Part shown: positions 1 to 64,000 of the stretch, piece after piece
Position numbering within the stretch: the stretch's first letter is position 1
How the letters are laid out: every line of letters starts with the position of its first letter
IMG/VR virus record: IMGVR_UViG_3300020578_000011
Source of the DNA: a virus
Strand: one strand, 5' to 3'
DNA: 64,000 nucleotides
The notes under the pieces: model-generated
What the model saw: the letters and a program-made list of their open reading frames with translations, nothing else
Database searches by the model: none
Told to the model about the DNA's origin: nothing
Made by a program: the position numbers and the translations under genes

Positions 1-726
1 CTTGAAAATTTCGGAGCTCCAGATCAGCTTCACGCTGAGCCCGCTGCTGTTTCTACATTCGTTCGTCAATTTTATCCACAGTTCCGTTCTGAACCAGGTC
101 TTGCTGGTCAAACTGTTGGTTATGACGTAGCAAATGTCACCACTACTGCAGGAAAAATTGCACTTAAACCAAGTCTTTTCCTACGTCCGCGCCAACAAGT
201 TCGTCCAGCAGCTGCTTCAGCTTCTGCTCCTTCTGTTGCGGGTCTAAGTGTTTCTGGAGCTGCTGCAGGATCAGGATCAGCTCTTTCAGCTGGTAGTTAT
301 CATTATGCAGTAACTTTTGTTAATGACTTTGGCGAATCAGCTCCAATTTTAACTTCAGCACCAGTTTCAGTTACAGCTGGACAAGTTGTTGAATTGACTC
401 TAGCTGGTTCTGTTCCATCTTCTGTCAAGCACATGAAGGTATATCGTGCCGCAAGTGGAGCTGCAGCTTCAACGGCGCAGTTTATCTCAAATCATCGCGT
501 GGGACTCTCCGCTATTAAAGATGCTGGTGCCAAGCGCCCTGGTCTTGGTGAAGCATTCCTTCTTGATATGCGTGCTGAAACAATGAAGTTTAAGCAACTT
601 GCTCCTCTTGCTAAGATGAATCTTGCTGTGGTCACAACTGCACTTGAGTTTCTCTTGCTCATGTACGGAGCACTATTTGTTTACGCACCGCGATTCAATT
701 GCGTAATGCGAAATGTTGGTAAGTAA
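1..726 (+). CDS. Major capsid protein, C-terminal part (5' truncated; SPO1/Twort/A511-like)
   Basis: Frame 1 is open from base 1 (LENFGAPDQL...) to TAA 726. The C-terminus LAPLAKMNLA...LLLMYGALFVYAPRFNCVMRNV resembles Herelleviridae MCP ends. High-expression codon usage; followed by a terminator. Confidence 0.8.
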   Translation, partial: LENFGAPDQLHAEPAAVSTFVRQFYPQFRSEPGLAGQTVGYDVANVTTTAGKIALKPSLFLRPRQQVRPAAASASAPSVAGLSVSGAAAGSGSALSAGSYHYAVTFVNDFGESAPILTSAPVSVTAGQVVELTLAGSVPSSVKHMKVYRAASGAAASTAQFISNHRVGLSAIKDAGAKRPGLGEAFLLDMRAETMKFKQLAPLAKMNLAVVTTALEFLLLMYGALFVYAPRFNCVMRNVGK

Positions 727-752
727 CAAATAGTTAATTTGATTGAATAATA

Positions 753-788
753 TTAAAACGATCAGTTAGAAATAGCTGATCGTTTTAA
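753..788 (+). terminator. Intrinsic terminator after capsid gene
   Basis: TTAAAACGATCAGTTA-GAAA-TAGCTGATCGTTTTAA hairpin with GAAA tetraloop and T tract. Confidence 0.85.
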
Positions 789-861
789 TTTAATCACAAC
801 TAAGATCTGATTGCTAATATAGATGATAAAAAAAACCGAAATATTACTTATCGGTGACATG

Positions 862-870
862 TGGTACAAT
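862..870 (+). promoter_or_regulatory. Late-type extended -10 promoter (TGGTACAAT)
   Basis: TGnTAyAAT-like box upstream of SD AGGAG and ATG 907; the same box recurs before other + strand genes. Confidence 0.6.
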
Positions 871-906
871 AATATTACCCAAGCAAGTGCCTAGGAGATT
901 TAAAGT

Positions 907-1221
907 ATGTCACGTCCCATAAACTTACCTGCCGGCTCTTCTAGAACCTCAGACGTTGGTTTGGTTTGGCGAGAAATAAAAAATGAAACAATTTCTCTTC
1001 TCCAGTTTGAGGTTCCAAAATACTGTGCTATAAGAATACATCCAGAAATAGCTGGTTTAAAAGTATACTTTGATGGCGAACTAGCTGCAACATTAAAAGT
1101 TTCTGAACTCATGTTATTTAACTCCGGCAGAGGATTACCAGATGGCAAAGACACCGTTACACTTGCGGTAACGGGTGCTTGTCAAATTCAGATTGGTATT
1201 GAAATAGATCGCGAAAGGTAA
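907..1221 (+). CDS. Hypothetical protein (probable small virion protein)
   Basis: 104-aa ORF with SD, directly after MCP. Confidence 0.6.
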   Translation: MSRPINLPAGSSRTSDVGLVWREIKNETISLLQFEVPKYCAIRIHPEIAGLKVYFDGELAATLKVSELMLFNSGRGLPDGKDTVTLAVTGACQIQIGIEIDRER

Positions 1222-1225
1222 TATT

Positions 1226-2275
1226 ATGTTTTTAGAATCTTTTCGTGATTTATTAAATAAAAAAATAGTAAATCAAGAATTAAAAAAAACATTATTAAAT
1301 ACAACAGACTCTATCTTAATTGATCATGTCATAGAGACATTGGAAAAGATGGCTAGACATGCTCGTCAGTCAGCAAAAGAAAATATTAGTTTATCTAATT
1401 TTGTTTCTCAAATGGATCCAGATACAGACCATGCAGAGGCTCATTTTATAAGAGATGCAATGGGTCATCATGCCTCTCATTATAAGGCAGCTCTACAAGC
1501 AGGCAATCAAGATCTTGCAAACACACATGCAAAAGAATTCATTAAACTAGGACATCTTGCTCATAAAATAGAGAGAATAGATCCCAGTAAAATGAAATTT
1601 GATACAATAGACTTACAACCATGGCAAGCTACCAGATCAGATCTTTTTAGCGATCCCCATAAGACAAGTGGAGTAGATTTGACCGGCTGGAGATGTCATA
1701 AAAAAATGAAAGGCGGAAAAGACTTTTCCTGGCTTCAGAATCCTCCTCATGCATCTAGATCTAATGAGATTTTTTCTAAACCTCATGAGACAATGACAAA
1801 TCCAGACGGAACCGTTGAGCATCGTTTTCATAATGATGCATTTCCAATGGAGCATGTTAAGATAAATGGAAAACACATACCTATTGATGACGACATAGAT
1901 GTTTCTCATGGTCATTTTACACCCCATTCATTTGACATGCATCCAATAATGAGTGTTTTTGACGAATCTGCCTCTACACATACTCCCGAAAAAGCTTCAT
2001 CATATCAAGACAGATTATCAAAATTTCATGATTCAGTTTGGGGAAAAAATCTTTTAGCAAAATTAGGGGAATTTATATCCCCTGAGCATGGAGCAGTCAG
2101 AGGCTCGACTGTGCATAAACCAGTTGAAAATCCATTACAAAAACCACAAGACAGAAATACACCAGCTTCGCTTGATAGCATTGCATCATCAGAAGAACAG
2201 AAACACAATGAGAATGTGTCCGATCTTCTTGCTGGTCTAGGTCTTGATAATTCAAATCTAGATGAAGAAAAATAA
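1226..2275 (+). CDS. His-rich hypothetical protein, putative internal head protein
   Basis: 349-aa hydrophilic ORF in head module. Confidence 0.55.
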   Translation: MFLESFRDLLNKKIVNQELKKTLLNTTDSILIDHVIETLEKMARHARQSAKENISLSNFVSQMDPDTDHAEAHFIRDAMGHHASHYKAALQAGNQDLANTHAKEFIKLGHLAHKIERIDPSKMKFDTIDLQPWQATRSDLFSDPHKTSGVDLTGWRCHKKMKGGKDFSWLQNPPHASRSNEIFSKPHETMTNPDGTVEHRFHNDAFPMEHVKINGKHIPIDDDIDVSHGHFTPHSFDMHPIMSVFDESASTHTPEKASSYQDRLSKFHDSVWGKNLLAKLGEFISPEHGAVRGSTVHKPVENPLQKPQDRNTPASLDSIASSEEQKHNENVSDLLAGLGLDNSNLDEEK

Positions 2276-2286
2276 CGGAGACAAAC

Positions 2287-3402
2287 ATGCCTGTTGGAGT
2301 TATAAAAACAAAAGCAGATCATAAAAAATGGAAAAAAGCAAAAAAGATTGTCGAAGAACAACACGGCGAAATACGCTGGCCTTTGGTCATGCACATATAT
2401 CAACAAATGGCTAAAGATGACGAACCAAAAGATAAAAATGTTTTAATTGAAAGAGCATTAGATAAACAAGGCAGAAAAGTCGTAATTCCACAAGAGGTTC
2501 ATGATGTGTTAAAACCAATGTGGGAGAGAGATAAAGATAAATTATTAACACCAGAACAAAAACAAAAATTAGAATCAATAAAACAAGCAAAACAAAGACG
2601 TTCTGAATTTAAAATAGTAAAATCAGCAGAAGAATTAAATTATGTAGAAAGTTCTTTAAAAAAAATAAAGCAAGAACTAGATGTTTTTTTTATTTTAGAA
2701 AAAGATGAAAAATCTGGATCAGGAGGATGGAAACCACCATCTGGTTTTGACCCCAAGACCCACCCAGACACAAGCGCATTAATGCTTATTCATGGATTAA
2801 ATCCACGTGAAGCTTCTTTTATGTCTGGTGCTCATACTTCTAATGAGTATTCTAGAGGTAGGTACTTCAGACCAACCCCTCTATCTGAAGGAATGCTTGA
2901 ACATGCTAAAAGAGTAGCTAAACAAAAATTTGAAGAACATGAGCAAAAAAGAAGAGAAACTGCAGATCCGGCTCAAAATCCAGATTTATTTTTACAACAC
3001 AATGCTCAAAGTGTTCACAAGGGATTTAATGGTAATTTTCAAGATGATTTAAAGAATTTTAAAGAATCTGATGAATTTAAAAATTTATCACAATCTGATA
3101 GACCTGGCAGAATCATGCAATGGAAAGCTGATTGGCAAAAACAAAACTTAGAAAATCAAAAACAATCAGCCGCAAAAGCAGCTGGACTGCATAGTGAATT
3201 GGCAGATCATGCAAACACAGAACGAGCTAAAAAATTAATTGAGCAACGTGAAAACATATTAAGAGGCGGAGAAGGAGTTTCTGATTCTTCTTTTTCTGAT
3301 AAGGTTAAAAGAGACACGCCAGATCATAGTGTAGATGAAGATTTAAGCGACGAAGACATGGAAGATATAAAAAATCTCGAGGAAGATGATTATGGACGAT
3401 AA
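2287..3402 (+). CDS. Putative internal head (poly)protein
   Basis: 371 aa, charged; small N-terminal module (MPVGVIKT..W..AK..W..VM.IY..M); hydrophobic-x-K sites (IVKS, LEKD). Confidence 0.55.
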   Translation: MPVGVIKTKADHKKWKKAKKIVEEQHGEIRWPLVMHIYQQMAKDDEPKDKNVLIERALDKQGRKVVIPQEVHDVLKPMWERDKDKLLTPEQKQKLESIKQAKQRRSEFKIVKSAEELNYVESSLKKIKQELDVFFILEKDEKSGSGGWKPPSGFDPKTHPDTSALMLIHGLNPREASFMSGAHTSNEYSRGRYFRPTPLSEGMLEHAKRVAKQKFEEHEQKRRETADPAQNPDLFLQHNAQSVHKGFNGNFQDDLKNFKESDEFKNLSQSDRPGRIMQWKADWQKQNLENQKQSAAKAAGLHSELADHANTERAKKLIEQRENILRGGEGVSDSSFSDKVKRDTPDHSVDEDLSDEDMEDIKNLEEDDYGR

Positions 3403-4120
3403 TACTATACATAAATATTTAGTAAGTAATTATATGCCATTAATGATTGGTGTTATAAGAAAAATGAAAAATAAGGGACTGATACCGCAAGATATGTCTC
3501 ATTTGAGTCCAGATGAGTTATTTCTTGATCTTTATGAACCAGCTGTTCATGGTTTGATGAAGTCAATTCATACTTATGATCCTAATAAACTATCTTTAAA
3601 AACCGGTAATAAAAAAAGTTTTATAGCACATGCTTGGAGCACGATAAGTGGAATAGTATCCGATCATCTTAAAAATAAAAACATAGCATCTGCAGATGTG
3701 AATTTAGCTAGAATTAATCAAGCTAAAAAAGAAAACGCATCAACTCAAACTATTGGTATTAAAGGACAAGGCATAGGTAGAGAGGTAGCAGAACATCTAG
3801 GCGGAACTGTTGGAGAAGAAGGAGAGGGGGTCGGTGGAGTTTCAGTTATTAGAAATCCAGAGCAAGAATTTGCAACAAGACTATCTCCAGAAGCTAAAAA
3901 TATCCTCCAAGCAAAAATAGATAAAGCAAAAGCTAAACTTGGAGAAAAAACACAAACATCGTCAGATCAACCACCCGCCTTACCTTCACAGGTAAAGGAA
4001 CCTTCTTCAACAGAGCCTCAAAAACCAAAGTTAATAATAAGACGCATGGCAAAACCAGATCAAGTTGATCGCATGGAAAGAATAGATGCTGCAAAAGCAG
4101 CATCTAAGAAGCCGGAGTAA
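3386..4120 (+). CDS. Sigma70-family region 2 (FliA/sigma28-like) protein lacking an obvious region 4
   Basis: YLVSNYMPLM...IP..D..DLYEPAVHGLMKSIHTYDP...SFIAHAWSTISGIVSDHLK follows the sigma region 2 pattern (L..Y.PLV...DL...G..GL..AI..YDP...F..YA...I.G...D.LR). The rest is low complexity. Confidence 0.65.
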   Translation: MIMDDNTIHKYLVSNYMPLMIGVIRKMKNKGLIPQDMSHLSPDELFLDLYEPAVHGLMKSIHTYDPNKLSLKTGNKKSFIAHAWSTISGIVSDHLKNKNIASADVNLARINQAKKENASTQTIGIKGQGIGREVAEHLGGTVGEEGEGVGGVSVIRNPEQEFATRLSPEAKNILQAKIDKAKAKLGEKTQTSSDQPPALPSQVKEPSSTEPQKPKLIIRRMAKPDQVDRMERIDAAKAASKKPE

Positions 4121-4123
4121 TAA

Positions 4124-4957
4124 ATGTCAATTACAGATTCTCAATACAATCCGCCGTTTCCTCATGCTGAGCTGAATCAAGAAACACCTCATCCAGGGCG
4201 ATATCTATCGCTTCCAACTGCTCAGACTTTAAGAAACACTAGTCTATTTGGAATACCGTTAAGATCTTCTTTGACAAATCAAGAAATGAGTGATGCTACT
4301 TTAGAAGATTATATTTTAAAATCAATATCTCAATTAGAGCACGAGTTAAACATATTCATAACACCTGTTCAATTTGAAGAGCGACATGATTATATTCGTA
4401 AGTTGTTTCAAAATTCTTATGCTTTTTTAAAATTAAATAATGCTCCAATTTTAAATGTTCAACAAGTTAGACTTAGTTTTAGCAACCAACAAGATCCACA
4501 ACCAGCTTTTATAGAATTTCCATTAGAACATGTTTATGTGGATGCTCAAGAAGGTGGAATAAGACTTGTTCCAGCGTATGGGACATCTGTTTCTGGTTTT
4601 TTATTATCTGCCTTTGCTGGTGCGCAGATGCATGCTTTAATAGCAGCTGGATTAGATGTTTTTCCAGGAGCCGTTAGAGTTAGATACAGAGCAGGCTTTG
4701 ATAAAGATAAGGTGCCTGCTGTTATAGTTGGAATAGTAGAAAAACAAGCAGCATTGTTTGCACTTACGACAATTGCACCACTCATATTTCCGTATAATTC
4801 AGTAAGCATAGGCATAGACGGCGTTAGCCAAGGCGTCGGTACACTTGGGCCTAATTTCTTACAAGCAAGAATACAGGAACTTCGTCAACAAATACAAGAA
4901 GAAAAAGAAGCAGCTAAGACATATTATTTAAAACGTACTTTGATTGATTTTATTTAA
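4124..4957 (+). CDS. Neck / head-tail connector protein
   Basis: V.Y.AG..P motif and SIGIDGVSQ segment typical of SPO1/K-like head completion proteins; position downstream of MCP. Confidence 0.7.
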   Translation: MSITDSQYNPPFPHAELNQETPHPGRYLSLPTAQTLRNTSLFGIPLRSSLTNQEMSDATLEDYILKSISQLEHELNIFITPVQFEERHDYIRKLFQNSYAFLKLNNAPILNVQQVRLSFSNQQDPQPAFIEFPLEHVYVDAQEGGIRLVPAYGTSVSGFLLSAFAGAQMHALIAAGLDVFPGAVRVRYRAGFDKDKVPAVIVGIVEKQAALFALTTIAPLIFPYNSVSIGIDGVSQGVGTLGPNFLQARIQELRQQIQEEKEAAKTYYLKRTLIDFI

Positions 4958-4966
4958 AGGTGTAAA

Positions 4967-5656
4967 ATGACTGTTAAAAAAAAGTCTAAGAAAATAAATA
5001 AAGTTGAGATAAAAAATCCAGATGGTTCTATTTCTAGATACCCAGGTAAAGAACCGCTGATCAAACCTAAAAAAGATCTTTCTAAAACAATTTTAGAAAG
5101 ATGGGAACTTATAAAAGCTGCATTAAATCACGAAGACTCGTTTTTGCCAATGATAAGTCGACAAGCGGTTGTTGATATGAATAAGACGCCCGAGCAAGAT
5201 GCCAAAGAGCAAGTGCCAGCGCAGCAAGAACAAGAATCTCAAGAAGACAAGCCTCAAGAAGACAAACCTCAAGAAGAGCAGCCTCAAGAAGAGCAAGGAT
5301 CAGACAGCCAAGATCCTGAATACGATGAACAAAAATTAATTGAAATGCTTCAGCAGGAAGGATATTCCGATCAGGAAATAGCTCATATAGTTCATGGCCA
5401 TGTTCCATCTCAACCTTCGCCAGAGGAACTTAAAAATATAGAACAGCATCAAAAACTTAGTCATAAAGATGATCTTCATGATGTTACAATTGATCATCAA
5501 AAAGCAAACCACGATATAGAGTTGGATCATAAAAAAAGAATGCTAGATCTAGAGCGCGAGCATGCTAAAAAAGAAAAAGAAATGAGATTAAAGCATTTGG
5601 AAGAAGAATTAAAAACAAAATTAGAGCACCTAAAAAATAAACAATCACAACTATGA
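4967..5656 (+). CDS. Hypothetical Q/E-rich coiled-coil protein (putative internal head protein)
   Basis: 229 aa; (P)QEDK/QEEQ repeats; LIKA site. Confidence 0.55.
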   Translation: MTVKKKSKKINKVEIKNPDGSISRYPGKEPLIKPKKDLSKTILERWELIKAALNHEDSFLPMISRQAVVDMNKTPEQDAKEQVPAQQEQESQEDKPQEDKPQEEQPQEEQGSDSQDPEYDEQKLIEMLQQEGYSDQEIAHIVHGHVPSQPSPEELKNIEQHQKLSHKDDLHDVTIDHQKANHDIELDHKKRMLDLEREHAKKEKEMRLKHLEEELKTKLEHLKNKQSQL

Positions 5657-5693
5657 TATTGCTGTATAATCATATAGTATAAAAAGGTGTCTT

Positions 5694-6647
5694 GTGGAGA
5701 GGTTAATTAAATCAAAAAATGGTCAATGGTCATTGATAAAGGTGGCCGATGAAGTTAAAAATAGAATAGCTGAAAAGGTGTCTAGAATGGCCGAACAAGG
5801 TCAGGGAGATGTCAAAGCAAACACCTCAGAAAGCATTTACAACATCCCTAAAGAAGCAAAGGATTTCAATCCTCATATTCATTTATTTCATCCCAACGCA
5901 TCAGATCCTCTTCATAGATTAAATCAAGATGAGTGGCATAGTCATTTTCAAAACATGATGCAAAATGATAAATTAAACACTGATCAAATAGATACTCTGG
6001 AGGCAGAAAATAAGCGTCGTGACAATGTTATCCACATGGCGAATCAAAAAAAATCAAAAAAACCAGTCTTTGATCCAAGAGCTATAAAAAGAGGCGAGTC
6101 TGATGTAAGATTTGACAATGTAGATTATAAAGTGCGTATAGAAAGAGATTTTGGAGACATAGATAGAATGTCTCCCGAAGATAGAGAAAAAATTAAACAA
6201 CAACACAACCTATCTACAGAAAACATAATGCAAAGAAAAGAACAACAAGAAAAGCAGCAAGCAAAAAATAAAGAACTTGCAGATAGCCACGCTGCTGAAG
6301 TTGAAAGAGTCAAGCATGAAAAGTTTAAAGAAGCTCAAAAATCAATAATGAAAAATTTACCACTTAACGATAAAAAACAAATGGATGACCTTTATAAAAG
6401 AATATCCGGCAGTAAGGATCTTGCAGACAAAATATCAAGATACCTTCACATTGTACATGAAGTCAAACCAGATGGATCTGTTGCAAATATTTCTTACCAT
6501 CTTAAAAATCATGCTAGTGAACAGTTAAACGACTTCGTCACATCAATGCGCGGCGACAATGCTCCGTACACTGAAAATAGATTTGTAGGATTAGACGATG
6601 TAAATCCACATGACACACCTAACTTGATTGATAAAAAGGGAGCTTGA
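5694..6647 (+). CDS. KNGQWSL-motif protein 1 (putative internal head protein)
   Basis: GTG start with SD AAGG; N-terminus MERLIKSKNGQWSLIK. Confidence 0.6.
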   Translation: MERLIKSKNGQWSLIKVADEVKNRIAEKVSRMAEQGQGDVKANTSESIYNIPKEAKDFNPHIHLFHPNASDPLHRLNQDEWHSHFQNMMQNDKLNTDQIDTLEAENKRRDNVIHMANQKKSKKPVFDPRAIKRGESDVRFDNVDYKVRIERDFGDIDRMSPEDREKIKQQHNLSTENIMQRKEQQEKQQAKNKELADSHAAEVERVKHEKFKEAQKSIMKNLPLNDKKQMDDLYKRISGSKDLADKISRYLHIVHEVKPDGSVANISYHLKNHASEQLNDFVTSMRGDNAPYTENRFVGLDDVNPHDTPNLIDKKGA

Positions 6648-6649
6648 TA

Positions 6650-7198
6650 ATGGAAAAGTTGATAAAATCAAAAAATGGTCAATGGTCTTTAACAAAAGCA
6701 AAAGACTCCTCTGGAGACAACGACAACAACGAGATGCTAATGTCTCAACTTAAGCAGATTGTTCACCATGTTAAAGAATTGAATTCAAACATAGATAGAT
6801 CGGGCAATGAGCCTGATTGGGTAAATGCTAAAATCACAGAGGCAGCAAAAGCATTGTCAGATGTTGCTCATTATATCGACGGTCTTAAAGATGTTAAAAA
6901 GACCGAAGAAATGAAAAAAAATATGAATGATGATATGGAAAAAGAAATAAGAAGATTGCAAGCCAATAAAGATGCTGCTGGTAACTTTATAAGACCTAGA
7001 GTCAAACCCGGTAAAGCAAATAGATTTATGCATGGTGGAGTTCAAGGTTGGAATCTATTTGATGAAAGAGTAGATGAAAAAATGCAAGGTAAGAAACCTA
7101 AAAAAGAGTCAACTGATAAAGCAAAAAGCATTCAACAACCAAATACTAAACCAAAAATAGTAATCAGAAGAAAAAAACCTAGCACAACTGAGGAGTGA
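6650..7198 (+). CDS. KNGQWSL-motif protein 2 (putative internal head protein)
   Basis: ATG 6650; MEKLIKSKNGQWSLTK followed by a helical module M..SQL..I..H...PDWV.AKIT.A...LSDV.HY. Confidence 0.6.
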   Translation: MEKLIKSKNGQWSLTKAKDSSGDNDNNEMLMSQLKQIVHHVKELNSNIDRSGNEPDWVNAKITEAAKALSDVAHYIDGLKDVKKTEEMKKNMNDDMEKEIRRLQANKDAAGNFIRPRVKPGKANRFMHGGVQGWNLFDERVDEKMQGKKPKKESTDKAKSIQQPNTKPKIVIRRKKPSTTEE

Positions 7199-7201
7199 TT
7201 T

Positions 7202-9907
7202 GTGTTTCAGAAGGATGAGGAGACAATCGACGTATTATCGACCCGTCATCTTGGTCTTATTCCAGAAGGCCATCCTGATCGTAAAAAAATAGCTCAGCAT
7301 ATTAATAATCTAAGAACATCAAATCCAAATGAAGCAAGACGTTTGTATGATCGTTTCATAAGTGGTGGCGGTAGCTACATCAAAGATAAATCTGAAATTA
7401 ATATTAAAGTAAATAAATCAGAAAATAATATTAATTTAACTTTAAAAAATCATTTTGAAGGTTCTTCTACTTCTCCAACTGAGTACCACTATTCGGTTCA
7501 CAAAAATGGTGATGAAATTGGTCGTGCAATTGTCTTTGATAAAGACCCAAGATCAATACACTCTCAAGGCAAAGAAGGTGCTTCTTTAAAAGATATAAGA
7601 ATAAAACCAGAACATCATGGCAAAGGATACTCTGAGCACATAATCAATTCACTTGTTGAAAAACATGGTCCACTTGCGTCCGATAGTAGAGGAAATATAT
7701 CCGAAGCCGGACATAAGATGTTTAGTAAATATGGTTCTTCAATAAAATCAAAAGAAAATAAAGATTTATATATGTTTGGAGGATCTGTGAAAAAATATTT
7801 ATCTACTGAAAAATTACCTTTGTATTCTGAGTACATAGAACCGCTACAAAAGGGCGAGAAGTTTCCTCATTTTTTGAATTTCATGGGTAACCACCCTAAA
7901 GCTCGAGAAACAGCTCAATGGGTTGATGAAAATATAAAACACAGAAATTTGGCTGAGTTAGCTATGCGTCATGCAAAAACTAAGCCAGAGGGTCTTAACG
8001 ACGAAGAAAAAACTCACATTAAGCACTTTAATGATTCACTGCATATGCCAGAAGTTCAAAAGGCTGCCGGTTCGATAACAAGTCAGCATGATTTTTCTAG
8101 TGGAATTGAGCTATTGAAAGAAGCGGAATCTGCTTATCAAAAAAGACATGCAAAAGAAGCTCCTACGTTAGTTTCGACGGAAGGAGAAAAGTTATTAGAT
8201 TTTGGCGATGGAGTTGGTGTTTATAGACTTCCGTTAAATGCAGACCGTAAAAATAAAAACGAAGCCACAGCTATGGGCCATTGTGCTACTCCACATAAAG
8301 GCGGGGAGTTGTGGTCTATTAGACGTGACCACGGTAATGGAATGGTTGAACCTTTAATATCCATATCGCACGAAGGCGGCTATCTTGGTGAAATGAAAGG
8401 AAAACATAATTGGAAGCCATCAGCAAAACATCACGGACATATTGCTAAGTTGTTGGCGTCCGATAAAATTAAAGGGTTTGTTGGAGGAGGGTATGCTCCA
8501 GAAAGCAACTTTGAAATTTCTGATTTAAGTGAAGGATTTAAGAATAAATTATTAGAATATAAGCCATCTTTAATTCAAAAAGTTTATAAAGAAAATTTGC
8601 CAGAAGGGTTTCAAGGAGACTATAATCATACTCCTGAAATTAAAAGTATTTTTAGTACAAGTGATTTAGCTGCTCAACAAAAATATTTAGCAAAAATTAG
8701 TGAAAATACGGACCAGCGTAGACGTGTTCTCTGGAGCGCAGCAACAAACCCACACACACACCCAGACATTCTTCACAAACTAGCAGAAGACTCTGACCAA
8801 GATGTTGTCTGGAGCGTATCACATAACCCAAATACACATCCAGATACTCTCCACAAACTAGCAGAAGACTCTGACTACGGTGTTCTCTGGAGCGTATCAA
8901 CAAACCCAAATACACATCCAGATACTCTTCACAAACTAGCAGAAGACCCTGGATACGAGTTACGCGAAAACGTAGCACTACACCCAAATACACATCCAGA
9001 TACTCTCCACAAACTAGCAGAAGACCCTTATGTTCGCAAAAGCGTAGCAACAAACCCACAATTCAAAAATTTACCGCTAGAAATACAACAAAAAGTAAGA
9101 CCACTTGTAAATACACCTATTCAAAAAATTATTGCTATGATTAATGATGGAGAAAATAACCCAGACCCTGCTCATGAAGCAACAGAAGAGCTAAAATTAC
9201 GCCGTCAAGAAAAATACGACAAAATTCTTTCTCCAGAAGGAAACTTAAGTGATATTCAGCATTTATCTGAATCACACAATAATAATATTGCAAGACGAGC
9301 TAGAAATGAATTAAAACGCAGAGGATTACAAAAATCAGATCTTGAGCATAGTTTAGAATTTGCTAAAAAATACAAATCTTTAGCCAAGCATGCAGTAGAT
9401 CAAGGAGACAAAGAAGGTGCTACTAAATATATGAAATCTTTATTAATTCATTTACAAAAAAGTTATCAATTTTTAAACAATGAAAGATTTGAAAAATCTC
9501 AAAAAAATCACCCTAAAGGTGGTCTTTCTAGAAAAGAAGCTAAAAAACACGGAATACATGCCGGCATAGAAACACACGATGAAGTTAAGAGAAAAGGTGG
9601 AGTAAGCAAACTATCTAACAAAACATCTGCTCGACGTAGAAGTTTTTGTGCTCGCCACTGTGGGATGAAGCGCAAGTTTCCTAAAGCATACAAAGATAGG
9701 CAGTCAAAAGGAAACAAAGCACTCCGCGTATGGCATTGTGGATCTTGTTCTAATTGGCTTAAGAAATCAATTGGAGCAGATGATACAATAAAATTCTATG
9801 AAGATCAAGACAATTTAATAATAGAATTTGACAATGATGTTCCACATGAAATAGAAACACTTGTCGTCGCATCTATTCTAGCTAAAGGATTTAAAGAAAA
9901 TGAATAA
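7202..9907 (+). CDS. Multidomain polyprotein: GNAT-like, PcfJ-like, LRV-type helical repeats, C-terminal 'RRRSFCAR' basic domain
   Basis: I.PEHHGKGY (GNAT motif A-like); NEATAMGHC..WSIR..EMKGKHN.KP; 26-aa NPNTHPDTLHKLAED repeats; KGGL..RRRSFCAR..KALRVWHC. Confidence 0.65.
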   Translation: MFQKDEETIDVLSTRHLGLIPEGHPDRKKIAQHINNLRTSNPNEARRLYDRFISGGGSYIKDKSEINIKVNKSENNINLTLKNHFEGSSTSPTEYHYSVHKNGDEIGRAIVFDKDPRSIHSQGKEGASLKDIRIKPEHHGKGYSEHIINSLVEKHGPLASDSRGNISEAGHKMFSKYGSSIKSKENKDLYMFGGSVKKYLSTEKLPLYSEYIEPLQKGEKFPHFLNFMGNHPKARETAQWVDENIKHRNLAELAMRHAKTKPEGLNDEEKTHIKHFNDSLHMPEVQKAAGSITSQHDFSSGIELLKEAESAYQKRHAKEAPTLVSTEGEKLLDFGDGVGVYRLPLNADRKNKNEATAMGHCATPHKGGELWSIRRDHGNGMVEPLISISHEGGYLGEMKGKHNWKPSAKHHGHIAKLLASDKIKGFVGGGYAPESNFEISDLSEGFKNKLLEYKPSLIQKVYKENLPEGFQGDYNHTPEIKSIFSTSDLAAQQKYLAKISENTDQRRRVLWSAATNPHTHPDILHKLAEDSDQDVVWSVSHNPNTHPDTLHKLAEDSDYGVLWSVSTNPNTHPDTLHKLAEDPGYELRENVALHPNTHPDTLHKLAEDPYVRKSVATNPQFKNLPLEIQQKVRPLVNTPIQKIIAMINDGENNPDPAHEATEELKLRRQEKYDKILSPEGNLSDIQHLSESHNNNIARRARNELKRRGLQKSDLEHSLEFAKKYKSLAKHAVDQGDKEGATKYMKSLLIHLQKSYQFLNNERFEKSQKNHPKGGLSRKEAKKHGIHAGIETHDEVKRKGGVSKLSNKTSARRRSFCARHCGMKRKFPKAYKDRQSKGNKALRVWHCGSCSNWLKKSIGADDTIKFYEDQDNLIIEFDNDVPHEIETLVVASILAKGFKENE
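8724..9060 (+). repeat. About 4.3 tandem 78-bp repeats encoding LRV-like helical repeats
   Basis: CACAAACTAGCAGAAGAC core recurs with 78-nt period. Confidence 0.9.
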
Positions 9908-10844
9908 AGAATTAATAGAACTTTATAAATCAAAACCAGAACTAATAGACGAGCACAAGAAACTTGTTCAAGTTCTTCGCCACGGCACCGATACTGAACA
10001 AAAAAAAGAAGCAGAACGTCAGCTAAAAGAACTTAAAGAAATGTTAAATAAAGAAGAGAAAAACTCTGATGATAAAAAAACACACTTGTCTACAGATGGA
10101 AAAACCTTTATCAATGGTTCTAGCATTAAAAAAATCTTAGATAGAGGGGTGAAGAATGGAGTGCAAACAAGAACATATGAAATGCATGATGGATCTGTAA
10201 AAGAAGCATACTTTCCCCACTATGAAGAATTAAAAAATTCTCCTAATCATTATCAATTAAGTAAACTAACTAAAGAAGAATTAGAAAAAAGATGCTGGGA
10301 AGGATACAGACCCGTTGCCGGTAAAAAGCCGTATGAAAAGGGCTCTTGCGAACCTGTGTCAAAGCAAGAAGTGTTAAAAATAGAAAAAAATGGCCAATGG
10401 TCTCTTGATAAGAGCAATAATATAAAACCTTTTGGTGAAAATATATTTGATACTACAGCAAATATTCAAAGAAAAGCTAAAAGACTTGGTGAGGTTCAAG
10501 AAGGAGTGGGTGCTAATCAAGCTGTTCATCCGTTCACAGGCCTTTGAGGAACTGCTAATGAACAAGCAAAAAGAAAATCTCAAGAAGACATTGAACAAAG
10601 CAAGAAAAAAGTAACTTCATACGATTTTTCTGGCGTCAAGCCAGAGCACCATGCTCAGGTTGTGGAAAGAATCAAAGCAGGAGAGGGTATCGAGACTTTA
10701 TCTGAACTTGGTTTGAAACAAATTATAAGCGATTCTGCTAGTGTTAAAAGAAAAGAAAAAGCTAGTAGAAAAAGAAAAAATAAATCAATTGATTTAGGTG
10801 TTCTAAAACTTAAAAAAAAGAAAAAACCTAAAAATAATATATGA
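9900..10844 (+). CDS. KNGQWSL-motif protein 3, interrupted by one in-frame TGA at 10545-10547
   Basis: ORFs 9900..10547 and 10662..10844 are in the same frame and open between them (GTANEQAKRKSQEDIEQ...). Contains a CWEGY...GSC module and EKNGQWSLDKS. Confidence 0.6.
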
Positions 10845-10879
10845 TATTATAATTAATAATATTAATAAAGGTTTGTTTT

Positions 10880-11302
10880 ATGAACGATGACAAAATAGAT
10901 GATCTTAAAAAAGAAATGTCAGACGTAAGATATACCACGTCTCAAATAAATGAAAAAGTTAATGATATTAAATTAGATATTGCTTCTCATGTTGCTGATT
11001 TTCGTGAACAAGTTGTAACACAAAAACACATGCAAGAAAATCTAAGCATGATTGCCAAGGCTCTTCAACAGAACACAGATAGTTTAATAGAACATATGGC
11101 AAGAACAAAGACAAATGAAGTTGCCATAGAAGAATTAAAAAACATATCCATCAATATTGATAAAAGATTAAGTCCATTAGAGATAAGTCAGATAGAAAAA
11201 AATACAATAAATAAAATATGGAAAAAAATAGGCTGGGCAATAGGAACAATTGCCACTCTAGTGTCTTTCGTGTATACAATATTTAATATTTTATCAAAAT
11301 GA
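10880..11302 (+). CDS. Coiled-coil protein with C-terminal TM helix (holin/XhlA-like)
   Basis: C-terminal IGWAIGTIATLVSFVYTIFNIL; upstream TGATATTAT box. Confidence 0.5.
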   Translation: MNDDKIDDLKKEMSDVRYTTSQINEKVNDIKLDIASHVADFREQVVTQKHMQENLSMIAKALQQNTDSLIEHMARTKTNEVAIEELKNISINIDKRLSPLEISQIEKNTINKIWKKIGWAIGTIATLVSFVYTIFNILSK

Positions 11303-11336
11303 GTATAATTATGTTGATCATTGGAGATGTTTTTAA

Positions 11337-12056
11337 ATGGGAAAGATTTTAATAGGCAAAGATGATTCTTCTCTTAAAGAATCAAGTTTTAAAAAAGAAA
11401 ATCAATTTGAAACATTATTTAATAAAATTAAAGATATAGAAACCCTTCTCTTTTCTTCAGAGAAAACCGATTATTCTTATGATGTTGATTTTAAATCATT
11501 ATTAAAATCTCAAGATTTAAATAGTTTACAAGAAAATTTAAACAACATTGATAAAAAAACAAACGTTCTAGAAAAAACAGATTTTAAAATAAAATCAATT
11601 CTAGAATCATTGGAGCTTTTTGCCTTAAATAATAACGAATTAAAAGAACTTATAAAACAAACATTGCAACATGTAAACGAACTCGAACTAAACTATATAA
11701 ATCTTAACAATGCAGCAAAACAAGAATATATTAATTATTTTAAATTTTTGGAAATAAATTTAGTAAAAACACTAAATGAAATAAGCATTATAAATTCAAA
11801 GATTGATGAGCAAAATAAAAACAATAAAAATAATTTTTTATTAGATAGTCTTGAAAAAATAAAAGAAGAAAATAACAACAACAATACTCAATTAGCCATT
11901 TTATTAAATCATCTTATTGTTGAATTTAAAAATTTTAAAACAAATCAAGGTAGAAAAGAAGAAGAGGAGAATGTTAGACAAAAAAGATTAAAATTTATAT
12001 TAAAAATTTGTATTACCTTAAATATTGTATCGGTTTTATTTGCATATTTTTTATAA
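11337..12056 (+). CDS. Coiled-coil tail-anchored membrane protein
   Basis: C-terminal hydrophobic helix FILKICITLNIVSVLFAYFL. Confidence 0.5.
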   Translation: MGKILIGKDDSSLKESSFKKENQFETLFNKIKDIETLLFSSEKTDYSYDVDFKSLLKSQDLNSLQENLNNIDKKTNVLEKTDFKIKSILESLELFALNNNELKELIKQTLQHVNELELNYINLNNAAKQEYINYFKFLEINLVKTLNEISIINSKIDEQNKNNKNNFLLDSLEKIKEENNNNNTQLAILLNHLIVEFKNFKTNQGRKEEEENVRQKRLKFILKICITLNIVSVLFAYFL

Positions 12057-12104
12057 AACTTTAACATAAATGCGAGAGTTTTCATCTTTTAAGGAGGCTA
12101 AAAG

Positions 12105-12899
12105 ATGGCCGGAAATGCTACAAAATCTAGTTCTTTAACACATATAAGTCAAGCTACGCTTGATGAAATTAGTCAATCTGTTAAAACAACCGTTTTAATT
12201 GATGGTGAACCAGTTAGTCATTCCAATCCCTTACCTATAGACGCAAACATAACAGTTCAATCTATTCAAACAACTTCTAATGTTAGAATAGAAGCCAACA
12301 ACCAATCAGTAAGTGATTCAAATCCTCTTCCTGTATACGGTTCTGTTGATGTTGATGGATTAAAAGTAAATGGTTTTTATGTAAGTCAATCAAATCCTCT
12401 ACCTGTGGATCTAACAGATGTAGAAATTGCTGTTTCTTTAAATAAAAATTCAGATTCAGTTCAGTCTTTTCAGGGTGAGTCTTCTCCAGGGGTAGTTGTC
12501 CCATGGAAAGTCGAATCTGAGAATTTAGATATAAGAAACATAAACCATACAATAGATAGTATAAAAATAGGAAATGGATCGACTTTTCTTCATATCGACC
12601 AAGATGGAAGCATTAACACAGTCTCTGTATTAGAGCAAACTTATTTAAGTGCAAATATAATAGTAGGAACTTCTCAAATTGAAATTAAAACAGGAATATC
12701 TAGATTAAGCAGTCGCAAGATGGTCAGTGTTCATAATTATGGTCCTAATATTATATACATAGGCCCCAGTGGAGTAACTTCGACAACGGGAAGACCTCTT
12801 TTTGTGGACCAGTGCATGGATATGCCAATAGGTAACATGGCTGTGTACGCTATTTCAGAAGAACCAGGAAATTCTATAATAGTTCAGGAGATTGGTTGA
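12105..12899 (+). CDS. Virion structural protein with (V)S.SNPLP(V) repeats
   Basis: SD AAGGAGG; three S.SNPLP repeats; beta-rich C-terminal domain (V.N.G...IYIG...V....G.PL). Confidence 0.6.
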   Translation: MAGNATKSSSLTHISQATLDEISQSVKTTVLIDGEPVSHSNPLPIDANITVQSIQTTSNVRIEANNQSVSDSNPLPVYGSVDVDGLKVNGFYVSQSNPLPVDLTDVEIAVSLNKNSDSVQSFQGESSPGVVVPWKVESENLDIRNINHTIDSIKIGNGSTFLHIDQDGSINTVSVLEQTYLSANIIVGTSQIEIKTGISRLSSRKMVSVHNYGPNIIYIGPSGVTSTTGRPLFVDQCMDMPIGNMAVYAISEEPGNSIIVQEIG

Positions 12900-13318
12900 T
12901 GATTAGAGTATCGCCAACAGCAAGATCAATTCCTTTCGATAAAATAAACTCTAATGTAAATTTTAATAATTTACAAGAAGCAGTTGAATCTTTAAATAGT
13001 GAAATAATAATTGTTCAAAATGAAACAGCAGCTGTATATGATTCTATAAAAGCATACAGAGATGAGTTCATTGTCACTCAAAGTGTGATTCAAAACGGAA
13101 TTGAATTATCAGCGTCAAAGGTATCCGACATAATTCCTAATTCTGTAATTGCTTTTGTAGATAGAGTAGGTTTGTTTGAGAATTTTGATTTTCAATTAAT
13201 AAATGGACCGAATGATAAGGTTAAATTTAACTTTCTTCAACAAGCAACAGATATTCAAAATGGCTTTGTAGAAGGCGGTGAGTATTTAAGAATTCATTAT
13301 TTAACTAGATTAAAATAA
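12899..13318 (+). CDS. Putative virion structural protein
   Basis: TGATG overlap; C-terminal domain resembles the C-terminus of 13375..14418. Confidence 0.55.
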   Translation: MIRVSPTARSIPFDKINSNVNFNNLQEAVESLNSEIIIVQNETAAVYDSIKAYRDEFIVTQSVIQNGIELSASKVSDIIPNSVIAFVDRVGLFENFDFQLINGPNDKVKFNFLQQATDIQNGFVEGGEYLRIHYLTRLK

Positions 13319-13334
13319 TCTAAGCCTGAAGTCA

Positions 13335-13376
13335 TGATACAATTATCGTATCTTGATCCAAAAGGAGAGATACGAT
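13335..13376 (+). promoter_or_regulatory. Late-type promoter (TGATACAAT) overlapping an RBS-sequestering hairpin
   Basis: ATCGTATCT (13345-13353) pairs with AGATACGAT (13368-13376, includes AT of ATG); TCC pairs with GGA of the SD. Confidence 0.6.
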
Positions 13377-14418
13377 GGCTTTGCAAATTAAAAGTAAATT
13401 TATTCAAGATGAAGCAATTGATGGTGATAAACTTAAATTAAAATCAGGTCAAGCTGTCCGCTTGCGAAAAGCAGACAATACTGAAGTTCGTTTAATTGAA
13501 CTTGATGAGGCTTCTGGAAAAGTAGAAGTACTTGGTCAACCTATTGCTTTAGAGGCAGCTCTTCTTCAAGAAGTACAAGATCGCATAGCTGGCGATGATG
13601 CACTAGACACAAGATTAGATATTATAGAAGGACCAGATACTCAAGCTGGATCTATTTTAAAAGCTTTAAAAGATGCAAAAGCATATGTAGATGATGTTGT
13701 TGGTGTTTCTTCTACCGTTGTATCTACCTTTGCAAATCTTTCTACCTACATGTCAGATGGAGATGCAGCAACTGGCCTTATCAATAGTGTCGGTGCTGTT
13801 CGCGATGAGTTAGATGCAACTCAATCTGGTGCTGGATTAAATTCAAACGGTTCCTATTATGCAAATGGTTCAGCAAATTATATTGCAGCAGCTGTTTCAT
13901 TAAAAGATGCTGATAATAAATTAGATGCTGCAATAAAAGCAGAAGAAGCTAGAGCACTAGCGGCCGAAGCAGCCGAAGCATCTGCTCGCCAAGCTGCAGA
14001 TTCAGCTCTCCAATCTGATATAGATGCAGAAGAAGCTAGAGCACTAGCAGCCGAAGCAGCTCTCCAATCTGACATAGATGCAGAAGAAGCTAGAGCGTCA
14101 GGCGCAGAGACAGCATTAGATGGCCGCTTGGATGTTTTAGAAGCTCGTCTTTTTCGTAAACAAAAATTTACATTAGTAGCTCAAGATATCACAAATGGAT
14201 ACGTTGAGCTTTCATTAGAAGCTATGGAAAATTCAATCGTGGCATCTGTTGGTCGTCTAATGATACATGAAGGAGTGGGAGAAGATTTTACTGTTTCTGT
14301 TGTTGGTCCAGTTGGAGCTAAAAAAACTCGTATTACATTTGTGGGAAATTTAATTGAACCTAGTGAAGAAAAATTAGAAGCTGGTGATGTTTTATACGTT
14401 CGTTATATGAATGTTTAA
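13375..14418 (+). CDS. Fibre/whisker protein with trimeric coiled-coil ([10 protein letters not shown]) repeats
   Basis: Ala-rich heptad repeats shared with 17397..22583. Confidence 0.7.
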   Translation: MALQIKSKFIQDEAIDGDKLKLKSGQAVRLRKADNTEVRLIELDEASGKVEVLGQPIALEAALLQEVQDRIAGDDALDTRLDIIEGPDTQAGSILKALKDAKAYVDDVVGVSSTVVSTFANLSTYMSDGDAATGLINSVGAVRDELDATQSGAGLNSNGSYYANGSANYIAAAVSLKDADNKLDAAIKAEEARALAAEAAEASARQAADSALQSDIDAEEARALAAEAALQSDIDAEEARASGAETALDGRLDVLEARLFRKQKFTLVAQDITNGYVELSLEAMENSIVASVGRLMIHEGVGEDFTVSVVGPVGAKKTRITFVGNLIEPSEEKLEAGDVLYVRYMNV

Positions 14419-14518
14419 TAAATACTAATATTTCTATATGATATAATATACACAAGTCATTTTTATAGATAACTTGTGTATATTTTTTATAAAATACTTG
14501 TTTTTTAAAGGAGATAGT

Positions 14519-14872
14519 GTGAGTTTTGCTAAAAAATATGCAACAAGTCAATTAGGTGTCCTTGAATACAAAGGAACATGGAACGCAAACTCAAATTATC
14601 CTTCTTTGACTAGTTCCGTTGGCGACAAAGGTGATTATTATATTGTATCTGTTGCTGGTGCAGCACCATTAAATGGAATAACCGATTGGCAACCCGGAGA
14701 TTGGGTTATTTTTTCCGGAACTGAATGGCAAAAACTTGATAATAGTGAAAGTGTTACAAGTGTAAATGGACAAACCGGAAATGTGGTTATAGACCAAATC
14801 GGCGAACTAGATGGCGGCGAAGCACATACCCTTTATGGTGGAAATGGCGTTTTTAGCGGAGGAGGTGCATAA
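14519..14872 (+). CDS. Tail fibre-associated protein
   Basis: GTG start after GGAG; YKGTWNA..N.P.L....G..GDYY.V...G...W..GDW.I....W.K.DN and VTSVNGQTG.V fibre motifs. Confidence 0.7.
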   Translation: MSFAKKYATSQLGVLEYKGTWNANSNYPSLTSSVGDKGDYYIVSVAGAAPLNGITDWQPGDWVIFSGTEWQKLDNSESVTSVNGQTGNVVIDQIGELDGGEAHTLYGGNGVFSGGGA

Positions 14873-15114
14873 TGGCAGTTAAAATTCAACTTCGACGAGA
14901 TACTGCGGCAAATTGGCAAAGTGTCAACCCAGTATTATCTATTGGCGAACCTGCGATTGAAATTGATACAGGTCAAGTCAAAATCGGAAATGGTGTTGAC
15001 GCTTGGAACTCTTTACAATATACCCTAAATATTGAACGGCTTGAGAATATCGATGGCGGAACGCCAAGTAGTAATTATGTTTCAGCACAAAGCATATCAG
15101 GAGGAACACCCTAA
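14872..15114 (+). CDS. Stand-alone Mtd_N (major tropism determinant N-terminal-like) protein
   Basis: IQLRRDTAANW...NPVL..GE...E.DT...KIGNG...W..L.Y. Confidence 0.8.
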   Translation: MAVKIQLRRDTAANWQSVNPVLSIGEPAIEIDTGQVKIGNGVDAWNSLQYTLNIERLENIDGGTPSSNYVSAQSISGGTP

Positions 15115-16340
15115 TGGCTATTCAAATTCAACTTCGACGCGGAACCGCTGCACAATGGACTGCAGCAAATCCCGTTTTGGCTCAAGGTGAAATGGGCGTA
15201 GAAACAGATACACAACAGTTTAAGATTGGTAATGGGACAACCGCATGGAGTTCGCTTAGTTACGGTGGGTTGCAAGGCGCCACCGTTTCGTCAGTAAATG
15301 GTCTGGTCGGAGCGGTTAGCTTAGGTTCTGACCAAGTTTCTGAAGGTTCGCAAAATCTTTACTTTACTGAAACGCGAGCAAAAAGCGCCGCAGTTATTAA
15401 TAATATGTCTGGTTTGCAATCAGATGCAGCTCCGTCTGTATCTGCCGTTAAAGATTACGCTGCGCAATATATGAAAAAAGGCTCTGCAATTTGGTGCCTA
15501 GCCGGAGGCGAATACCCAACCTTGCAAGCAGCTATTGACGCGGCATCTCCGGGACAAGTTATCTTACTTGGCGAAGGCGTTTGGGGAGACGCAACGCTCA
15601 AGGGGCGCGTTGATATTATTGGATTGGGTGTGCCAAGAAACATCGGTATTGTTGTTGGCAAGCTTAGCTTTGCTCCAACAAGTGGCTCAGCTGTAGACAA
15701 CCAAGTGTTTATTTCAAATATACTCATTAGTGCCAGTTCTGCAGCCAGCGGCATTTCACTTGGCGGTACAGCTCCAGTGCGCCTTAATTTAAGTGGTTGC
15801 TACGTGTACAGAGGATCTGGGACATCGAGCTTGGTAAGTCTAACAAATACAGATACATCTGCCACAAGTGTCAGAATGGACGGATGTACTATTAATTCCG
15901 GCGGAGCAGACGGAACGTTGGTTACAACGAATGTAAGATTCTTAAGAATTACTAATTCTGACCTTTATGGAGCATCAAAAGCATTGGTTGTAAACGGTGG
16001 CCTTGCGCAAGTTGCATTTTCGGGTATTGAAACCAATTCTGCTACTGAAATCATTCAGGTTGCGGCGGGAGCGACATGTGCAATTAGTTCATCCCTTGTT
16101 CGTAACCTAACCGCAAACGGAAGCGGAGTTTCTGTTGCTACAAATGGTGCGTTTGTCGCTTCTACTCTTACTATGTTTGATGTGGCAAGTGGCACAGGAT
16201 ACTGCGTAAGAGGTACCGGAACAATGATTTATGATGTTATTTCTTTTAATCATATTAATGGTTTGCAGCCAAGAAATATAAAATTGCAAAATACTCTTGG
16301 GATTGTTCAATTGCCTTCTACTCCTACCTTGGTGCCATAA
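15114..16340 (+). CDS. Mtd_N-anchored tail spike with probable beta-helix
   Basis: Mtd_N N-terminus, SVNG..G.V motif, YPTLQAAIDAA entry motif, then beta-solenoid-like sequence. Confidence 0.75.
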   Translation: MAIQIQLRRGTAAQWTAANPVLAQGEMGVETDTQQFKIGNGTTAWSSLSYGGLQGATVSSVNGLVGAVSLGSDQVSEGSQNLYFTETRAKSAAVINNMSGLQSDAAPSVSAVKDYAAQYMKKGSAIWCLAGGEYPTLQAAIDAASPGQVILLGEGVWGDATLKGRVDIIGLGVPRNIGIVVGKLSFAPTSGSAVDNQVFISNILISASSAASGISLGGTAPVRLNLSGCYVYRGSGTSSLVSLTNTDTSATSVRMDGCTINSGGADGTLVTTNVRFLRITNSDLYGASKALVVNGGLAQVAFSGIETNSATEIIQVAAGATCAISSSLVRNLTANGSGVSVATNGAFVASTLTMFDVASGTGYCVRGTGTMIYDVISFNHINGLQPRNIKLQNTLGIVQLPSTPTLVP

Positions 16341-16660
16341 TGATTGTTGGCCACTTAAAAGATGAACTTCTGGATCATGTTGAAAAAGATGAATTAACAG
16401 AACAAGATCGTAATATGTATAAAGAAACTAGTCAATGTTCACAGGGGCATGAAGGTTCTGTTGTTCTTGTTGAAGAAAAGAAAGACTAGTATATTAAATT
16501 TATAATTTTTAAAATTAATCAAAATGAATTCAAATCTCCAGTGTTTGAAACAAAATCATTAAATAAATGTTTAAATTTTATATATACACAAATTTCTGAA
16601 TATTTATTTTCTATTGAAAAGAATGATGATTTTAAAAATGAGTTAGGTTATTTAACCTAA
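16340..16660 (+). CDS. Small hypothetical protein with in-frame TAG at 16487-16489
   Basis: ATG overlaps the upstream stop (TAATG); 49 codons, TAG, then 56 further sense codons to TAA 16660. Confidence 0.45.
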
Positions 16661-16723
16661 CAATTGTGATATATTTTATGTGTAATACTTACACGTTTAA
16701 ACGTGAACAGAAAGGTAACAATA

Positions 16724-17380
16724 ATGGCTCTTTCTAGTAAAGCTCGTAAAGTACTTGAAGTAGGTTTGGCAAATAGATCAGTCGCTCGTGAAATTGCAGA
16801 TGCAATCGACTCGGGCGGAGGCGGAGGCGTTGCTGGTCCACAAGGTCCTGCTGGTGCCGTTGGTCCACAAGGTCCTGCTGGTGCTGCTGGTCCACAAGGT
16901 CCTGCTGGTGCTGCTGGTCCACAAGGTCCTGCTGGTGCTGCTGGTGCTGCTGGTCCACAAGGTCCTGCTGGTGCCGCTGGTGGAGCTCCGGTATCTAAAT
17001 TTATAGAATTATCATCCGGCGCAAGAGTTAGAATCTCTGCTTTTGGATCTCAATCAGATGTAAATAGCGTATCAATGGTTTTATCAGGTGGCAATACGCT
17101 TACAATAAGCAACGTTGCAAGTTCTCTTGTGTTGCATGATGTAACTATCTCATACGACGCAGGCATTAATGCATCTGCTAGTTTTAGTTTAGTTTATCCA
17201 GAGCCACATGCTCAAACCGACCTTCTTCTTACAAAGTTTCCTATAATGCAGCATTTTAATGCAGTTGGTGTTATACAGCTATCTAATAGCATAGCCGTAG
17301 CAAACAATGCTGGTGTTGTTACTGTAAGTAAGAGTAGTTTGGCTTCTGGTTCAGGCGCATTTTTTAAAGTACATTTTTAA
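16724..17380 (+). CDS. Short collagen-like fibre/decoration protein
   Basis: ATG 16724 after AAGG; (GPQGPAGAA)n; N-terminal anchor similar to that of the 62190 gene. Confidence 0.75.
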
Positions 17381-17396
17381 TTAAGGAAAAAACACA

Positions 17397-20300
17397 ATGT
17401 CACAACCTATTTTAAACGCCAAGATAACATTAAATTCAGTTGCTCCTGTCGGTGTTGGTAATATTTCTTGGAATGTTAGTTTTTCTGTTTTAGATTTAGA
17501 AGGTGTTTTTAGTGGGTTGGATGTTGCTGTTAATGATATTCTTTTACTAGATACATCAGGCGACACACTTGGAACTGTTACTCAATATAAAATTACTAAT
17601 ATTTCTAGCAAAACTTTTGCACAAGTTTCTTGTACTGTTTCGTTAGATGATGACAACGTATCTGCTCCAGATTTAAATGCAGCATTAGGTTTAGACGGAG
17701 CTGTTATTAGACAGACAGCTAACAAACGATTAAACATCGTTCCCGCACCAGGTGTTCAAGGTCTTCCTGATAAATTTGCTATTTATCCACTCAACTCTAA
17801 TTCAAAATCAAAAATAGATGTATTAGTTGGAGCTCAAGGAGAAGCTGGTCCACAGGGTCCACAAGGCGAAATGGGCCCACAAGGCCCACAGGGTCCACAA
17901 GGTCCGCAGGGTGAAATAGGTCTGCAAGGTCCTGCCGGAGTAAATGGCTCCAACGGCCAAGATGGAGCCCAAGGTGAAATGGGCCCACAGGGTCCACAAG
18001 GTCCGCAGGGTGAAATAGGTCTGCAAGGTCCTGCCGGAGTAAATGGCTCCAACGGCCAAGATGGAGCCCAAGGTGAAATGGGCCCACAGGGTCCACAAGG
18101 TCCGCAGGGTGAAATAGGTCTGCAAGGTCCTGCCGGAGTAAATGGCTCCAACGGCCAAGATGGAGCCCAAGGTGAAATGGGCCCACAAGGTCCGCAAGGC
18201 GTACAAGGCGAAATGGGTCCACAAGGTCCGCAAGGCGTACAAGGTGCTCAGGGTCTTAAGGGCGACAAAGGCGATCAAGGTGAAATTGGTCCACAAGGTC
18301 CAGCTGGAGTAGACGGTTTGCCAGGGGCAACTGGTGCAGTTGGTGAAATTGGTCCACAAGGTCCACAAGGCGAAATGGGTCCACAAGGTCCACAAGGCGA
18401 AATGGGTCCACAGGGTCCACAGGGTTCGCAAGGTCCGGTTGGGTCTGCTGGAGATAGATACCATACTACATCAGTTTCTGAATTTACAATACAAGCAAGT
18501 GGTCAGTTTTCTGTAATGACCGATGATTTAGGTTTAGATTATTCCATAGCTCAAACTGTAATTTTAGCCTATGATCTAAATAATCATCAACATGCAAAAG
18601 TAGTTAGTTATAATAAAATAACTGGAGAATTAGTTTTAGAAAGAACAGATTCGTCTGGAAGCGGTACATATTCTAGTTGGAGTATCAACTTAGATGGAGC
18701 AGTGGGAATCGAAGGTCCACAGGGTCCAATGGGCCCACAAGGTCTTCAAGGCGTTCCAGGAATCCAAGGTCCACAAGGTATTCAAGGTGCCCAGGGCGCA
18801 GCAGGAAGCAATGCTGTAATAACAGGTGCGGCTTCTTCTGTTGTTGATAGTGATTTAGATTCATTAAAGGTTGTTGTTTCTGATATTTCTGGAAAAATAG
18901 ATTCTTCATTAGTGTCTGTTGATGAATTGAATCATTTATCTGGTGTTGTTTCACCGCTACAAGCTCAATTAAATGCTGAAGCATCTGCTCGCCAAGCAGC
19001 AGATTCAGCTCTCCAATCTGACATAGATGCAGAAGAAGCTAGAGCACTAGCGGCCGAAGCAGCCGAAGCATCTGCTCGCCAAGCTGCAGATTCAGCTCTC
19101 CAATCTGACATAGATGCAGAAGAAGCTAGAGCACTAGCGGCCGAAGCAGCCGAAGCATCTGCTCGCCAAGCAGCAGATTCAGCTCTCCAATCTGACATAG
19201 ATGCAGAAGAAATTAGAGCATTAGCAGCCGAAGCAGCAGAAGCATCTGCTCGCCAAGCAGCAGATTCAGCAGAAGCATCTGCTCGCCAAGCAGCAGTTTC
19301 TGCTCTTCAGTCTGATATAAATGATGAAGCATCTGCTCGCCAAGCTGCAGATTCAGCAGAAGCATCTGCTCGCCAAGCAGCAGATTCAGCTCTCCAATCT
19401 GATATAGATGCAGAAGAAGCTAGAGCACTAGCGGCCGAAGCAGCCGAAGCATCTGCACGTCAAGCAGCAGATTCAGCTCTCCAATCTGATATAGATGCAG
19501 AAGAAGCTAGAGCACTAGCAGCCGAAGCAGCTCTTCAATCTGATATAGATGCAGAAGAAATTAGAGCATTAGCAGCCGAAGCAGCCGAAGCATCTGCTCG
19601 CCAAGCTGCAGATTCAGCTCTCCAATCTGACATAGATGCAGAAGAAGCTAGAGCACTAGCAGCTGAAGCAGCAGAAGCATCAGCTCGTCAAGCAGCAGAT
19701 TCAGCCGAAGCATCTGCTCGCCAAGCAGCAGATTCAGCTCTCCAATCTGATATAGATGCAGAAGAAGCTAGAGCACTAGCAGCCGAAGCAGCAGAAGCAT
19801 CTGCTCGCCAAGCAGCTGATGCAGCAGAAGCATCAGCTCGTCAAGCTGCAGATTCAGCAGAAGCATCTGCACGTCAAGCAGCAGATTCAGCTCTCCAATC
19901 TGACATAGATGCAGAAGAAATTAGAGCATTAGCAGCCGAAGCAGCTCTTCAGTCTGACATAGATGCAGAAATTTTAGCTCGTCAAGCAGCTATATCTCAA
20001 GAGGTGTTAGATAGAAATGCAGCAATACAAACTGCAGTGACTGAATCGATAATTCCAAGAACTGATGTTACTTATGACTTAGGTAGTCCTACTAAAAGAT
20101 TTAAGGATCTTTATTTAAGTGGAAATAGTATTATCTTAGGCGATACAATAATTTCCTCAGACGCTGGTGCATTGGATCTTTCTGCGGGTGCAAAAGTTGG
20201 CGGTGTTTTAATAGCATCAACAGATTTTGTAAATGGTGCAATAACTAACTTAGTTGGCGGTGCTCCTGAGTTATTGAACACATTAAATGAACTTGCTGCT

Positions 20301-22583
20301 GCAATTAACGATGATGAGAGTTTTGCGACAACCGTTGCAAATAGTATAGCATCTGTTCAATCGGGGTTAGATGCAGAAGAAGCTAGAGCACTAGCAGCTG
20401 AAGCAGCAGAAGCATCTGCACGTCAAGCAGCAGATACTACTTTGCAAAATGATATAAATGATGAAGTATCTGCTCGCCAAGCAGCAGATTCAGCAGAAGC
20501 ATCTGCTCGCCAAGCAGCAGATACTACTTTGCAAAATGATATAAATGATGAAGTATCTGCTCGTCAAGCGGCAGATACTACTTTGCAAAATGATATAGAT
20601 GCAGAAGTATCTGCTCGTCAAGCGGCAGATACTACTTTGCAAAACAATATCAACAACAAACAAGACACTGTTACAGGTGCTGCAACTTCAGTTGTTTCTT
20701 CTGATTTGACAGCTTCTAGAGCAATGGTTTCAGATGCATCTGGTAAAATAGCTGCTTCTTCAGTAACTTCTACTGAACTTGGGCATTTATCTGGTGTTAC
20801 TTCTGGAATACAGTCACAGTTAAATGGTAAACAAGCTACTATTACGGGTGCTGCAACTTCAGTTGTTTCTTCTGATTTGACAGCTTCTAGAGCAATGGTT
20901 TCAGATGCATCTGGTAAAATAGCTGCTTCTTCAGTAACTTCTACTGAACTTGGGCATTTATCTGGTGTAACTTCTGGAATACAGTCACAGTTTAGTTCAG
21001 TAAACACATCACTAGGTGGTAAACAAGCTACTATTACGGGTGCTGCAACTTCAGTTGTTTCTTCTGATTTGACAGCTTCTAGAGCAATGGTTTCAGATGC
21101 GCTTGGTAAAATAGCTGCTTCTTCAGTAACTTCTACTGAACTTAGTTATGTTTCTGGTGTAACTTCTGGAATACAGTCACAGTTAAATGGTAAAGAACCA
21201 GCAATTACTGGTGCTGCAACCTCGATTGTTTCTAGTGACTTGTTAGCTTCTAGAGTGGTTGTTTCAAGTGCCTCTGGCAAGATAACTACTGCTACCTGTA
21301 CAGCTACTGAACTTAACTATGTTTCTGGTGTTACTTCTGGAATACAGTCGCAGTTTGGTTCAGTAAACACATCACTAGGTGGTAAACAAGCTACTATTAC
21401 GGGTGCTGCAACTTCAGTTACAAATAGCGATTTAGTAGCCTCTAGAGCAGTGGTTTCAGATGCATCTGGTAAAATAGCTGCTTCTTCAGTAACTTCTACT
21501 GAACTTGGCTATGTTTCTGGTGTAACTTCTGGAATACAATCACAGTTAAATGGTAAACAAGCTACTATTACGGGTGCTGCAACTTCAGTTGCTTCTAGTG
21601 ACCTATCTGCATCTTTAGCGCTTGTTTCAAATGCATCTGGTAAAATAGCTGTTTCTTCAGTAACTTCTACTGAACTTGGCTATGTTTCTGGTGTAACTTC
21701 TGGAATACAATCACAGTTAAATGGTAAACAAGCTACTATTACGGGTGCTGCAACTTCAGTTGCTTCTAGTGACCTATCTGCATCTTTAGCGCTTGTTTCA
21801 AATGCATCTGGTAAAATAGCTGTTTCTTCAGTAACTTCTACTGAACTTGGCTATGTTTCTGGTGTAACTTCTGGAATACAATCACAGTTAAATGGTAAAC
21901 AAGCTACTATTACGGGTGCTGCAACTTCAGTTGCTTCTAGTGACCTATCTGCATCTTTAGCGCTTGTTTCAAATGCATCTGGTAAAATAGCTGTTTCTTC
22001 AGTAACTTCTACTGAACTTGGCTATGTTTCTGGTGTAACTTCTGGAATACAATCACAGTTAAATGGTAAACAAGCTACTATTACGGGTGCTGCAACTTCA
22101 GTTGCTTCTTCTAATTTGACAGCTTCTAGAGCAATGGTTTCAGATTCATCTGGTAAAATAGCTGCTTCTTCAGTAACTTCTACTGAACTTGGGCATTTAT
22201 CTGGTGTAACTTCGGCTATTCAAACTCAATTAGATGCAAAAGCTAGCAAAGATGCAAATGGATCACTGCAGGCAACTGGTTTTATATATGGAGCAAACTC
22301 TATAAATGTTAAAACCGGAGCATATACACTAACTTCTGCTGATAATGGAAAAACAATTGTTGTTAATAGTGCATCTGCAGTAAATATTACAGTTCCTTCT
22401 GGTCTTCCTGCATTTTTCAACTGTATGGTTATTCAAGTAGGAGCAGGTCAAGTTACTATGGTTGCAAGCAGTACAACATTAAATTCAGCAAATGGTCTTA
22501 AGACATCTGCTCAATTTGCAGCGTTGTCATTACTTGCATATGATACTAATATTTTCTGTGTATCTGGCTCTACTTCTGTTTAA
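17397..22583 (+). CDS. Long mosaic fibre: collagen G-X-Y, coiled-coil repeats, 57-aa repeats, C-terminal adaptor domain
   Basis: 1728 aa; GPQ triplets; [18 protein letters not shown] repeats; [16 protein letters not shown] motif; [18 protein letters not shown]; C-terminal YTLT..D.GK...QVGAGQVT. Confidence 0.85.
17889..18185 (+). repeat. Three near-identical 99-bp collagen-coding repeats
   Basis: CTGCAAGGTCCTGCCGGAGTAAATGG recurs at about 17922, 18021 and 18120. Confidence 0.9.
18976..19975 (+). repeat. Degenerate tandem coiled-coil-coding repeats
   Basis: GAAGCATCTGCTCGCCAAGCAGCAGATTCAGCTCTCCAATCTGA units repeated many times. Confidence 0.9.
20658..22230 (+). repeat. Nine ~171-bp (57-aa) tandem repeats
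   Basis: [11 protein letters not shown]...[27 protein letters not shown]; three copies at about 21551-22063 look identical. Confidence 0.9.
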
Positions 22584-22619
22584 TTTTAATTTAATAACTA
22601 TTAACGAGGAGAACATAGT

Positions 22620-25600
22620 ATGTTCACCGTACCAAGTATGCGCGGTTTTTCTAGCAAACCTGGCTTTATTTTACAGACAATACCAAATATCTCATTTAAT
22701 GGAACAGTAAACGATGCAGTTGAAAGTGCTGATTCTATTTATATAGGCGGTAATTTCACAGCTGCTTCTAATAATGTAACAAAAGCAGCTGTTGTGTTTG
22801 ATAAGTCAACAGCTACTTCTTTATATAGTACAAAATTCAACTCAAGTGTTATTACTTTTACTGTCGATACTAGTTTTACATATTATGTAGGTTATTTTAC
22901 AGAATATAATGGGACAACAGTTAATAAAATAGTTAGAATTAGCAACACAACTGGAGTTATTGATACTAGTTTTAATTATTTCCCAGCATCTAACTCCTGG
23001 GGGGCCTCAAATTTCGACACCCCTCAATGTGTAGCAATAGATGGAGACAATTTGTATATTGGTGGCTCTTTCTCCTCTTTTAAAAGCAATCCTAGTAATA
23101 AATATTTAATAAAAATGAGTAAATCAACCGGGGTTGTTGATAATAGTTTTTTACCAAATCTTAATGGTTCTGTTTCTAAAATTGTTGTAGATGGTACTGA
23201 TTTATATATTTCAGGTAATTTTACGACTGTAAATGGAACAACTAGACAATATTTAGCTAAAATAGACAAAGCAACTGGAGCTCTGAATACGACATTTGAC
23301 ACAAGTAACGCTGGTGGATCTGAACCATATAGTTTTTCAGTAGATTCTACAAGTATATACATATGGGGTGGTTTTACTAGTTATAAAGGTCTAACTAGAC
23401 AAAATTTAGTAAAAATAGATAAAAATACCGCCGCTGTAGATACTGCATTCGATACTTCTAGTGGTTTTGGTTCTATCGTTCGTGCTGTTGCAATTGATGG
23501 AAATGATATGTATGTTGGTGGTAATTTTACTAACTATAAAGGAAATACTAGATATTATTTTGCTAAAATTAATAAAGATACAGCTGCAGAAGTAGATGCA
23601 TCTGGTACCGGATGGAGTACTACTAATTATATTTTTGGTAATACTGTTTGGGATATAGTTGTAGATGGCACCAGTTTATATGTAGGTGGTGATTTTACCC
23701 ATTATAAAGGACGCAATAACGTAGGAAGAATAATAAAAATAGATAAAATAACTGGAAATGAAATCGATGCTGCCGGAACAAATTGGTCAGCACCCACCCT
23801 ATCAGATTCATACATATCACAAATATTTATTCAATCTAGTAGAATTTTTGCAATAGGTGCAAGTATAACTATTGCAGGTGGATTTCCTGTAAATAGATTA
23901 GTTAAAGTAAATAAGTCAACAAATTTAATAGACACTGCATTTAATTCTAATTTAGGAAGTGGGTTTAATGGAGAGGTTTTTTGTTTATGCTTAGATTCCA
24001 GTGATTTATATGTTGGTGGTTCTTTTGATTCTTATAAAGGAAACACTAGACAACGTATTGTTAAAATAGATAAAACAACAGCAGCAGAAGTAGATGCAAA
24101 TGGTACTGGTTTTGCAATAACCACTGGTTTTACAGGAAATGGAACTGTAAATACTTTTCTTATTGACGGAACTAGTTTATATGTAGGTGGTGATTTTAGT
24201 GGCTATAAAGGAGCATCTAATAATATGTCTTCTTTAGTAAGATTAGACAAGACTTCTGGAAATCCTATTGCTGGCTTTTCTACCCATAACGTTGTTAGAA
24301 AATTTGTAAATGAACTTAGCTATGGAAATGGTCAAGTTTTAACACTCGCATTAGATGGAAATAATCTTTACGTAGGTGGTAGATTTGTTACATTTAACAA
24401 CAAATGTAGATATAATATATTAAAATTAGATAAAACGACTGGCAATGAAGTCGACGCAAACGGGTCGGGTTTTAGTAAACCAAATGCTGGCTTTGACGGT
24501 TATATTAATAAAATTGTATTAAATGGAAATGATTTGTATATAGGTGGAGCATTTAAAGGACAAAAATTAAATTCACTATGTTCAGGTACTAGTTTAATTT
24601 CTAAAACAACTGGTGGAATAAATTCTTCGATAACAGTTGGATATGACGCAACAATGGGTCGAAGTGTCAGATGCGCCGTAGTAAGCGGAGATTATGCATA
24701 TCTAGGCGGTGAATTTATCAGTTGGAATGGTGAAGATGCTTATGGTATTGTAAAAATATACATACCAACTGGAGAAAGAGTTGCTGCTTTTGATACGACA
24801 ACTGGAGTTGATATATTACCAGGAAGTACTGGTAACAGTGGATCTGTAGAGTGTATTGTTTTAGATGGTAGTAATTTATATATAGGTGGAACCTTTACCT
24901 CCTATAAGGGAACATCTGCACGAGCTATTGCAAAAATCGACGCAACAACAGGCGCATTGATTACTGCTTTTGATACGACAACAGGTTTTCTCAATCAAAA
25001 TTCCTGGAACCCCACGGAAACTAATCCTGGTATTGTTTCTACGCTTGCTTTATCTGCAGATGGTTTGAGTTTATATGTGGGAGGTTCCTTTGGTCTTTAC
25101 AAAGGCACAACTAGACAAAATTTAGCTAAAATAAGTACAACAAATGCTGCATTAGATACGACATTTAACACAGCCGTAGGCACCAATAATCAAGTTTTAA
25201 CACTTGCTCTTGATAATACACTCAACGTCCTATATGCAGGTGGATGGTTTAGTACATATAAAGGCAACAATAGAAATCATATAATTAAAATAAACACATC
25301 TACAGCGGCAGAAATAGACAACAATGGCTCTGGTCTTAGTGTTGCTAATATTTTTAACGGCAGTGTAAATAAAATAAAAATAGATGCAAGTAGCAATGTA
25401 TATTGCGCAGGTTCGTTTTTAATGTTCAACAACACAACAACAAGACAACGTCTTGCAAAATTTAGCGCAGGAACAAACTCTGTAACATTAGATTCTACGT
25501 TCGATACATCTAGTGGATTTAATAATGTTGCTGAAGATTTTTTTATAGATGGAAATGACCTATATGTTTGTGGTGGATTTTCTAATTATAAAGGAATTGA

Positions 25601-27494
25601 TAGATATAATATTGTTAAAATAAATAAAGACACAGCTGTTGAAGTTTCAACTAATAATCCATTTGTAAATAAATACGATGCAACGGATTATGGTCCAAAT
25701 AATTATAATTCTACTAGAATTAGAACAATAGTGAATTCACCTTATGGTATAATAATTGGTCCTGAAAATAGTTTTCCACTTATTTCTTACAAATACAAAG
25801 GAAATAGATCTACTGATTCTGCTTGCTTGGCTAAAATAAACAAAACAACAGCTATATCTTCTGCCATTTCTAATTCTTCTTTAGAAAAAGGTATTGGTTT
25901 TGACCTGGCCTCTCATAGAGTAACAATGTTTAGCTGGCGTCCAAATGGTGTAGGCACTGAAGTTCGTGCTATAAAAGATTTAACAATAGATGGCAATAAC
26001 ATTTTTGCAAGCGGAAACTTTTCAGTATTTTTTAATTTTAAAAATGGATCTGCAAGCAGTATTAGTGTTTTAGATAAAACAAATGGCTCTATTACAAATG
26101 TTGTTTTAAGTAAAATGATTTTTGATCAACAACCAAGTTGTTGCGTTGTTGATGGTGATTATTTATATCTTGCTGGTAAATTTCAATCTTATAAAAACAG
26201 TATTTTTTCTCATAATATAATAAAAATACATATTCCAACTTCAGAAATTGATTTGTCTTTTTCAACACTCAGAGGATTTTTACAACAAAAAGGTAAAAGT
26301 CAAATGCAATCAAGTCCAGACAGCAGTGGAACAATAAATAAAATGATAATAAATGGAGACAATCTATATGTATGTGGTAGTTTTAATTATTATCAAGGAG
26401 AAACTAGACAAAATATATTAAAACTTAATAAAATAACTGGAAATGAAGCAGATCCCATGAATACTGGTTTTAGTACTACTAGTGGCTTTAATGGTTCAGT
26501 GAATGATATGGAAATTGACGCGTCTGGAGATTTGTATGCAGTTGGTTCCTTTACCTCCTATAAAGGAACAACAAGACAATATGTTGCTAAAATAAATGGT
26601 CAAACTGCTGCTTTAGACACGACTTTTGATACAGCAAGTGGATTTAATAGTACATTAAATTGTATAACTTTAGACAGCACTAGTTTATATGTGGGAGGTT
26701 CCTTTGGTCTTTACAAAGGCACAACTAGACAAAATTTAGCTAAAATAAATAAAACAAATGCTGCGTTAGATACGACATTTAACACAGCTACTGCGGTTAA
26801 TAGTCAAACAAATTGTATAACTTTAGATGGAAATAATTTATATATTGGTGGTTATTTTACTAGCTATAAAGGACAAAGTAGAGGTTATATAGTTAAAATA
26901 GATAAAACAACCGCAGCAGAAGTAGATGCATCTGGTACTGGCTTTAGTACAAATAGTGGGTTTAATACTACAGTTATGTCTATTTTATCAGATGGACTTG
27001 GGTCGTTGTATGTAAATGGTCAATTTAATAGTTATAAAGGAACAACGAGGCCGCATCTTGCAAAAATAAATACTTCAGATGCGACATTGGATACGGGTTT
27101 TAATGCATCTATTCCACACTCGGGTTCTGTTGTATTTCCTGGTAGAATGCTTTTATTATCAAACGATATTATTTGTCCATTTTTACCAACCTCTCAAGCC
27201 TCAAATCGTTATAATGTTGCGAGAGTATTTAAATTTTCATTAGAAAATTATGATATTAGTTTTAATACTAAAATGGGTCTTGGTCAAACAGGTTTTACTT
27301 CAAATCAATATTGGGCAAATAAAATATTAAAAATACCTGAGCAAGTAGCCGGACAAGGTGCTAGATATTACGTATTTGGTTCGTTTTTGTCATATGAAAC
27401 TACTTATCCAGCAAATGGTTTTTCTAGTGATGGAAAAACAATTGCTAGAGCTGTTGTTTTTAATGACAGTGGAAAAAATATTTTTCAACTTTAA
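22620..27494 (+). CDS. Large beta-propeller (delta-60-like repeat) adhesin / receptor-binding protein
   Basis: Many LYVGG.F.SYKG.TRQ.I.KI.KT....DT.F....GF...V repeats. Confidence 0.8.
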   Translation: MFTVPSMRGFSSKPGFILQTIPNISFNGTVNDAVESADSIYIGGNFTAASNNVTKAAVVFDKSTATSLYSTKFNSSVITFTVDTSFTYYVGYFTEYNGTTVNKIVRISNTTGVIDTSFNYFPASNSWGASNFDTPQCVAIDGDNLYIGGSFSSFKSNPSNKYLIKMSKSTGVVDNSFLPNLNGSVSKIVVDGTDLYISGNFTTVNGTTRQYLAKIDKATGALNTTFDTSNAGGSEPYSFSVDSTSIYIWGGFTSYKGLTRQNLVKIDKNTAAVDTAFDTSSGFGSIVRAVAIDGNDMYVGGNFTNYKGNTRYYFAKINKDTAAEVDASGTGWSTTNYIFGNTVWDIVVDGTSLYVGGDFTHYKGRNNVGRIIKIDKITGNEIDAAGTNWSAPTLSDSYISQIFIQSSRIFAIGASITIAGGFPVNRLVKVNKSTNLIDTAFNSNLGSGFNGEVFCLCLDSSDLYVGGSFDSYKGNTRQRIVKIDKTTAAEVDANGTGFAITTGFTGNGTVNTFLIDGTSLYVGGDFSGYKGASNNMSSLVRLDKTSGNPIAGFSTHNVVRKFVNELSYGNGQVLTLALDGNNLYVGGRFVTFNNKCRYNILKLDKTTGNEVDANGSGFSKPNAGFDGYINKIVLNGNDLYIGGAFKGQKLNSLCSGTSLISKTTGGINSSITVGYDATMGRSVRCAVVSGDYAYLGGEFISWNGEDAYGIVKIYIPTGERVAAFDTTTGVDILPGSTGNSGSVECIVLDGSNLYIGGTFTSYKGTSARAIAKIDATTGALITAFDTTTGFLNQNSWNPTETNPGIVSTLALSADGLSLYVGGSFGLYKGTTRQNLAKISTTNAALDTTFNTAVGTNNQVLTLALDNTLNVLYAGGWFSTYKGNNRNHIIKINTSTAAEIDNNGSGLSVANIFNGSVNKIKIDASSNVYCAGSFLMFNNTTTRQRLAKFSAGTNSVTLDSTFDTSSGFNNVAEDFFIDGNDLYVCGGFSNYKGIDRYNIVKINKDTAVEVSTNNPFVNKYDATDYGPNNYNSTRIRTIVNSPYGIIIGPENSFPLISYKYKGNRSTDSACLAKINKTTAISSAISNSSLEKGIGFDLASHRVTMFSWRPNGVGTEVRAIKDLTIDGNNIFASGNFSVFFNFKNGSASSISVLDKTNGSITNVVLSKMIFDQQPSCCVVDGDYLYLAGKFQSYKNSIFSHNIIKIHIPTSEIDLSFSTLRGFLQQKGKSQMQSSPDSSGTINKMIINGDNLYVCGSFNYYQGETRQNILKLNKITGNEADPMNTGFSTTSGFNGSVNDMEIDASGDLYAVGSFTSYKGTTRQYVAKINGQTAALDTTFDTASGFNSTLNCITLDSTSLYVGGSFGLYKGTTRQNLAKINKTNAALDTTFNTATAVNSQTNCITLDGNNLYIGGYFTSYKGQSRGYIVKIDKTTAAEVDASGTGFSTNSGFNTTVMSILSDGLGSLYVNGQFNSYKGTTRPHLAKINTSDATLDTGFNASIPHSGSVVFPGRMLLLSNDIICPFLPTSQASNRYNVARVFKFSLENYDISFNTKMGLGQTGFTSNQYWANKILKIPEQVAGQGARYYVFGSFLSYETTYPANGFSSDGKTIARAVVFNDSGKNIFQL

Positions 27495-27554
27495 TTTATT
27501 AAAATTAAAAAATATTTTTGCTATTTAAAATAAATCAAGTAGGATGGAATAAAA

Positions 27555-29990
27555 ATGTTTTCTGTTTCCTCATTAAGAGGATTGCATAGTAAAAGTAGCA
27601 CTAATTCAATTATTAGTGTTCCAGGTTTTTACACTGATGGAATAGTGTATTCACAAATAAACTCTGGAGATTATTTATACATAGGTGGTGAATTTTCAAA
27701 AGTTGGTTCTTTATCTGATCTAAAGGTAAGTAGAGCTGCTTTTATAAACACATCTAATGCGAATCTACATTCGACATTGAATTTATCTTTATTCGATGGA
27801 GATGTTAATTGTTCAGTTATAAGTGGTAACTTTATATATGTTGGTGGAAAATTTACAGCTTATAATGGAACAAGGTCTTATAATTTAGCAAAAATATCAT
27901 TATTAACTGGTCAAATAGATACAACCTTTAACACTGGTTACGGATTTAACACTGGCTATCAAGAGCCAGCAAAAATCGGAGAGGTTCTTGCAATAGAAAT
28001 AGACGGTACAGATCTCTATGTGTGTGGTGATTTTTCTTATTACAATGGAACAAACAGTGCATCAAAACTTGCTAAATTAAATGCAAATACTGGAGTTTTT
28101 GATTCTACGTTTAATACAGTTAATGCTTTTGCCTATGGCCATCCCTATCACCTTGCTGTTGATTCTAGTGGCTTGTATGTTTCTGGTTCTTTTACTTCTT
28201 ACAAGGGGACAACTAGACAATATTTAGTTAAATTAAATAAAACAAATGCTACTTTAGATACTAATTTTGATAATTTAACTGGATTTAATAGTAATGTAAG
28301 TTCTATTGTAATCGACAGTACTCATTTATATGTGGGTGGAAGTTTCACTTCTTATAAAGGAACAACGAGACAACGTGTAGCCAAAATAGACAAAACAACA
28401 GGGGCGTTGGATACTGGTTTCGATACTGCAAATGGATTTGATTCCTCTGTTAATTCATTATTATTAGATGGAAACAATCTATATGTTGGTGGTAGTTTTA
28501 CTACTTATAAAGGAAACACTAGACAACGTATTGTTAAAATAGATAAAACAACAGCAGCAGAAGTAGATGCATCTGGTACTGGCTTTAGTACAACTAGTGG
28601 ATTTGATTCGGGTGTTACTAGTATTAAGTTGGATGCATCTGGGTTTTTGTATGCAGGTGGTTTTTTTACTTCTTATAAAGGAAACACTAGACAACTTATT
28701 GCAAAAATAGATAAAACAACCGCAATATTAGATGTTTCTTTTGATAGTTCTAACGGTTTTTCTGGAACATCGACAAACTACGGCGTGAGTGCCGCAAGTG
28801 TAAGAACAATATCTATAGCATCTGGAGTTTTGTTTGCTGGAGGTTATAATTGTCTTGATTATCGATCTGTTAACAATGCTTTTAGCAGACGGGGTTTGGC
28901 AAAGATACATATCCCAACTGGAACAGTTGATACTATTTTTAATACCAGTAGTGGAATTTCTTCATATGGTGTGATTTTTTCGATGATATTAGACGGCAAC
29001 AATCTATATGCAGGTGGTGAATTTACTACTTATAAAGGAAACACTAGACAACGAATTGTTAAAATAGATAAAACAACAGCAGCAGAAGTGGATCCAAATG
29101 GTACTGGTTTTAGTACTACTAGTGGATTTCCTAGTGGAAAAATTAATTCATTATTATTAGACGGCAATAATCTATATGTTGGTGGTAATTTTGGTTCTTA
29201 TAAAGGAAACACTAGACAACGTATTGTTAAAATAGATAAAACAACAGCAGCAGAAGTAGATGCAAATGGTACTGGTTTTAGTACTACTAGTGGATTTGAT
29301 AATACAGTTTATTCAATGGCATTATATGGAAACAATCTATATGTTGGTGGAAGTTTCACTTCCTACAAAGGAAACACTAGACAACGAATTGTTAAAATAG
29401 ATAAAACAACAGCAGCAGAAGTGGATCCAAATGGTACTGGTTTTAGCACAACTAGTGGGTTTAATAATTGGGTAGAGTCAATAGTTCCAGATGGTTTAGG
29501 AGAATTGTATGTAGGAGGCATGTTTTCCTCTTATAAAGGAACAACGAGATTATGTATAGCTAAAATAAATGCAACAACAGCTTCTCTTACGACTGCATTT
29601 AATGGTTCAGCTTCCTGGTTACCAGGTGGTTTTTATGCAGAAGTTAAATGCATATTATACACAAATGGACAATTATTTATAGGTGGCTTTTTCAATAATT
29701 ATAATTCAACTTTTAGGGTTAAAATAGCTAAAATAAATCCAACAACAGGTGATCTTGATACTCTTTTTGTGCCAGATCAGTTACTTGAAAGCGGAACAAG
29801 ATGGTATCCAGGATTGCATGGAAATGCAACAACATATCAAACACCAGGCTATCAATCTACAGATGCTGTATTTTCACTTGTAGACATAGGCGGGAGTAGG
29901 ATAGTAGTCTCAGGAAGACATAACTCATATAGAGGATTGATTCAACCTGGAATAAGTATATTAAAAACTACAACAGCAGACCCTGTCTAA
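27555..29990 (+). CDS. Second beta-propeller (delta-60-like repeat) adhesin, paralogue of the upstream gene
   Basis: Same repeat; near-identical DNA blocks shared with 22620..27494. Confidence 0.8.
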   Translation: MFSVSSLRGLHSKSSTNSIISVPGFYTDGIVYSQINSGDYLYIGGEFSKVGSLSDLKVSRAAFINTSNANLHSTLNLSLFDGDVNCSVISGNFIYVGGKFTAYNGTRSYNLAKISLLTGQIDTTFNTGYGFNTGYQEPAKIGEVLAIEIDGTDLYVCGDFSYYNGTNSASKLAKLNANTGVFDSTFNTVNAFAYGHPYHLAVDSSGLYVSGSFTSYKGTTRQYLVKLNKTNATLDTNFDNLTGFNSNVSSIVIDSTHLYVGGSFTSYKGTTRQRVAKIDKTTGALDTGFDTANGFDSSVNSLLLDGNNLYVGGSFTTYKGNTRQRIVKIDKTTAAEVDASGTGFSTTSGFDSGVTSIKLDASGFLYAGGFFTSYKGNTRQLIAKIDKTTAILDVSFDSSNGFSGTSTNYGVSAASVRTISIASGVLFAGGYNCLDYRSVNNAFSRRGLAKIHIPTGTVDTIFNTSSGISSYGVIFSMILDGNNLYAGGEFTTYKGNTRQRIVKIDKTTAAEVDPNGTGFSTTSGFPSGKINSLLLDGNNLYVGGNFGSYKGNTRQRIVKIDKTTAAEVDANGTGFSTTSGFDNTVYSMALYGNNLYVGGSFTSYKGNTRQRIVKIDKTTAAEVDPNGTGFSTTSGFNNWVESIVPDGLGELYVGGMFSSYKGTTRLCIAKINATTASLTTAFNGSASWLPGGFYAEVKCILYTNGQLFIGGFFNNYNSTFRVKIAKINPTTGDLDTLFVPDQLLESGTRWYPGLHGNATTYQTPGYQSTDAVFSLVDIGGSRIVVSGRHNSYRGLIQPGISILKTTTADPV

Positions 29991-30163
29991 TTGTTAGACA
30001 AAGAATTTAATTCTGTTATACCGCCAACTATTTTAGTTAATTCTATATTAATTTCTTCAATTCTCTTAGATAGAGAATCTCTTTCTTCAACTAAAAGTTG
30101 TATTTTTTCTTTTAATTCTTCTATTCTATTTTGAATTTTTTCATATAACATATCTTCATTCAT
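29987..30163 (-). CDS. Small coiled-coil protein
   Basis: MNEDMLYEKIQNRIEELKEKIQ... Confidence 0.5.
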   Translation of the reverse strand: MNEDMLYEKIQNRIEELKEKIQLLVEERDSLSKRIEEINIELTKIVGGITELNSLSNN

Positions 30164-30320
30164 TAGCAAAAACCTTCTCCATTGCAAGTTGGACAATAGC
30201 CATGATACCAAACGTAATTGCCATCTAAGTTTTTATTTAGAGTTTGAATTGCTTCCCAACCAGATCCACTGCAACTTTTACATTTATATATTGATGCTTT
30301 ATTTATTATCTTTAATATCT
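30163..30320 (-). CDS. Small DnaJ-type zinc-finger protein (start uncertain)
   Basis: CKSCSGSG...CPTCNGEG. Confidence 0.45.
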
Positions 30321-30817
30321 TCAGTAGATAAATAAGCTTTCGCAAGATTGAAAAACCATTCCGGCTTTTCTCTTTTTGTCCATTTTGGTTTGATTTTATC
30401 TTTAGACCATTTGATGAGAAAGCCAAATCTGTAAGCTTCGATGACATTTTCAATGTCCTTTCTCAAAGAACAATTGGGAAAAGGGGTAAGATCTCCCTTT
30501 TCAACTAGATGTCTTTGATTATACAAAGAATCAAATGTCACTGTATAAGTTTTATGAATTTTTCCGTATCGATGTGTGTACTCATTGCTCATTGCAAGTA
30601 ATAGTTCAAGATGCCATTCGTAATTAGAATTAGTATCACCGGTCCAGATAGTGCAAGGATGCTTTTTCCACGCCACTCGATACGGAGCAATTCCACCATG
30701 TCTATCGATTGCAGTTGACAACATTTGAGCAGATTCGATTATCATCTTGTTTAATCTTTTGTCATCTAGATGCTGTGCACATTCTATAGGATCATCGGAC
30801 GTAAAGAAGATATTCAT
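30299..30817 (-). CDS. Pyrimidine-dimer DNA glycosylase-like (endonuclease V-related) protein
   Basis: MNIF....P..CA...DDK...KM..E.AQMLST...HPCT.W...NY.W......EY..RYGK.H...W..R..P.W. Confidence 0.8.
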   Translation of the reverse strand: MNIFFTSDDPIECAQHLDDKRLNKMIIESAQMLSTAIDRHGGIAPYRVAWKKHPCTIWTGDTNSNYEWHLELLLAMSNEYTHRYGKIHKTYTVTFDSLYNQRHLVEKGDLTPFPNCSLRKDIENVIEAYRFGFLIKWSKDKIKPKWTKREKPEWFFNLAKAYLSTEDIKDNK

Positions 30818-30834
30818 CGAATCTGCCCCGTGTT

Positions 30835-31146
30835 TTATTCAGTTACCTTACGAACACTTGTAACTAGAAAAGAAACAGGTGAACCAACAGATGGTGAGCG
30901 AAAACCACTCGGCCATTCTGATGCCGTAAGAGTACTAAGAGCACGACGATTTACACGAAACAAAACCGTGCTGCTTTTTCCAGAATATTTACTCTTAATA
31001 GTTACACGATACTGTTGTCCATATTTAAGCTTAGAACGATCAAGACCAAGTTGACCTGGCGTTGTTCCAACCGTGCTACCTCCTGCTTCGTTAAGATGAA
31101 AAGTACCAAGATTTCCACTGCTTAGATTGCTAGATACGTTACCCAT
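30835..31146 (-). CDS. Hypothetical protein
   Basis: Strong SD GAGGAG; high-expression codon usage. Confidence 0.6.
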   Translation of the reverse strand: MGNVSSNLSSGNLGTFHLNEAGGSTVGTTPGQLGLDRSKLKYGQQYRVTIKSKYSGKSSTVLFRVNRRALSTLTASEWPSGFRSPSVGSPVSFLVTSVRKVTE

Positions 31147-31246
31147 ATATATATCTCCTCTTGTTTGGGTTTTTTAAATCTCTAAGATATTTTTACCTCA
31201 AAAATATTAACACTAGCTAATTAAATCATTAAATCCTCCCATTAAA

Positions 31247-31711
31247 TTATCTAACTTTATAAATTAGTTCTATATAACCTTCTTCTGTTAAAGAAGATTC
31301 TATTTTTAAATCTGCCATTGTCATTATTTCATTAAAGTCTTTATATATATCTTTTGCTATTATTTTTCTAACTCCACATTGCCAAAGCATCCTCATACAC
31401 CTGCAACAGGGTGTCATTGTACAAACAACAAAAGTATTTTCCATTGATATCCCATGTTGAGCTGCGTTGCATATTAAATTTTCTTCTGAATGAATCATGT
31501 ATTTATATTTATCAGGTCTCGTTGACGGCAGTATGCTATCGTTTGTACCTCTAACAAAACCATTACATCCGGTTGCAATAATTGCACCAGAAGATTCTTT
31601 TACCAAGACAGAGCCAACCTTTGTTTCCATATCATGACTTCTCAATGAAGCCACTTGTGCAAAATTCATGTAAAAAGAATTTTTAGACAATCGAGAAATC
31701 ATCAAGTCCAA
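31247..31711 (-). CDS. dCMP deaminase
   Basis: A.RS.D..TKVG...TG.NG...HSEEN...PCCRC. Confidence 0.9.
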   Translation of the reverse strand: MDLMISRLSKNSFYMNFAQVASLRSHDMETKVGSVLVKESSGAIIATGCNGFVRGTNDSILPSTRPDKYKYMIHSEENLICNAAQHGISMENTFVVCTMTPCCRCMRMLWQCGVRKIIAKDIYKDFNEIMTMADLKIESSLTEEGYIELIYKVR

Positions 31712-32378
31712 TTGGAACCTCTCTTGAGAAAAAATGCTTTCGATTATATCTATTTTCTAATATTCTTTCTATATCTATAACTCTATGAATATTTAAGATA
31801 TTATAGCCTAATAAAACAACACCGGATTTTAAATCCATATTTAAAATTGTATATTTTTTATTTTTCAATGTTAACAAAGAATCAGATACATAAATAGTAT
31901 CTCCAGCTTTTAACTGATTAAAAAATATCACAAATTTTTCTTTAGTCCAATTTTGAGAATTTTGTGATATTTTTTTATTATATCTATTTATTTTTGCAAT
32001 AGTTTTTCTTCTTTCTTTATGTTTTTCTTGTTGCTCTTTCATGTAGTTATGATTTTGATCTATTAAAGTAGAAACCAATTGATTTTCATCTGTTTTTAAA
32101 TTTAAATATTCATTTAAACATCTAGGTTTTCCATAATTCTTTCCATCTTGCAACAACTGTCTGCCTATTACAAGACCTGGTTCTACTACTTCATCGACTA
32201 TAAAAAGTGTATTATCTATTCTTTGACCTCTAGAATCAACACGATAAACATGATCCCCATTTTTTGGTAAAATTTGATTTTTTAAAAAATTATAAAGATC
32301 AATAAATCTATATAATTTTTTATCTTTAAGCATAGCTTCTTTAAAAGAGGCATGTTTATCTTTAAACAAGATCGTCAT
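31683..32378 (-). CDS. Hypothetical protein
   Basis: Long ORF tiled between neighbours. Confidence 0.55.
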   Translation of the reverse strand: MTILFKDKHASFKEAMLKDKKLYRFIDLYNFLKNQILPKNGDHVYRVDSRGQRIDNTLFIVDEVVEPGLVIGRQLLQDGKNYGKPRCLNEYLNLKTDENQLVSTLIDQNHNYMKEQQEKHKERRKTIAKINRYNKKISQNSQNWTKEKFVIFFNQLKAGDTIYVSDSLLTLKNKKYTILNMDLKSGVVLLGYNILNIHRVIDIERILENRYNRKHFFSREVPIGLDDFSIV

Positions 32379-32583
32379 TAAGTTCCTCTTTGTCTTTAAG
32401 AAAGTCATATTCATAGTTTATTTGTTTATCTGGTATTTTTTGAGACTTGTATCTAAGTCCTTTTACCTTTTGAGTAATCTTACCTCTAATAGGACAATTG
32501 TATGTTATTTCAACCCATATTTCAGATTCTATTAATTGATTTTCTGGTTGTGTTATTTTTTCTTTTTGTTTTTTTTTGCTCAT
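32362..32583 (-). CDS. Hypothetical protein
   Basis: ATGA overlap with the upstream gene. Confidence 0.55.
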   Translation of the reverse strand: MSKKKQKEKITQPENQLIESEIWVEITYNCPIRGKITQKVKGLRYKSQKIPDKQINYEYDFLKDKEELNDDLV

Positions 32584-33140
32584 CTAATACAACCTCTTCC
32601 TAATTCATAAATGTTTCCGTATTCTGCTATTAATATGTTTTTTATTGCACCTTGATAAATAGAAACAATTTTTGGAGCAGATTTTGATTCTACAAACTCA
32701 ACCCAAGTGCACAAGTCTCCATACGCAAGACCTTCCCAATATGCTGCAATTGGAGTTGTTAATGTTGCAACAAATCTATCGCAATTATCTTCAGCATATG
32801 CTTTTTGATTAAGCATCAATGCTTCATTAGTGTTTTTAATAGACTCAGATATATCTTTATCATTTTCCATTTTTCCAGATTTTATATGCTCAATAGAAGG
32901 ATTAAAGGCCGAATTTCTCGGCGCAGACAAATCTACAACAAGATGAAATCTTGTCATGGTCAACAAGACGGCTATTGGGCATTTTATAGATACGACAACA
33001 CGTGGTATCGAAAGTATTGATGGTTTAAAGACATTAGAATAATATTGATTAAGTATGTGTTTGGTTTTTTCCCCATCTGGAGAAGAAGAAAATAAATAAA
33101 CATATCCACTATCTAACACGGGCAATAGATAAGGCTTCAT
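32580..33140 (-). CDS. Degenerate ThyX-fold protein (catalytic motif absent)
   Basis: PVLDSGYVYL, IKCPI.V and R..A....P...Y.E.....L..W..F segments parallel ThyX; no RHR..S.RY motif. Confidence 0.45.
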   Translation of the reverse strand: MKPYLLPVLDSGYVYLFSSSPDGEKTKHILNQYYSNVFKPSILSIPRVVVSIKCPIAVLLTMTRFHLVVDLSAPRNSAFNPSIEHIKSGKMENDKDISESIKNTNEALMLNQKAYAEDNCDRFVATLTTPIAAYWEGLAYGDLCTWVEFVESKSAPKIVSIYQGAIKNILIAEYGNIYELGRGCIR

Positions 33141-33538
33141 TTATCTTCCTCTGATGAGTTTTCTATTATTTTAGCCTTACTAGTATACTCTGTGCTATCG
33201 AATGTCTGCAGCATACGCTCGAGTAAGATATCGGCAGCTCTAAATTGAACATATTCAGTTGTGTCTATATCTAACCATCTGCAGGCTTTTTTATAATCTT
33301 TATTTAAGATATAAACTTTTGCATTATTTTGATCTTCTGTCCACATTCTAGATACTTCTTGTACCATTTCATCAAATGAATAAGGACCGTGTATTGTTGT
33401 ACAAATAAATCTACCCTTATCTCTTGGGCCCGATGACACTGCTACGGTGAACACTTCACTATGTAGGTTTGACAAATCCATATGTTCTGTTAGAGGATTA
33501 AATACTGTTTCTAATTCTAGAGATTCTTCTGTATTCAT
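33137..33538 (-). CDS. Hypothetical protein
   Basis: ATG 33538 after SD GGGGAG; early motif upstream. Confidence 0.6.
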   Translation of the reverse strand: MNTEESLELETVFNPLTEHMDLSNLHSEVFTVAVSSGPRDKGRFICTTIHGPYSFDEMVQEVSRMWTEDQNNAKVYILNKDYKKACRWLDIDTTEYVQFRAADILLERMLQTFDSTEYTSKAKIIENSSEEDK

Positions 33539-33566
33539 TTTTCTCCCCCACAACATTTTTATATAA

Positions 33567-33576
33567 AAGAATCGGA
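33567..33576 (-). promoter_or_regulatory. TCCGATTCT motif (putative early/middle promoter)
   Basis: 28 nt upstream of ATG 33538. Confidence 0.7.
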
Positions 33577-33577
33577 T

Positions 33578-34348
33578 CTAACCTATCATTTTTAAAATAA
33601 CTGAAAGATCTTTTTCATACATATGCATCGAATGAGCTATATGAGTATATGAGCCTGTTTTTAAATTTGGATATTTATCTAATAATTCTAGAGTCATTTT
33701 ATTTTGTAAATAAACAAAAAATGGAACATCATAAACTGTTCCTCTTAATACATCATTGCTGCGCATTACCGCGGTCATGTTTAAATTTTCATTTCTTATA
33801 CTAAAAGAAACATGCATCGTACATGGAAAATCTTTATTACCAATCCACGCATGATAAGGTTTGTTTATTCTCATTACTGCTTGTCTTGAATCTTTGTCAT
33901 TCAATAAGCTCTGTTTAGCCCATTCCCATGGGGTTCTTTTAAACGAAGACATATCACATGCAAGAGTATTTGGATATGATTCATACGAGCCGTCGCCTTC
34001 GCTGTGATCTTTCATTGTTAAAAAACCATAGTTAGAATTTACAGTACCATCTGGATTTGCTATTTTATTCCAAAACTTACTTATCTTAGTGGCCGACTCC
34101 ACTGATCTAAAACCAGACAGATACCATTCCATTTCTTTTATAGTATAGTCTTTTATTATTGTATTTCTTTCTAAATCATTTGTAATAATAGATTCTGAAG
34201 TAGGTTTTTTTACTTCAAAAATATAATTAGATATTTCTCTAATCAATTGCCCACGTGGAGACGACAGATTTTCATAATTTTCAACTATATTTTTTAATAA
34301 ATCTAAATACGCCTCACTAGTTGTCGTATATGTTAATTTGTTATTCAT
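33578..34348 (-). CDS. Thymidylate-synthase-fold enzyme, predicted dCMP hydroxymethyl/methyltransferase
   Basis: DSRQA, DFPCT (catalytic Cys), MRSND...G..YD (Asp at the E. coli ThyA N177 position), H.AHSMH.Y. Confidence 0.8.
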   Translation of the reverse strand: MNNKLTYTTTSEAYLDLLKNIVENYENLSSPRGQLIREISNYIFEVKKPTSESIITNDLERNTIIKDYTIKEMEWYLSGFRSVESATKISKFWNKIANPDGTVNSNYGFLTMKDHSEGDGSYESYPNTLACDMSSFKRTPWEWAKQSLLNDKDSRQAVMRINKPYHAWIGNKDFPCTMHVSFSIRNENLNMTAVMRSNDVLRGTVYDVPFFVYLQNKMTLELLDKYPNLKTGSYTHIAHSMHMYEKDLSVILKMIG

Positions 34349-34350
34349 GA

Positions 34351-34542
34351 TTACTTCTTGATATTAAGATTAGCCGTTGAAGAACAAAGATTATCGTATG
34401 CTTCGTTTAAAATATATGATGCTTTTGTTATTTCATAATTATACTCTTGAAGAACAGCTGCTCTTCCATATACATATCCACATGTGAAGATAAGAGACGT
34501 ACATATAACAATAATCCAGTTTCTCTTATCTCTATTACTCAT
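34351..34542 (-). CDS. Small membrane-anchored protein
   Basis: N-terminal hydrophobic helix. Confidence 0.5.
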   Translation of the reverse strand: MSNRDKRNWIIVICTSLIFTCGYVYGRAAVLQEYNYEITKASYILNEAYDNLCSSTANLNIKK

Positions 34543-34909
34543 CTTGAGTTTCCTTCAGTATTTTTTCTATTTGATGATGCCAAACTCCATAACCATATCT
34601 TTTTTTTGTTATTCTTTTTAAGAGTTGACCGCCTCGATTAAAGATATGAGTAAAAATAAAAGTAGATTCTTTTACAGAGAGTCCACTTGGAGTTTTGTGA
34701 TTTGGATTGTATTTTTGCAAAGCAACAAAAACCTCAGTCAGTAAATACTGACGAATATCTTTTATTGTAAGACCAGAGTTTCCAAGAAAAACATCTTGTT
34801 TATCTTTGTTAAGAGATGCCTCTCTCCAATTTTTTATAACTGATTTTCTAATATATGAATCAACCATTGATGTGTATTTTTTCACATCTTCATCGGTTAT
34901 TTTTCTCAT
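34535..34909 (-). CDS. Second sigma region-2-like small protein
   Basis: Y..MV...I.....D..Q......F.ALQKYNP.....STFIF..I.NR pattern. Confidence 0.5.
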   Translation of the reverse strand: MRKITDEDVKKYTSMVDSYIRKSVIKNWREASLNKDKQDVFLGNSGLTIKDIRQYLLTEVFVALQKYNPNHKTPSGLSVKESTFIFTHIFNRGGQLLKRITKKRYGYGVWHHQIEKILKETQDE

Positions 34910-34910
34910 T

Positions 34911-35420
34911 TTAGCCGCCGTATTTTTTATTTAAATCTTTGCACAATTGTAAAAGAACTTTTTCATTCATTTTTTCTTTTTGATTTGTTTCATATATGGC
35001 AATAATTAGATTAATTAATTCCTGATTGTTCGTTAAACAATGTTCCATTGAGCCGTATAAAGATAGATGTGAAGCTTGTTTATTGATTAGATTAACAAAA
35101 TAAACTCTTTTATCTAATCTAGAACCTTTTTGAGAAGCTTTCATGTCATCGAGCTGACTTGTCAATGAGGTTAGGGCATGGATCATTGTTTTGATTTTGT
35201 TTACAGAATATTCATTGTTTTCTGTTTGTAATTGTATATTTTTACGTACTAAATTATAAAAATTTTCACTAATATCAAACTGATCTGGCATTGCGTTTAT
35301 AAAAGCACTGTTTTTAGGATAAAAAACATTTTTAGTAGAAGACAAAACCATGACTCTGGATGGTGGTACTATTTTTTCTACAATTTTAAGTAATTTTTCT
35401 AAATAGACAAAATTGCTCAT
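34911..35420 (-). CDS. Hypothetical protein
   Basis: 169-aa ORF; ATGA overlap. Confidence 0.55.
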   Translation of the reverse strand: MSNFVYLEKLLKIVEKIVPPSRVMVLSSTKNVFYPKNSAFINAMPDQFDISENFYNLVRKNIQLQTENNEYSVNKIKTMIHALTSLTSQLDDMKASQKGSRLDKRVYFVNLINKQASHLSLYGSMEHCLTNNQELINLIIAIYETNQKEKMNEKVLLQLCKDLNKKYGG

Positions 35421-36172
35421 AATACCTCCTGAATAGAATAAATCGCTTTACCTGAGTGCGTCATTAATTTAAATCTAGTAAGATTAGTGTAGGCCGCAAG
35501 ATCTCCTGTTTTTACATAACTATCACACCATTCTGCTATAGATTTCATTACTTCATATTTTCTTATTCTAAATAAATTATTTTGTATATTTACATATATA
35601 CCTTCGCGCAATTGAAATCCTAGTGATCTATTGTCTTTACTTCTTGTTGAAGAAGCAATTCCAAAAATATCACACAATTCTAATATTCTTTTTCTTTCAT
35701 AATATTTATAGTCAAAATAATTCCATCTATAAAAATGTTGCAATCTATGCATTGCATACTCTAATAGATCCTCGTTATCTATAGAGGTTTTTTTCTTTTT
35801 AAGAAAAATATCATGACTTGATTCTCCGGTAAAGATATCTATTTCTGTGTCTTTATGTAATTCTATTTCAAACAATAATTTAAAACGAACTGGATCGACC
35901 ACATAATCACTTAATTCTGTTAAAAATTTACTTGGATTAGATGCTTTCATAATTGCAATTGTTTCAGTAATTGCGCTATTGCAACTGTGTAGCATGTCTA
36001 TAGAAGCGTATCTAGGATCGGTTGTTGCAGATTTTAAAATATGTTCTTTTGATAATTTTACAATATCTGGAAAATTAGAATATAAACTTTCTACATTGTC
36101 AACAAATGGCTCTGTTGCTTGGCTAATGAAATCAAGGTTTTCATAAAAATCATCTTTATAAATAGAATTCAT
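35417..36172 (-). CDS. Hypothetical protein
   Basis: 251-aa ORF; SD GGGAGGG; early motif upstream. Confidence 0.6.
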   Translation of the reverse strand: MNSIYKDDFYENLDFISQATEPFVDNVESLYSNFPDIVKLSKEHILKSATTDPRYASIDMLHSCNSAITETIAIMKASNPSKFLTELSDYVVDPVRFKLLFEIELHKDTEIDIFTGESSHDIFLKKKKTSIDNEDLLEYAMHRLQHFYRWNYFDYKYYERKRILELCDIFGIASSTRSKDNRSLGFQLREGIYVNIQNNLFRIRKYEVMKSIAEWCDSYVKTGDLAAYTNLTRFKLMTHSGKAIYSIQEVL

Positions 36173-36192
36173 ATGCCCTCCCTGGAAAAGAA

Positions 36193-36202
36193 TAGAATCG
36201 GA
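36193..36202 (-). promoter_or_regulatory. TCCGATTCTA motif
   Basis: 20 nt upstream of ATG 36172. Confidence 0.75.
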
Positions 36203-36204
36203 AA

Positions 36205-36498
36205 TTACTCCGGCATTGAATATCCTAGTTCTTTAGCTTTCTTCATAGAAAGCGAACCTCGTTCTTCTCCAGGTCTTTTTGTTCTTTCAACGCCAAATTT
36301 ATCAAAATTTACATAACGACCTTCTAATTCAACTAATTGATATACTGTTCCAAATTGATCTTGAAAATGATGATTAACACCTTGTTGTTTTACTAACTCT
36401 TTAATTATTGATTGATATTCTTCAAAAAATCTTTTTACTTCTTCTTTTTTTCTATCCAATTCAATCAACCTTAAATGAAGCTCAGTCAAGTGATTCAT
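36205..36498 (-). CDS. Hypothetical protein
   Basis: 97-aa ORF. Confidence 0.6.
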   Translation of the reverse strand: MNHLTELHLRLIELDRKKEEVKRFFEEYQSIIKELVKQQGVNHHFQDQFGTVYQLVELEGRYVNFDKFGVERTKRPGEERGSLSMKKAKELGYSMPE

Positions 36499-36716
36499 TA
36501 ATCAAAATCTCCCATTATTAGTTGAACAATGTCTAATTCATGGTCTTGCTTTTTCTCAGCAGGGCCATATTGACCTGTGTCTAAAAACCAATACCCGCCT
36601 TGTTTTGGTTTACTAGGTTCAATAATTATTCCATATGCATATATAGAACTTTGATCAAATATTTCGACTTCTATTCCATTGCGACATTCATATATGCCGC
36701 CCTGATCAATTTTCAT
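36498..36716 (-). CDS. Hypothetical protein
   Basis: Y..RNG..V.I...W...G.Y.....DI pattern of small phage proteins. Confidence 0.55.
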   Translation of the reverse strand: MKIDQGGIYECRNGIEVEIFDQSSIYAYGIIIEPSKPKQGGYWFLDTGQYGPAEKKQDHELDIVQLIMGDFD

Positions 36717-36717
36717 T

Positions 36718-36957
36718 TTATGCTTCTTCTTTTCTTGCTTTTAAATATAAATTTGCAAGATTTACTGCTTGTTCTAGTGAAAGAATACTAGTGTCATCGC
36801 GATCAACTGACCATTCTAAATCTGTACATAAAAACTCATCTGTTTCATTTTGAACAACATACATATATTTGTTTGGTCTAATTTTTCTGATCCAAATGCC
36901 ATGTTTTGAATCAACAAGAAATTCTGTAGCAATTTTAATCATTAATTTCGTATCCAT
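36718..36957 (-). CDS. Hypothetical protein
   Basis: ATG 36957 after AGGAG. Confidence 0.55.
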   Translation of the reverse strand: MDTKLMIKIATEFLVDSKHGIWIRKIRPNKYMYVVQNETDEFLCTDLEWSVDRDDTSILSLEQAVNLANLYLKARKEEA

Positions 36958-36965
36958 AGAATCTC

Positions 36966-37289
36966 CTATATAACAAACCAATCATTTTTCTTCTTATCAA
37001 CTATTTCATATAGTTCTTCTTTTGATATGTCCATTATCTTGGAAGCAAAATCAATAGAGATCATATCTTTAGATACCATTCTAATTAAAATTTCATTTCC
37101 AGATGGGAATGGAATCGGATCTAACTGGTTTTGTTCTAAAAGCCAGTTGTGCATTGTCCATTTTATTTCAAAATTCTTTTTATCATCAATATTGGCAGAT
37201 GACCACAGTGCTATGGCATACCATTTTTTGCATTGCTCATATAAGATTTTATATGAACGTTTTTTATTCTTCTTTTTCTGAGTCGTCAT
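36966..37289 (-). CDS. Hypothetical protein
   Basis: 107 aa; TCCGATTCTA at 37321-37330 upstream. Confidence 0.55.
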   Translation of the reverse strand: MTTQKKKNKKRSYKILYEQCKKWYAIALWSSANIDDKKNFEIKWTMHNWLLEQNQLDPIPFPSGNEILIRMVSKDMISIDFASKIMDISKEELYEIVDKKKNDWFVI

Positions 37290-37599
37290 CAGATCTTACA
37301 ACCCTTAATTTAGAATTGTTTAGAATCGGATCTAACTTTTCTCTATTTATTTTTTCTAATGGTTTTATTTTTTTTGAATTATTTTTCATCTCTGGAGATT
37401 TGCATAAATCATAAATAGCAGTTGGAGAATATCCTTTTGCCCTAAGTATCTCTGTGGTTGCAGTTGTATATAGTTTTTCGTATTTAATCTTCCAATCATC
37501 ATCGCTTTTTATTTGACCATATAAAAAAGACACTCTGGCAACACATCCGATAATAATAAGTAAACATGTCACACTGAAAATAAGAGATAATAAAACCAT
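37264..37599 (-). CDS. Membrane-anchored hypothetical protein
   Basis: N-terminal TM helix; SD GGGAGG. Confidence 0.6.
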   Translation of the reverse strand: MVLLSLIFSVTCLLIIIGCVARVSFLYGQIKSDDDWKIKYEKLYTTATTEILRAKGYSPTAIYDLCKSPEMKNNSKKIKPLEKINREKLDPILNNSKLRVVRSDDDSEKEE

Positions 37600-37649
37600 A
37601 AAACCTCCCTTATTTGAGATTATACTTTTTATATTTTATATAAGTTAAA

Positions 37650-38126
37650 TTATTTGTTTTTTAATTTATTTTTCCAGTTTTTTAGTTTTTTCTCATCAAC
37701 GTCGTGACGACCTCGATTTAAATTTTCTGGAACTGCTCTAACATTTGATGATTCATAGCCTTTTCCATTGTCTTTTCTATCTGGGCTAAGTTTTTGTCCA
37801 GTTTTACTTTCTGCATTTTTTATTTTATTAACTATTTCTTTTCTAGTTCCATTGCCCCTAGTCGTGCCCTTTGCAGTCGGATGGCCTCCAGCTTTGCCTT
37901 TTTGACGGCGTAGGGCATCATCTGCTTTTGTTTGCGCCCTTTGCCAATGTCCTGGCGTTTTCTTAGCCCTAGCTAACTTATCTAAACAAGCACGACATCT
38001 TCCAGATGGGTTTGAAGAATCCGCAGACTTGCCTCCACAACGAGGGCAGGATTTTGATAGAATTTGTAAAGCTAACAAATCTATTTTTGAAAAAGATTCT
38101 TCTTCAGATGTTTCTATATTGTTCAT
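37650..38126 (-). CDS. Zinc-finger + His-Me/HNH-like (S.DR.D...GY...NV...N) protein
   Basis: CPRC..CRAC; LSPDRKDNGKGYESSNVRAVPENLN; late-type box TGGTATTAT upstream. Confidence 0.6.
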   Translation of the reverse strand: MNNIETSEEESFSKIDLLALQILSKSCPRCGGKSADSSNPSGRCRACLDKLARAKKTPGHWQRAQTKADDALRRQKGKAGGHPTAKGTTRGNGTRKEIVNKIKNAESKTGQKLSPDRKDNGKGYESSNVRAVPENLNRGRHDVDEKKLKNWKNKLKNK

Positions 38127-38166
38127 ATTGTGCCCCTATTAAATAATACCACACGCTATCGGTGTA

Positions 38167-38805
38167 TCATTTACTAGCAAGAACTATTTGGCATATATGC
38201 TCAAGTCTCTCTATATGCTCAAAAGCAGCCCACGGATTTGGGCCTACTGCAACAACGCCATGTCTATCTAGGCCGCATATATCAACAGTTGGGTTCTTGA
38301 ACCAGTCAATGTCACCCCCGTCTGATTCGATTAATTGGCTCTGATTTGTCATGTAGGCATAAGTATACTGAGCTAGTTCTTTTGATATGGCTGGTTTAAA
38401 AGGCACGTTCTCACCAACGATGGTGTATCTGTTTATTTCTGGGAATAAAGAAGCTATGTTTTTCAGGCTATAACCTGAATACATAGCTGCTATTATATAA
38501 GTGGGATGAAGATGCACAACAGCTCTGCATTCGTTAGAAGATCTCTGAAGAAGTTCGTGCATTTCTAATTCGCCACTTGGTTTGTCAGAGTCTGACACTG
38601 TTACGTGGTGTTTTTTTTGAGTTTCATCTATTTGCCATTTCATTTTAATAACAGATTCTGGCTGTATCGTCGGTTTTCTAACTCCAGACGGAGTTATATA
38701 AAGTACTTTTGAATTTTTACGATGCAAAGAAATATTACCATCTCTAGTTGAGATCCAACCTCGTTTATAAGCTTCTCTCATTACATCGCCAATTGCGGTT
38801 AGCAT
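38167..38805 (-). CDS. Class II aldolase/adducin family protein
   Basis: DGNIS, ITPSG, KPSGELEMH, VVHLHP, HGVVAVG. Confidence 0.9.
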   Translation of the reverse strand: MLTAIGDVMREAYKRGWISTRDGNISLHRKNSKVLYITPSGVRKPTIQPESVIKMKWQIDETQKKHHVTVSDSDKPSGELEMHELLQRSSNECRAVVHLHPTYIIAAMYSGYSLKNIASLFPEINRYTIVGENVPFKPAISKELAQYTYAYMTNQSQLIESDGGDIDWFKNPTVDICGLDRHGVVAVGPNPWAAFEHIERLEHICQIVLASK

Positions 38806-38814
38806 AATCTTTCC

Positions 38815-39825
38815 TTATTTGCCGTGTGCATAATTTTCTTTTATAGAGCTATTGCTAATTAAATTAAATATTGCTTTTTCTCTAAATTGTCTTAAATCAA
38901 CAGCTCCGACATATGTCAGTGCGGATCTTATCCCACCATCGATATCTTTTATAATCTCTACAACAGAGCCCTTATAGGGTGTTTTAAACAACTCTCCTTC
39001 TGCACAGCTCCAATCTTTGCCTTGATCAACATAAGATTCTTTAGAAGCAGATCCTCTGTATATTTTATATGCTTTTCCTTCGATGATGGAAATGTTTCCC
39101 GGTGTTTCTTTTGTTCCTGCGATCATTCCACCAAGCATCACCATGCGAGCGCCCGCAGCTAAGGCTTTTGCAACATCGCCAGAGGTTCTTATTCCACCAT
39201 CTGCTATCATTGGTATATTTGTTTGATTACAACTAATTAATGCTGAAATTTGAGGGACACCGCATCCAGTTTTAATTCTAGTTGTGCATGCAGAGCCAGG
39301 TCCAATTCCAACTTTTATAGCATCTGGTTTGTATCCAAGATGATTACAAAATTTCTCAACACTGTTTTTATTTCCAAAATTTCCAACAATTAAAAATACG
39401 TGTGGAAATTTTAATTTAACATATTTATAAAAATTAACAACCTGCATTTGAGCAGCGTGTGCAACATCTATCGTTACTATTTCTGCTCCTACGTCTATTA
39501 AACTTTCTAATCTTTGTTTTTCTAAATCAGAAATACCAATAGATACCCATGGTGCTTTATTGGTATGTTTTTTAACTTTTAAAAAGTTAATTACATTTTC
39601 TTCAATTGTACAAAAACGATGAAGACAACCCATGGCACCAGTGGATATAAGTGTCTCAGCCATCTCTGGTCCACATACTGTATCCATATTTGCTGCGACT
39701 ATAGGTAATTGTAATTTTGTTTTTTCATCATTTAAACAAGATACTGTATTTACTTCTTTTCTACTTGAAACAGTGGAAAAAGAAGGCTCGATCAACACGT
39801 CATCAAAGGTTATTAATTTATCCAT
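38815..39825 (-). CDS. IMP dehydrogenase / GMP reductase family (no CBS domain)
   Basis: [54 protein letters not shown]...EG. Confidence 0.9.
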
Positions 39826-39837
39826 TTTGCCTTTCTA

Positions 39838-40107
39838 TTAATCGTATTCACCATATGAATATTGTGAATGTTTAAAGCCAATGTATTCGCTATCGCCCTT
39901 GTCTTTTGTACTTTTTCTATTTGGACAATTTTTTGGAAAATGCGTTTTCATGCATAATTTACATCCCAGATCATTTGGGTTTTCTTTTTTTGAAAGCTTG
40001 GCATAGTGATCAACCATAAGCCAAGAAGTGTCTCCTATCTTATCTTGATCTTCTAAAAGTTTTCGAAGTTCATCTTTTTCTTTTTCTGTTAGTCTCGGTG
40101 TTGTCAT
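39838..40107 (-). CDS. Hypothetical protein with zinc-knuckle-like motif
   Basis: CKLC...H....C. Confidence 0.5.
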   Translation of the reverse strand: MTTPRLTEKEKDELRKLLEDQDKIGDTSWLMVDHYAKLSKKENPNDLGCKLCMKTHFPKNCPNRKSTKDKGDSEYIGFKHSQYSYGEYD

Positions 40108-40307
40108 TGTGAGCATACCTGTTCTGATAATACTGGATATTCTTTCAATGTTTTAATACGATTTCCCTTTCTAGAAACAGCAGTAACTCCACACAAACCC
40201 TTACCGTCACATCCGCCAATAGAGTCGATATAATAAGTATCAGTACAACCATGCCTAAGCCCAACGCATCCAGTTGTAAAAAAAAACAATATTAACAATG
40301 ATCTCAT
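40104..40307 (-). CDS. Small Cys-rich lipoprotein
   Basis: Signal peptide with TTGC lipobox-like site. Confidence 0.55.
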   Translation of the reverse strand: MRSLLILFFFTTGCVGLRHGCTDTYYIDSIGGCDGKGLCGVTAVSRKGNRIKTLKEYPVLSEQVCSQ

Positions 40308-40316
40308 TTTAACCTC

Positions 40317-41330
40317 TTAAAAATCGTCATCTACGTAGTTAAAACCTAATCTACTATCGCTTTTACGATGTGAAGATTCTTCTGCTTTTTTTCTTTGTTC
40401 TAATAATTCCTCTACTGCTTTTTCTAAAGGCATATCGTATAATTCATGACGAAGAACCGCTTCCTTTGAATATGCAGGAGTCATTTTTGTGCCTTTAAAG
40501 GCTTCTTTTTCTGAGTCGTTTAATTTTCTTTCTATGAATTTTTCAACAAGCCAAATAATCTCTTCGTCTTTCGGTCTTTCAACCTCTCTGACAATATCAA
40601 ATCTACCTGGTCTGCTTGTTAGAGTCTTATTCAGACTGTCTAAGTAGTTTGTTGTGGCAACTATCATTGTTGGAATCTTAAATAAATCAGAGTTGCCATC
40701 AAGAAAGTTTAACATAGAAGGATCGACTCTTTCTGCTCTTTGATCAAGTCCAGATCCTCCAATGTCTTCTATTACTAGTACAATAAAATCAACCTTTGAA
40801 GCATCTGAGGCCATAAACATATCTGTTATTGTCTCAAAACTAACTTCATCTGAGTCGATTCTTAATATACATATTTTTTCAAGTTTGTTCATTTGTCTAC
40901 AAAAAAAGTTTATCAAAGAGCTTTTTCCAACACCTGGCTCTGATCCAAAAAGAAAACCACGTTTTGGTGGAATATTTCTCTTACGATACGTATTTATATT
41001 TTTTCTAAAAACTTCAAAATGTTTCATTAATTCTTTTGAAGAATCAGTTTCGTAATAAGTAAAGTCTATTAAATCCATTTTAATTAGACCTTCTTGAGGA
41101 GTTATTCTCCATGCTCCAGGTGTTATTTCATACGATTGTTTTTTCTTTTTGCTTGAAATAACATCCATGTCTAACAGATATGGTTCGCTTATCTGCGAAA
41201 CTCTTCCACTTTCTTTTACTTCTTCAATTGTTTTATTTACAACTAATTGATAGTTGCCAAGTTCTATTTCAATGCCAGGTTTTAGACGAGTTATAGATCT
41301 AACTTTTGCTATTTTTTTATTTTCACTCAT
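40317..41330 (-). CDS. AAA+ ATPase
   Basis: KRGFLFGSEPGVGKS, VIEDI, ATTN, RPGRFD. Confidence 0.9.
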   Translation of the reverse strand: MSENKKIAKVRSITRLKPGIEIELGNYQLVVNKTIEEVKESGRVSQISEPYLLDMDVISSKKKKQSYEITPGAWRITPQEGLIKMDLIDFTYYETDSSKELMKHFEVFRKNINTYRKRNIPPKRGFLFGSEPGVGKSSLINFFCRQMNKLEKICILRIDSDEVSFETITDMFMASDASKVDFIVLVIEDIGGSGLDQRAERVDPSMLNFLDGNSDLFKIPTMIVATTNYLDSLNKTLTSRPGRFDIVREVERPKDEEIIWLVEKFIERKLNDSEKEAFKGTKMTPAYSKEAVLRHELYDMPLEKAVEELLEQRKKAEESSHRKSDSRLGFNYVDDDF

Positions 41331-41649
41331 TTTTTCTCCCTGTCTCTACTGTTGAATTCCTCAACGGAGACTCCATGCAAGAAAATTCTTCCACAGAATC
41401 AGGATCACACATCGAGTTGTTGTAAAACAAGTAAGTGTATCTTTTAGAGTTTTTTATTAAACTAAGTTGATATGCTGCTGATATTTTTTCATTATCAAAT
41501 TTAAACTCAAATATAGAAACTTTTTTAAGCGTAGATGCAATTGAGTTATCTACCATTTTTGAATCGTTTTCTATTTGCTGCGCGGATCCGACAAAAAAAG
41601 TCAAAGACGAATCTCTCTCTAATTCGTCTTCTTCATTATTTAAGATCAT
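41323..41649 (-). CDS. Hypothetical protein
   Basis: 108-aa ORF. Confidence 0.5.
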   Translation of the reverse strand: MILNNEEDELERDSSLTFFVGSAQQIENDSKMVDNSIASTLKKVSIFEFKFDNEKISAAYQLSLIKNSKRYTYLFYNNSMCDPDSVEEFSCMESPLRNSTVETGRKNE

Positions 41650-42025
41650 TTAACAACTCCGGAAAATCAGCGCAAGAAATTATGTTTTCTTTATAAAAAG
41701 GAAACTTGTCTATTGCTTTTTTATATGCTTTTTTGTAAAGCCAACAATGATATGGGATGATTATTTTATTTAATAAAGATGCAATACGAACACCTATAAG
41801 AAAATCTATTTTTGTAAGCCATTTAGGATATCTATAATACATATAACCCGGATGAGTTATTGAATGTATGTTGTAAAAACCCAAAGTACAGTAAACACGA
41901 ACCGTTCCATATTTTTCTTTTGCTTGAAAAACATTAACTCGTCCGTATTTTTTTAAATATGTCGCTATCATATGTGCAGCTTCTTCTGCAATACGAGTAT
42001 CTATATCTTCTTCTCTTAGGAACAT
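41636..42025 (-). CDS. Phage protein with Q.KEK(F/Y)G..R.Y motif
   Basis: QAKEKYGTVRVY. Confidence 0.6.
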   Translation of the reverse strand: MFLREEDIDTRIAEEAAHMIATYLKKYGRVNVFQAKEKYGTVRVYCTLGFYNIHSITHPGYMYYRYPKWLTKIDFLIGVRIASLLNKIIIPYHCWLYKKAYKKAIDKFPFYKENIISCADFPELLNDLK

Positions 42026-42026
42026 T

Positions 42027-43058
42027 TTATCCCCTGTTTTCTAATACTTTTACAAATCCCTTCCAAGTGTTTGTACTTACTGCTAAATTCAACCTAATTT
42101 GATTAGGAAATCCGCCGCATTTAGAACCGGGTGTTGATTTTATATTTAATTCGTTTAATTTGTAAAATATAGAATTGTCATCAGTCGACACCCAGGCAAA
42201 CATACCTGGCGCTGCATCATATTGCCATTTATGTAATTTACACATTTCTAATAATTGTTTTTTTCTATATTTTAGAGTTTCTTCTATTTGTTTTAGAGCT
42301 TTTTCCCAATTTTTATTATCTAAAACATTAGACATTATTTCTTCTGTTTTTAATTGAGTATCAAAACCAAGTCCACCAGATTCATATTCCATATAATCGC
42401 ATATTTCGTTATACAAATCTTCATCATCTACAAGTGCCCATCCAAAACGAACACCGCAATGTCCTGTCATTTTTGATAAACTAAAAATCATTGCTTTTTT
42501 AGGAGCTGTTGTTATTTGTTTTAATGCATTTTCATAAGTATCTTTTTCCATATACCATGGCCATAAATATACAGCGTCATACCAATCGCTCGACCTTTCG
42601 CCCGTTTGAAGTTTTCCATCTGGATTATTAGGATATGTTATGAGTTTTGTGTAAAAATCGTTGTTTAAACGATTCGAATCGTTATCAAGATGATTCGAAT
42701 CGTTGTTTAACTGTTCTATAAGCAGTAATTCAGAATTCTTCATCGAGGACATAACTGGAATTCTAAACCAATAAGGGCTTGTTATTTTTACTTTTTTATT
42801 TATGTGAAAAAAACAACTTATTAATTGACTAGCTCCACTGCCTATAACTATTTTGGTAGTGGGTTTTATTAAACCTGGATGAAATTTTTCATGAATTTTG
42901 TATATTGTTTCTACTACAAAAGAAAGTGGACCATTTTTATTATAAGGCATTCCAGACAAAATATCTGACTCTAAGAATGAATCTTGAATATATTTTTCTA
43001 AAATTTCTTTTAAAAGATCTGCGCTACCTACACCCAGGTCGATCATAAATGTCTCCAT
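42027..43058 (-). CDS. PLP-dependent fold-type-I enzyme, alliinase/TAA1 tryptophan aminotransferase-like
   Basis: IVIGSGASQL, PNNPDG, D..Y.WP.Y, FSLSKMTGHCGVRFGWALV.D (PLP Lys), FAW, IRLNL. Confidence 0.8.
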   Translation of the reverse strand: METFMIDLGVGSADLLKEILEKYIQDSFLESDILSGMPYNKNGPLSFVVETIYKIHEKFHPGLIKPTTKIVIGSGASQLISCFFHINKKVKITSPYWFRIPVMSSMKNSELLLIEQLNNDSNHLDNDSNRLNNDFYTKLITYPNNPDGKLQTGERSSDWYDAVYLWPWYMEKDTYENALKQITTAPKKAMIFSLSKMTGHCGVRFGWALVDDEDLYNEICDYMEYESGGLGFDTQLKTEEIMSNVLDNKNWEKALKQIEETLKYRKKQLLEMCKLHKWQYDAAPGMFAWVSTDDNSIFYKLNELNIKSTPGSKCGGFPNQIRLNLAVSTNTWKGFVKVLENRG

Positions 43059-44459
43059 TCATTTTGCACCTTTAGGTATTTGAATAGTGTCGCCCAAACG
43101 AGAAATTGGATGATCAGACGAGCCGCCACGAGAAATTATCCACAAAACTTGCGGAAAATTTTGACCAGGTTTTAACCATTGCTCAAACTTTACGTCGGAA
43201 TAATAACCATCTGTTATTACGATGTTTAAATCTGATTTAGTATTTAACATGTGAGTTAGAGAATCTGACAAACATGTTCCACCCATTTTTACTTCTTTTT
43301 TAAGAGGCTCTCTATCGCCTATTTTATACTTAGATGAAAAATAATTAACATCAGAAAACAAATTTATGGAACAACGTCGATTGCCTACTTTAAGAAATTC
43401 ATCAACTGTGTCTAAAAATTCATTCATTTCTTCTTGCGATATCGAACCAGACGTGTCGATGTACATTGCCAACTTTGGCAAGTCTCCTTCTTTTGTTCCG
43501 GGTGCTTTATTGCCAAATCTACGAGATTTTCTTGCCCATGAATATTTTCTATCAATACCCGTTGCCGATCTCTTAATTGCAGCTAAAATTAATTGACGAT
43601 AATTTAATTCAGCTTTTCTTATTTTAATGTCTTCAAGAAGATCTTTGATACTAGATGGGAGATCGTCCCAGCTCATTGATTGCTTGACCATTGCGCGTTT
43701 TACAAGATCTTCTGTTGCATTTAGCACATCAGATTCTTCTGCATTGGCATGCCATTCATGACTGTCAAATTGCCTAGGCGCATTCTTTGCATCTCCATCT
43801 TGACCATCTTTATTATCTTCATTGTCTTCTTCTTCGTATAGTTCCATTAATTTCTCAAAATAAAACTCCATTGTCTTTCCATTTTGCCATGGAGTTTTTT
43901 TCTTACTTTTTTCATCTTCATCATAAAAATTCGATGGCAACATAGCGTGACCACAGCATAAGTCATTGGAACATTGAGCTCCTTGCTTCATCTCTTCTAA
44001 AGGAGGACATTGTCTACAACCTTGCGGTAGATTTTTAATCAATGTATTAATCGACATGTCGCCTGCGATATTTAACAAGCGTCTTTTATGATCACTTACC
44101 TTCATAAAAGGAACACGAATCAAATGTTTGTGAGTTATGTGACAGATTTCATGAATTAAAACAGCAACTCGCTGCTCAGGCGACAAAGCTTTGCAAAAAA
44201 AACGCGGATTTATAAACATCTCATATCGTGCGTTGTCTGGACTAAAACTAACACCCGCTGTTGGAACCATGTATGAATATTGAATATTCATCAACGAAAG
44301 CATAGCACCGTAAAATGTATGATATTTGTTTACTTCATAAAGTGCGGTTGCTAGACATTGTTTTTTTAGCTCTTCTGATGTGTCATCTTTTGCAACCATA
44401 ACTAAAGCTTTTTTCTTTGTAACGCTATTGTCAGCGGTTGCAACTGCCTGAGTAGACAT
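43059..44459 (-). CDS. Metallopeptidase-like (HEXXH) + VWA-like protein (DUF2201-type), partner of the MoxR AAA
   Basis: VPTAGV, HEICH, NIAGD..IN, IDTSGSIS (MIDAS), GGT, ITDGY. Confidence 0.85.
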   Translation of the reverse strand: MSTQAVATADNSVTKKKALVMVAKDDTSEELKKQCLATALYEVNKYHTFYGAMLSLMNIQYSYMVPTAGVSFSPDNARYEMFINPRFFCKALSPEQRVAVLIHEICHITHKHLIRVPFMKVSDHKRRLLNIAGDMSINTLIKNLPQGCRQCPPLEEMKQGAQCSNDLCCGHAMLPSNFYDEDEKSKKKTPWQNGKTMEFYFEKLMELYEEEDNEDNKDGQDGDAKNAPRQFDSHEWHANAEESDVLNATEDLVKRAMVKQSMSWDDLPSSIKDLLEDIKIRKAELNYRQLILAAIKRSATGIDRKYSWARKSRRFGNKAPGTKEGDLPKLAMYIDTSGSISQEEMNEFLDTVDEFLKVGNRRCSINLFSDVNYFSSKYKIGDREPLKKEVKMGGTCLSDSLTHMLNTKSDLNIVITDGYYSDVKFEQWLKPGQNFPQVLWIISRGGSSDHPISRLGDTIQIPKGAK

Positions 44460-44484
44460 ACATACCTCCATGTTTATTATTTAA

Positions 44485-44494
44485 TAGAATCGGA
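44485..44494 (-). promoter_or_regulatory. TCCGATTCTA motif
   Basis: 25 nt upstream of ATG 44459 (SD GGAGG). Confidence 0.75.
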
Positions 44495-44498
44495 TTTT

Positions 44499-44768
44499 TT
44501 ATTTCTCTGGAAGTCTTCGACTAAGAATCTCTAATACAGAATCTATCATTTTAGATGATGTTGCATCGTTTTTTGATGCATTAATGGTCTCAGCAAGTCT
44601 ATCTGCAAGTATTCCAACCACTTCCTTAGGATGCAAACCGTTTGAAATTGCACCTTTTATTGAGTCATCTACGTTAGATGCAAAACGCCAAGCGACTAAG
44701 GTTTTACGATCAACTGTTCCATCTGGTTTTCTAAGAGGAATCACCTTGCCGTTTTGCTTTTTATCCAT
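44499..44768 (-). CDS. Hypothetical protein
   Basis: 89-aa ORF. Confidence 0.55.
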   Translation of the reverse strand: MDKKQNGKVIPLRKPDGTVDRKTLVAWRFASNVDDSIKGAISNGLHPKEVVGILADRLAETINASKNDATSSKMIDSVLEILSRRLPEK

Positions 44769-45041
44769 TTAAGTTCTTTCTGATTTAGAATCATTTTTTT
44801 TCTTAAGATAACTTCTACTTGGCATAAGTGGCTCAAGGGGTTTTTTAAAAATAGCATACTTTGGATCGTTTTCTTTTTCTTTTTCTATCTCTTGCTCAAC
44901 GACTTTATCTCTATGCTGCGACCAGTGAACAAATTCTTCTGTATCTTCTTGTTTTTTTCTTATTGAATCTTCTAAAAACAAATAATATTCTTCTTGTTCT
45001 ATGCGTTCTGTTTTATGCTTTTTTTTATTTCTAGACCCCAT
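44769..45041 (-). CDS. Hypothetical charged protein
   Basis: SD GGGGAG. Confidence 0.55.
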   Translation of the reverse strand: MGSRNKKKHKTERIEQEEYYLFLEDSIRKKQEDTEEFVHWSQHRDKVVEQEIEKEKENDPKYAIFKKPLEPLMPSRSYLKKKNDSKSERT

Positions 45042-45104
45042 GGAGCACTCCCCTTTTTTACTTGTGGCTAGATATGTCTATCTTATCACAAGCTCGACAG
45101 AGAG

Positions 45105-45347
45105 TTATGTAATTATGCAAGATTTAAAACCTCCTTTAATGACACTGTTTGTGTTTTTGCAAATATTATGTTTTTCTATCTTAATAGTTTTTAATCTTGT
45201 TTTTCTTAATCTCATGTCTATTTTGTCAAAAGTATCAAAATGATTATTGTTTTTCCAATAATAAACTACATTATATTTAATGTTTTCCTCCTCTCCTCCT
45301 TCTTCCTCAATAAGGTCTTCATATACCTCAATCAACTCTTCATTCAT
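45105..45347 (-). CDS. Hypothetical protein
   Basis: SD GGAG; overlaps the thyX stop. Confidence 0.5.
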   Translation of the reverse strand: MNEELIEVYEDLIEEEGGEEENIKYNVVYYWKNNNHFDTFDKIDMRLRKTRLKTIKIEKHNICKNTNSVIKGGFKSCIIT

Positions 45348-46221
45348 TAGAAATCTCCATTAAATTATTTTTAATAAGATCAATGGTTTGAGGTGCTTCT
45401 TCTAATATTTGACGAAACTGTGTCCAGCCTCTAAAGTTTCTAGAAAAATAATCAAGCTCATCTTCAGGTATTGCTATATGCTCAAACGGCGAGGCGTGAA
45501 TTGGTTTTGATTCGCCTAGTTGCAAAAATATTCTAAGGTCATTGTTTAAATCAGATGCTCCACCATCTATCTTGTCATAAGAAACACGCGCACATCTAGC
45601 GACTGATTTTACAATCAAGGACGATAGGAATTTTGGATCGCTGATGTCTCCTGCGTTTTTCTCATCTTCTGTCACAAAAGGCAAATGCATATCATTGTGA
45701 TCTGTTTTTAAAATTGAGCAACTAGAATCTAATTGCTTTTTCATATTTTTAGCAAGCTCAGCCAATTCAGGTTGTGCGTCTTCATGATCTCTTAAAACAA
45801 AAAAATTGTCAAATTCAGTTGCTGTAACAACCATTTTCATGTGTACAAATGGTTCAAGTAATCTATTACAATGTTGTTTATGCACCCCAATGTCTGCCAG
45901 TGCTCTTGCACAGCTTATCATTTCATCTCTTGCCTTTCTCCAAATAATCTTTGCCTGTGCCTCTTGCTCGGGCAATAAATACTCAGATGCCTGCATCCCT
46001 TTTTTATTTTTAGAAAATCTGATTGGAAGCGCTGTGTCTTCTATAATTCTATCTACAAAAGTTTTAAGTGGTATTGCTCTAGAAGACGCAGCATTTCTAG
46101 AAAAAACTCTATGTGTCATTATTTCAGCATGGATAAAACGAGGATATATTAATACAAAGGTTGTTATTCTATTTCCAAAATTATTTATAGAATCTGCTAT
46201 TATTTCTGATTTTATAGTCAT
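45340..46221 (-). CDS. thyX: Flavin-dependent thymidylate synthase (phage type)
   Basis: YPRFIHAE..THRVFSRNAASSRAIP, HKQ..NRLLEPF, LR.H.DAQPE, ARCARVSY, HASPFEH. Confidence 0.9.
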   Translation of the reverse strand: MTIKSEIIADSINNFGNRITTFVLIYPRFIHAEIMTHRVFSRNAASSRAIPLKTFVDRIIEDTALPIRFSKNKKGMQASEYLLPEQEAQAKIIWRKARDEMISCARALADIGVHKQHCNRLLEPFVHMKMVVTATEFDNFFVLRDHEDAQPELAELAKNMKKQLDSSCSILKTDHNDMHLPFVTEDEKNAGDISDPKFLSSLIVKSVARCARVSYDKIDGGASDLNNDLRIFLQLGESKPIHASPFEHIAIPEDELDYFSRNFRGWTQFRQILEEAPQTIDLIKNNLMEISNE

Positions 46222-46244
46222 TTTTTACCTACGTATTTATTCAA

Positions 46245-46922
46245 TTATTCCTCTGACACTTTCTTCATTTGGGCGTCTGCTTTATCTTTTAAATAAAGCC
46301 ATTTTACAACATAAGAAGAGCTTTCAACATTTGTAATATTTTTTAGAGATTTTAATTGTTTAAGTTGATCAGATGCTAATCCGGCATTATAGGCAACAAG
46401 AGCAGCTGCTGTATTTCCATTAAAATTATCAAGCAAAGCTTTAAATCTACATGCACCAACTAATAAATTGATATCTGGATTCTTAAGATCCTCTGGTCGA
46501 ACATCATTCATTCCGCATCGTTCGGCAAATTCTTTTGCATATTTTGGAATTACCTGTGTCAACCCCACGGCTCCTGCGCTTGAGACAGCATCGGTGTTGA
46601 ATTTTGATTCAATAGCTATCATTGTTACAAAATGCTTTTTTTCTTCTAAAGAAGAAAAAATATCATTAGAAACATTTACTATACTTCTTGCGATCACGTT
46701 CTTTTTTGCAAAAGAAGCATTGGTATTTACGATATTCATCATTAATAATACATAATTGCCTAAAACATGATCAGTATTTACTGATTCTTTTGATTGAATT
46801 GATGTTTTTTCAAAATTTACGTCTTTTTTTGGGTTTTCTTTTAAAGGACTTGCCCCTTTTGTTTCGCAAGATAGATTTATCATTGCCATTGATATCAGAA
46901 TTGTTTTTGATAAAAGCTTCAT
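46245..46922 (-). CDS. Lytic transglycosylase (SLT) with lipoprotein-like signal
   Basis: IAIES.F...A.S.AGA.GL.Q, ALVAYNAG; N-terminus MKLLSKTILISMAMINLSC. Confidence 0.85.
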   Translation of the reverse strand: MKLLSKTILISMAMINLSCETKGASPLKENPKKDVNFEKTSIQSKESVNTDHVLGNYVLLMMNIVNTNASFAKKNVIARSIVNVSNDIFSSLEEKKHFVTMIAIESKFNTDAVSSAGAVGLTQVIPKYAKEFAERCGMNDVRPEDLKNPDINLLVGACRFKALLDNFNGNTAAALVAYNAGLASDQLKQLKSLKNITNVESSSYVVKWLYLKDKADAQMKKVSEE

Positions 46923-47301
46923 TTGTCTTGTTCCCCTTTGCATCGCCAAACAGAGAGTCTTCAAATATTTTAGATCTCACATTTGATAAGCTTATTATTT
47001 TTTCAGATTCAATTGAGTTTATATTTATGGTTATTTCTTCTTTTTTATTTTCAGAACCACCATAAGATCTATTTCTATCATCTCTCAAATGAAAACGAAT
47101 TTTAATATTACCTAATTTTTCATAATAAGATCTAGATACTTTTTTAGTTGATAGAAAAATCTTTAATAGACTATCTATTTTTTCAACAAGAATCTTAACA
47201 AGATCGTCTGCATTGGCGTGTTTGTTATATCTTACACGATACTGATCAAGTAAGCGCATATCTAATATAATTTTTACGATATTGTCGCTAACTTGATCCA
47301 T
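46810..47301 (-). CDS. Hypothetical protein
   Basis: 163-aa ORF; 3' end overlaps the SLT gene. Confidence 0.45.
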   Translation of the reverse strand: MDQVSDNIVKIILDMRLLDQYRVRYNKHANADDLVKILVEKIDSLLKIFLSTKKVSRSYYEKLGNIKIRFHLRDDRNRSYGGSENKKEEITININSIESEKIISLSNVRSKIFEDSLFGDAKGNKTNEAFIKNNSDINGNDKSILRNKRGKSFKRKPKKRRKF

Positions 47302-47308
47302 GCGTGTC

Positions 47309-48424
47309 TCACTTTTTTACATTATTAAGTTTAATGTTTTGCTTAAGAATGTTCACAAGATCCGGATGTTTTTTGGAAAAATCTGTAAATGCATCATTGA
47401 TATTTGTCTTTGCAGTTTTAATAATACACTCCTTGATTAAGGTCAATGCTTGATCAGAATTAATTACCTTTGCAACCTCCACCATTACATCTTCGCCGAC
47501 CTGCTCCTCAGAAGGACTTGTACCTCCGTATGCCTTGATGAGAGATTCAACCGTGACAGCAATCATGTCGCCTTGATACTTGTCAGGTTGAGATTGTTGC
47601 TTGAGTTTGTTAAGAGCTTTCTTCTTATCGCTTAAAAGATCTTGAGCTGTTACAGGAGCATCATCGTGTACGAATTTCCAGAATTCAGCACCAGTATCTT
47701 TGCCTAAGATAGACAGGGCGATAGTACGATGTAGGGCTTTATCTTCTAGCGAGCCGGCTTCATGTGCTGCATTCAGCTGAGCCCATGTGCGTGGAGATAC
47801 ATAACGTCCATCTTTGCCAAGAGATGATGCGTCTTTGTATGTCCATGTCCCTGATTTGACAAACATTTGAATCGTATTGCAGAAGCTTTTGTTAGTCATA
47901 TATTCTACAAATGTATTGTGATCATATTCTACGTCAAAAGACACAAAACGATTTCTAAGAGCAGTATCCATTGAATTAACATCATACTCAGCAGATTCCG
48001 GATTAATGCATGCGGCAATAATCCATCCATCTGGAAGACTATAATTATGAATTGTCCTATCTGTAAGAAGCTGCATCATTGTATTCATAATTGCAGTAGT
48101 TCCACGATTAGGCTCCTCAAGGAGAAGAAGGCCTTCTCCCTCTGTTGGCCAAAAGTCGGGAAGATGATGAACAGTTCGTTGACGACCGTATGGATCGACT
48201 TCACTAGAAGGAAAACCAATGATATCAGGGGCTTCCATGTACGCAAGACGAAGATCGATAAAACCAAAAGATGAATTCTTTTTTCGTTTTTGCTCTACCC
48301 ATTGTTGACAAATTTGAGACTTGCCGATGCCTGCTGCACCTGCAAACAATGGATTAAAAATCTGACCTTTTTTACGAGCTTCATATGTAAGATCAAGGAC
48401 TTCTACGATTCTGGATGGTTTCAT
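47309..48424 (-). CDS. MoxR-like AAA+ ATPase
   Basis: GAAGIGKS, IDLRL, LLLEEPNRG, AACINP, ALRNRF, SPRTW. Confidence 0.9.
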   Translation of the reverse strand: MKPSRIVEVLDLTYEARKKGQIFNPLFAGAAGIGKSQICQQWVEQKRKKNSSFGFIDLRLAYMEAPDIIGFPSSEVDPYGRQRTVHHLPDFWPTEGEGLLLLEEPNRGTTAIMNTMMQLLTDRTIHNYSLPDGWIIAACINPESAEYDVNSMDTALRNRFVSFDVEYDHNTFVEYMTNKSFCNTIQMFVKSGTWTYKDASSLGKDGRYVSPRTWAQLNAAHEAGSLEDKALHRTIALSILGKDTGAEFWKFVHDDAPVTAQDLLSDKKKALNKLKQQSQPDKYQGDMIAVTVESLIKAYGGTSPSEEQVGEDVMVEVAKVINSDQALTLIKECIIKTAKTNINDAFTDFSKKHPDLVNILKQNIKLNNVKK

Positions 48425-48446
48425 GTCGCCTCCTTATGTTTTAAAA

Positions 48447-48510
48447 TAGAATCGGATGACATAGCTATAAGAATATTGACATTTCCTCCTTCAATAGAAA
48501 TAGAATCGGA
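48447..48510 (-). promoter_or_regulatory. Tandem TCCGATTCTA motifs (48447-48456, 48501-48510), each followed by AAGGAGG
   Basis: Direct reading of the intergenic region. Confidence 0.75.
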
Positions 48511-48576
48511 TTTACTTTTTTAGTATAACTTAATTTAATTTGCTGCAAATCAACGTAAGCAAACACGGGGATCCTT

Positions 48577-49392
48577 GTGATGAAAAAAGTTATTAGTCTA
48601 TTTAGTACGTTTATTAGTTTAGCTTTTCCGCTTGTTTCAAGTGCTTCCTCGCCACAAGAGGTTCTTGTTCTCGATAAAGATAATCATATTCTTTTAAATG
48701 GAGAAATAAATTCAAAAATGTCAAGTGAGTTTATTTCTCAAATGTTGAAAACAAAATCTGACAATTTAGTTGTGTACATAAATTCTCCCGGTGGCTCTGT
48801 TATCTCTGGTATGAAAATTGTTCAAACTGCAAAAGATATTAAAGCAAATAATAGTAATTTAAAAATAACATGCTATGTTGACTTTGCGGCATCAATGGCT
48901 TTTGTAATAACACAAACAATATGCGATGAGAGAATAGTTGGTGAAACCTCTGTTCTAATGCAGCATCAAGCAACTTTTGGAGTACAAGGAAGAACCGGTG
49001 AAATAGCTGCAAGAACTGGTATGGTTCTTTCTATTTTAGATGTTATGGACTCTGCTCAGGCAAAAAGATTGAAAATCACAAAAGATGAACTTCGTAAAAA
49101 ATCAAAAGACGAATGGTGGCTAGTTGGTAAAAATGCAGTAAAAAACAACGCAGCAGATAAAAAAGGCTCTGTTGTTTGCACTGCGGAATTGGTTGATTTA
49201 ATTAAAAAAGAAACTCTAATAATATTGGGAGCAAAAATAGAATTATCATGGTCTAGTTGTCCGTTGGTTGAATATCCAGTTAAAATTGAAGTAAATAGAA
49301 AAGATATTTCACCAGAAGAAAAAACTAAAATAGAAAACAAAATCTATGAATCTATAGAAAATAGAAAAAAGATATTTACAACAAGTCCTTAA
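48577..49392 (+). CDS. clpP: ClpP-like serine protease with N-terminal signal peptide
   Basis: YINSPGGSV, AASMA (Ser), MQHQ (His), DEWW (Asp); MKK-hydrophobic-SSA leader. Confidence 0.8.
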   Translation: MMKKVISLFSTFISLAFPLVSSASSPQEVLVLDKDNHILLNGEINSKMSSEFISQMLKTKSDNLVVYINSPGGSVISGMKIVQTAKDIKANNSNLKITCYVDFAASMAFVITQTICDERIVGETSVLMQHQATFGVQGRTGEIAARTGMVLSILDVMDSAQAKRLKITKDELRKKSKDEWWLVGKNAVKNNAADKKGSVVCTAELVDLIKKETLIILGAKIELSWSSCPLVEYPVKIEVNRKDISPEEKTKIENKIYESIENRKKIFTTSP

Positions 49393-49667
49393 TTCATAAT
49401 GGCATCGGACGGACGATCTGGATCTCCGTCCATCATTAACTTTTCTACTAGCATAGAAGCCATTACTGATTTTGTTTTGTATCTTTTAGATACATTTATG
49501 TTCAATTCTGCATTGTTATTTGACAGTGATTCATATATTTTTTGTGCAAAATTGGTTATTTCTATCAAGCTTGCTAATTCTTCCGTCGTAAAATAAATCT
49601 CTACAAACCCTCCAGATTCAGAGGCGAATAGAGTTGGACGTTTAACCTTACCTGATAATTCATCCAT
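49389..49667 (-). CDS. Hypothetical protein
   Basis: 92-aa ORF. Confidence 0.5.
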   Translation of the reverse strand: MDELSGKVKRPTLFASESGGFVEIYFTTEELASLIEITNFAQKIYESLSNNNAELNINVSKRYKTKSVMASMLVEKLMMDGDPDRPSDAIMN

Positions 49668-49929
49668 CTATTTTGATTCCTCTTTTTCGAAGTTTTTCTA
49701 GCAAATCATGAGGAAGATTAGAATTATCAACCTTGATAGGTTTTTTCTCTCTTTTTTCCAAAGTAGAAAAATATAATTCACCTTCCGACAGATCCATTAT
49801 ACATCCTACCATGTTTACTAACACTTCTTGCCTGTTCTTTTTAGGTTCTATATATTCCAAGGTTTGTTTCTTGCCACCTCTAGCTAAAAACTGCTCAATC
49901 GTTTCTGCTTCTACAACCTGCTTGTCCAT
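49660..49929 (-). CDS. Hypothetical protein (FLARGG motif)
   Basis: ATG 49929 after GAGGAG. Confidence 0.55.
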   Translation of the reverse strand: MDKQVVEAETIEQFLARGGKKQTLEYIEPKKNRQEVLVNMVGCIMDLSEGELYFSTLEKREKKPIKVDNSNLPHDLLEKLRKRGIKIDG

Positions 49930-49982
49930 ATATTCTCCTCGCATAGGTATAACAATGATGTTGAGATTTAACAGAGGTCGCC

Positions 49983-50747
49983 ATGTCTGATAAAAATAAA
50001 CTTGATGAACTTGTATCTACTGGAATAGATTGGGATAAGCGTAGAATCTATTTTGGAAGTATAGATTCGGGAGAGGATGGTGGTGAATTTTCTTGGCATA
50101 CTGTAGAAAGAGCTATCAGAGCTATTCATAAAATGAGTGAAATAAATATAAATCCGATTGAAATTCACATGAATTCCGAAGGCGGCAATCCATATGACAT
50201 GCTTAGACTCGTTGATGAGATTGAAGCAGCGCCTGTTCAAATAAAATTCATAGGCGGAGGTATGATTGCTAGTTGTGCAACATGGGTTATGGCCGTATGT
50301 GATCATAGGTATCTCCATAAAAACACAACTGTATTGGTTCATGATGGGAATGACGGAATATCTGGAACACATACAGATGGTCAAATTCAAGCACAGCATT
50401 TGAAAAAAATGCAGGATAGACTTTATGATATTTATGAATCAAATTCAAGAATGCCAAAGTCTTTTTGGCAAGATTTATGCCAAAGAGATTTATATTTAAA
50501 GGCAGAAGAAGCTGTTTTATTAGGTTTGGCTGATGAGATTATAGACTCAAGAAAACGTGGTAATGTAAGAAAATCTAGAACAAAAAGACTAAACGGACAA
50601 CCAAACGCAAAAGAAATGCAAGATCTCATAAAAGACCTTTATAAAAGAATAGAAAGAAGTCGAGTACCAAAGCTTGCAATGAATGAAAGTAAAGAAGAAT
50701 TTGATGATTCTTTAACTAATCCTTTTGAGGCTCAAGACAACCAATAG
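49983..50747 (+). CDS. clpP: ClpP-like protease, cytoplasmic
   Basis: RRIYF, MNSEGG, IASCA, LVHD, RDLYL.AEEA..LGLADEI. Confidence 0.85.
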   Translation: MSDKNKLDELVSTGIDWDKRRIYFGSIDSGEDGGEFSWHTVERAIRAIHKMSEININPIEIHMNSEGGNPYDMLRLVDEIEAAPVQIKFIGGGMIASCATWVMAVCDHRYLHKNTTVLVHDGNDGISGTHTDGQIQAQHLKKMQDRLYDIYESNSRMPKSFWQDLCQRDLYLKAEEAVLLGLADEIIDSRKRGNVRKSRTKRLNGQPNAKEMQDLIKDLYKRIERSRVPKLAMNESKEEFDDSLTNPFEAQDNQ

Positions 50748-50994
50748 CTTTGTCATTATTATAAATGTAAATAACAGCAGGTAGTTTTCCACAAACCACC
50801 TCTGTTTTTATATTTTCATAGTTTTCATCTATAAAATTTTTATCATTTTGACTACAAAATTTATAAAATTCATTAATTATCTGCTCTTTGCATGGCAGCA
50901 ATGGTAAGTTACAGTATCCTAGGTTTCCATAATTTCCATAATAACCAGTAGTTAAATCTAATACTTTGTATTTATACATTGTGCCAAATTTCAT
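50716..50994 (-). CDS. Hypothetical protein
   Basis: 92-aa ORF. Confidence 0.5.
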   Translation of the reverse strand: MKFGTMYKYKVLDLTTGYYGNYGNLGYCNLPLLPCKEQIINEFYKFCSQNDKNFIDENYENIKTEVVCGKLPAVIYIYNNDKAIGCLEPQKD

Positions 50995-51209
50995 TTTTTG
51001 CTCCTTGTTAATAACAGTTTTAAATAACTTAGAACAGGCACTAAGGATTTGGCTTGGTCTTTATATTTTGAAGAGCCCATGCTAGACAAACTGTTGATGT
51101 CTTTTTCAAGACGATCAATGGCGGCTTCTAAATCTAAGCAATTAGGAACATCGGATTTATCTATTAAAATATATTCTCCAAGACTTTTGTTTTCAGGTTT
51201 TTGATTCAT
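50991..51209 (-). CDS. Hypothetical protein
   Basis: 72-aa ORF. Confidence 0.5.
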   Translation of the reverse strand: MNQKPENKSLGEYILIDKSDVPNCLDLEAAIDRLEKDINSLSSMGSSKYKDQAKSLVPVLSYLKLLLTRSKK

Positions 51210-51510
51210 ATTCTCTGATACCAGATGGGGTTATTATTGTTATCTTACATCTTTCTACGGGGAGTATTGTCCATTCGTATTCAAGTAAATCTATTTTTCC
51301 ATCTTTAGATGCTTTTTCTAAAGCGAGAAGTAGCTCTTCCTCTTTTTCTCTATTTGAACAGATTTGATTAAATGTAGAATCGGAAAAAACTCCAGAAATT
51401 TTTAATTCATTCGCTATATGAGCAACAGATACTGAATATTTTGTTATATTTTTAATTACTTGTAATTTTCTTAGACTCTTCTTCGAAGGTACGTTTTCCG
51501 TGTGTTCCAT
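51193..51510 (-). CDS. Hypothetical protein
   Basis: ATG after GAGG. Confidence 0.55.
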   Translation of the reverse strand: MEHTENVPSKKSLRKLQVIKNITKYSVSVAHIANELKISGVFSDSTFNQICSNREKEEELLLALEKASKDGKIDLLEYEWTILPVERCKITIITPSGIREYESKT

Positions 51511-51682
51511 AGTCAACCTCTAAACAATAGTTTATACCAGAAAAAGAAGACATGAACCTGATGGCCCATTCTAACGCCTCGTGTTCTTCGTCGAATCTTA
51601 ACTCGGAAAGGCTGAAGCCTTTATCGGAGACGATAGCCCATGTATTTAGGTCCTTTGTCCTTTTTAGGACTATTCGTCTCAT
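51452..51682 (-). CDS. Hypothetical protein
   Basis: ATG after AAGGA. Confidence 0.5.
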   Translation of the reverse strand: MRRIVLKRTKDLNTWAIVSDKGFSLSELRFDEEHEALEWAIRFMSSFSGINYCLEVDYGTHGKRTFEEESKKITSN

Positions 51683-51692
51683 TATGTTTTCC

Positions 51693-52565
51693 TTACAAGT
51701 CGTCTTTGTGACGAAAACCTTCAAAAATTGGAAAACGTGGTCTGTCCAATGCGCCGCATGGTTGATGTCTGTACTTAATTATAGTACCAAGTAAGGTGTC
51801 TTTAGCATTCCAAAAATCAATTCTTTGCCGCTCGGTCAGCCCTGTTGATACTGCAAATTCTATTTTTGTATTAATATCTCTTACCAAAAAGGCGCCAAGC
51901 ATGCCAGATGAAACCATACCATCTAGCGAGGTTGATCTTTTTGTTTTTCCAAAAGCATCCACTTCGATCGGATTTGTATTGTGCATCATTTCTTCTGTTC
52001 CAATTATCTCTGCTTCCGAATCAGTAAATCTTTTTACTTTTAAAAGCAATCCTTCTTTAAAAGAAGATCTACCAAATTTATAATGACCCTTTGGATCTCT
52101 CAACATCAAACCTTCAAAACCTAATTTAAAGCATTCTTCTTCATAGGCAGAGAGTTCTTCGTGACATCTTATTATTTTTTGCTCTACTGCTTTTAATGAA
52201 GGATGTATTTTTGAAATATCATTTAATGAACTGATTCTTTTTGCAAAAGGATCAAGTGGATTTGATATACAATCAAAAACATAATAAGTAAAATCAGGTT
52301 TTCCATCTCTACTCATTATGGCAGAAGATGATTCATTAAAAGAAAAACCAGATACAAGCTCGCCATCTAATGCAAAATCAATTGATAATTTTTCAAGCGT
52401 TTCTCTAATGTGTCGATTTGGTATTGGTTTAAATGTTCTAGAAACTAAAGAATTTGATTGTAAAATAGCTCGTATTCCATCTAATTTTGGACTTGCTATT
52501 AACGGATATTTTAATTTAACAAAATCTTCAACAGCAGAGGCAAGCATTGGACGAGTAATTATCAT
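51693..52565 (-). CDS. ATP-dependent DNA ligase
   Basis: RPMLA, KLDGIR, LDGEL, VFD, EGLMLR, LLKVK, PRFPIF..FR. Confidence 0.95.
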   Translation of the reverse strand: MIITRPMLASAVEDFVKLKYPLIASPKLDGIRAILQSNSLVSRTFKPIPNRHIRETLEKLSIDFALDGELVSGFSFNESSSAIMSRDGKPDFTYYVFDCISNPLDPFAKRISSLNDISKIHPSLKAVEQKIIRCHEELSAYEEECFKLGFEGLMLRDPKGHYKFGRSSFKEGLLLKVKRFTDSEAEIIGTEEMMHNTNPIEVDAFGKTKRSTSLDGMVSSGMLGAFLVRDINTKIEFAVSTGLTERQRIDFWNAKDTLLGTIIKYRHQPCGALDRPRFPIFEGFRHKDDL

Positions 52566-52578
52566 AAAAGCCTCCGTT

Positions 52579-52878
52579 TTATGGACAGTCATTAACCCTT
52601 TTTGATATTTTTTCAAGAATCTTAAAATCACCGGCTCCAGTTGATAGTTCCGTATCCCATTTGTTTTCTAAATACCATCTATAATAATATCTATTATTTG
52701 CTATTTTTTCAATTCTTACTCTATGACGAGACTTTGTCTCGCCATTGGGCAAATCAACAATCATTAAACAATCTCCAACATTGTATTTATGATTATTGTT
52801 AGACGGTGAATTTTTATCAAAATAAACACTAGTTGTCTTGCAACCAGTTAATAGCAAAAACACAAATAAAAAATGCAT
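52579..52878 (-). CDS. Lipoprotein
   Basis: Hydrophobic leader with LTGC lipobox. Confidence 0.65.
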   Translation of the reverse strand: MHFLFVFLLLTGCKTTSVYFDKNSPSNNNHKYNVGDCLMIVDLPNGETKSRHRVRIEKIANNRYYYRWYLENKWDTELSTGAGDFKILEKISKRVNDCP

Positions 52879-52881
52879 GTT

Positions 52882-53262
52882 TTATTTATTTTCCATTAAG
52901 TTTTCTTCTATTGTTTTTGAAAAATCATTAAATAACACAATTTGTCTAGCGTTTTCTATTGCGTTAGAAAGCAATTCTTCTTGAAAGACTGGTTCTTCTT
53001 TAATATCATAAATAGCACGACACAATGCTACTCTAAAATTATTTTGTGAAATTAAAACTTGATCTTGATTTGCTTTTTTATTTTCAGCATCATCTAACAT
53101 CTGTGAATAATCATCACATGCTTTTTTAAGATACGGAGGAACTGTTATATTCCATGTTTTGAAAAAATCAAAAACAACAAAAACATCATCTGAGTCTGTC
53201 AAAACTTCTGCCAATGGCTCGCGTTGAAATTTATTATCATCGTCGTCATAACTAGTGCTCAT
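52882..53262 (-). CDS. Hypothetical protein
   Basis: SD GGAG; TCCGAATCTA at 53291-53300 upstream. Confidence 0.6.
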   Translation of the reverse strand: MSTSYDDDDNKFQREPLAEVLTDSDDVFVVFDFFKTWNITVPPYLKKACDDYSQMLDDAENKKANQDQVLISQNNFRVALCRAIYDIKEEPVFQEELLSNAIENARQIVLFNDFSKTIEENLMENK

Positions 53263-53306
53263 AACAAATCTCCATTGTTGTTAATGATCATAGATTCGGA
53301 TATTGC

Positions 53307-54998
53307 TTAAGAATGACAAGCAACGCATTCTTCGTTGCCCCTTGAAGAGATATCGGCTCTTAATACAGAACTAGAGCGAACATAATATAGTCCATTTAAA
53401 CCTTTTTCATATGCCCTCATGTGAACATCGTGAAAATATTGAGGATCGACGTCTGCTGGGAAAAATAAATTCAAACTCTGACCTTGGCATATATATTTTT
53501 GTCTATCACCAGCAAGATCTATCAATGTGCGTTGATCTATTTCAAATGCTGTTTTAAATACATTTTTTTCATGGTCATTAAGAAAATTTAAATTTCTAAC
53601 AGACCCACCGTCTTCTATTATACTTTTCCATGTTGTATCGTTGTCTTGAGATTTTGATGCAAGAAGAGATTTTAATTGTGGATTAAATTCAATAAATGTC
53701 CCTTTAGATGTTTTCTTTACATATGCATTGGCATTTATAGGTTCTATTCCTGCAGATACATTTCCAGATATTATTGAATTAGATGCGGTTGGTGCAACAG
53801 CTAATAAGTGAGTATTCCTCATACCTGTGTTTTTGCACCATTCAGGTTCTCCATAAACTTTTGCCATATCTTTGCTGGCTCTTAATGCTTCTTGTTTTAA
53901 CCTTTTAAATATTGCTTTATTTAAAATAGAAGCTCTAAATTCATCTATTGCTGTCATTTCTAATTGCAAAAGAGTATGCCAGCCAAGAACTCCTAATCCA
54001 AGTGCTCTTCCTTTTGTAGCATGTCTGACCGCAGCCTCGAATCCAGGTCTATTTTTAGCTTTTTCTATAAATTCATTCATTGCACCTTCAAGAAGCCAAG
54101 TAGAAAGATAAACCGCATCGGTGTCTTTCCATTCATTCCATTTTGCAAGATTCATTGAACTTAAACAGCATACAAAAGTATGATCTGGATCTGTGTGTAA
54201 ATATATCTCATTGCATATATTAGATGTATGTACTTGCAAATTATTTTTTACATATGCTTCTGGTCTGTTTCTGTTAACGTTATCAGTCATAAACCAATAA
54301 GGCTCACCTGTTTCTAGTCTTGTTTTGTACATTTCAAGACAAAAGTCTCTGGTTTTTTCATCGCCAGATTTTAGTTTTTCAAAAAAAGAATCATCAAGAC
54401 AAACGCCATGGTGAAGATTTAGACATTGTCTGTTTACATCTCCCTCTGGTCTTCTCATTCTCATAAAGGAACTAATGTCGCCATGATTCCATGGAATATA
54501 TACTGCAGCAGCTCCTCTTCTCATATTGCCTTGAGACACGCCGATTATTGTTGAATCATATACTTTTGCAAACGGAATAAGACCTTCTGTTGTTCCGCCA
54601 GTAGCTATTTTAGCTCCTGCAGGTCTTATGTCGCCCATGTAGACGCCGACACCTCCACCGTATTTTGATAACATTGCTAATTCATGATTTTTTGTAAATA
54701 TATTATCAGTTGAATCTCCAACATGTATTGAATAACAACTTATAGGAAGACCTCTTTCTGTTCCCATGTTTGAAAAACACGGAGTAGATAAACAAAGCCA
54801 TCCATTCCACATTATGTTAAAAAACTTATTTGCAAAGTCGGGTCTGTCTAATCTATTTGCGGCTGACACTGCTACACGTAGCCACGCAGACTTTGGGGTT
54901 TCATTATCTAACAAATAACCACCGCGCAAGGTTTGAAAGCCAGGTTCTGTCAACCACTGCGGAGCTTCGCCCGCTGCCTTCAACTCTTCTAATTTCAT
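53307..54998 (-). CDS. nrdA: Ribonucleotide reductase class I alpha subunit (compact, no ATP cone)
   Basis: PISC, GGGVG, RRGAAA, SNICNEI, VCCLSS, APTAS, QGQSLN, LYY.R, C-terminal CVAC. Confidence 0.95.
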   Translation of the reverse strand: MKLEELKAAGEAPQWLTEPGFQTLRGGYLLDNETPKSAWLRVAVSAANRLDRPDFANKFFNIMWNGWLCLSTPCFSNMGTERGLPISCYSIHVGDSTDNIFTKNHELAMLSKYGGGVGVYMGDIRPAGAKIATGGTTEGLIPFAKVYDSTIIGVSQGNMRRGAAAVYIPWNHGDISSFMRMRRPEGDVNRQCLNLHHGVCLDDSFFEKLKSGDEKTRDFCLEMYKTRLETGEPYWFMTDNVNRNRPEAYVKNNLQVHTSNICNEIYLHTDPDHTFVCCLSSMNLAKWNEWKDTDAVYLSTWLLEGAMNEFIEKAKNRPGFEAAVRHATKGRALGLGVLGWHTLLQLEMTAIDEFRASILNKAIFKRLKQEALRASKDMAKVYGEPEWCKNTGMRNTHLLAVAPTASNSIISGNVSAGIEPINANAYVKKTSKGTFIEFNPQLKSLLASKSQDNDTTWKSIIEDGGSVRNLNFLNDHEKNVFKTAFEIDQRTLIDLAGDRQKYICQGQSLNLFFPADVDPQYFHDVHMRAYEKGLNGLYYVRSSSVLRADISSRGNEECVACHS

Positions 54999-55987
54999 AC
55001 GTAGGTCCTCTTGTCAAAATTTACAATATCCCATGATATGTGGCCTTTAGAGTAGGCAGTTGGTTTTACTGCAAAAAAATCAGCATGCTCACCACCGCTG
55101 ACCATAATATCGAACCAATTTGTTATGCGATTAACAGATTGCATATCGATATTTTTCCAGTTTCTTTTAAGACCAAGATCTTCTAATTTAGTATTTGCCC
55201 TAAATCGTATATATGTCTTAAGATCTTTAGAAGACAATCCCTCAATCTCTCCATCTGAGAAAACAGAATCTATGTAGTCGTCTTCAAGATCAACTGTTTC
55301 TCTTGCCGAATTTATTATTCTTTGTCTAAGCTCTTCTGTCATTAATTCTGGATGCTCTTCTATTAATTTTCTAAACAACCAACATCCAGCTTCTGAATGA
55401 AGAGACTCGTCTCTAACAGACCATGCTACTATATTAGCAACACCCTTTAATTTGCCAAATCTAGAAAAAGACATTAATACTGCAAAAGAAGAAAAAAGAG
55501 ATACGCCTTCTGTAAAAGCAGAAAACACAGCAAGACTTACTGCTTTATCTTCAAGTGTCTCAGAGCAGGTTAACGTTTCTGCAAGTCTGTGTTTCTTTGC
55601 TCTCATAGCGGGATCATTAAGAAATGCCTCATACTCAGATAGAGGAAGACCTAAACTTTGAGATAAATAATCATATGCCCAAATATGCACAGCTTCCATT
55701 CCGCCGTTTTGACATGCCATTTGTTGTATCTCGGGATGAGGAAACCACTTTGCAACATACCCAGACCAATATTCTTCTGCATCTATTTCTATAGTTGTAA
55801 ACAAACGAAGAATTTTTATTACTGCTTTTTTTTCTGTTTCTGTAAGATTTTGATTATAATCTCTTATGTCCGCAGCCATAGAAACCTCTGTGGGGATCCA
55901 GTGGGCCATTGCTTGTTTTGTAAAATACTCAAACGCTTCTGGATATCTAAATGGACGATATGCTGCCCTTGGTACCGTTAGCATCAT
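54995..55987 (-). CDS. nrdB: Ribonucleotide reductase class I beta subunit
   Basis: W.P.E, EAVH..AY, EG..LFSSF, RDESLH, DFF. Confidence 0.95.
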   Translation of the reverse strand: MMLTVPRAAYRPFRYPEAFEYFTKQAMAHWIPTEVSMAADIRDYNQNLTETEKKAVIKILRLFTTIEIDAEEYWSGYVAKWFPHPEIQQMACQNGGMEAVHIWAYDYLSQSLGLPLSEYEAFLNDPAMRAKKHRLAETLTCSETLEDKAVSLAVFSAFTEGVSLFSSFAVLMSFSRFGKLKGVANIVAWSVRDESLHSEAGCWLFRKLIEEHPELMTEELRQRIINSARETVDLEDDYIDSVFSDGEIEGLSSKDLKTYIRFRANTKLEDLGLKRNWKNIDMQSVNRITNWFDIMVSGGEHADFFAVKPTAYSKGHISWDIVNFDKRTYV

Positions 55988-56219
55988 AGGCCTTTCTTTA
56001 GAGAAGACAATACTCCTAGAGGCAAAACTCTCATGAGAAATCTTCTTTTTTAGTTTATTGTTTTAATGGGATAAAGATTTAAAGCAGCATTTTTATTAAG
56101 ATGGGGATTTGTTGAAAACATTTTTCCTCCTTGCTGCCTATGAATCTAATTGTACCTCTTTTATAGGTTAGACTATGTCTTACAAGGTATAAGATGATTA
56201 AGATTTACTGGAGAATAAA

Positions 56220-56522
56220 ATGCCATTAATAGCAGCAAAACTAAAGTCAGCAATAAAAACAAGAGTTTACAATGCTCTTGAAAAAGAATTTTCAAGTGAT
56301 GCAAAAGACAATCCAAAAGCAAAAGAGTATTGGAAAAAATTAGCTTCTGCAATTTCAGAAATGGCAGAAGACATAGTTGATACATTGCAACAAGATGCAC
56401 AAGTTGCCGCCGGCATACAAGTTGTTGTAAATCCTGGTCAGGTTGTGGCAACGCCAGCTGGTCCTGGTTCTACTTCAACTCCAGGAACAGCCAGCACAAC
56501 CTCACCAGGTAAGATTATTTAA
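56220..56522 (+). CDS. Small putative structural (baseplate/spike-associated) protein
   Basis: LASAI....IV..L...A.V...G...G.G.I pattern; late-type box AGGTATAAG upstream; SD GGAG. Confidence 0.55.
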   Translation: MPLIAAKLKSAIKTRVYNALEKEFSSDAKDNPKAKEYWKKLASAISEMAEDIVDTLQQDAQVAAGIQVVVNPGQVVATPAGPGSTSTPGTASTTSPGKII

Positions 56523-56724
56523 TTCTATAAGAGCGCAAAACTGATTCGTTATTTTTTCTGCGTTCTTCTTGCATTTTCTTTTTCTTTTCTTCAAAAGAAG
56601 AATCAATAATGTTTTTTTCACAATCGCAATCAAAAATAGTATTAAATGAAATTTCTTCTTTTGAAGAAACACTTTCAATATCACCAGAGTTCTTCTTCTT
56701 GAATTCCAGAATCTTCGCTGTCAT
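56515..56724 (-). CDS. Hypothetical protein
   Basis: SD GGAGG. Confidence 0.55.
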   Translation of the reverse strand: MTAKILEFKKKNSGDIESVSSKEEISFNTIFDCDCEKNIIDSSFEEKKKKMQEERRKNNESVLRSYRIK

Positions 56725-56899
56725 TTAAATCTTCCTCCATCGAATCCACCGTGTCCTTTAAATCCCATAAACAATTGGACACCTTAACCATATTGGATTT
56801 CAACTCCCCATCTGCCGATGGGTTGCTTGCAAAAAAATCGGTCATCATTTCTAACATCTTAGATATAAGATAACTTTCTTTTACTTTTTTCATTTCCAT
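56681..56899 (-). CDS. Hypothetical protein
   Basis: 72-aa ORF. Confidence 0.5.
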   Translation of the reverse strand: MEMKKVKESYLISKMLEMMTDFFASNPSADGELKSNMVKVSNCLWDLKDTVDSMEEDLNDSEDSGIQEEELW

Positions 56900-57240
56900 G
56901 CTCTGCCAATAAAAGCATTTGTTTGTCTTTGGTTTTCTAGTTCTAGTTCTTGACTTGTTATTTTTTGTATATCATTACATATTTTTTGTTTATTTTCACC
57001 ATCTAATTTTAAATACATATTTATACAATAATCAATTATCATGCACATATCTGGCGTTAGGACAGTGGATGAAACAACGCCGCAGTCTACAACATGCCAA
57101 TTGTGGCATATTTTTTTACACAAAACTACTGCGGTTCGTCTATTGATTTTATTTGTTAAACTATATTTAATAACAGTTGTCGATAAGACTTCCACTGAAT
57201 GTTCGTCATCTGCAATGCAAACTACGTTTGTAAAATGCAT
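56890..57240 (-). CDS. Hypothetical protein
   Basis: ATG 57240 after GGAGG; TCCGATTCCA at 57267-57276. Confidence 0.55.
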   Translation of the reverse strand: MHFTNVVCIADDEHSVEVLSTTVIKYSLTNKINRRTAVVLCKKICHNWHVVDCGVVSSTVLTPDMCMIIDYCINMYLKLDGENKQKICNDIQKITSQELELENQRQTNAFIGRAWK

Positions 57241-57282
57241 ATAGATATCCTCCAACAAGGATATATTGGAATCGGAAAACAC

Positions 57283-57558
57283 TTACAATGTTTTAGAACT
57301 AAAACCTAAAAACATAAAAAGTCTTTTTAACAAAGAAGGAGGTTCTACTTCAGTTTCGTACATTTTACTTAAATGTTTCAATGAAGCAAGTTCTAATGAA
57401 AGACTAGTTTCAACAAACTCAATCGCACGCGTGTGTTCAACTGAGCCATCGAAATTTGATACCAAAAACTGTAATCTTTCTAAAGTTTCTTTTAAACTTG
57501 ACCTAGAAGAAGAAATTGACTTAAGCAATTCAGATTTGAGAGATACTTTATTTTCCAT
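57283..57558 (-). CDS. Hypothetical protein
   Basis: SD GGAGG. Confidence 0.55.
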   Translation of the reverse strand: MENKVSLKSELLKSISSSRSSLKETLERLQFLVSNFDGSVEHTRAIEFVETSLSLELASLKHLSKMYETEVEPPSLLKRLFMFLGFSSKTL

Positions 57559-57778
57559 CGATATGTCCTCCGTTTTTGATTTGTTTTATGTTTTCATTCA
57601 TAAAATTTGCTTTTGTATAATATGCAATTTGCTTTACTTCACTTTCGCTATAAAAAGAAGGTTGAATCATATGTTTGTTTTTAGACGATTTTTTTGCTTT
57701 AGATGCAACATTATCTATATAGACAATTGCGATCCAATAAAGTACCATAAATAAAAATATATACAACACTATATCCAT
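57548..57778 (-). CDS. Small membrane protein
   Basis: N-terminal TM helix. Confidence 0.55.
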   Translation of the reverse strand: MDIVLYIFLFMVLYWIAIVYIDNVASKAKKSSKNKHMIQPSFYSESEVKQIAYYTKANFMNENIKQIKNGGHIDGK

Positions 57779-58023
57779 TATTTTTTCCTACATTGAATAT
57801 GTCCAAGATACAGGCCTTTATTATCTAATAAAGAAGTAATTGTTTTGTTTTTTTGTGAACAGTTAACTATTATCTTTCCAGATTCACAAGCCAAAATAAC
57901 AATTGGTTTAACTGGTCTAACTTCCACGGTGGGAGAGATACATCTTTCGAGATGAACAGAAACATCTGCAGAATAAGGACTACTCATTGCTATTGTAAAA
58001 GTATGAATTAATGTTGTTATCAT
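57778..58023 (-). CDS. Small, possibly exported, Cys-containing protein
   Basis: Hydrophobic N-terminus; 4 Cys. Confidence 0.5.
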   Translation of the reverse strand: MITTLIHTFTIAMSSPYSADVSVHLERCISPTVEVRPVKPIVILACESGKIIVNCSQKNKTITSLLDNKGLYLGHIQCRKK

Positions 58024-58262
58024 TTTTGTTTTGAAACCTCATTCATTGAAATAGCAAGACTTTTTGCTCCCGCGGCAGCACCTGCAATGTATCTGGGTAT
58101 GCCACCTAACCACATTGCAAAAAGTATACTTGAGTCTATGTTAAACAAAACAAATAAAAGAACGGATAAAAGACCATCTATTAATAGATATTTGCCTAAA
58201 TTATGTAGTATTAAATTTTTCCAAAAACCTATTATTATTTTCTGCAGACCATCTTCATCCAT
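58020..58262 (-). CDS. Small membrane protein
   Basis: Two hydrophobic helices. Confidence 0.55.
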   Translation of the reverse strand: MDEDGLQKIIIGFWKNLILHNLGKYLLIDGLLSVLLFVLFNIDSSILFAMWLGGIPRYIAGAAAGAKSLAISMNEVSKQK

Positions 58263-58556
58263 TTAAGAACCTCTGTTTTGAATTGACAACATTTTTTTAT
58301 TGTTCCAATATTTTGCATTTTTTACTGTTCTAAGAACATCATTTAAATAATTAACAAAAACTTTATTATTATTATCTTTTGCAATAGAAACAATAGCTGA
58401 TATTGATTCTTTATCTCTAAAAGATTTGACAATAAATTTATCATTTATCAATCTAACTTTTAGATTTTCTTTTTGGATCTTTTCAATTTGTTTATTTGAC
58501 AATTCAAACATTTTGTTATTTTTCATAGAAATATCCAAATAACAAATTTTTGTCAT
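58263..58556 (-). CDS. Hypothetical protein
   Basis: SD GGGAG. Confidence 0.5.
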   Translation of the reverse strand: MTKICYLDISMKNNKMFELSNKQIEKIQKENLKVRLINDKFIVKSFRDKESISAIVSIAKDNNNKVFVNYLNDVLRTVKNAKYWNNKKMLSIQNRGS

Positions 58557-59059
58557 TACATTTCTCCCCAAAGAGATATTACATTATTTTTAGAAACACA
58601 TTGTCCATCTTTCATTTTTAATACAGCTGGACCGATTATCGTAATTGGAGCAAGCATAAATAAAACATCATTTACATGAGAGTGTACAGCTATCCAAATT
58701 GGAGTAGAGTTTTCTACTTTATAAGTAAACAAGTTAATTGGATTCTTTACATCAATAAAGACACATTTATTATCCAACATCCTGAGATCTAAGATGTTGC
58801 TTACCAATGAATCATACATAGGCGCACATGATTTGCACATCAAGTACATTGAATTATTAGTAACATCATGACACAATGTTGCTATTTCTAGCACGCATTC
58901 AAACGCGTCCATATAAAGCATCTCTGCTTCTACAGAGGCAATTTGTTCAGTGTTTTTACACACACTTAACAACTCGCCATAGGTTATTGTATCGTTTACA
59001 GATATCACCGTGTGCATTTCGTATTCGTTACTGGATTTATCAATTGCATTTTCGAGCAT
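58556..59059 (-). CDS. Hypothetical protein
   Basis: 167-aa ORF. Confidence 0.55.
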   Translation of the reverse strand: MLENAIDKSSNEYEMHTVISVNDTITYGELLSVCKNTEQIASVEAEMLYMDAFECVLEIATLCHDVTNNSMYLMCKSCAPMYDSLVSNILDLRMLDNKCVFIDVKNPINLFTYKVENSTPIWIAVHSHVNDVLFMLAPITIIGPAVLKMKDGQCVSKNNVISLWGEM

Positions 59060-59244
59060 GTAGTTGTTTCCCTAAGTAGTGTTAATCTTGCATAATTAAT
59101 ATAAGAACAATCTAAAGTAATTGTATTGCACTCATACACAGAGTTTACGCTTTCATCTATTAAAATTAGATGATTTCCACATACTTGTTTTATATAGCAT
59201 AAGCTTAGAAACGAGATGGTTAAATAAATATTTATGTTTTTCAT
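59005..59244 (-). CDS. Small protein with signal-like N-terminus
   Basis: SD GGAG; hydrophobic leader. Confidence 0.45.
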   Translation of the reverse strand: MKNINIYLTISFLSLCYIKQVCGNHLILIDESVNSVYECNTITLDCSYINYARLTLLRETTTCSKMQLINPVTNTKCTR

Positions 59245-59267
59245 TGTTTCTCCATGTATTTTACAAA

Positions 59268-59891
59268 TTATTTTTTCTGACTTAAATCTTTAAAAGTATC
59301 TTCATGAGTTAGAATTAAATCTAAATCATGTTTTTCATTTGGTAATCTTTTAATATCAAAAAGTTTTTTAACTAAAATTTTCCAATAACTACCGTAATCT
59401 TCTTCTTCCATCATGTATGGATTCATAAGATCTAAAGAATTTACTGTAGTATGATCTTGACCAAGTAGACAATGACCAAGTTCATGAAACACCAAACCTT
59501 TCATAGAAAGAGAATCCACATCCGCAAAGCCCTTTAAAATCTGAACTGTTCTAGGAACAGACAGAGTTATTCCATAAAAACATCTTCCAACTACATTTGG
59601 GCTATCATTGAAGGCATCGACATATTCAACTTTATTTAAAGCAAGAAGCCTTTTTTCACATTGAATAGTAAACTCACCGCCAACTAAAGAACACATTGAA
59701 ACGAATTCAACTACGTGTGAATATAATTCTTTATCAACTTTTACATTAGTAAATAAATGATTAATCATTCTTTGTTGAGTGTTTTCTTTATCATATTTTG
59801 TTGAAGGCGGAGGTGATACTGTTTTTTCATCATCCAATGATCCACATGCTGTTAAAAACAAACTTAGAATTATAATTGTTTTTATTTTCAC
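59268..59891 (-). CDS. Lipoprotein zinc metalloprotease (metzincin-like)
   Basis: LTAC lipobox; HELGHCLLGQDH zinc motif; LMNP Met-turn. Confidence 0.85.
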   Translation of the reverse strand: MKIKTIIILSLFLTACGSLDDEKTVSPPPSTKYDKENTQQRMINHLFTNVKVDKELYSHVVEFVSMCSLVGGEFTIQCEKRLLALNKVEYVDAFNDSPNVVGRCFYGITLSVPRTVQILKGFADVDSLSMKGLVFHELGHCLLGQDHTTVNSLDLMNPYMMEEEDYGSYWKILVKKLFDIKRLPNEKHDLDLILTHEDTFKDLSQKK

Positions 59892-59894
59892 AAA

Positions 59895-60281
59895 TTAAAT
59901 CTCCAATAGCTTTTTTTCTAAAACATTATTAATTGCCTGATCAACGTGACATGGGGCAAAGGTTTTGATTTTATTCTTTTTGTCTTTATCTCTCATTGTT
60001 ATAGAAACAGCATATATGGTGTTTTTCCATTCATCAGTGTCTTTCCACCAATTTCTGTAAAAAACATAATTTATTTGCACCGAATTGCCATTGCCAGTCA
60101 GTATTAGTTTTTTAGTAAATGTTCTTTGTTCATACTTTTTTTCTTTCAAATCTGATTTAAAATAAGATACTTTTGCTAATAATTCGTTTAACAAATCTGA
60201 CTCTTTGACTTTTAAAAGTAATGAAATATATTTTACTTCTAAACTGTTTATTTTTATATGACATCTGTGATGTAGTTTCAT
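59895..60281 (-). CDS. Hypothetical protein
   Basis: SD AGAGG; TTCGATTCTA at 60302-60311. Confidence 0.55.
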   Translation of the reverse strand: MKLHHRCHIKINSLEVKYISLLLKVKESDLLNELLAKVSYFKSDLKEKKYEQRTFTKKLILTGNGNSVQINYVFYRNWWKDTDEWKNTIYAVSITMRDKDKKNKIKTFAPCHVDQAINNVLEKKLLEI

Positions 60282-60315
60282 TTTACAACCTCTTTTTCAA
60301 TTAGAATCGAAAAGA

Positions 60316-60513
60316 CTATATTAATTCTATTTGTTTAAGAAGTTTTTTAAGACTTTCAATTGCAGATTCTGGTGATCTTGCAGATATTTGAAAATTTGTT
60401 AATGTTTTTTTATAAGCTGTATAATTAGCACTACATGTTGCAGACGCTATCCACTCATTTGTATCTTCATCAAAGAAAATACTAATACTTATGTCTTCTT
60501 TACTTATTCGCAC
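60316..60513 (-). CDS. Small HicB-N-like hypothetical protein
   Basis: I..DE....W.A......SPE.AI..LK pattern. Confidence 0.4.
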   Translation of the reverse strand: MRISKEDISISIFFDEDTNEWIASATCSANYTAYKKTLTNFQISARSPESAIESLKKLLKQIELI

Positions 60514-60914
60514 TTTATCTCCATAGCGTAACCATTTTCAGTAGTATATGCAAATTTTATTATTCCAAATTTAGACGCAAGATTCTGACAACCGCTGCAT
60601 GGATATGCTATTGCTGGTCGTCCGTCTTTTGATTTTCTATATGTAACCATTATTAATTTTCTTCTATCAGATTCAGATAAATTAAGAAGAAAATTTCTAG
60701 CTTTTGCAATTGCATTTGCTTCAGCGTGCACGGTCACTGGCCTTCCATATATATCATGATTGCACAGTGGGTGAGTTTTTGTTATATTGTTACAGCCAGT
60801 AGATACAAGATGATTTTTAAAAAATAAAGCAGCACCAATTTTATATTGATCGTGTTCAGCTCTTTCGCTGGCATCGATTGCTGGTTTAAACACTCTTGGC
60901 AACAAGTTTTCCAT
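60504..60914 (-). CDS. Cytidine/dCMP deaminase-family protein (second deaminase)
   Basis: IGA.L......G.N..KTHP, HAE..AI, PC..C, YTT..G. Confidence 0.85.
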   Translation of the reverse strand: MENLLPRVFKPAIDASERAEHDQYKIGAALFFKNHLVSTGCNNITKTHPLCNHDIYGRPVTVHAEANAIAKARNFLLNLSESDRRKLIMVTYRKSKDGRPAIAYPCSGCQNLASKFGIIKFAYTTENGYAMEIKCE

Positions 60915-60982
60915 ATCTCCTCCACTCACGCCAAAGCATACTCTTAGTGCCTGATAGTTGGCTTAGCCTACCATCATAAAGA

Positions 60983-61058
60983 TGGTAGGCCCGGGTGGAA
61001 TTGAACCACCTACCAACTGCTTATAAGGCAGCTGCTCTGACCGGTGAGCTACGGGCCT
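60983..61058 (-). tRNA. tRNA-Ile, anticodon TAT (UAU), with encoded CCA
   Basis: AGGCCCG acceptor / GCTC D-arm / GCTGC-CTTATAA-GCAGT anticodon arm / GGTGG-TTCAATT-CCACC T-arm / CGGGCCT-A-CCA. Confidence 0.9.
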
Positions 61059-61098
61059 ATTTATCTTTTACTCATTGAAGTAATCAATAAGTAATTCA

Positions 61099-61401
61099 TT
61101 AAGCATAAATATCTTCAGGTTCTTGAAACCAAAAATCTTCTTCTACTGCTTTATAATATTCGTTGTACATATCTTCAAGACAATCATGATCTTCTGCATA
61201 AACCACATTGCCTGCATTGTATAGTTCTTCGATGCCATCTGTTCTTAAGACTTCATTTCTAATCTCATCCAAAAATCTTGCACTTGCCTGGTCAATGTGT
61301 CCGCTTGTTACATAATCTTGAAATTTATTTTCTGGATTATAAGGAACACACAATGTTCTTGTTGCATAGCTCATTAATTCATAAGCAATACTTCTTTTCA
61401 T
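61099..61401 (-). CDS. Hypothetical acidic protein
   Basis: SD AAGGAGG; TCCGATTCTA at 61427-61436. Confidence 0.65.
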   Translation of the reverse strand: MKRSIAYELMSYATRTLCVPYNPENKFQDYVTSGHIDQASARFLDEIRNEVLRTDGIEELYNAGNVVYAEDHDCLEDMYNEYYKAVEEDFWFQEPEDIYA

Positions 61402-61460
61402 ATATCCTCCTTCTTATGAAGAAAAATAGAATCGGATTTTACTAATGAGCTAATAATGAA

Positions 61461-61583
61461 TTATTTATTTACTGGATTTTTTATAGCAATTTTTTTGTTA
61501 CCAATTTTAACAACTACTACGTTGATTTTGCCTTCTTTTTTAGAATCTTGGACAATGCCTTTTCTAAATTGCTGACGTGCCAT
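61461..61583 (-). CDS. 40-aa basic peptide (not in ORF track)
   Basis: MARQQFRKGIVQDSKKEGKINVVVVKIGNKKIAIKNPVNK; SD AAGGA. Confidence 0.5.
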   Translation of the reverse strand: MARQQFRKGIVQDSKKEGKINVVVVKIGNKKIAIKNPVNK

Positions 61584-61592
61584 TTTGTATCC

Positions 61593-61817
61593 TTAATAAG
61601 TTAAATTTAATAATTTACCAATCATAACTAAAACAGGATGCTCTGCTTGCATGCAGACTGGGACTAAAAAACCAGGAATCCCAGGAAAGTCATCTATACA
61701 TTTCTCTGCAGCATGTAGTAAAAATTGATAACCCACATACGCCATGAGTTTTGTAAAAACAATTCCAGATAAAAAGCATAATACATATTTTTTCAAAGGT
61801 CTCATTAAGATCTCCAT
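61593..61817 (-). CDS. Small membrane protein
   Basis: Hydrophobic helices. Confidence 0.5.
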   Translation of the reverse strand: MEILMRPLKKYVLCFLSGIVFTKLMAYVGYQFLLHAAEKCIDDFPGIPGFLVPVCMQAEHPVLVMIGKLLNLTY

Positions 61818-61882
61818 ATATCTAATTCAAATAAATTATACTTTCTATATCTATGTGTTTTGGGTAGTCTTTCATGGTAGAA

Positions 61883-62041
61883 TTAACTTTTTAAATTACC
61901 ACGTTTAAGACGATGGCGAATTAGATTATATAGAAATCTACTTATTTCAACTGCAAAACCGATAAAGATCATGTATAAACAAACTTTTAACAGTAAAAAA
62001 GATATTCCCACAAAGTTTATAATATAAACAAAAACTTCCAT
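61883..62041 (-). CDS. Small hydrophobic membrane peptide (52 aa, not in ORF track)
   Basis: MEVFVYIINFVGISFLLLKV...; SD GAGGG. Confidence 0.45.
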   Translation of the reverse strand: MEVFVYIINFVGISFLLLKVCLYMIFIGFAVEISRFLYNLIRHRLKRGNLKS

Positions 62042-62049
62042 AAATACCC

Positions 62050-62112
62050 TTAATATATGGTAAAAAAATAAACTATTACCAATATGAGTCCTATTAAAAA
62101 CAACTCGTCCAT
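62050..62112 (-). CDS. 20-aa single-TM peptide
   Basis: MDELFLIGLILVIVYFFTIY, directly downstream of the motif at 62126-62135. Confidence 0.4.
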   Translation of the reverse strand: MDELFLIGLILVIVYFFTIY

Positions 62113-62125
62113 ATTTATCTCTTAT

Positions 62126-62165
62126 AAGAATCGGAAATATATTAAACCATTTGCTATGATATATT
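62126..62165. promoter_or_regulatory. Back-to-back divergent promoters: TCCGATTCTT (- strand) and TGATATATT (+ strand)
   Basis: Located at the strand switch between the early block and the collagen gene. Confidence 0.65.
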
Positions 62166-62189
62166 TATTATACATACATTGAGGCAAAT

Positions 62190-64000
62190 ATGGCATATTT
62201 ATCTAATAAATTAAAAAGAAGAATAGTTATTGCCGTTACCAGTGAGAAATATGGTAAAGAATTGATAGATGCCATAGAGGGCGTGTCAAGTAGCAGTGTC
62301 GGTCCACAAGGTCCGCAGGGCGAACAAGGTCCAATTGGGCCGCAAGGGATTCAGGGAATTCAAGGTCTCACTGGCCTACAGGGTGTCCAGGGCCCCAAGG
62401 GAGATCAGGGCGTTCAAGGACCACAAGGTTTACAAGGAGAGACTGGTGCAGCATTAACTGTTATGGGATCATATAACACTTTACAAGATTTTTTAAGTGG
62501 GGCTGGTAGTTTAGCTGGGGACCCTGGTGAAGCTTGGATAATATCATCAGATGGTTCTTTATATGTTTGGAATGTTTATACTTATTCGTGGACAAATGCA
62601 GGATCGATTCAAGGACCTCAAGGCCCACAGGGTCTGCAGGGGATTCAGGGACCAAGTGGAGCACAAGGCGCACAAGGTGAAGTTGGCCCACAAGGTCTTC
62701 AAGGTGAACAAGGCGTCCAAGGTCTCAAGGGCGATAAAGGCGATCAAGGCGACGTTGGTTCAACTGGTCCTCAAGGAACTCAAGGTCCTCAAGGTCCTCA
62801 AGGGCCTCAGGGAATTCAAGGTATTCAAGGTATTCAAGGTGCCACTGGTCTTCAAGGTGCCAAGGGTGACAAGGGCGACCAAGGAGAAGTAGGTCCTCAA
62901 GGTCCTCAAGGTCCTCAAGGTATTCAAGGCGCTACTGGTCTTCAAGGTGCCAAAGGCGATAAGGGTGATCAAGGTAACGTTGGCTCAGCAGGAGACAGGT
63001 ACCACACCACTTCGTCGTCGTCGTTTACTATTCAAAACAGTGGTCAGTTTACAGTAACTACAGATGATTTAGATTTAGACTATTCTATAGCTCAAACTGT
63101 GATTTTGGCCTATGATGCCAATAATCACCAACATGCTTCTGTCGTTAGTTACAACCCGTCGACTGGCGAGTTGGCACTAGACAGAACAGATTCTAGTGGC
63201 GCTGGTACTTATAGTAGTTGGAGTATTAATTTAAGTGGAGCTGTCGGTATCAAGGGCGATAAGGGCGACCAAGGAGAAGTAGGTCCTCAAGGTCCTCAAG
63301 GTCCCCAAGGCCCTCAAGGTGTTCAAGGTGCCACTGGTCTTCAAGGCGCCAAGGGCGATAAGGGCGACCAAGGAGAAGTAGGTCCTCAAGGTCCTCAAGG
63401 CCCTCAAGGTACCCAGGGCGCCAAGGGCGACCAGGGCGACACAGGTCCTCAAGGTGCTCAAGGCGACACAGGCCCTCAAGGCCCTCAAGGCCCTCAAGGT
63501 GTTCAAGGTGCCACTGGTCTTCAAGGCACCAAGGGTGATAAGGGCGATCAGGGCGACACAGGTCCTCAGGGCGATCAGGGTGACACAGGTCCTCAAGGCC
63601 CTCAAGGTGTCCAGGGTGCTCAAGGTGTCCAGGGTGCTCAAGGTGTCCAGGGTGCCAAGGGCGACCAGGGTGATAAGGGAGATCAGGGAGACACAGGTCC
63701 TCAAGGTCCTCAAGGCCCTCAAGGCCCTCAAGGTGTCCAGGGTGCTCAAGGTGCCACTGGTCTTCAAGGTACCAAGGGTGATAAGGGCGATCAAGGAGAA
63801 GTAGGCCCTCAAGGCCCTCAGGGTCCTCAAGGTACTAAGGGAGATCAGGGCGACACAGGTCCTCAAGGTGCTCAAGGCGACACAGGCCCTCAAGGTACCC
63901 AGGGTGCCCAGGGCGATAAGGGCGACCAAGGAGAAGTAGGTCCTCAAGGTCCTCAAGGTCCTCAAGGCCCTCAAGGCCCTCAAGGTCCGCAAGGTGCCCA
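62190..64000 (+). CDS. Collagen-like fibre protein (3' truncated; not in ORF track)
   Basis: ATG 62190 after GAGG; open to the window end; long G-X-Y tracts; GDRYHTTS...WSINL.GA domain. Confidence 0.9.

Follow-up and report, generated by a model that had tools for sequence, protein, structure and literature searches.

A FliA-like mini-sigma gene in the head module of an uncultured freshwater phage and the possible carriage of its product in the virus particle

The sequence analyzed (the window) is a 64,000 nt stretch of IMGVR_UViG_3300020578_000011, from an uncultured freshwater phage. The + strand at the start of the window contains a head module with the following features.

1-726, + strand: C-terminal half of the major head protein (the gene is complete in L001)
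2287-3402, + strand: Xn, 371 aa, corresponding to the N-terminal portion of protein X of the head module (by homology, synteny and fusion forms)
3386-4120, + strand: P0001, a mini-sigma of 244 aa, made up of sigma regions 1.2-2-3.0, then a disordered linker, then a tail conserved at the C-terminus
3386-3700, + strand: sigma domain 2 and region 3.0 helix of P0001, aa positions 1-105 (by pLDDT and fold matches)
4022-4117, + strand: C-terminal tail of P0001, KPKLIIRRMAKPDQVDRMERIDAAK..., common to protein X of relatives
4124-4957, + strand: head-tail adaptor-like protein (phrog_772/442), which fixes the identity of the module
7148-7171, + strand: KPKIVIRR, near the C-terminal end of a 184 aa head-module protein (6644-7198)

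The P0001 gene is located between the major head protein and the head-tail adaptor; the preliminary description had placed it between putative internal head proteins and the neck gene. The adaptors of this phage and of SPO1-like phages are approximately 30% identical.

P0001 displays weak direct matches to Sigma70_r2 (PF04542; 15.8 bits, E-value = 0.012, which is under the gathering score of 24 bits) and to the phrog_351 “sigma factor” (E-value = 0.003). The AlphaFold model of P0001 shows three helices at residues 10–100 with a pLDDT of 74–84. Comparison of the model with sigma domain 2 had been proposed as a check, and a fold search with residues 1–105 finds the three-helix sigma-2 fold, with sigma domain 2 structures at all of ranks 1–17. 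The best match is SigI6 (8i24_F, Z 8.1, rmsd 3.2, 85 aligned), and others are SigB (8x6g_H, Z 7.9), sigma28/FliA (6pmj_F, Z 7.5, 21% identity) and sigma70 (1sig_A, Z 7.3). These Z values are middling, thus the weight rests on the consistency of the matches. Within aa positions 1–105 the sequence GLMKSIHTYDP is like the core-binding region 2.2, and the sigma domain is 31% identical to a bona fide phage sigma of the RpoD-like kind. Residues 102–213 are mostly disordered (largely pLDDT <50) with short helices only, and a Pfam search of P0001 found no Sigma70_r4.

P0001 is the most divergent member within its own family. Relatives that score above the Pfam Sigma70_r2 cut-off are P0076 (29.1 bits), P0090 (24.3 bits) and a 123 aa protein of G008 (38.1 bits), and P0001 is tied to these by profile search (E-values 2e-26 to 6e-4) and by tblastn (1e-9 to 2e-19). 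The top NCBIfam model for the relatives is FliA/WhiG (E-values 5e-23, 6e-16, 4e-10 and 1e-8), and the matches cover model positions 1 to ~90 of 224, a stretch that we take for region 2 together with the 3.0 helix. The best relative has 81.9 bits against TIGR02479 at positions 2–89 of 224, where the family cut-off is 189.6 bits; neither P0001 nor any relative scores as a full-length FliA/WhiG protein (>189.6 bits, with regions 3 and 4). The best NCBIfam model for P0001 itself is general sigma-70 (E-value = 1.5e-5), and the TIGR02479 FliA/WhiG model is absent among its own matches. As judged from these family comparisons, P0001 is derived from, or most like, FliA/WhiG in region 2 only. The FliA-like region 2 without region 4 that had been claimed for this gene is thus borne out by the fold, by the relatives' matches to FliA/WhiG and by the lack of a region 4 match.

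The tail of P0001 has a 38% identity to the C-terminus of L010:8885-10267, and Xn has a 35% identity to a 460 aa protein of L010 (E-value = 4e-54); X of distant relatives corresponds to the 371 aa protein of the window plus the tail of P0001. Among the relatives compared, the conserved tail is always the end of the gene directly preceding the adaptor, and the X or mini-sigma gene is always immediately before the adaptor. The Xn chain of relatives bears either the tail alone or the sigma domain plus the tail. The sigma domain is within X in seven of ten large relatives and is a free gene in three. The order Xn-sigma2-tail in a single chain is present in six large genomes, and in G007 and P0089 X ends with the sigma domain. 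The free mini-sigmas (G001, G008 and G009) are 123–164 aa in length, have no tail and adjoin ligase/RNR genes; all three genes display a TATAAT box 15–25 nt upstream and no -35. Sequence and synteny indicate that the C-terminal tail of P0001 is borrowed from the neighboring head-module protein X.

The core of the tail, KPKxIIRR, recurs at the end of another, unrelated head-module protein (6644-7198). The pattern KPK[IVLM]3RR has only two occurrences in the six-frame translation, and both are at the C-terminal ends of + strand head-block open reading frames. The 184 aa protein begins with the peptide KNGQWSL, which is common to three neighboring proteins and is absent from P0001. X itself has no PHROG or Pfam match and its model in the Atlas has a pLDDT of 0.49; it could be an assembly factor that exits the head.

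A second protein of the window resembles sigma domain 2.

34535-34909, - strand: P0002, 124 aa, last gene of the operon behind the motif at 36193-36202

The AF2 model of P0002 has a pLDDT of 80 and the top 11 matches of its fold search are sigma domain 2 (Z 7.5–5.9). P0002 displays no Pfam or NCBIfam match and no sequence kinship to FliA or any sigma model. There are 64 homologue clusters for P0002 versus seven for the close kin of P0001, and ten of ten large relatives have both types of protein. P0002 is behind class A boxes (see below) in the window phage and in two relatives. It is a genuine candidate for a second, very divergent and widely conserved sigma-2-only protein, and model comparison agrees with its earlier designation as sigma-like.

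The class A motif is a strand-specific 10-mer, TCCGATTCTA, with eight exact and five one-mismatch copies in the window, all on the - strand.

62126-62135, - strand: TCCGATTCTT, ~84 nt before the first called gene
61427-61436, - strand: exact, 26 nt before the ATG of 61401
60302-60311, - strand: TTCGATTCTA, before 60281
57267-57276, - strand: TCCGATTCCA
53291-53300, - strand: TCCGAATCTA, directly after a hairpin and before 53262
51375-51384, - strand: exact, intragenic, next start 166 nt on
48501-48510, - strand: exact, first of a tandem pair, precedes only a 5-codon open reading frame
48447-48456, - strand: exact, second of the tandem pair, 23 nt before the ATG of 48424
44485-44494, - strand: exact, before 44471
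37321-37330, - strand: exact, before 37289
37110-37119, - strand: TCCGATTCCA, intragenic
36193-36202, - strand: exact, heads the operon 36172 > 35420 > 34909 that ends with P0002
33567-33576, - strand: TCCGATTCTT, before 33556

With up to one mismatch allowed, both strands together have 14 matches (13 on the - strand and one on the + strand) versus 3.2 expected, and no shuffle gave 14; the exact 10-mer is expected ~0.07 times per strand from base composition. Eleven of the 13 copies precede a gene start, and nine are 19–32 nt upstream of the start codon, in most cases separated from it by a Shine-Dalgarno box; the overall spacing to the start codon spans 19 to >160 nt. Neither a -35 element nor a conserved flank is present around the copies and the information is confined to ten positions. 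This agrees with the preliminary description of - strand genes that carry a CCGAT motif near the Shine-Dalgarno box without a -35. Eight further copies are outside of the window on the same strand, giving a total of 21 at up to one mismatch. Four of these eight, which read CCGATAC, are stacked in a gap of 838 nt that precedes the first small gene. CCGAT-type boxes recur among relatives. The established -10 element of FliA/sigma-28 is GCCGATAA with CCGAT as its core, and the class A motif shares this CCGAT.

TATAAT-type (class B) boxes are found before genes of the + strand.

862-870, + strand: TGGTACAAT, in the gap that follows the major head gene; heads the block 907 > 4120, to which the mini-sigma gene belongs
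13335-13343, + strand: TGATACAAT, before 13375
14439-14447, + strand: TGATATAAT, before 14474

The mini-sigma gene is in a head block behind a TATAAT-type box and not behind a class A promoter. Structural genes had been described as carrying TGNTAYAAT boxes. The count does not uphold this, as there are seven occurrences in the window versus 10.0 ± 3.2 expected; strand and position are suggestive only, with all seven on the + strand and three within the few + strand intergenic gaps. Since the pattern is not enriched by count, its designation as a late class rests on analogy. GTATAAT-type boxes are also upstream of three - strand genes (37599, 38126 and 61817), and sigma-70-type matches in the small-gene region are modestly above chance (57 versus 37.6 ± 6). 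By their sequence the TATAAT-type boxes look like extended -10 promoters of host sigma-A.

A FliA-derived mini-sigma probably reads the CCGAT promoters. P0001 would be a FliA/sigma-28-derived sigma that is cut down to regions 1.2, 2 and 3.0, which would bind the host RNA polymerase core at its beta-prime clamp helices and steer it to the 10-bp elements, these being extended -10 promoters without a -35. The class A promoters would drive a leftward unit of ~44 kb with small “takeover-type” genes, nucleotide-metabolism genes and P0002. The earlier proposal of a mini-sigma paired with -10-only promoters gains from the relatives' homology to FliA/WhiG, and the missing region 4 matches the missing -35; the pairing itself stays a probable one.

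The combination of a FliA-like mini-sigma, a head-protein tail and matching CCGAT promoters suggests that P0001 may ride in the virus particle. The tail would serve as address or tether, by which some of the mini-sigma gets into the particle, and P0001 would then enter the next cell alongside the DNA and open the stacked CCGAT promoters. P0002, made from CCGAT promoters, or host sigma-A could then serve the TATAAT-type promoters and close the loop. What the data show is the sigma-2 fold with its FliA kinship, the missing region 4, the counts and places of the motif and the fused domains; polymerase binding, sigma-motif pairing, timing and packaging we infer. Delivery in the virion is plausible, though short of likely: most relatives carry the sigma domain within, or joined to, a protein of the head module, the end peptide is common with another head-module protein and CCGAT promoters head the first small-gene unit. 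Counting against it are the three relatives whose mini-sigma gene stands free among nucleotide-metabolism genes, the TATAAT-type boxes, which host sigma-A could read at time zero, and P0002 as a second sigma-2-only candidate. The whole explanation, i.e. mini-sigma, class A promoters, tail address, delivery and the P0002/sigma-A loop, is the best we can offer and has somewhat less than an even chance. It is about as possible, and again short of likely, that only the promoter-recognition domain is packed, tethered via the tail of a head protein, and injected with the DNA to re-aim the host polymerase at the stacked CCGAT early promoters without a host sigma, and that a second mini-sigma made from these promoters turns on the virion genes, including that of the first, as a two-sigma loop that passes from cell to cell.

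The same sigma and CCGAT promoters could also operate without delivery. Because host sigma-A would read the TATAAT-type boxes from time zero, the mini-sigma could simply be made right after each infection, as in a cascade of the SPO1 gp28 type, and the X fusions would reflect a cause other than packaging, e.g. co-expression or an involvement of X in transcription. The resemblance of the boxes to extended -10 sigma-A promoters, the GTATAAT-type boxes of the three - strand genes, the excess of sigma-70-type matches and the tail-less mini-sigma genes with their own TATAAT box in three relatives all fit this explanation. However it leaves the three fusion architectures with one head-module protein and the shared KPKxIIRR end unexplained, the head genes would switch on along with the first regulator, and the four stacked CCGAT promoters that head the first unit would have to await new protein synthesis. 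We regard it as rather unlikely, though with appreciable weight. It is also conceivable, and distinctly improbable, that P0002 reads the CCGAT promoters and that the head-module sigma serves another end, e.g. late transcription or a block of the host sigma site on the polymerase. P0002 has the sigma-2 fold and the wider spread, and its gene is in a non-structural unit and would be made with those genes. Against this, it is without the FliA or sigma-model kinship of the mini-sigma family, and it cannot start its own class since its gene is behind a CCGAT box in the window and in relatives; presence of both proteins in all ten large relatives means that co-occurrence does not separate the two.

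Host FliA, or another alternative sigma, might read CCGAT at the start of infection with the phage copy only reinforcing it later. CCGAT is the core of the sigma-28 -10 element and a host factor would be on hand at time zero, but no TAAA-type -35 is present at the distance typical of sigma-28 (the closest TAAA to the stacked copy 6618 is 19 nt off instead of 15) and motif positions 6–10 (TTCTA) differ from ATAA. Reliance on a motility sigma would also restrict the phage to swimming cells, and many freshwater plankton are without flagella; we give this explanation little credence. Hardly more than a slight chance, and slighter still, attaches to the 10-mer being no promoter but a site, in DNA or 5′ leader, at which a regulator, nuclease or translational repressor acts. 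The motif is near a Shine-Dalgarno box in most copies, as such a site would be, however its distance to the start codon is variable, copies are stacked in tandem at the unit head, one follows a terminator-like hairpin, there is no conserved flank or structure and no Rfam match, and the matching type of sigma is encoded by the same phages.

To our knowledge phages start transcription in two ways, by a host sigma or by an injected whole polymerase. If the mini-sigma is indeed delivered, injection of a sigma domain alone would be a third and much cheaper takeover of the host enzyme at time zero. Apart from delivery, there stands a clade of uncultured phages of 130–177 kb, which comprises 35 viral contigs and encodes two sigma-2-only proteins, one of them what appears from sequence to be a FliA-derived factor working without region 4, and, at the C-terminal ends of head-module proteins, a peptide that is a candidate address. 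New here are the borrowed tail, the sigma domain within X, KPKxIIRR on a second head-module protein and P0002 as the second sigma-2-only protein.

T4 gp55 (with gp33 and the gp45 clamp) is like P0001 in its proposed role in that it is essentially sigma domain 2, uses the host core and serves -10-type-only promoters. It is among the fold matches (7d7d_F) of P0001 (Z 6.3, rmsd 5.7) and of P0002 (Z 5.6). Unlike gp55, P0001 is FliA-derived by its family's sequences and linked to a head-module protein, and no sequence kinship between the two is seen. T4 gp55 reads late promoters, TATAAATA, and precedes them, whereas the class A motif marks non-structural genes; TATAAATA has 12 occurrences in the window with no gene-start pattern. 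Bacterial FliA/WhiG is the best-scoring model for the P0001 family over region 2 and the 3.0 helix and has the CCGAT core in common. P0001 differs from it by the absence of regions 3.2 and 4 and by scores far under the family cut-off, and the class A promoters differ by the absence of a TAAA -35 and by a motif that continues TTCTA, not AA.

The SPO1 cascade of gp28 and gp33/34 is like the proposed system in that phage sigmas switch promoter classes, and its head-neck module is distantly related. In SPO1 and Herelleviridae host sigma-A reads the early genes and the phage sigmas are encoded outside of the head block; we know of none that is reduced to domain 2. Mapped late promoters of the Herelleviridae phage CKA15 are extended -10 promoters without a -35 (PMC12282133).

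The candidate KPKxIIRR end is like the capsid-targeting sequences of T4 and the cargo-loading peptides of encapsulins, i.e. a short conserved peptide on unrelated proteins, after a flexible linker, as an address to an HK97-fold shell. The T4 sequences are N-terminal and cleaved. T4 also packs a modifier of the host polymerase, the protein Alt. The KPKxIIRR end differs from the T4 tags in that it is C-terminal and a putative address only.

N4 vRNAP and the virion RNA polymerases of phiKZ/AR9 are cases where the phage supplies the machinery for its own early promoters (PMC4496689, PMC5312081). For phage Arash, mass spectrometry of virions detected the sigma factor Gp10 with 467 spectra (PMC10585845). 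N4, phiKZ, AR9 and Arash pack a whole polymerase, whereas the phage described here would deliver only the promoter-recognition domain, to re-aim the host enzyme.

The DNA comes from an uncultured freshwater phage, with a G+C content of 35% in the window. Genes identical to those of the window are found in JGI lake metagenomes, the longest contig being 149 kb. A megablast search of positions 1–20000 against cultured phages gave no match. The features referred to below are:

1 to 30 kb, + strand: virion genes, among them the head protein end, an adaptor-like protein and very long fibre proteins
1–726, + strand: C-terminal half of the major head protein
2287–3402, + strand: 371 aa protein
3386–4120, + strand: P0001, the mini-sigma, 244 aa
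4124–4957, + strand: adaptor-like protein, sharing about 30% identity with the equivalent protein of SPO1-like Herelleviridae
30 to 62 kb, − strand: nucleotide-metabolism genes (both RNR subunits, ThyA, ThyX, GMP reductase, ligase, dCMP deaminase)
34535–34909, − strand: P0002, 124 aa

Four genes (104 aa, 349 aa, 371 aa and the 244 aa P0001) separate the head gene from the adaptor, whereas phage CP-51 has only one small gene in this position. An Atlas look-alike search with the 349 aa protein gave nothing usable. Both thymidylate synthase types, ThyA-type and ThyX-type, are encoded (33578–34348 and 45340–46221, − strand), and the open reading frame from position 62190 onwards is collagen-like. 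An Rfam search showed nothing except one tRNA; a tRNA-Ile with anticodon TAT is at positions 60983–61058 (− strand), within the motif-bearing unit described below.

P0001 had been described from the sequence as a FliA-like sigma region 2 that lacks region 4, and this description holds. Direct family matches are weak (Sigma70_r2, E-value = 0.012; phrog_351, E-value = 0.003). A model built from seven homologues is confident for residues 10–100 only, which form three helices (pLDDT 74–84). In an exhaustive structural search with this model, ranks 1 to 17 are all sigma domain 2. The Z values (SigI6 8.1, SigB 7.9, sigma-28 7.5, sigma-70 7.3, T4 gp55 6.3) are middling for a helical domain, and the weight rests on the consistency of the match list. 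Foldseek gave no match at E ≤ 0.001, yet its list is full of sigma chains.

When 1.8 billion proteins were searched with a profile, the family grew to 19 members, of which P0001 is itself the most divergent. Several relatives reach Pfam's own cut-off, and their best curated model is FliA/WhiG (E-value = 5e-23 for a 123 aa relative; 6e-16, 4e-10 and 1e-8 for others). The match stops near model position 90 of 224, which we take to mean that it covers region 2 and the initial helix of region 3. In the alignment of P0001 with an authentic RpoD-like sigma from a relative (31% identity over 86 residues), the sequence GLMKSIHTYDP falls on region 2.2, which binds the core enzyme. Neither the family models nor the structure model displays a region 4 in P0001. 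Searches of P0001 and of the head-module protein X (see below) by tblastn against cultured phages gave no match, a P0001 profile found nothing meaningful among Protein Data Bank sequences, and the broad alignment A3 is nowhere sufficiently conserved to be used for scanning loci.

A 138 aa Cys-rich protein encoded between the portal and head genes (L001:2994–3410, about 3.6 kb before the window start; only three homologue clusters) was considered as a separate "sigma-4 half" but is not supported as such, as only a 25-residue helix-turn-helix resembles sigma region 4, with a Pfam E-value of 6e-4 that is below cut-off; its profile has no meaningful match among Protein Data Bank sequences. A ribosomal frameshift joining 2287–3402 to 3386–4120 was also dropped. 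It would require a +1 shift, the overlap looks like normal translational coupling, with a GAGGAAG box followed by ATG, and the corresponding genes of the P0004 relatives have no overlap.

The C-terminal part of P0001 has a different relationship. Distant relatives encode a single 460 aa protein, X, which consists of a counterpart of the window's 371 aa protein (35% identity, E-value = 4e-54) followed by a C-terminus homologous to P0001 positions 157–244 (38% identity). The P0001 tail is borrowed from X. In every genome the tail is the end of the gene directly before the adaptor. This type of sigma is present in all ten large viral contigs that were searched whole (135–177 kb). Six have one chain of 508–645 residues at the equivalent site in the head block, in which the sigma domain lies between the N-terminal part of X and the tail; one contig, as well as protein P0089, has the sigma domain C-terminal to X; and in the remaining three the sigma is a free gene of 123–164 residues that adjoins ligase and RNR genes and is antisense to its neighbours. 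Each of the three free genes is preceded, 15–25 nt from its start, by a TATAAT box without a −35. A fourth form is found in the window, where the gene is split and the sigma domain retains the tail. The tail core, KPKxIIRR, is also found at the end of an unrelated 184 aa protein (6644–7198) and nowhere else in six frames of the window. X is predicted to be mostly disordered, and an Atlas look-alike search with it gave nothing usable.

Other short sequences are shared in the virion genes. The peptide KNGQWSL(I/T/D)K is encoded at positions 5715, 6671 and 10386 (+ strand), i.e. at the N-terminal ends of a 317 aa and the 184 aa protein and near the end of a 215 aa protein. These are otherwise unrelated, and the peptide may serve as a tag for targeting to the head or for cleavage; it is absent from P0001. 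A stretch from the N-terminus of the major head protein, NK-ALVAGYG.AG.PT.LT.GGV.QTES, is repeated close to the C-terminal end of the head maturation protease (phrog_1028, E-value = 1e-15; L001:3703–4584 and L001:5881–7335, upstream of the window).

The CCGAT-type motif, TCCGATTCTA, occurs in the window in eight exact and five one-mismatch copies, all on the − strand. With up to one mismatch there are 14 matches on both strands of the window compared with 3.2 expected, and 14 was never reached in shuffles. The preliminary description had reported about 11 − strand genes with the motif upstream and no conserved −35, and it is confirmed: 11 copies precede a gene start, information content is limited to ten positions, and nothing is conserved at the −35 location. 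Nine copies are 19–32 nt ahead of the start codon, in most cases separated from it by a Shine-Dalgarno box. The copy at 62135 is about 84 nt ahead of the first called gene, that at 48510 has only a five-codon open reading frame downstream, and two copies are intragenic. The five-codon frame (ATG TCA ATA TTC TTA TAG, preceded by a Shine-Dalgarno box) lies between tandem motif copies at 48457–48500 (− strand) and may be a leader peptide or a duplication remnant.

Beyond the window, in a 92-kb contig, the same strand runs on through about 25 small genes with eight more copies. This unit starts after an 838-nt non-coding gap, in which four copies (ACCGATACTA, TCCGATTCTA, TCCGATACTA, TCCGATACTC) are spaced by 48–60 bp directly before the first gene. 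The gap (L074:5937–6774, window-equivalent about 74.2–75.0 kb) is G+C-richer, and upstream of the four stacked boxes it displays two direct-repeat copies of gcaccctat.tggtggcagttgt, together with a GGTATAAT box and a TTGACA; it could be the site of an origin or of packaging, or encode an RNA.

CCGAT-type boxes precede genes in relatives of differing G+C content too, and one subclade has ACAGATT in place of CCGAT. Motif discovery by k-mers was noisy in the relatives because their genes are tightly packed, and was used only for these two observations. A relative with ACAGATT boxes and not CCGAT encodes a full RpoD/RpoS-like sigma with regions 1.2, 2 and 3 (L017:5962–7947). Its reading frame ends where region 4 begins, immediately ahead of an HNH endonuclease gene, and the sigma gene was probably split by a mobile element.

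P0002 is by its predicted structure a second sigma-2-only protein (pLDDT 80; sigma domain 2 accounts for every one of the best 11 matches in the structural search). No sequence model matches it, and its profile found nothing meaningful among Protein Data Bank sequences. It is widespread (64 clusters, 35 viral contigs), and a CCGAT-type box is ahead of it in the window and in two relatives. Alignment of the two sigma-2 families by hhalign (E-value = 0.018, probability 2.6%) gives the expected register but is no evidence of kinship. Co-occurrence fails to discriminate between the two proteins, as all ten large relatives carry both. The mini-sigma is probably the natural reader of CCGAT, because it is kin to FliA and keeps the 3.0 helix, the motif is 10 bp long, and region 4 and a −35 are both lacking.

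TGNTAYAAT boxes had also been ascribed to the structural genes, and here strand and position are suggestive but the number is not: the window has seven copies compared with 10.0 ± 3.2 by chance, i.e. no enrichment, all seven on the + strand and three in the few + strand gaps. Related boxes are present in most other gaps, and similar TATAAT-type boxes are ahead of three − strand genes. This part of the earlier description is weak. In the giant fibre genes (20700–22200 and 23500–29400, + strand), many near-identical repeats at intervals of about 170 nt are the source of most TG.TAAAAT matches.

As for the wiring, the mini-sigma gene follows a TATAAT-type box and P0002 a CCGAT box, and the first unit has CCGAT boxes at its head. 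If the mini-sigma reads CCGAT, something must therefore be present at time zero. Mapped late promoters of a cultured Herelleviridae phage are extended −10 elements without −35 (PMC12282133), and by analogy the mini-sigma may be placed among the late genes. Fusion to one head-module protein in three different architectures, and a C-terminal peptide in common with a second, are hard to explain for a cytoplasm-only factor and are expected for a particle-carried protein. Delivery of the mini-sigma by the virion is nevertheless a tentative candidate role, somewhat short of an even chance, because several points count against it: no function is known for X, which is predicted to be largely disordered; the sigma gene is free-standing in the metabolic block of three relatives; the TATAAT-type pattern is statistically weak; and these boxes could be read immediately by host sigma-A.

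Delivery of transcription machinery is known from N4, phiKZ, AR9 and crAss-like phages. A literature search found no report of a sigma domain alone being delivered to redirect the host polymerase. For phage Arash, a sigma factor was detected in the particles beside the phage's own polymerase subunits (PMC10585845). The mini-sigma derives from FliA, yet is not a member because regions 3.2–4 and the −35 are missing. Like T4 gp55 it is a sigma-2-only factor associated with −10-only promoters; unlike gp55, of which it is no kin, it would mark the opposite gene class.

Follow-up and report, generated by a model that had tools for sequence, protein, structure and literature searches.

A strand-specific 10-base box before the replication operons of a large uncultured phage: a probable promoter class for a phage mini-sigma factor

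The box, its orientation and its position

In the window, i.e. the whole stretch of 64,000 nucleotides that was analysed (IMG/VR record IMGVR_UViG_3300020578_000011), the genes of a minus-strand block (nucleotide metabolism, a ligase, an ATPase and many small genes) are preceded by copies of a 10-base box, TCCGATTCTA, which raises the question of whether this box is a genuine signal and what reads it. With at most one mismatch, 13 minus-strand copies were found between positions 33567 and 62135 (seven exact, six with one mismatch; about 1.6 expected per strand); these are all of the copies that a first-pass annotation had listed, at the same positions and in the same orientation. A single copy has the opposite orientation (32522, one mismatch), and the resulting total of 14 was reached in none of 100 shuffles (expectation for both strands, 3.28 +/- 1.86). 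The structural block at 1-30 kb contains no TCCGATTCTA copy in either orientation, and no copy points along with the plus-strand structural genes, as had been remarked. The consensus of the box in the phage clade is TCCGAWYC, then W and A. Its 8-base core, TCCGAWYC, occurs in the window 12 times in sense and once in antisense orientation (first-order Markov expectation: 1.5 and 1.4, respectively), a strand difference equalled or exceeded by only 0.5% of 6,720 position-permuted patterns.

For eleven of the 13 copies, a start codon on the minus strand follows after 13-31 nt, in agreement with the first-pass annotation (13, 25, 20, 26, 28, 18, 22, 25, 31, 20 and 28 nt from the end of the box), and in most cases a GGAG-type Shine-Dalgarno sequence stands in between, at a variable spacing of about 8 to 20 nt from the box. 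In relatives, the distance from box to start is also variable (mostly 11-45 nt). Most copies are found 2-7 nt past the stop codon of a co-directional upstream gene, in gaps of 21-59 nt.

The individual sites, all on the minus strand, are given here with their orthologs in the relative G001. The copy TCCGATTCTT at 62126..62135 (11245 in G001) heads the whole block: a 20-codon hydrophobic mini-ORF (62050-62112) begins 13 nt past it, and the next gene upstream, a collagen-like gene from 62190 onward, is on the opposite strand. An exact box at 61427..61436 (11981) precedes the ATG 61401 of a 100-aa ORF by 25 nt, with AAGGAGG in between; TTCGATTCTA at 60302..60311 precedes the ATG 60281 of a 128-aa ORF by 20 nt, and its ortholog (13935) is the same TTCGATTC variant; TCCGATTCCA at 57267..57276 (16936) stands 26 nt before the corrected ATG 57240, with GGAGGA in between. 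The copy TCCGAATCTA at 53291..53300 (20756) heads a unit containing the DNA ligase; it follows the stop codon of the RNR large-subunit gene by 7 nt and precedes ATG 53262 by 28 nt. The 152-nt divergent gap that separates a ClpP gene (plus strand) from a MoxR-like ATPase gene (minus strand) contains two exact boxes in tandem: the first (48501..48510) is followed by a Shine-Dalgarno sequence and a 5-codon mini-ORF (48465-48482), and the second (48447..48456) lies 22 nt before the ATPase ATG 48424. G001 keeps the pair (25531 and 25621) without the 5-codon mini-ORF. The box before the ATPase ortholog is also kept in L001 and in L002/L003/L006, and as TCCGAACCTA in L004/L005, and this strand-switch layout recurs in three diverged lineages. 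An exact box at 44485..44494 (29522), 25 nt before the corrected ATG 44459 of a 466-aa gene, heads a unit of roughly 7 kb extending to about 37264. Another, at 37321..37330, lies in the 3' end of ORF 37264-37599, 31 nt before ATG 37289. The exact box at 36193..36202, 20 nt before ATG 36172, heads a unit that includes 34535-34909, the second gene of the window with a predicted sigma-domain-2-like product. Finally, TCCGATTCTT recurs at 33567..33576, 2 nt past the stop codon of a thymidylate-synthase-like gene and 28 nt before the corrected ATG 33538. Each of the three start corrections proposed earlier (33538, 44459 and 57240) has a Shine-Dalgarno site in its support, and at 44459 and 57240 the layout also matches in G001.

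The other two copies, already described as intragenic, both lie inside ORFs. The exact copy at 51375..51384, in ORF 51193-51516, has no start codon nearby; it is kept in G001 (22677) in the coding context GVFSDS and is missing at the matching place in G005. It may result by chance from the coding sequence or act as an internal promoter. The copy TCCGATTCCA at 37110..37119, in ORF 36966-37289, lies 30 nt before an in-frame internal ATG without a Shine-Dalgarno sequence, at a place outside the coverage of the relatives. At 48447/48501 and at 62126, the boxes stand at unit heads after a strand switch, where a promoter is needed since the gene upstream runs in the opposite direction.

Conservation and promoter character

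In G001, whose overall nucleotide identity to the window is 63-78%, every copy that could be tested has a counterpart at the matching place. Over eight orthologous sites, identity is 0.97 in the core, against 0.42 in the 30 nt upstream and 0.45 in the 20 nt downstream. The non-random orientation reported for the window is also found in four relatives, with sense:antisense counts of TCCGAWYC of 9:2 in G001, 12:0 in G004, 14:2 in G005 and 11:1 in G006, i.e. 58:6 over five contigs, two of which are partly redundant, so that the core and its strand bias extend to relatives more distant than G001; among 6,720 permuted patterns, the strand difference of each contig ranks in the top 0.15-0.5%. Antisense copies are scarce (0 in G004, 1 in G006 and 2 in G005, versus 4-8 expected; for G004, 0 versus about 8 corresponds to the 1.25th percentile), which fits selection against a start signal acting at the DNA level. 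The box is a real and conserved signal in this large uncultured phage, where it precedes operons for replication and nucleotide metabolism; neither a published description nor a cultured relative was found.

The core CCGAT of the box is that of the sigma-28 -10 box, (-15)GCCGATAA(-8), in which sigma domain 2 recognizes -12G, -13C and a flipped -11A (PMC12784957). The match covers five of eight positions, the differences being a T instead of G at -15 and YC at -9/-8. No -35 element is conserved: TAAA is present at the sigma-28 spacing at just 3/11, 2/11, 0/12 and 0/7 sites. The positions upstream of the box carry no information content and no conserved element, as the first-pass annotation had said of the upstream sequence, and no stable or shared RNA fold was detected around the box (mean z -0.4, 11 sites). 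There is one conserved element, without a -35, at a position relative to the start codons that is compatible with a -10 box. The earlier reading of a single-element, strand-specific promoter draws support from this narrow footprint, from the position at unit heads, from the absence of a -35 and of an RNA fold, from the sigma-28 core, and from the sigma-28-derived proteins of the clade that consist of domain 2 only. From this positional and comparative evidence we infer a promoter function of the box at the DNA level. Aligning the shared CCGA with sigma-28 -14 to -11 predicts a transcription start about 6 nt past the 10-mer, and the leaders would be of roughly 8-26 nt, with the Shine-Dalgarno sequence inside. 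The shortness of the leaders predicted in the window (8-26 nt) counts against the promoter reading.

Candidate sigma factors in the clade and in the window

The phage clade encodes sigma factors of 130-150 residues that consist of domain 2 only; the lack of domain 4 fits promoters without a -35. Compared with solved structures, the profile of these mini-sigmas matched WhiG (6.2e-11) and FliA (4.6e-10), the next group being RpoS (0.014). The NCBIfam model FliA_WhiG matched the clade mini-sigma at 5.9e-10, over model positions 1-90 of 224 only, and the G004 protein scored 39.3 bits, below the curated cut-off of 189.6. By sequence comparison, the clade protein is a derived fragment of the FliA/WhiG family and not a member in the curated sense. 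A strand-biased box is present in every mini-sigma contig examined (G004, G005 and G006). G005 and G006 have the same boxes with 99% identical flanks, yet very different mini-sigma alleles, so that either the specificity tolerates sigma divergence or sigma and box are less tightly linked than assumed. Related uncultured phages differ both in the box and in their sigma genes, and the sigma gene, which stands alone in the replication-gene block in some relatives, is fused into a head-module protein here.

The candidate reader in the window is P0001 (3386..4120, plus strand), with a sigma domain 2 and the start of a domain 3 of the FliA/WhiG type. It is the only FliA-like protein of the window, the most divergent of its family (28% identity to the protein of G004) and the reciprocal best match of the free mini-sigma in G004. 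Its sigma part comprises residues 1 to about 140, aligned to FliA residues up to about 130, and no domain 4 is present; the unrelated C-terminal tail that follows is of low complexity, ends with KPKLIIRR...RIDAAK, and is common to ORF 6644-7198 and to a 502-aa head-module protein of the relative G002. P0001 matched Pfam Sigma70_r2 with an E-value of 0.012 and TIGR02937 with an E-value of 1.5e-5 (24.7 bits, below the cut-off of 42.9); the search against the FliA_WhiG family model gave no match. Profile A2, built on the window's own type, matched the solved structures of FliA (6e-9 and 9e-9) and WhiG (3e-8), with RpoH next at only 0.044, and almost all top fold matches listed for the predicted structure (pLDDT 82) are sigma factors. 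P0001 has H, T and A aligned with Y70, R74 and R91 of E. coli FliA, which contact the flipped -11A, -12G and the extended -10. These positions also vary among the free mini-sigmas, which makes the residue argument weak either way. On these matches, P0001 would be the reader of the box in this phage; another reader may be encoded in the other ~90 kb of the genome, beyond the analysed sequence. The P0001 gene sits in the head-gene operon, an odd place for a reader of replication promoters.

A second protein, P0035 (34535..34909, minus strand, 124 aa), is encoded in the operon headed by box 36193 and has a predicted sigma-domain-2-like fold. Sequence-level family searches with P0035 gave no match, and its alignment to the mini-sigma profile (hhalign) reached only an E-value of 0.026. 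Each of the top ten VIA-align rows for its model (pLDDT 81) is a sigma domain 2, with Z from 7.2 to 5.8; among the many sigma factors matched is 7d7d_F, a chain of the T4 gp45-dependent activation complex (gp55), at only Z 5.8. P0035 shares 68% identity with its counterparts in G004 and G005. On its modelled fold, it is possibly a second, perhaps late, mini-sigma.

Interpretation and alternatives

The box is probably a -10-only class of phage promoter, read by the host core RNA polymerase together with a mini-sigma. The core polymerase would be retargeted by a phage sigma factor reduced to domain 2 and derived from the FliA/WhiG (sigma-28) group, whose -10 box is GCCGATAA, and eleven promoters would split the 32-kb minus-strand block into units of 0.7-7 kb. 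A closed loop of two sigma factors is a doubtful extension of this scheme: P0001 would be made late with the head genes, enter the capsid by means of its KPKLIIRR-type tail and be injected together with the phage genome. No host sigma would then be required by the TCCGATTCTA promoters, which would be of the immediate-early class, and the one at 36193 would switch on 34535-34909, which would drive the late genes, including that of the mini-sigma. If this is true, the loop would be passed between infections by the virion.

Alternatively, the box could work in RNA: in the short gaps within long polycistronic transcripts, an endoribonuclease of the host or the phage might cut at it, or a translational regulator might bind it. 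Indeed, with most copies 2-7 nt past a co-directional stop codon and in gaps of only 21-59 nt, read-through transcripts would contain them; a TATACT hexamer 11 nt upstream of 48501 could, through a host-type start, place that box at an RNA 5' end; and strand specificity is explained equally well. However, such a site is unlikely, as there is no conserved or stable fold, the spacing to the Shine-Dalgarno sequence varies (about 8 to 20 nt), antisense copies would have no reason to be rare, and both the match to the sigma-28 -10 core and the co-occurrence with a sigma-28-type mini-sigma are left unexplained. It is quite improbable that the box is a site for an activator or for sigma appropriation, like the T4 MotA box, with the host primary sigma using an A/T-rich -10 downstream. 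GC-richer relatives do often have a TATAAT-like hexamer 8-11 nt past the box (19512, 20223 and 20928 in G005; 37597 in G004), but this hexamer adjoins the Shine-Dalgarno sequence, so that a start 7 nt later would fall in or beyond it. In the window no downstream hexamer is conserved, and with start codons 13-31 nt past the box, the start of transcription would fall on or within the coding sequence; the part of the window ORFs that was scanned against family libraries yielded no MotA/AsiA-like protein. Reading by the host flagellar sigma (FliA/SigD) without any phage protein would account for the shared CCGAT core but is very improbable, given the missing TAAA at the sigma-28 spacing, the T rather than G at -15, a 3' half of TCTA, TCAA or CCTA instead of ATAA, and the clade's own sigma-28-derived protein without the -35-reading domain.

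Relation to known promoter systems

Phage sigmas that retarget host RNA polymerase to -10-only promoters have been described in a few model phages (T4 gp55, phiEco32 gp36). The present system would differ in having a flagellar-type sigma cut to its promoter-melting domain, with a box that retains the CCGA core of the sigma-28 -10 element. This would be a compact, testable pair of about 130 residues and a 10-bp box, which could reveal how a duplex-plus-melted -10 element is recognized by domain 2 on its own and might serve as an orthogonal promoter/sigma part; the box also improves the annotation of gene starts and operons across the clade.

The sigma-28 (FliA/SigD/WhiG) promoters, TAAA-N15-GCCGATAA, have the CCGAT core in common with the box, and among solved sigma factors FliA and WhiG are nearest to domain 2 of the probable reader. 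In contrast to these promoters, the box has no TAAA -35, a T for G at -15 and a conserved 3' half YCWA for AA; the phage reader lacks domain 4 and has at most a piece of domain 3, whereas full-length group 3 sigmas have domains 2, 3 and 4; and the targets are phage replication genes instead of motility genes. T4 late promoters (TATAAATA) are read by gp55 with gp33 and the gp45 clamp (PMC2988020). As in that system, a single -10-type element without a -35 would be read by the host core polymerase with a phage sigma that is essentially domain 2. However, the box sequence is unrelated, the sigma lineage is FliA-like (P0001 is closest to FliA/WhiG rather than gp55), and this class would drive replication and nucleotide genes whereas the T4 class drives late structural genes. 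The middle and late promoters of phiEco32 and phage 7-11 (tAATGTAtA) are read by the phage sigma gp36 (PMC4331800). Here too, a phage-specific, strand-specific single block stands before genes and is paired with a phage sigma gene, but their box is A/T-rich and unrelated to CCGAT. The phiEco32 gp36 is a fuller sigma-70-family protein. Lastly, the start-associated sequences (SAS) of cluster K mycobacteriophages are conserved, strand-specific short motifs repeated just before many start codons, at a fixed 3-8 nt and with the ribosome-binding site included; the layout of the present box differs, with a variable distance of 13-31 nt and a separate Shine-Dalgarno sequence after the box.

Distribution of the box and layout of the genes

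The window, part of a large phage, carries plus-strand structural genes at 1-30 kb and then, at 30-62 kb, a minus-strand block that encodes both ribonucleotide reductase subunits, two thymidylate-synthase-type genes, a dCMP deaminase, an ATP-dependent ligase and a MoxR-like ATPase (start codon ATG at 48424, -). Two ClpP-family genes (48577-49392 and 49983-50747, both +) are found within this block, one of them with an ortholog at the equivalent place in G005, a contig of a related uncultured phage.

The 13 copies of the 10-base signal (hereafter the box) reported by the first-pass annotation were all recovered at the same positions, all as TCCGATTCTA on the minus strand (the sense strand below), in a search allowing at most one mismatch. 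At this tolerance, TAGAATCGGA occurs at 14 places in the window, 13 in one orientation and one (32522) in the opposite one, against 3.28 +/- 1.86 expected by chance for both strands, and 14 was reached in none of 100 shuffles. Seven copies are exact. The 8-base core of the clade, TCCGAWYC, is present 12 times in sense and once in antisense orientation, where a first-order Markov model predicts about 1.5 copies per strand, and a strand difference this large was obtained in only 0.5% of 6,720 position-permuted patterns in the window. With two mismatches, ATGATATAAT is not in excess over chance in the A/T-rich DNA of the window, and a search ahead of the box-less genes for further weak boxes (7-8 of 10 matches, CGA kept) yielded none that was convincing.

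The spacing described earlier also holds: 11 boxes lie 13-31 nt ahead of a start codon on the minus strand, where a GGAG-type ribosome-binding site usually intervenes, and the two copies described as intragenic (37110 and 51375) are indeed within ORFs. Each of the three proposed start corrections (33538, 44459 and 57240) gains a ribosome-binding site, and the layout at 44459 and 57240 is the same in the closest relative, contig G001.

Most boxes are located in gaps of 21-59 nt, just 2-7 nt past the stop of the preceding co-directional gene. The non-coding DNA there is too short for a terminator or an upstream element. For three boxes a promoter is required because the next upstream gene is on the opposite strand, namely the tandem boxes 48501/48447 (-), between ClpP and the ATPase, and box 62126 (-), which heads the entire minus-strand block. 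The gap ahead of the ATPase ortholog is short and divergent in contig G004 too. Some box-less gaps of the block carry sigma-70-like hexamers (e.g. TTAACT-18-TATAAT before 37599), and host-type promoters probably stand alongside the box class. A generic sigma-70 promoter scan of 29-64 kb did not find promoters in excess of shuffles, and a terminator scan gave no excess in 44-64 kb and a modest one in 29-45 kb (13 vs 6.4 +/- 2.8).

Several other elements were observed in the window. In brief, these include: an extended -10 type motif, TGnTAYAAT, with seven plus-strand and no minus-strand copies, all in the structural block (862-25753) and three of them directly ahead of genes (862 before 907, 13335 before 13375, 14439 before 14474), which may mark a class of late promoters or of promoters of the host type; a hydrophobic mini-ORF of 20 codons (MDELFLIGLILVIVYFFTIY; 62050-62112, -) lying 13 nt past the first box, the orthologous box in G001 also being followed by the start of a similar peptide; a 5-codon ORF, MSIFL (48465-48482, -), with a strong Shine-Dalgarno site, located between the tandem boxes before the ATPase and absent from G001; a tandem direct repeat of AACGATTCGAATC, 21 nt apart (42674-42704, -), within ORF 42027-43058; and a box-less gap of 169 nt (60929-61099, -) that contains a perfect 9-bp hairpin (CCTACCATC ... 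GATGGTAGG), possibly a terminator or regulatory stem, near the start of ORF 60504-60929. Furthermore, the product of 15114-16340 (+) has an Mtd_N (major tropism determinant) domain, and 62190-63998 (+) encodes a protein with collagen repeats that exceeds 600 aa and runs off the end of the window.

Resemblance to the sigma-28 -10 element and conservation in relatives

No informative position was found upstream of the box in any of four contigs, in agreement with the earlier remark that the sequence about 15 nt upstream is not conserved. In the open complex of Pseudomonas sigma-28, the -10 box is (-15)GCCGATAA(-8), in which -15/-14 form the extended -10, domain 2 recognizes -13C and -12G, and -11A is flipped out (PMC12784957). 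CCGAT is common, exactly, to this element and to the phage box. The sigma-28 -35 box TAAA is not enriched at the proper spacing (3/11, 2/11, 0/12 and 0/7 sites), so the resemblance is to the -10 element alone, and the phage box, judged from its sequence, looks like a stand-alone -10 element of the sigma-28 type. With CCGA set at -14 to -11, transcription would start about 6 nt past the 10-mer, and the predicted leaders, with the ribosome-binding site inside, would be 8-26 nt long in the window and, as a rule, about 20-40 nt long in the relatives.

An exact 33-mer of the window was absent from both the viral and the metagenome collection, and the comparison therefore relied on relatives recruited via the ATPase protein and via a family of mini-sigmas, i.e. 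phage sigma factors reduced to domain 2. G001 (34 kb) is collinear with the window over 41.6-62.7 kb, at 63-78% nucleotide identity, and keeps the box at every place common to both. Across eight pairs of orthologous sites, identity is 97% in the 8-base core, against 42% in the 30 nt before it and 45% in the 20 nt after it. In more distant contigs of quite different base composition, the core is kept and the remainder varies: the box takes the form TCCGAWCCTA in G004 (52% G+C) and mostly TCCGAATCAA in G005 and G006 (47% G+C). The sense to antisense counts of the core are 9:2 in G001, 12:0 in G004, 14:2 in G005 and 11:1 in G006, and the pooled count over five contigs, the window included, is 58:6 (binomial p 9e-12, a value that overstates independence, since G005 and G006 are partly the same sequence). 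A box precedes the ATPase ortholog in three lineages, although the neighbouring sequence cannot be aligned.

Candidate readers of the box

A candidate reader of the box is encoded in the window by ORF 3386-4120 (+), whose 244-aa product, P0001, matches Sigma70_r2 weakly (E 0.012) and the general sigma-70 model TIGR02937 at 1.5e-5. A 130-aa ORF of G004 and the first 100 residues of P0001 are each other's best match, and the G004 ORF aligns with positions 1-90 of the 224-position FliA_WhiG model at 5.9e-10. The mini-sigma family, to which this ORF belongs, comprises proteins of 123-154 residues encoded on phage contigs of up to 157 kb. Compared with solved structures, the family profile retrieves Streptomyces WhiG (6.2e-11) and the FliA proteins of E. 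coli (4.6e-10), Pseudomonas (2.5e-9) and Aquifex (6.7e-5), all other sigma groups being at 0.014 or worse. A profile built around P0001's own type retrieves FliA (6e-9 and 9e-9) and WhiG (3e-8), with RpoH next at 0.044, and its alignment extends into the first helices of domain 3. The predicted structure of P0001 residues 1-125 (pLDDT 82) matches sigma factors almost exclusively, sigma-28 among them with probability 1.00 and an rmsd of 3.1 over 88 columns. Domain 4, the part of sigma factors that reads the -35 box, is absent from all these proteins, and a strand-biased box is present in every mini-sigma-bearing contig examined (G004, G005 and G006).

P0001 diverges more than any other member of its family. 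With its N-terminal 115 residues, a word-indexed search returned nothing at similar lengths and an exhaustive search only seven clusters. Its gene lies outside the replication block, inside a head-gene operon, with a 17-nt overlap with the preceding gene. The C-terminal peptide of P0001, KPKLIIRR...RIDAAK, also ends ORF 6644-7198 of the head module (there KPKIVIRR) and a 502-aa protein in the equivalent slot of contig G002; KPK[LIV][IV]IRR closes three otherwise unrelated head-module proteins (4022-4045 and 7148-7171, both +, in the window; locus L018, 340-1848, in G002). This shared tail points to a sigma domain grafted onto a head-module tail, a graft that might mean delivery in the virion, and the motif may be a capsid-targeting or processing tag. 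At the positions of FliA Y70, R74 and R91, P0001 has H, T and A. The free mini-sigmas (130-150-aa proteins of G004, G005 and G006) also differ there, and they vary at the position of FliA D81 too, so these residues do not decide whether P0001 is the reader. The His at FliA position 82 is invariant across the whole family, P0001 included. No sigma gene was found among the first genes behind the boxes of the window or between its reductase and ligase genes, a slot filled here by two unrelated small ORFs, and another reader might be encoded in the approximately 90 kb of the genome outside the window.

In G004, G005 and G006, the free mini-sigma gene occupies this reductase-ligase slot, runs opposite to the box-bearing genes and comes with a GGTATATAAT hexamer and a ribosome-binding site of its own, which suggests that it would be made early by the host polymerase and that the boxes would hence form a middle class. 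G005 and G006 have their boxes in common and are 99% identical on either side of the mini-sigma gene, whereas the mini-sigma genes themselves (G005 42918-43250, G006 79666-80040) cannot be aligned at the DNA level, as though alleles of the sigma gene had been swapped.

A second domain-2 sigma is probably encoded by ORF 34535-34909 (-), in the unit headed by box 36193. Sequence searches with its 124-aa product, P0035, gave no significant hit among families or solved structures, and a weak one to the mini-sigma family profile (E 0.026, over regions 2.2-2.4). In an exhaustive structural search with the model of P0035 (pLDDT 81), the ten best rows are all sigma domain 2, with Z values of 7.2 for sigma-B, 7.1 for sigma-70, 7.1 for sigma-28 and 5.8 for a chain of the T4 gp45-dependent activation complex; the assignment is only probable because these values are modest for a small helical domain. 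P0035 shares 68% identity with the corresponding proteins of G004 and G005 and could be a late mini-sigma. This conservation, together with its place behind box 36193, makes plausible a cascade in which the box class would turn on a late sigma.

Alternative readings and known systems

The main rival to a promoter is a site acting in RNA, for cleavage or translational control. Strand specificity fits this reading equally well, and most boxes would be contained in read-through transcripts. However, the fold around the box is neither shared nor stable (mean z -0.4), the spacing to the ribosome-binding site is variable, and the resemblance to sigma-28 and the mini-sigma are left unexplained. Antisense copies are, moreover, rarer than expected, with none in G004 against about 8 (1.25th percentile), one in G006 and two in G005 against about 4.5-5.6; this is suggestive rather than strong, and counts against an RNA site because selection against copies on the untranscribed strand would be expected only for a signal that acts on DNA. 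TATAAT-like hexamers in G005 and G004 hint at an arrangement like that of the MotA box, in which a host -10 hexamer would follow the box after 8-11 nt, but the transcription start would then fall within the ribosome-binding site or past it and, in the window, at or inside the coding sequence. Reading of the boxes by the host's own sigma-28 is unlikely because the -35 box is absent.

Megablast of 8 kb of the window against GenBank phages (50,697 records) gave no match, nor did tblastn of the mini-sigma and P0035 against the same records, and no cultured relative was found. Neither a FliA-derived phage sigma nor CCGAT-type phage promoters were found in the literature covered, which excludes most subscription journals. 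The pairing of a minimal phage sigma with a -10-only promoter is itself a strategy already known from T4 and phiEco32.

Follow-up and report, generated by a model that had tools for sequence, protein, structure and literature searches.

The gene at positions 42027-43058 (minus strand) of the analysed stretch, that is, the 64,000 nucleotides of IMG/VR virus record IMGVR_UViG_3300020578_000011 (hereafter the window), encodes with a probability of roughly 0.6 a genuine and probably active fold-type I pyridoxal phosphate (PLP) enzyme of the Alliinase_C (TAA1/alliinase) family, which would act as a stand-alone enzyme, its substrate being a free L-amino acid and its favoured reaction transamination. 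The resemblance of its sequence to alliinase and TAA1 is far beyond chance. The protein belongs to a compact (about 300-360 aa) subfamily without the EGF-like domain, which is very diverse in metagenomes and occurs across several unrelated lineages of large phages. The present status is that of a well-supported annotation.

The gene product and its family assignment

The gene and the repeat inside it are located as follows:
42027-43058, minus strand: Alliinase_C-family PLP enzyme gene (from the ORF listing, Pfam, PDB phmmer and fold)
42656-42710, no strand assigned: 21-nt tandem repeat in 2.6 copies, encoding a low-complexity insert

In the ORF listing the frame codes for 343 aa from the first ATG, and all residue numbers given here are those of this 343-aa frame. 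At the junction with the upstream gene, the stop codon TGA is directly followed by ATG GAG ACA TTT ATG, and the second ATG, at 43046, is preceded by a GGAG at a distance of about 7 nt. Because of this spacing, of the N-terminus of the relatives (MIDL..., whose Met is equivalent to the second ATG) and of the database copy of the window protein, which is 339 aa long, the true product is probably a protein of 339 aa starting at the ATG at 43046. The identical protein is found on 16 contigs, the longest of which is 149 kb. The motifs quoted in the original prediction, namely IVIGSGASQL, PNNPDG, D-AV-Y-L-WP-W-Y, FSLSKMTGHCGVRFGWALVDD and FAW, can all be read in the translation of 42027-43058. The insert corresponds to residues ~118-134, is rich in N, D and S and lies in a loop with pLDDT < 50 in the AlphaFold2 model; it is present only in the window copy and missing from all aligned relatives, and it resembles an insertion made by slippage within a surface loop.

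In the comparison of the two competing Pfam profiles, Alliinase_C (PF04864) matched the window protein with 101.7 bits (E 5e-29, cut-off 22) versus 45.9 bits for Aminotran_1_2 (PF00155), whose match is full-length. The window protein begins at about position 2-3 of the Alliinase_C profile, and its match is interrupted by the window-specific insert; P0053, a distant relative without the insert, reaches 188 bits and covers positions 2-362 of 363. The same profile was matched by all 51 of 51 diverse short-form relatives, with a best E of 3e-62. The NCBIfam models of HisC (24 bits, cut-off 276.6), CobD (20.5 bits, cut-off 290.6) and the plant-type DAP aminotransferase (19.5 bits, cut-off 364.7) all scored below their cut-offs. 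In the phmmer search of the PDB, garlic alliinase (3e-18) and TAA1 (2e-16) were the best matches, and the next aminotransferases had E > 0.1. The EGF-like domain PF04863 gave no Pfam match in the window protein, and phrog_5879, a family without annotated function, matches the C-terminal half only (E 1e-10).

The AlphaFold2 model, which was built on 21 relatives (pLDDT 84, pTM 0.84), leads to the same family. Foldseek placed TAA1 (TM 0.82) and alliinase (0.81) above generic aminotransferases (~0.70), and VIA-align gave Z 32.3 for TAA1 and Z 32.0 for alliinase, with an rmsd of 2.5 A over 321-323 residues; the next tier (Z <= 28.6) comprised ACC synthase, the C-S lyases MetC, cystalysin and PatB, and AspAT. 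That the protein is alliinase/TAA1-like and not an ordinary bacterial aminotransferase, as had been proposed from the letters, is borne out by the HMM scores, by the fold and by the rooted tree described below.

Relatives, phylogeny and predicted active site

About 30 metagenomic proteins of 316-340 aa, which are 42-53% identical to the window protein, lie on phage contigs. A profile search over 1.84 billion cluster representatives returned 1186 matches at E <= 1e-3, with 756 at E <= 1e-10 and 143 at E <= 1e-30, and among the 150 matches listed of the 1186, most are 300-360 aa long. Viral sequences, assigned to Uroviricota, make up 83-99% of the three nearest ESM Atlas clusters (with 57, 53 and 239 members), all of which carry PF04864. 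In addition, scanning IMG/VR for one exact degenerate DNA motif turned up 14 true members, on contigs of 20-163 kb. Distant short forms also stand on phage-like contigs, namely P0053 with GroEL, an SbcC-like gene and Pol III alpha, and P0036 with PolA and a DnaB carrying an intein. By contrast with this abundance in metagenomes, tblastn of the window protein and P0053 against 50,697 GenBank phage records gave no match, and therefore the family is not tied to any cultured phage or host; in BFVD there was no close alliinase-like phage protein, the best match being a giant-virus aminotransferase. Taken as sequence matches, these searches indicate that large uncultured phages carry the compact form widely and in great diversity. 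The earlier view of the family as mainly plant and eukaryotic thus agrees with the literature but not with sequence space, where 1186 representatives and Atlas clusters that are largely viral were found; likewise, the phage copy that had been called unexpected is indeed a phage gene, but not a one-off, being a member of a large phage-borne subfamily.

The surroundings of the gene differ among these lineages, and no neighbour gene shared across lineages was found among the loci compared. In the clade of the window itself (window, L003 and L004), the order is MoxR, SLT, ThyX, DUF2201/VWA, PLP gene and 129-aa ORF. In a second clade (L001 and L005-L008), the PLP gene is located between a neck-like gene and the major capsid gene, which is an odd place for metabolic genes, and it forms with a dCMP deaminase gene and a GmhA-like isomerase gene (of the sedoheptulose-7-phosphate isomerase type) a run with overlapping stops and starts (L001 4360-6318, the same in L005-L008). 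Several of the motif-recovered IMG/VR contigs have a third arrangement of GroEL, zinc-ribbon and PLP genes: at L011 7779-11071, and also in L022, L025, L028 and L029, the PLP gene always comes after a GroEL gene (Cpn60, ~590 aa) and a gene for a zinc-ribbon protein of ~90 aa, and an SbcC-like ATPase gene often follows it.

Longer forms of 371-497 aa come from eukaryotes (Tetraselmis, Diplonema and protist transcriptomes), and bacterial ones from a Bacillota MAG and from a contig with STAS and SpoIIE genes. Two longer-form contigs look giant-viral, one of them with DOT1, PP2C and a RING finger and the other with PolB. The proteins concerned (L015 7001-8242 and L016 3200-4315; 371-413 aa) sit on contigs that look either giant-viral or eukaryotic, NUDIX being recorded along with the family-B DNA polymerase. 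A Bdellovibrionales MAG has one short form, on a contig that looks bacterial; this MAG is the only one of 401 Bdellovibrionota genomes with PF04864, and none of 14 control genomes has it.

Phylogeny was inferred with FastTree (n=201) and with a rooted IQ-TREE (n=81), whose outgroup consisted of five generic class-I aminotransferases from the Bdellovibrionales MAG; the eukaryotes were represented by a green alga, Diplonema and protist transcriptomes, with no land plants among them. The family was split from the five outgroup aminotransferases with SH-aLRT 99, and the window protein lay inside a phage clade with support 100. That is to say, a position among HisC, AspC or CobD, which had been named beforehand as speaking against the family, was not found. 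All long forms, including the eukaryotic ones, formed one clade (support 97-98), and the window protein fell in the short-form group. The first rooted tree had the eukaryotic and long forms nested in the phage short forms, and this topology was dropped after the AU test: when the short forms were forced into a single clade, the tree was 43 log-likelihood units better than the quick tree (p-AU 0.89). Because the AU test does not reject the constrained tree, short and long forms are read as sister subfamilies and no direction is claimed. Judged by its place in the tree, the window protein is not an ortholog of TAA1 or alliinase.

With alliinase residues counted along the phmmer alignment to the PDB sequence, N207, D225, Y228, K251 and R259 of alliinase align to N145, D161, Y164, K196 and R204 of the window protein. 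These five residues and R322 are invariant in the 21-sequence alignment of close relatives (A1) and conserved family-wide (76 family members), and the C-terminal R322 is conserved in every row, including the generic aminotransferase outgroup. Lys196 is the predicted Schiff-base lysine. From what is generally known of class-I aminotransferases, and from its conservation, R322 is presumably the Arg for the substrate carboxylate, and by analogy it would bind the alpha-carboxylate of a free alpha-amino acid; Trp97 would be the ring-stacking residue, and Tyr39 the partner-subunit Tyr. By the look of its residues, the window protein appears catalytically competent. In addition to this common set, W166, P167, F192, R265 and H56 are kept in at least 95% of the long (cellular) forms and in at least 87% of the short forms, and most or all of the five outgroup aminotransferases have other residues there. 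R99, Y169, G285-M286-F287 and N324 are conserved in the short forms only, and they hint at a substrate unlike that of TAA1 and of alliinase.

Phage setting and candidate function

The window phage is AT-rich (~33% GC). Its genes in the window include tail-fibre-like and other virion genes, both RNR subunits, DNA ligase, ThyX, an SLT lysozyme-like gene, a MoxR-like ATPase, the DUF2201 metallopeptidase/VWA gene and two ClpP genes, and these virion and replication genes, together with the phage contigs of the relatives, support the phage setting of the gene. The features around the PLP enzyme gene are:
43059-44471, minus strand: upstream gene for a DUF2201_N putative metallopeptidase with a VWA-like domain, without a gap to the PLP enzyme gene
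41636-42025, minus strand: downstream ORF of 129 aa, 1 nt after the PLP enzyme gene
44485-44494, minus strand: strand-specific phage motif TCCGATTCTA, directly upstream of the DUF2201/VWA gene
41603-41631, minus strand: terminator-like hairpin, an 11-bp stem and then a T-run, 5 nt past the stop of the 129-aa ORF

The motif TCCGATTCTA occurs in 14 copies in the window versus 3.3 expected, and its copy at 44485-44494 is the likely promoter element of a unit that includes the PLP gene. The hairpin is a possible end of this three-gene unit; terminator-like sites in the region are not enriched over shuffles. The synteny of the DUF2201/VWA gene and the PLP gene is seen only in the window's own phage clade (window, L003 and L004). 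The 129-aa ORF keeps its position in L003 and L004 and has a homolog near the PLP gene in L013, and no lead to its identity came from Pfam, PHROG, PDB or ESM Atlas. The label 'HNH endonuclease' that PHROG gives to the DUF2201 family looks like a misannotation.

Protease and ATPase genes are clustered round the PLP gene, namely, besides the DUF2201/VWA gene, the MoxR-like ATPase (47309-48424, minus), an AAA ATPase (40317-41330, minus) and two ClpP-like proteases (48577-49392 and 49983-50747, both plus). A weakly MtnB-like class II aldolase gene (38167-38805, minus) adjoins an IMPDH/GMP-reductase-like gene (38815-39825, minus), the product of which has 336 aa, lacks the CBS insert and belongs to phrog_9582. 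Farther away are a DenV-like pyrimidine-dimer DNA glycosylase domain at the N-terminus of a 172-aa ORF (30299-30817, minus) and a collagen-triple-helix repeat gene (62190-63998, plus; Pfam Collagen 230 bits in 9 stretches) that runs past the end of the window and sits in a GC-rich (0.50) segment. There is also a tRNA-Ile(TAT) gene (60983-61058, minus; ARAGORN, and Rfam with 68 bits). The TAT anticodon of tRNA-Ile is uncommon in bacteria, and this tRNA may serve the ATA codons of the AT-rich phage.

The pyrimidine genes of the window make up an unusually rich toolkit for one phage: a ThyX-like gene (45340-46221, minus; phrog_85 with 260 bits, TIGR02170 with 50 bits, below its cut-off of 87.9), two dCMP deaminase genes (31247-31711 and 60504-60929, both minus) and a ThyA-like gene (33578-34348, minus). 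In the PDB the ThyA-like protein matches the CMP hydroxymethylase MilA (8e-18) and T4 dCMP hydroxymethylase (1e-12) ahead of thymidylate synthases (3e-4), and the window phage may make a 5-hydroxymethyl pyrimidine. This gene stands in a module with small ORFs and the dCMP deaminase gene at 31247-31711, and the module is conserved in L003.

Under the preferred reading, the PLP gene would be a stand-alone metabolic gene, co-transcribed with the DUF2201/VWA gene from the phage promoter motif and lying outside any DNA-modification cluster. The enzyme would by homology be a homodimer, with PLP bound to Lys196 as an internal aldimine, cofactor contacts from Asp161, Asn145, Tyr164 and Arg204, and Arg322 as the site for the alpha-carboxylate of a free L-amino acid. 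The reaction would preferably be the transamination of an amino acid to the 2-oxo acid, as in TAA1, and, as second choice, beta-elimination, as in alliinase; activity, dimer state, reaction type and substrate are inferred. Since TAA1 and alliinase share one catalytic set, the reaction type cannot be read from the sequence. Two candidate pathways were tried and rejected. One is a two-step pathway of the TAA-YUCCA type, as no monooxygenase was matched in five IMG/VR relatives (no FMO-like or Pyr_redox_3 match for a YUCCA-type partner). The other is methionine salvage with the MtnB-like aldolase, for which the match is weak (60 bits versus a cut-off of 137) and the aldolase, IMPDH-like and AAA genes are missing from the syntenic L003 and L004.

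Three other explanations have to be set against the preferred reading. An ordinary class-I aminotransferase of the HisC/AspC/CobD kind, taken from the host and only superficially like alliinase, would fit the full-length Aminotran_1_2 match of 45.9 bits and the JGI labels of relatives as aspartate, methionine or tyrosine aminotransferase. Yet the Alliinase_C score exceeds that of Aminotran_1_2 by 56 bits, the HisC and CobD scores of 20-24 bits fall far below their cut-offs of about 280, the family and the generic class-I aminotransferases part in the tree with SH-aLRT 99, the family-specific W166-P167, F192, R265 and H56 are all present, and PF04864 is nearly missing from the cellular genomes searched (0/14 controls, 1/401 Bdellovibrionota). 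This explanation is hardly credible, and a host-type HisC/AspC/CobD identity is ruled out, as far as sequence can do so, by the profile scores and the tree.

The other two accept the fold and differ in the chemistry. A beta-eliminating C-S (or C-O) lyase, which in the infected cell would split a cysteine derivative into pyruvate, ammonia and a thiol or sulfenic acid, gains from the fact that alliinase scores equal those of TAA1 by sequence and fold, that bacterial MetC, cystalysin and PatB come in the next structural tier and that the catalytic set is common to both reaction types; it is nevertheless rather unlikely, for the protein lacks the EGF-like domain found in true alliinases, no gene of sulfur metabolism is linked to its gene at the loci compared, and it falls outside the clade of the sampled eukaryotic TAA/TAR-type sequences. 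The role in DNA hypermodification that the original prediction had offered would make the protein a tailoring enzyme that acts on an amino acid appended to a hydroxymethyl-pyrimidine of a hypermodified base. PLP enzymes do tailor thymidine hypermodifications (PMC8989533), the ThyA-like gene 8 kb from the PLP gene resembles hydroxymethylases, the window phage has ThyX and two dCMP deaminases, and in the second clade the PLP gene abuts a dCMP deaminase gene. The known enzymes, M6 gp52 and ViI gp226, are however modelled on tryptophan synthase beta, which is another fold, and their genes cluster with those of 5-HMU DNA kinase and aGPT-Pplase (PMC8989533). Neither of these two domains had a Pfam match among the 40 ORFs scanned in the 30-64 kb part of the window, which is itself 64 kb of a genome of roughly 149 kb; many of the small ORFs match nothing. 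The neighbours of the PLP gene vary between lineages. Moreover, a complete relative of 162.7 kb has the PLP gene with no ThyA-like or ThyX match; neither was found in any of the five IMG/VR relatives, one of which is this complete genome, and this rules out both as obligate partners. With a different fold, no 5-HMU kinase or aGPT-Pplase domain in the ORFs scanned and no linkage across lineages, the hypermodification role found no support and is improbable. A slim chance is left for something other than a stand-alone enzyme, a beta-lyase or a tailoring enzyme.

Returning to the stand-alone enzyme, a bolder form of it may tentatively be considered as a possibility: a large subfamily carried by viruses, sister to the plant TAA/alliinase enzymes and with its own chemistry, by which many unrelated large aquatic phages would rewire the amino-acid, nitrogen or sulfur metabolism of the host during infection. 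For example, Arg99, which adjoins the ring-stacking Trp97, could make the enzyme choose a substrate that is anionic or in some other way non-aromatic.

Significance and comparison with known systems

The alliinase/TAA family is otherwise known from plant auxin and garlic-flavour chemistry and has been regarded as all but restricted to plants and protists (bioRxiv 10.1101/2024.03.19.585368), and the origin of the TAA gene has been argued over for years in the literature. No relevant paper was found in a literature search for alliinase or PF04864 in phages, viruses or viromes. Automatic labels exist for such proteins in the form of JGI names and ESM Atlas clusters; the phage Alliinase_C sequences are catalogued but unstudied, and neither GenBank phage records nor UniProt-derived viral structure sets contain the compact form. 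If the sister subfamily with its own chemistry were real, most of the diversity of the family would be viral rather than plant, which bears on the debate about the origin of TAA. If the reaction were known, phage biology would gain a new auxiliary metabolic activity, and the compact enzymes would offer a minimal scaffold and a natural outgroup for tracing how the plant enzymes came by their Trp-transaminase and C-S-lyase specificity.

Among the known systems, Arabidopsis TAA1 (L-tryptophan:pyruvate aminotransferase; PDB 3BWN/3BWO) is the best structural match and shares PF04864: 321 of 343 window residues are aligned to TAA1 residues 18-384 with an rmsd of 2.5 A. Both proteins share the cofactor residues K, N, D, Y and R as well as the C-terminal Arg for the carboxylate, and both lack the EGF-like domain. 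They differ in that identity is only about 21-23%, that TAA1 has 391 aa versus 339 aa of the window protein, and that the latter is a short-form, phage-encoded protein with R99, Y169, GMF at 285-287 and N324. Garlic alliinase (alliin lyase; PDB 1LK9/2HOR) is the best PDB match by sequence (E 3e-18) and follows closely by fold (Z 32.0), but the alignment spans alliinase residues 54-423, past its EGF-like domain, which the window protein does not have, and the window protein stands outside the eukaryotic clade. The PLP decarboxylases of thymidine hypermodification, M6 gp52 and ViI gp226, are likewise phage-encoded PLP enzymes, whereas the fold of the window protein in the AlphaFold2 model is class-I aminotransferase-like. 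The closest counterparts are the viral Alliinase_C metagenome clusters (ESM Atlas, JGI names), of which the window protein is a member with about 30 relatives of like length, and from which it is set apart by the tandem-repeat insert that is unique to the window copy.
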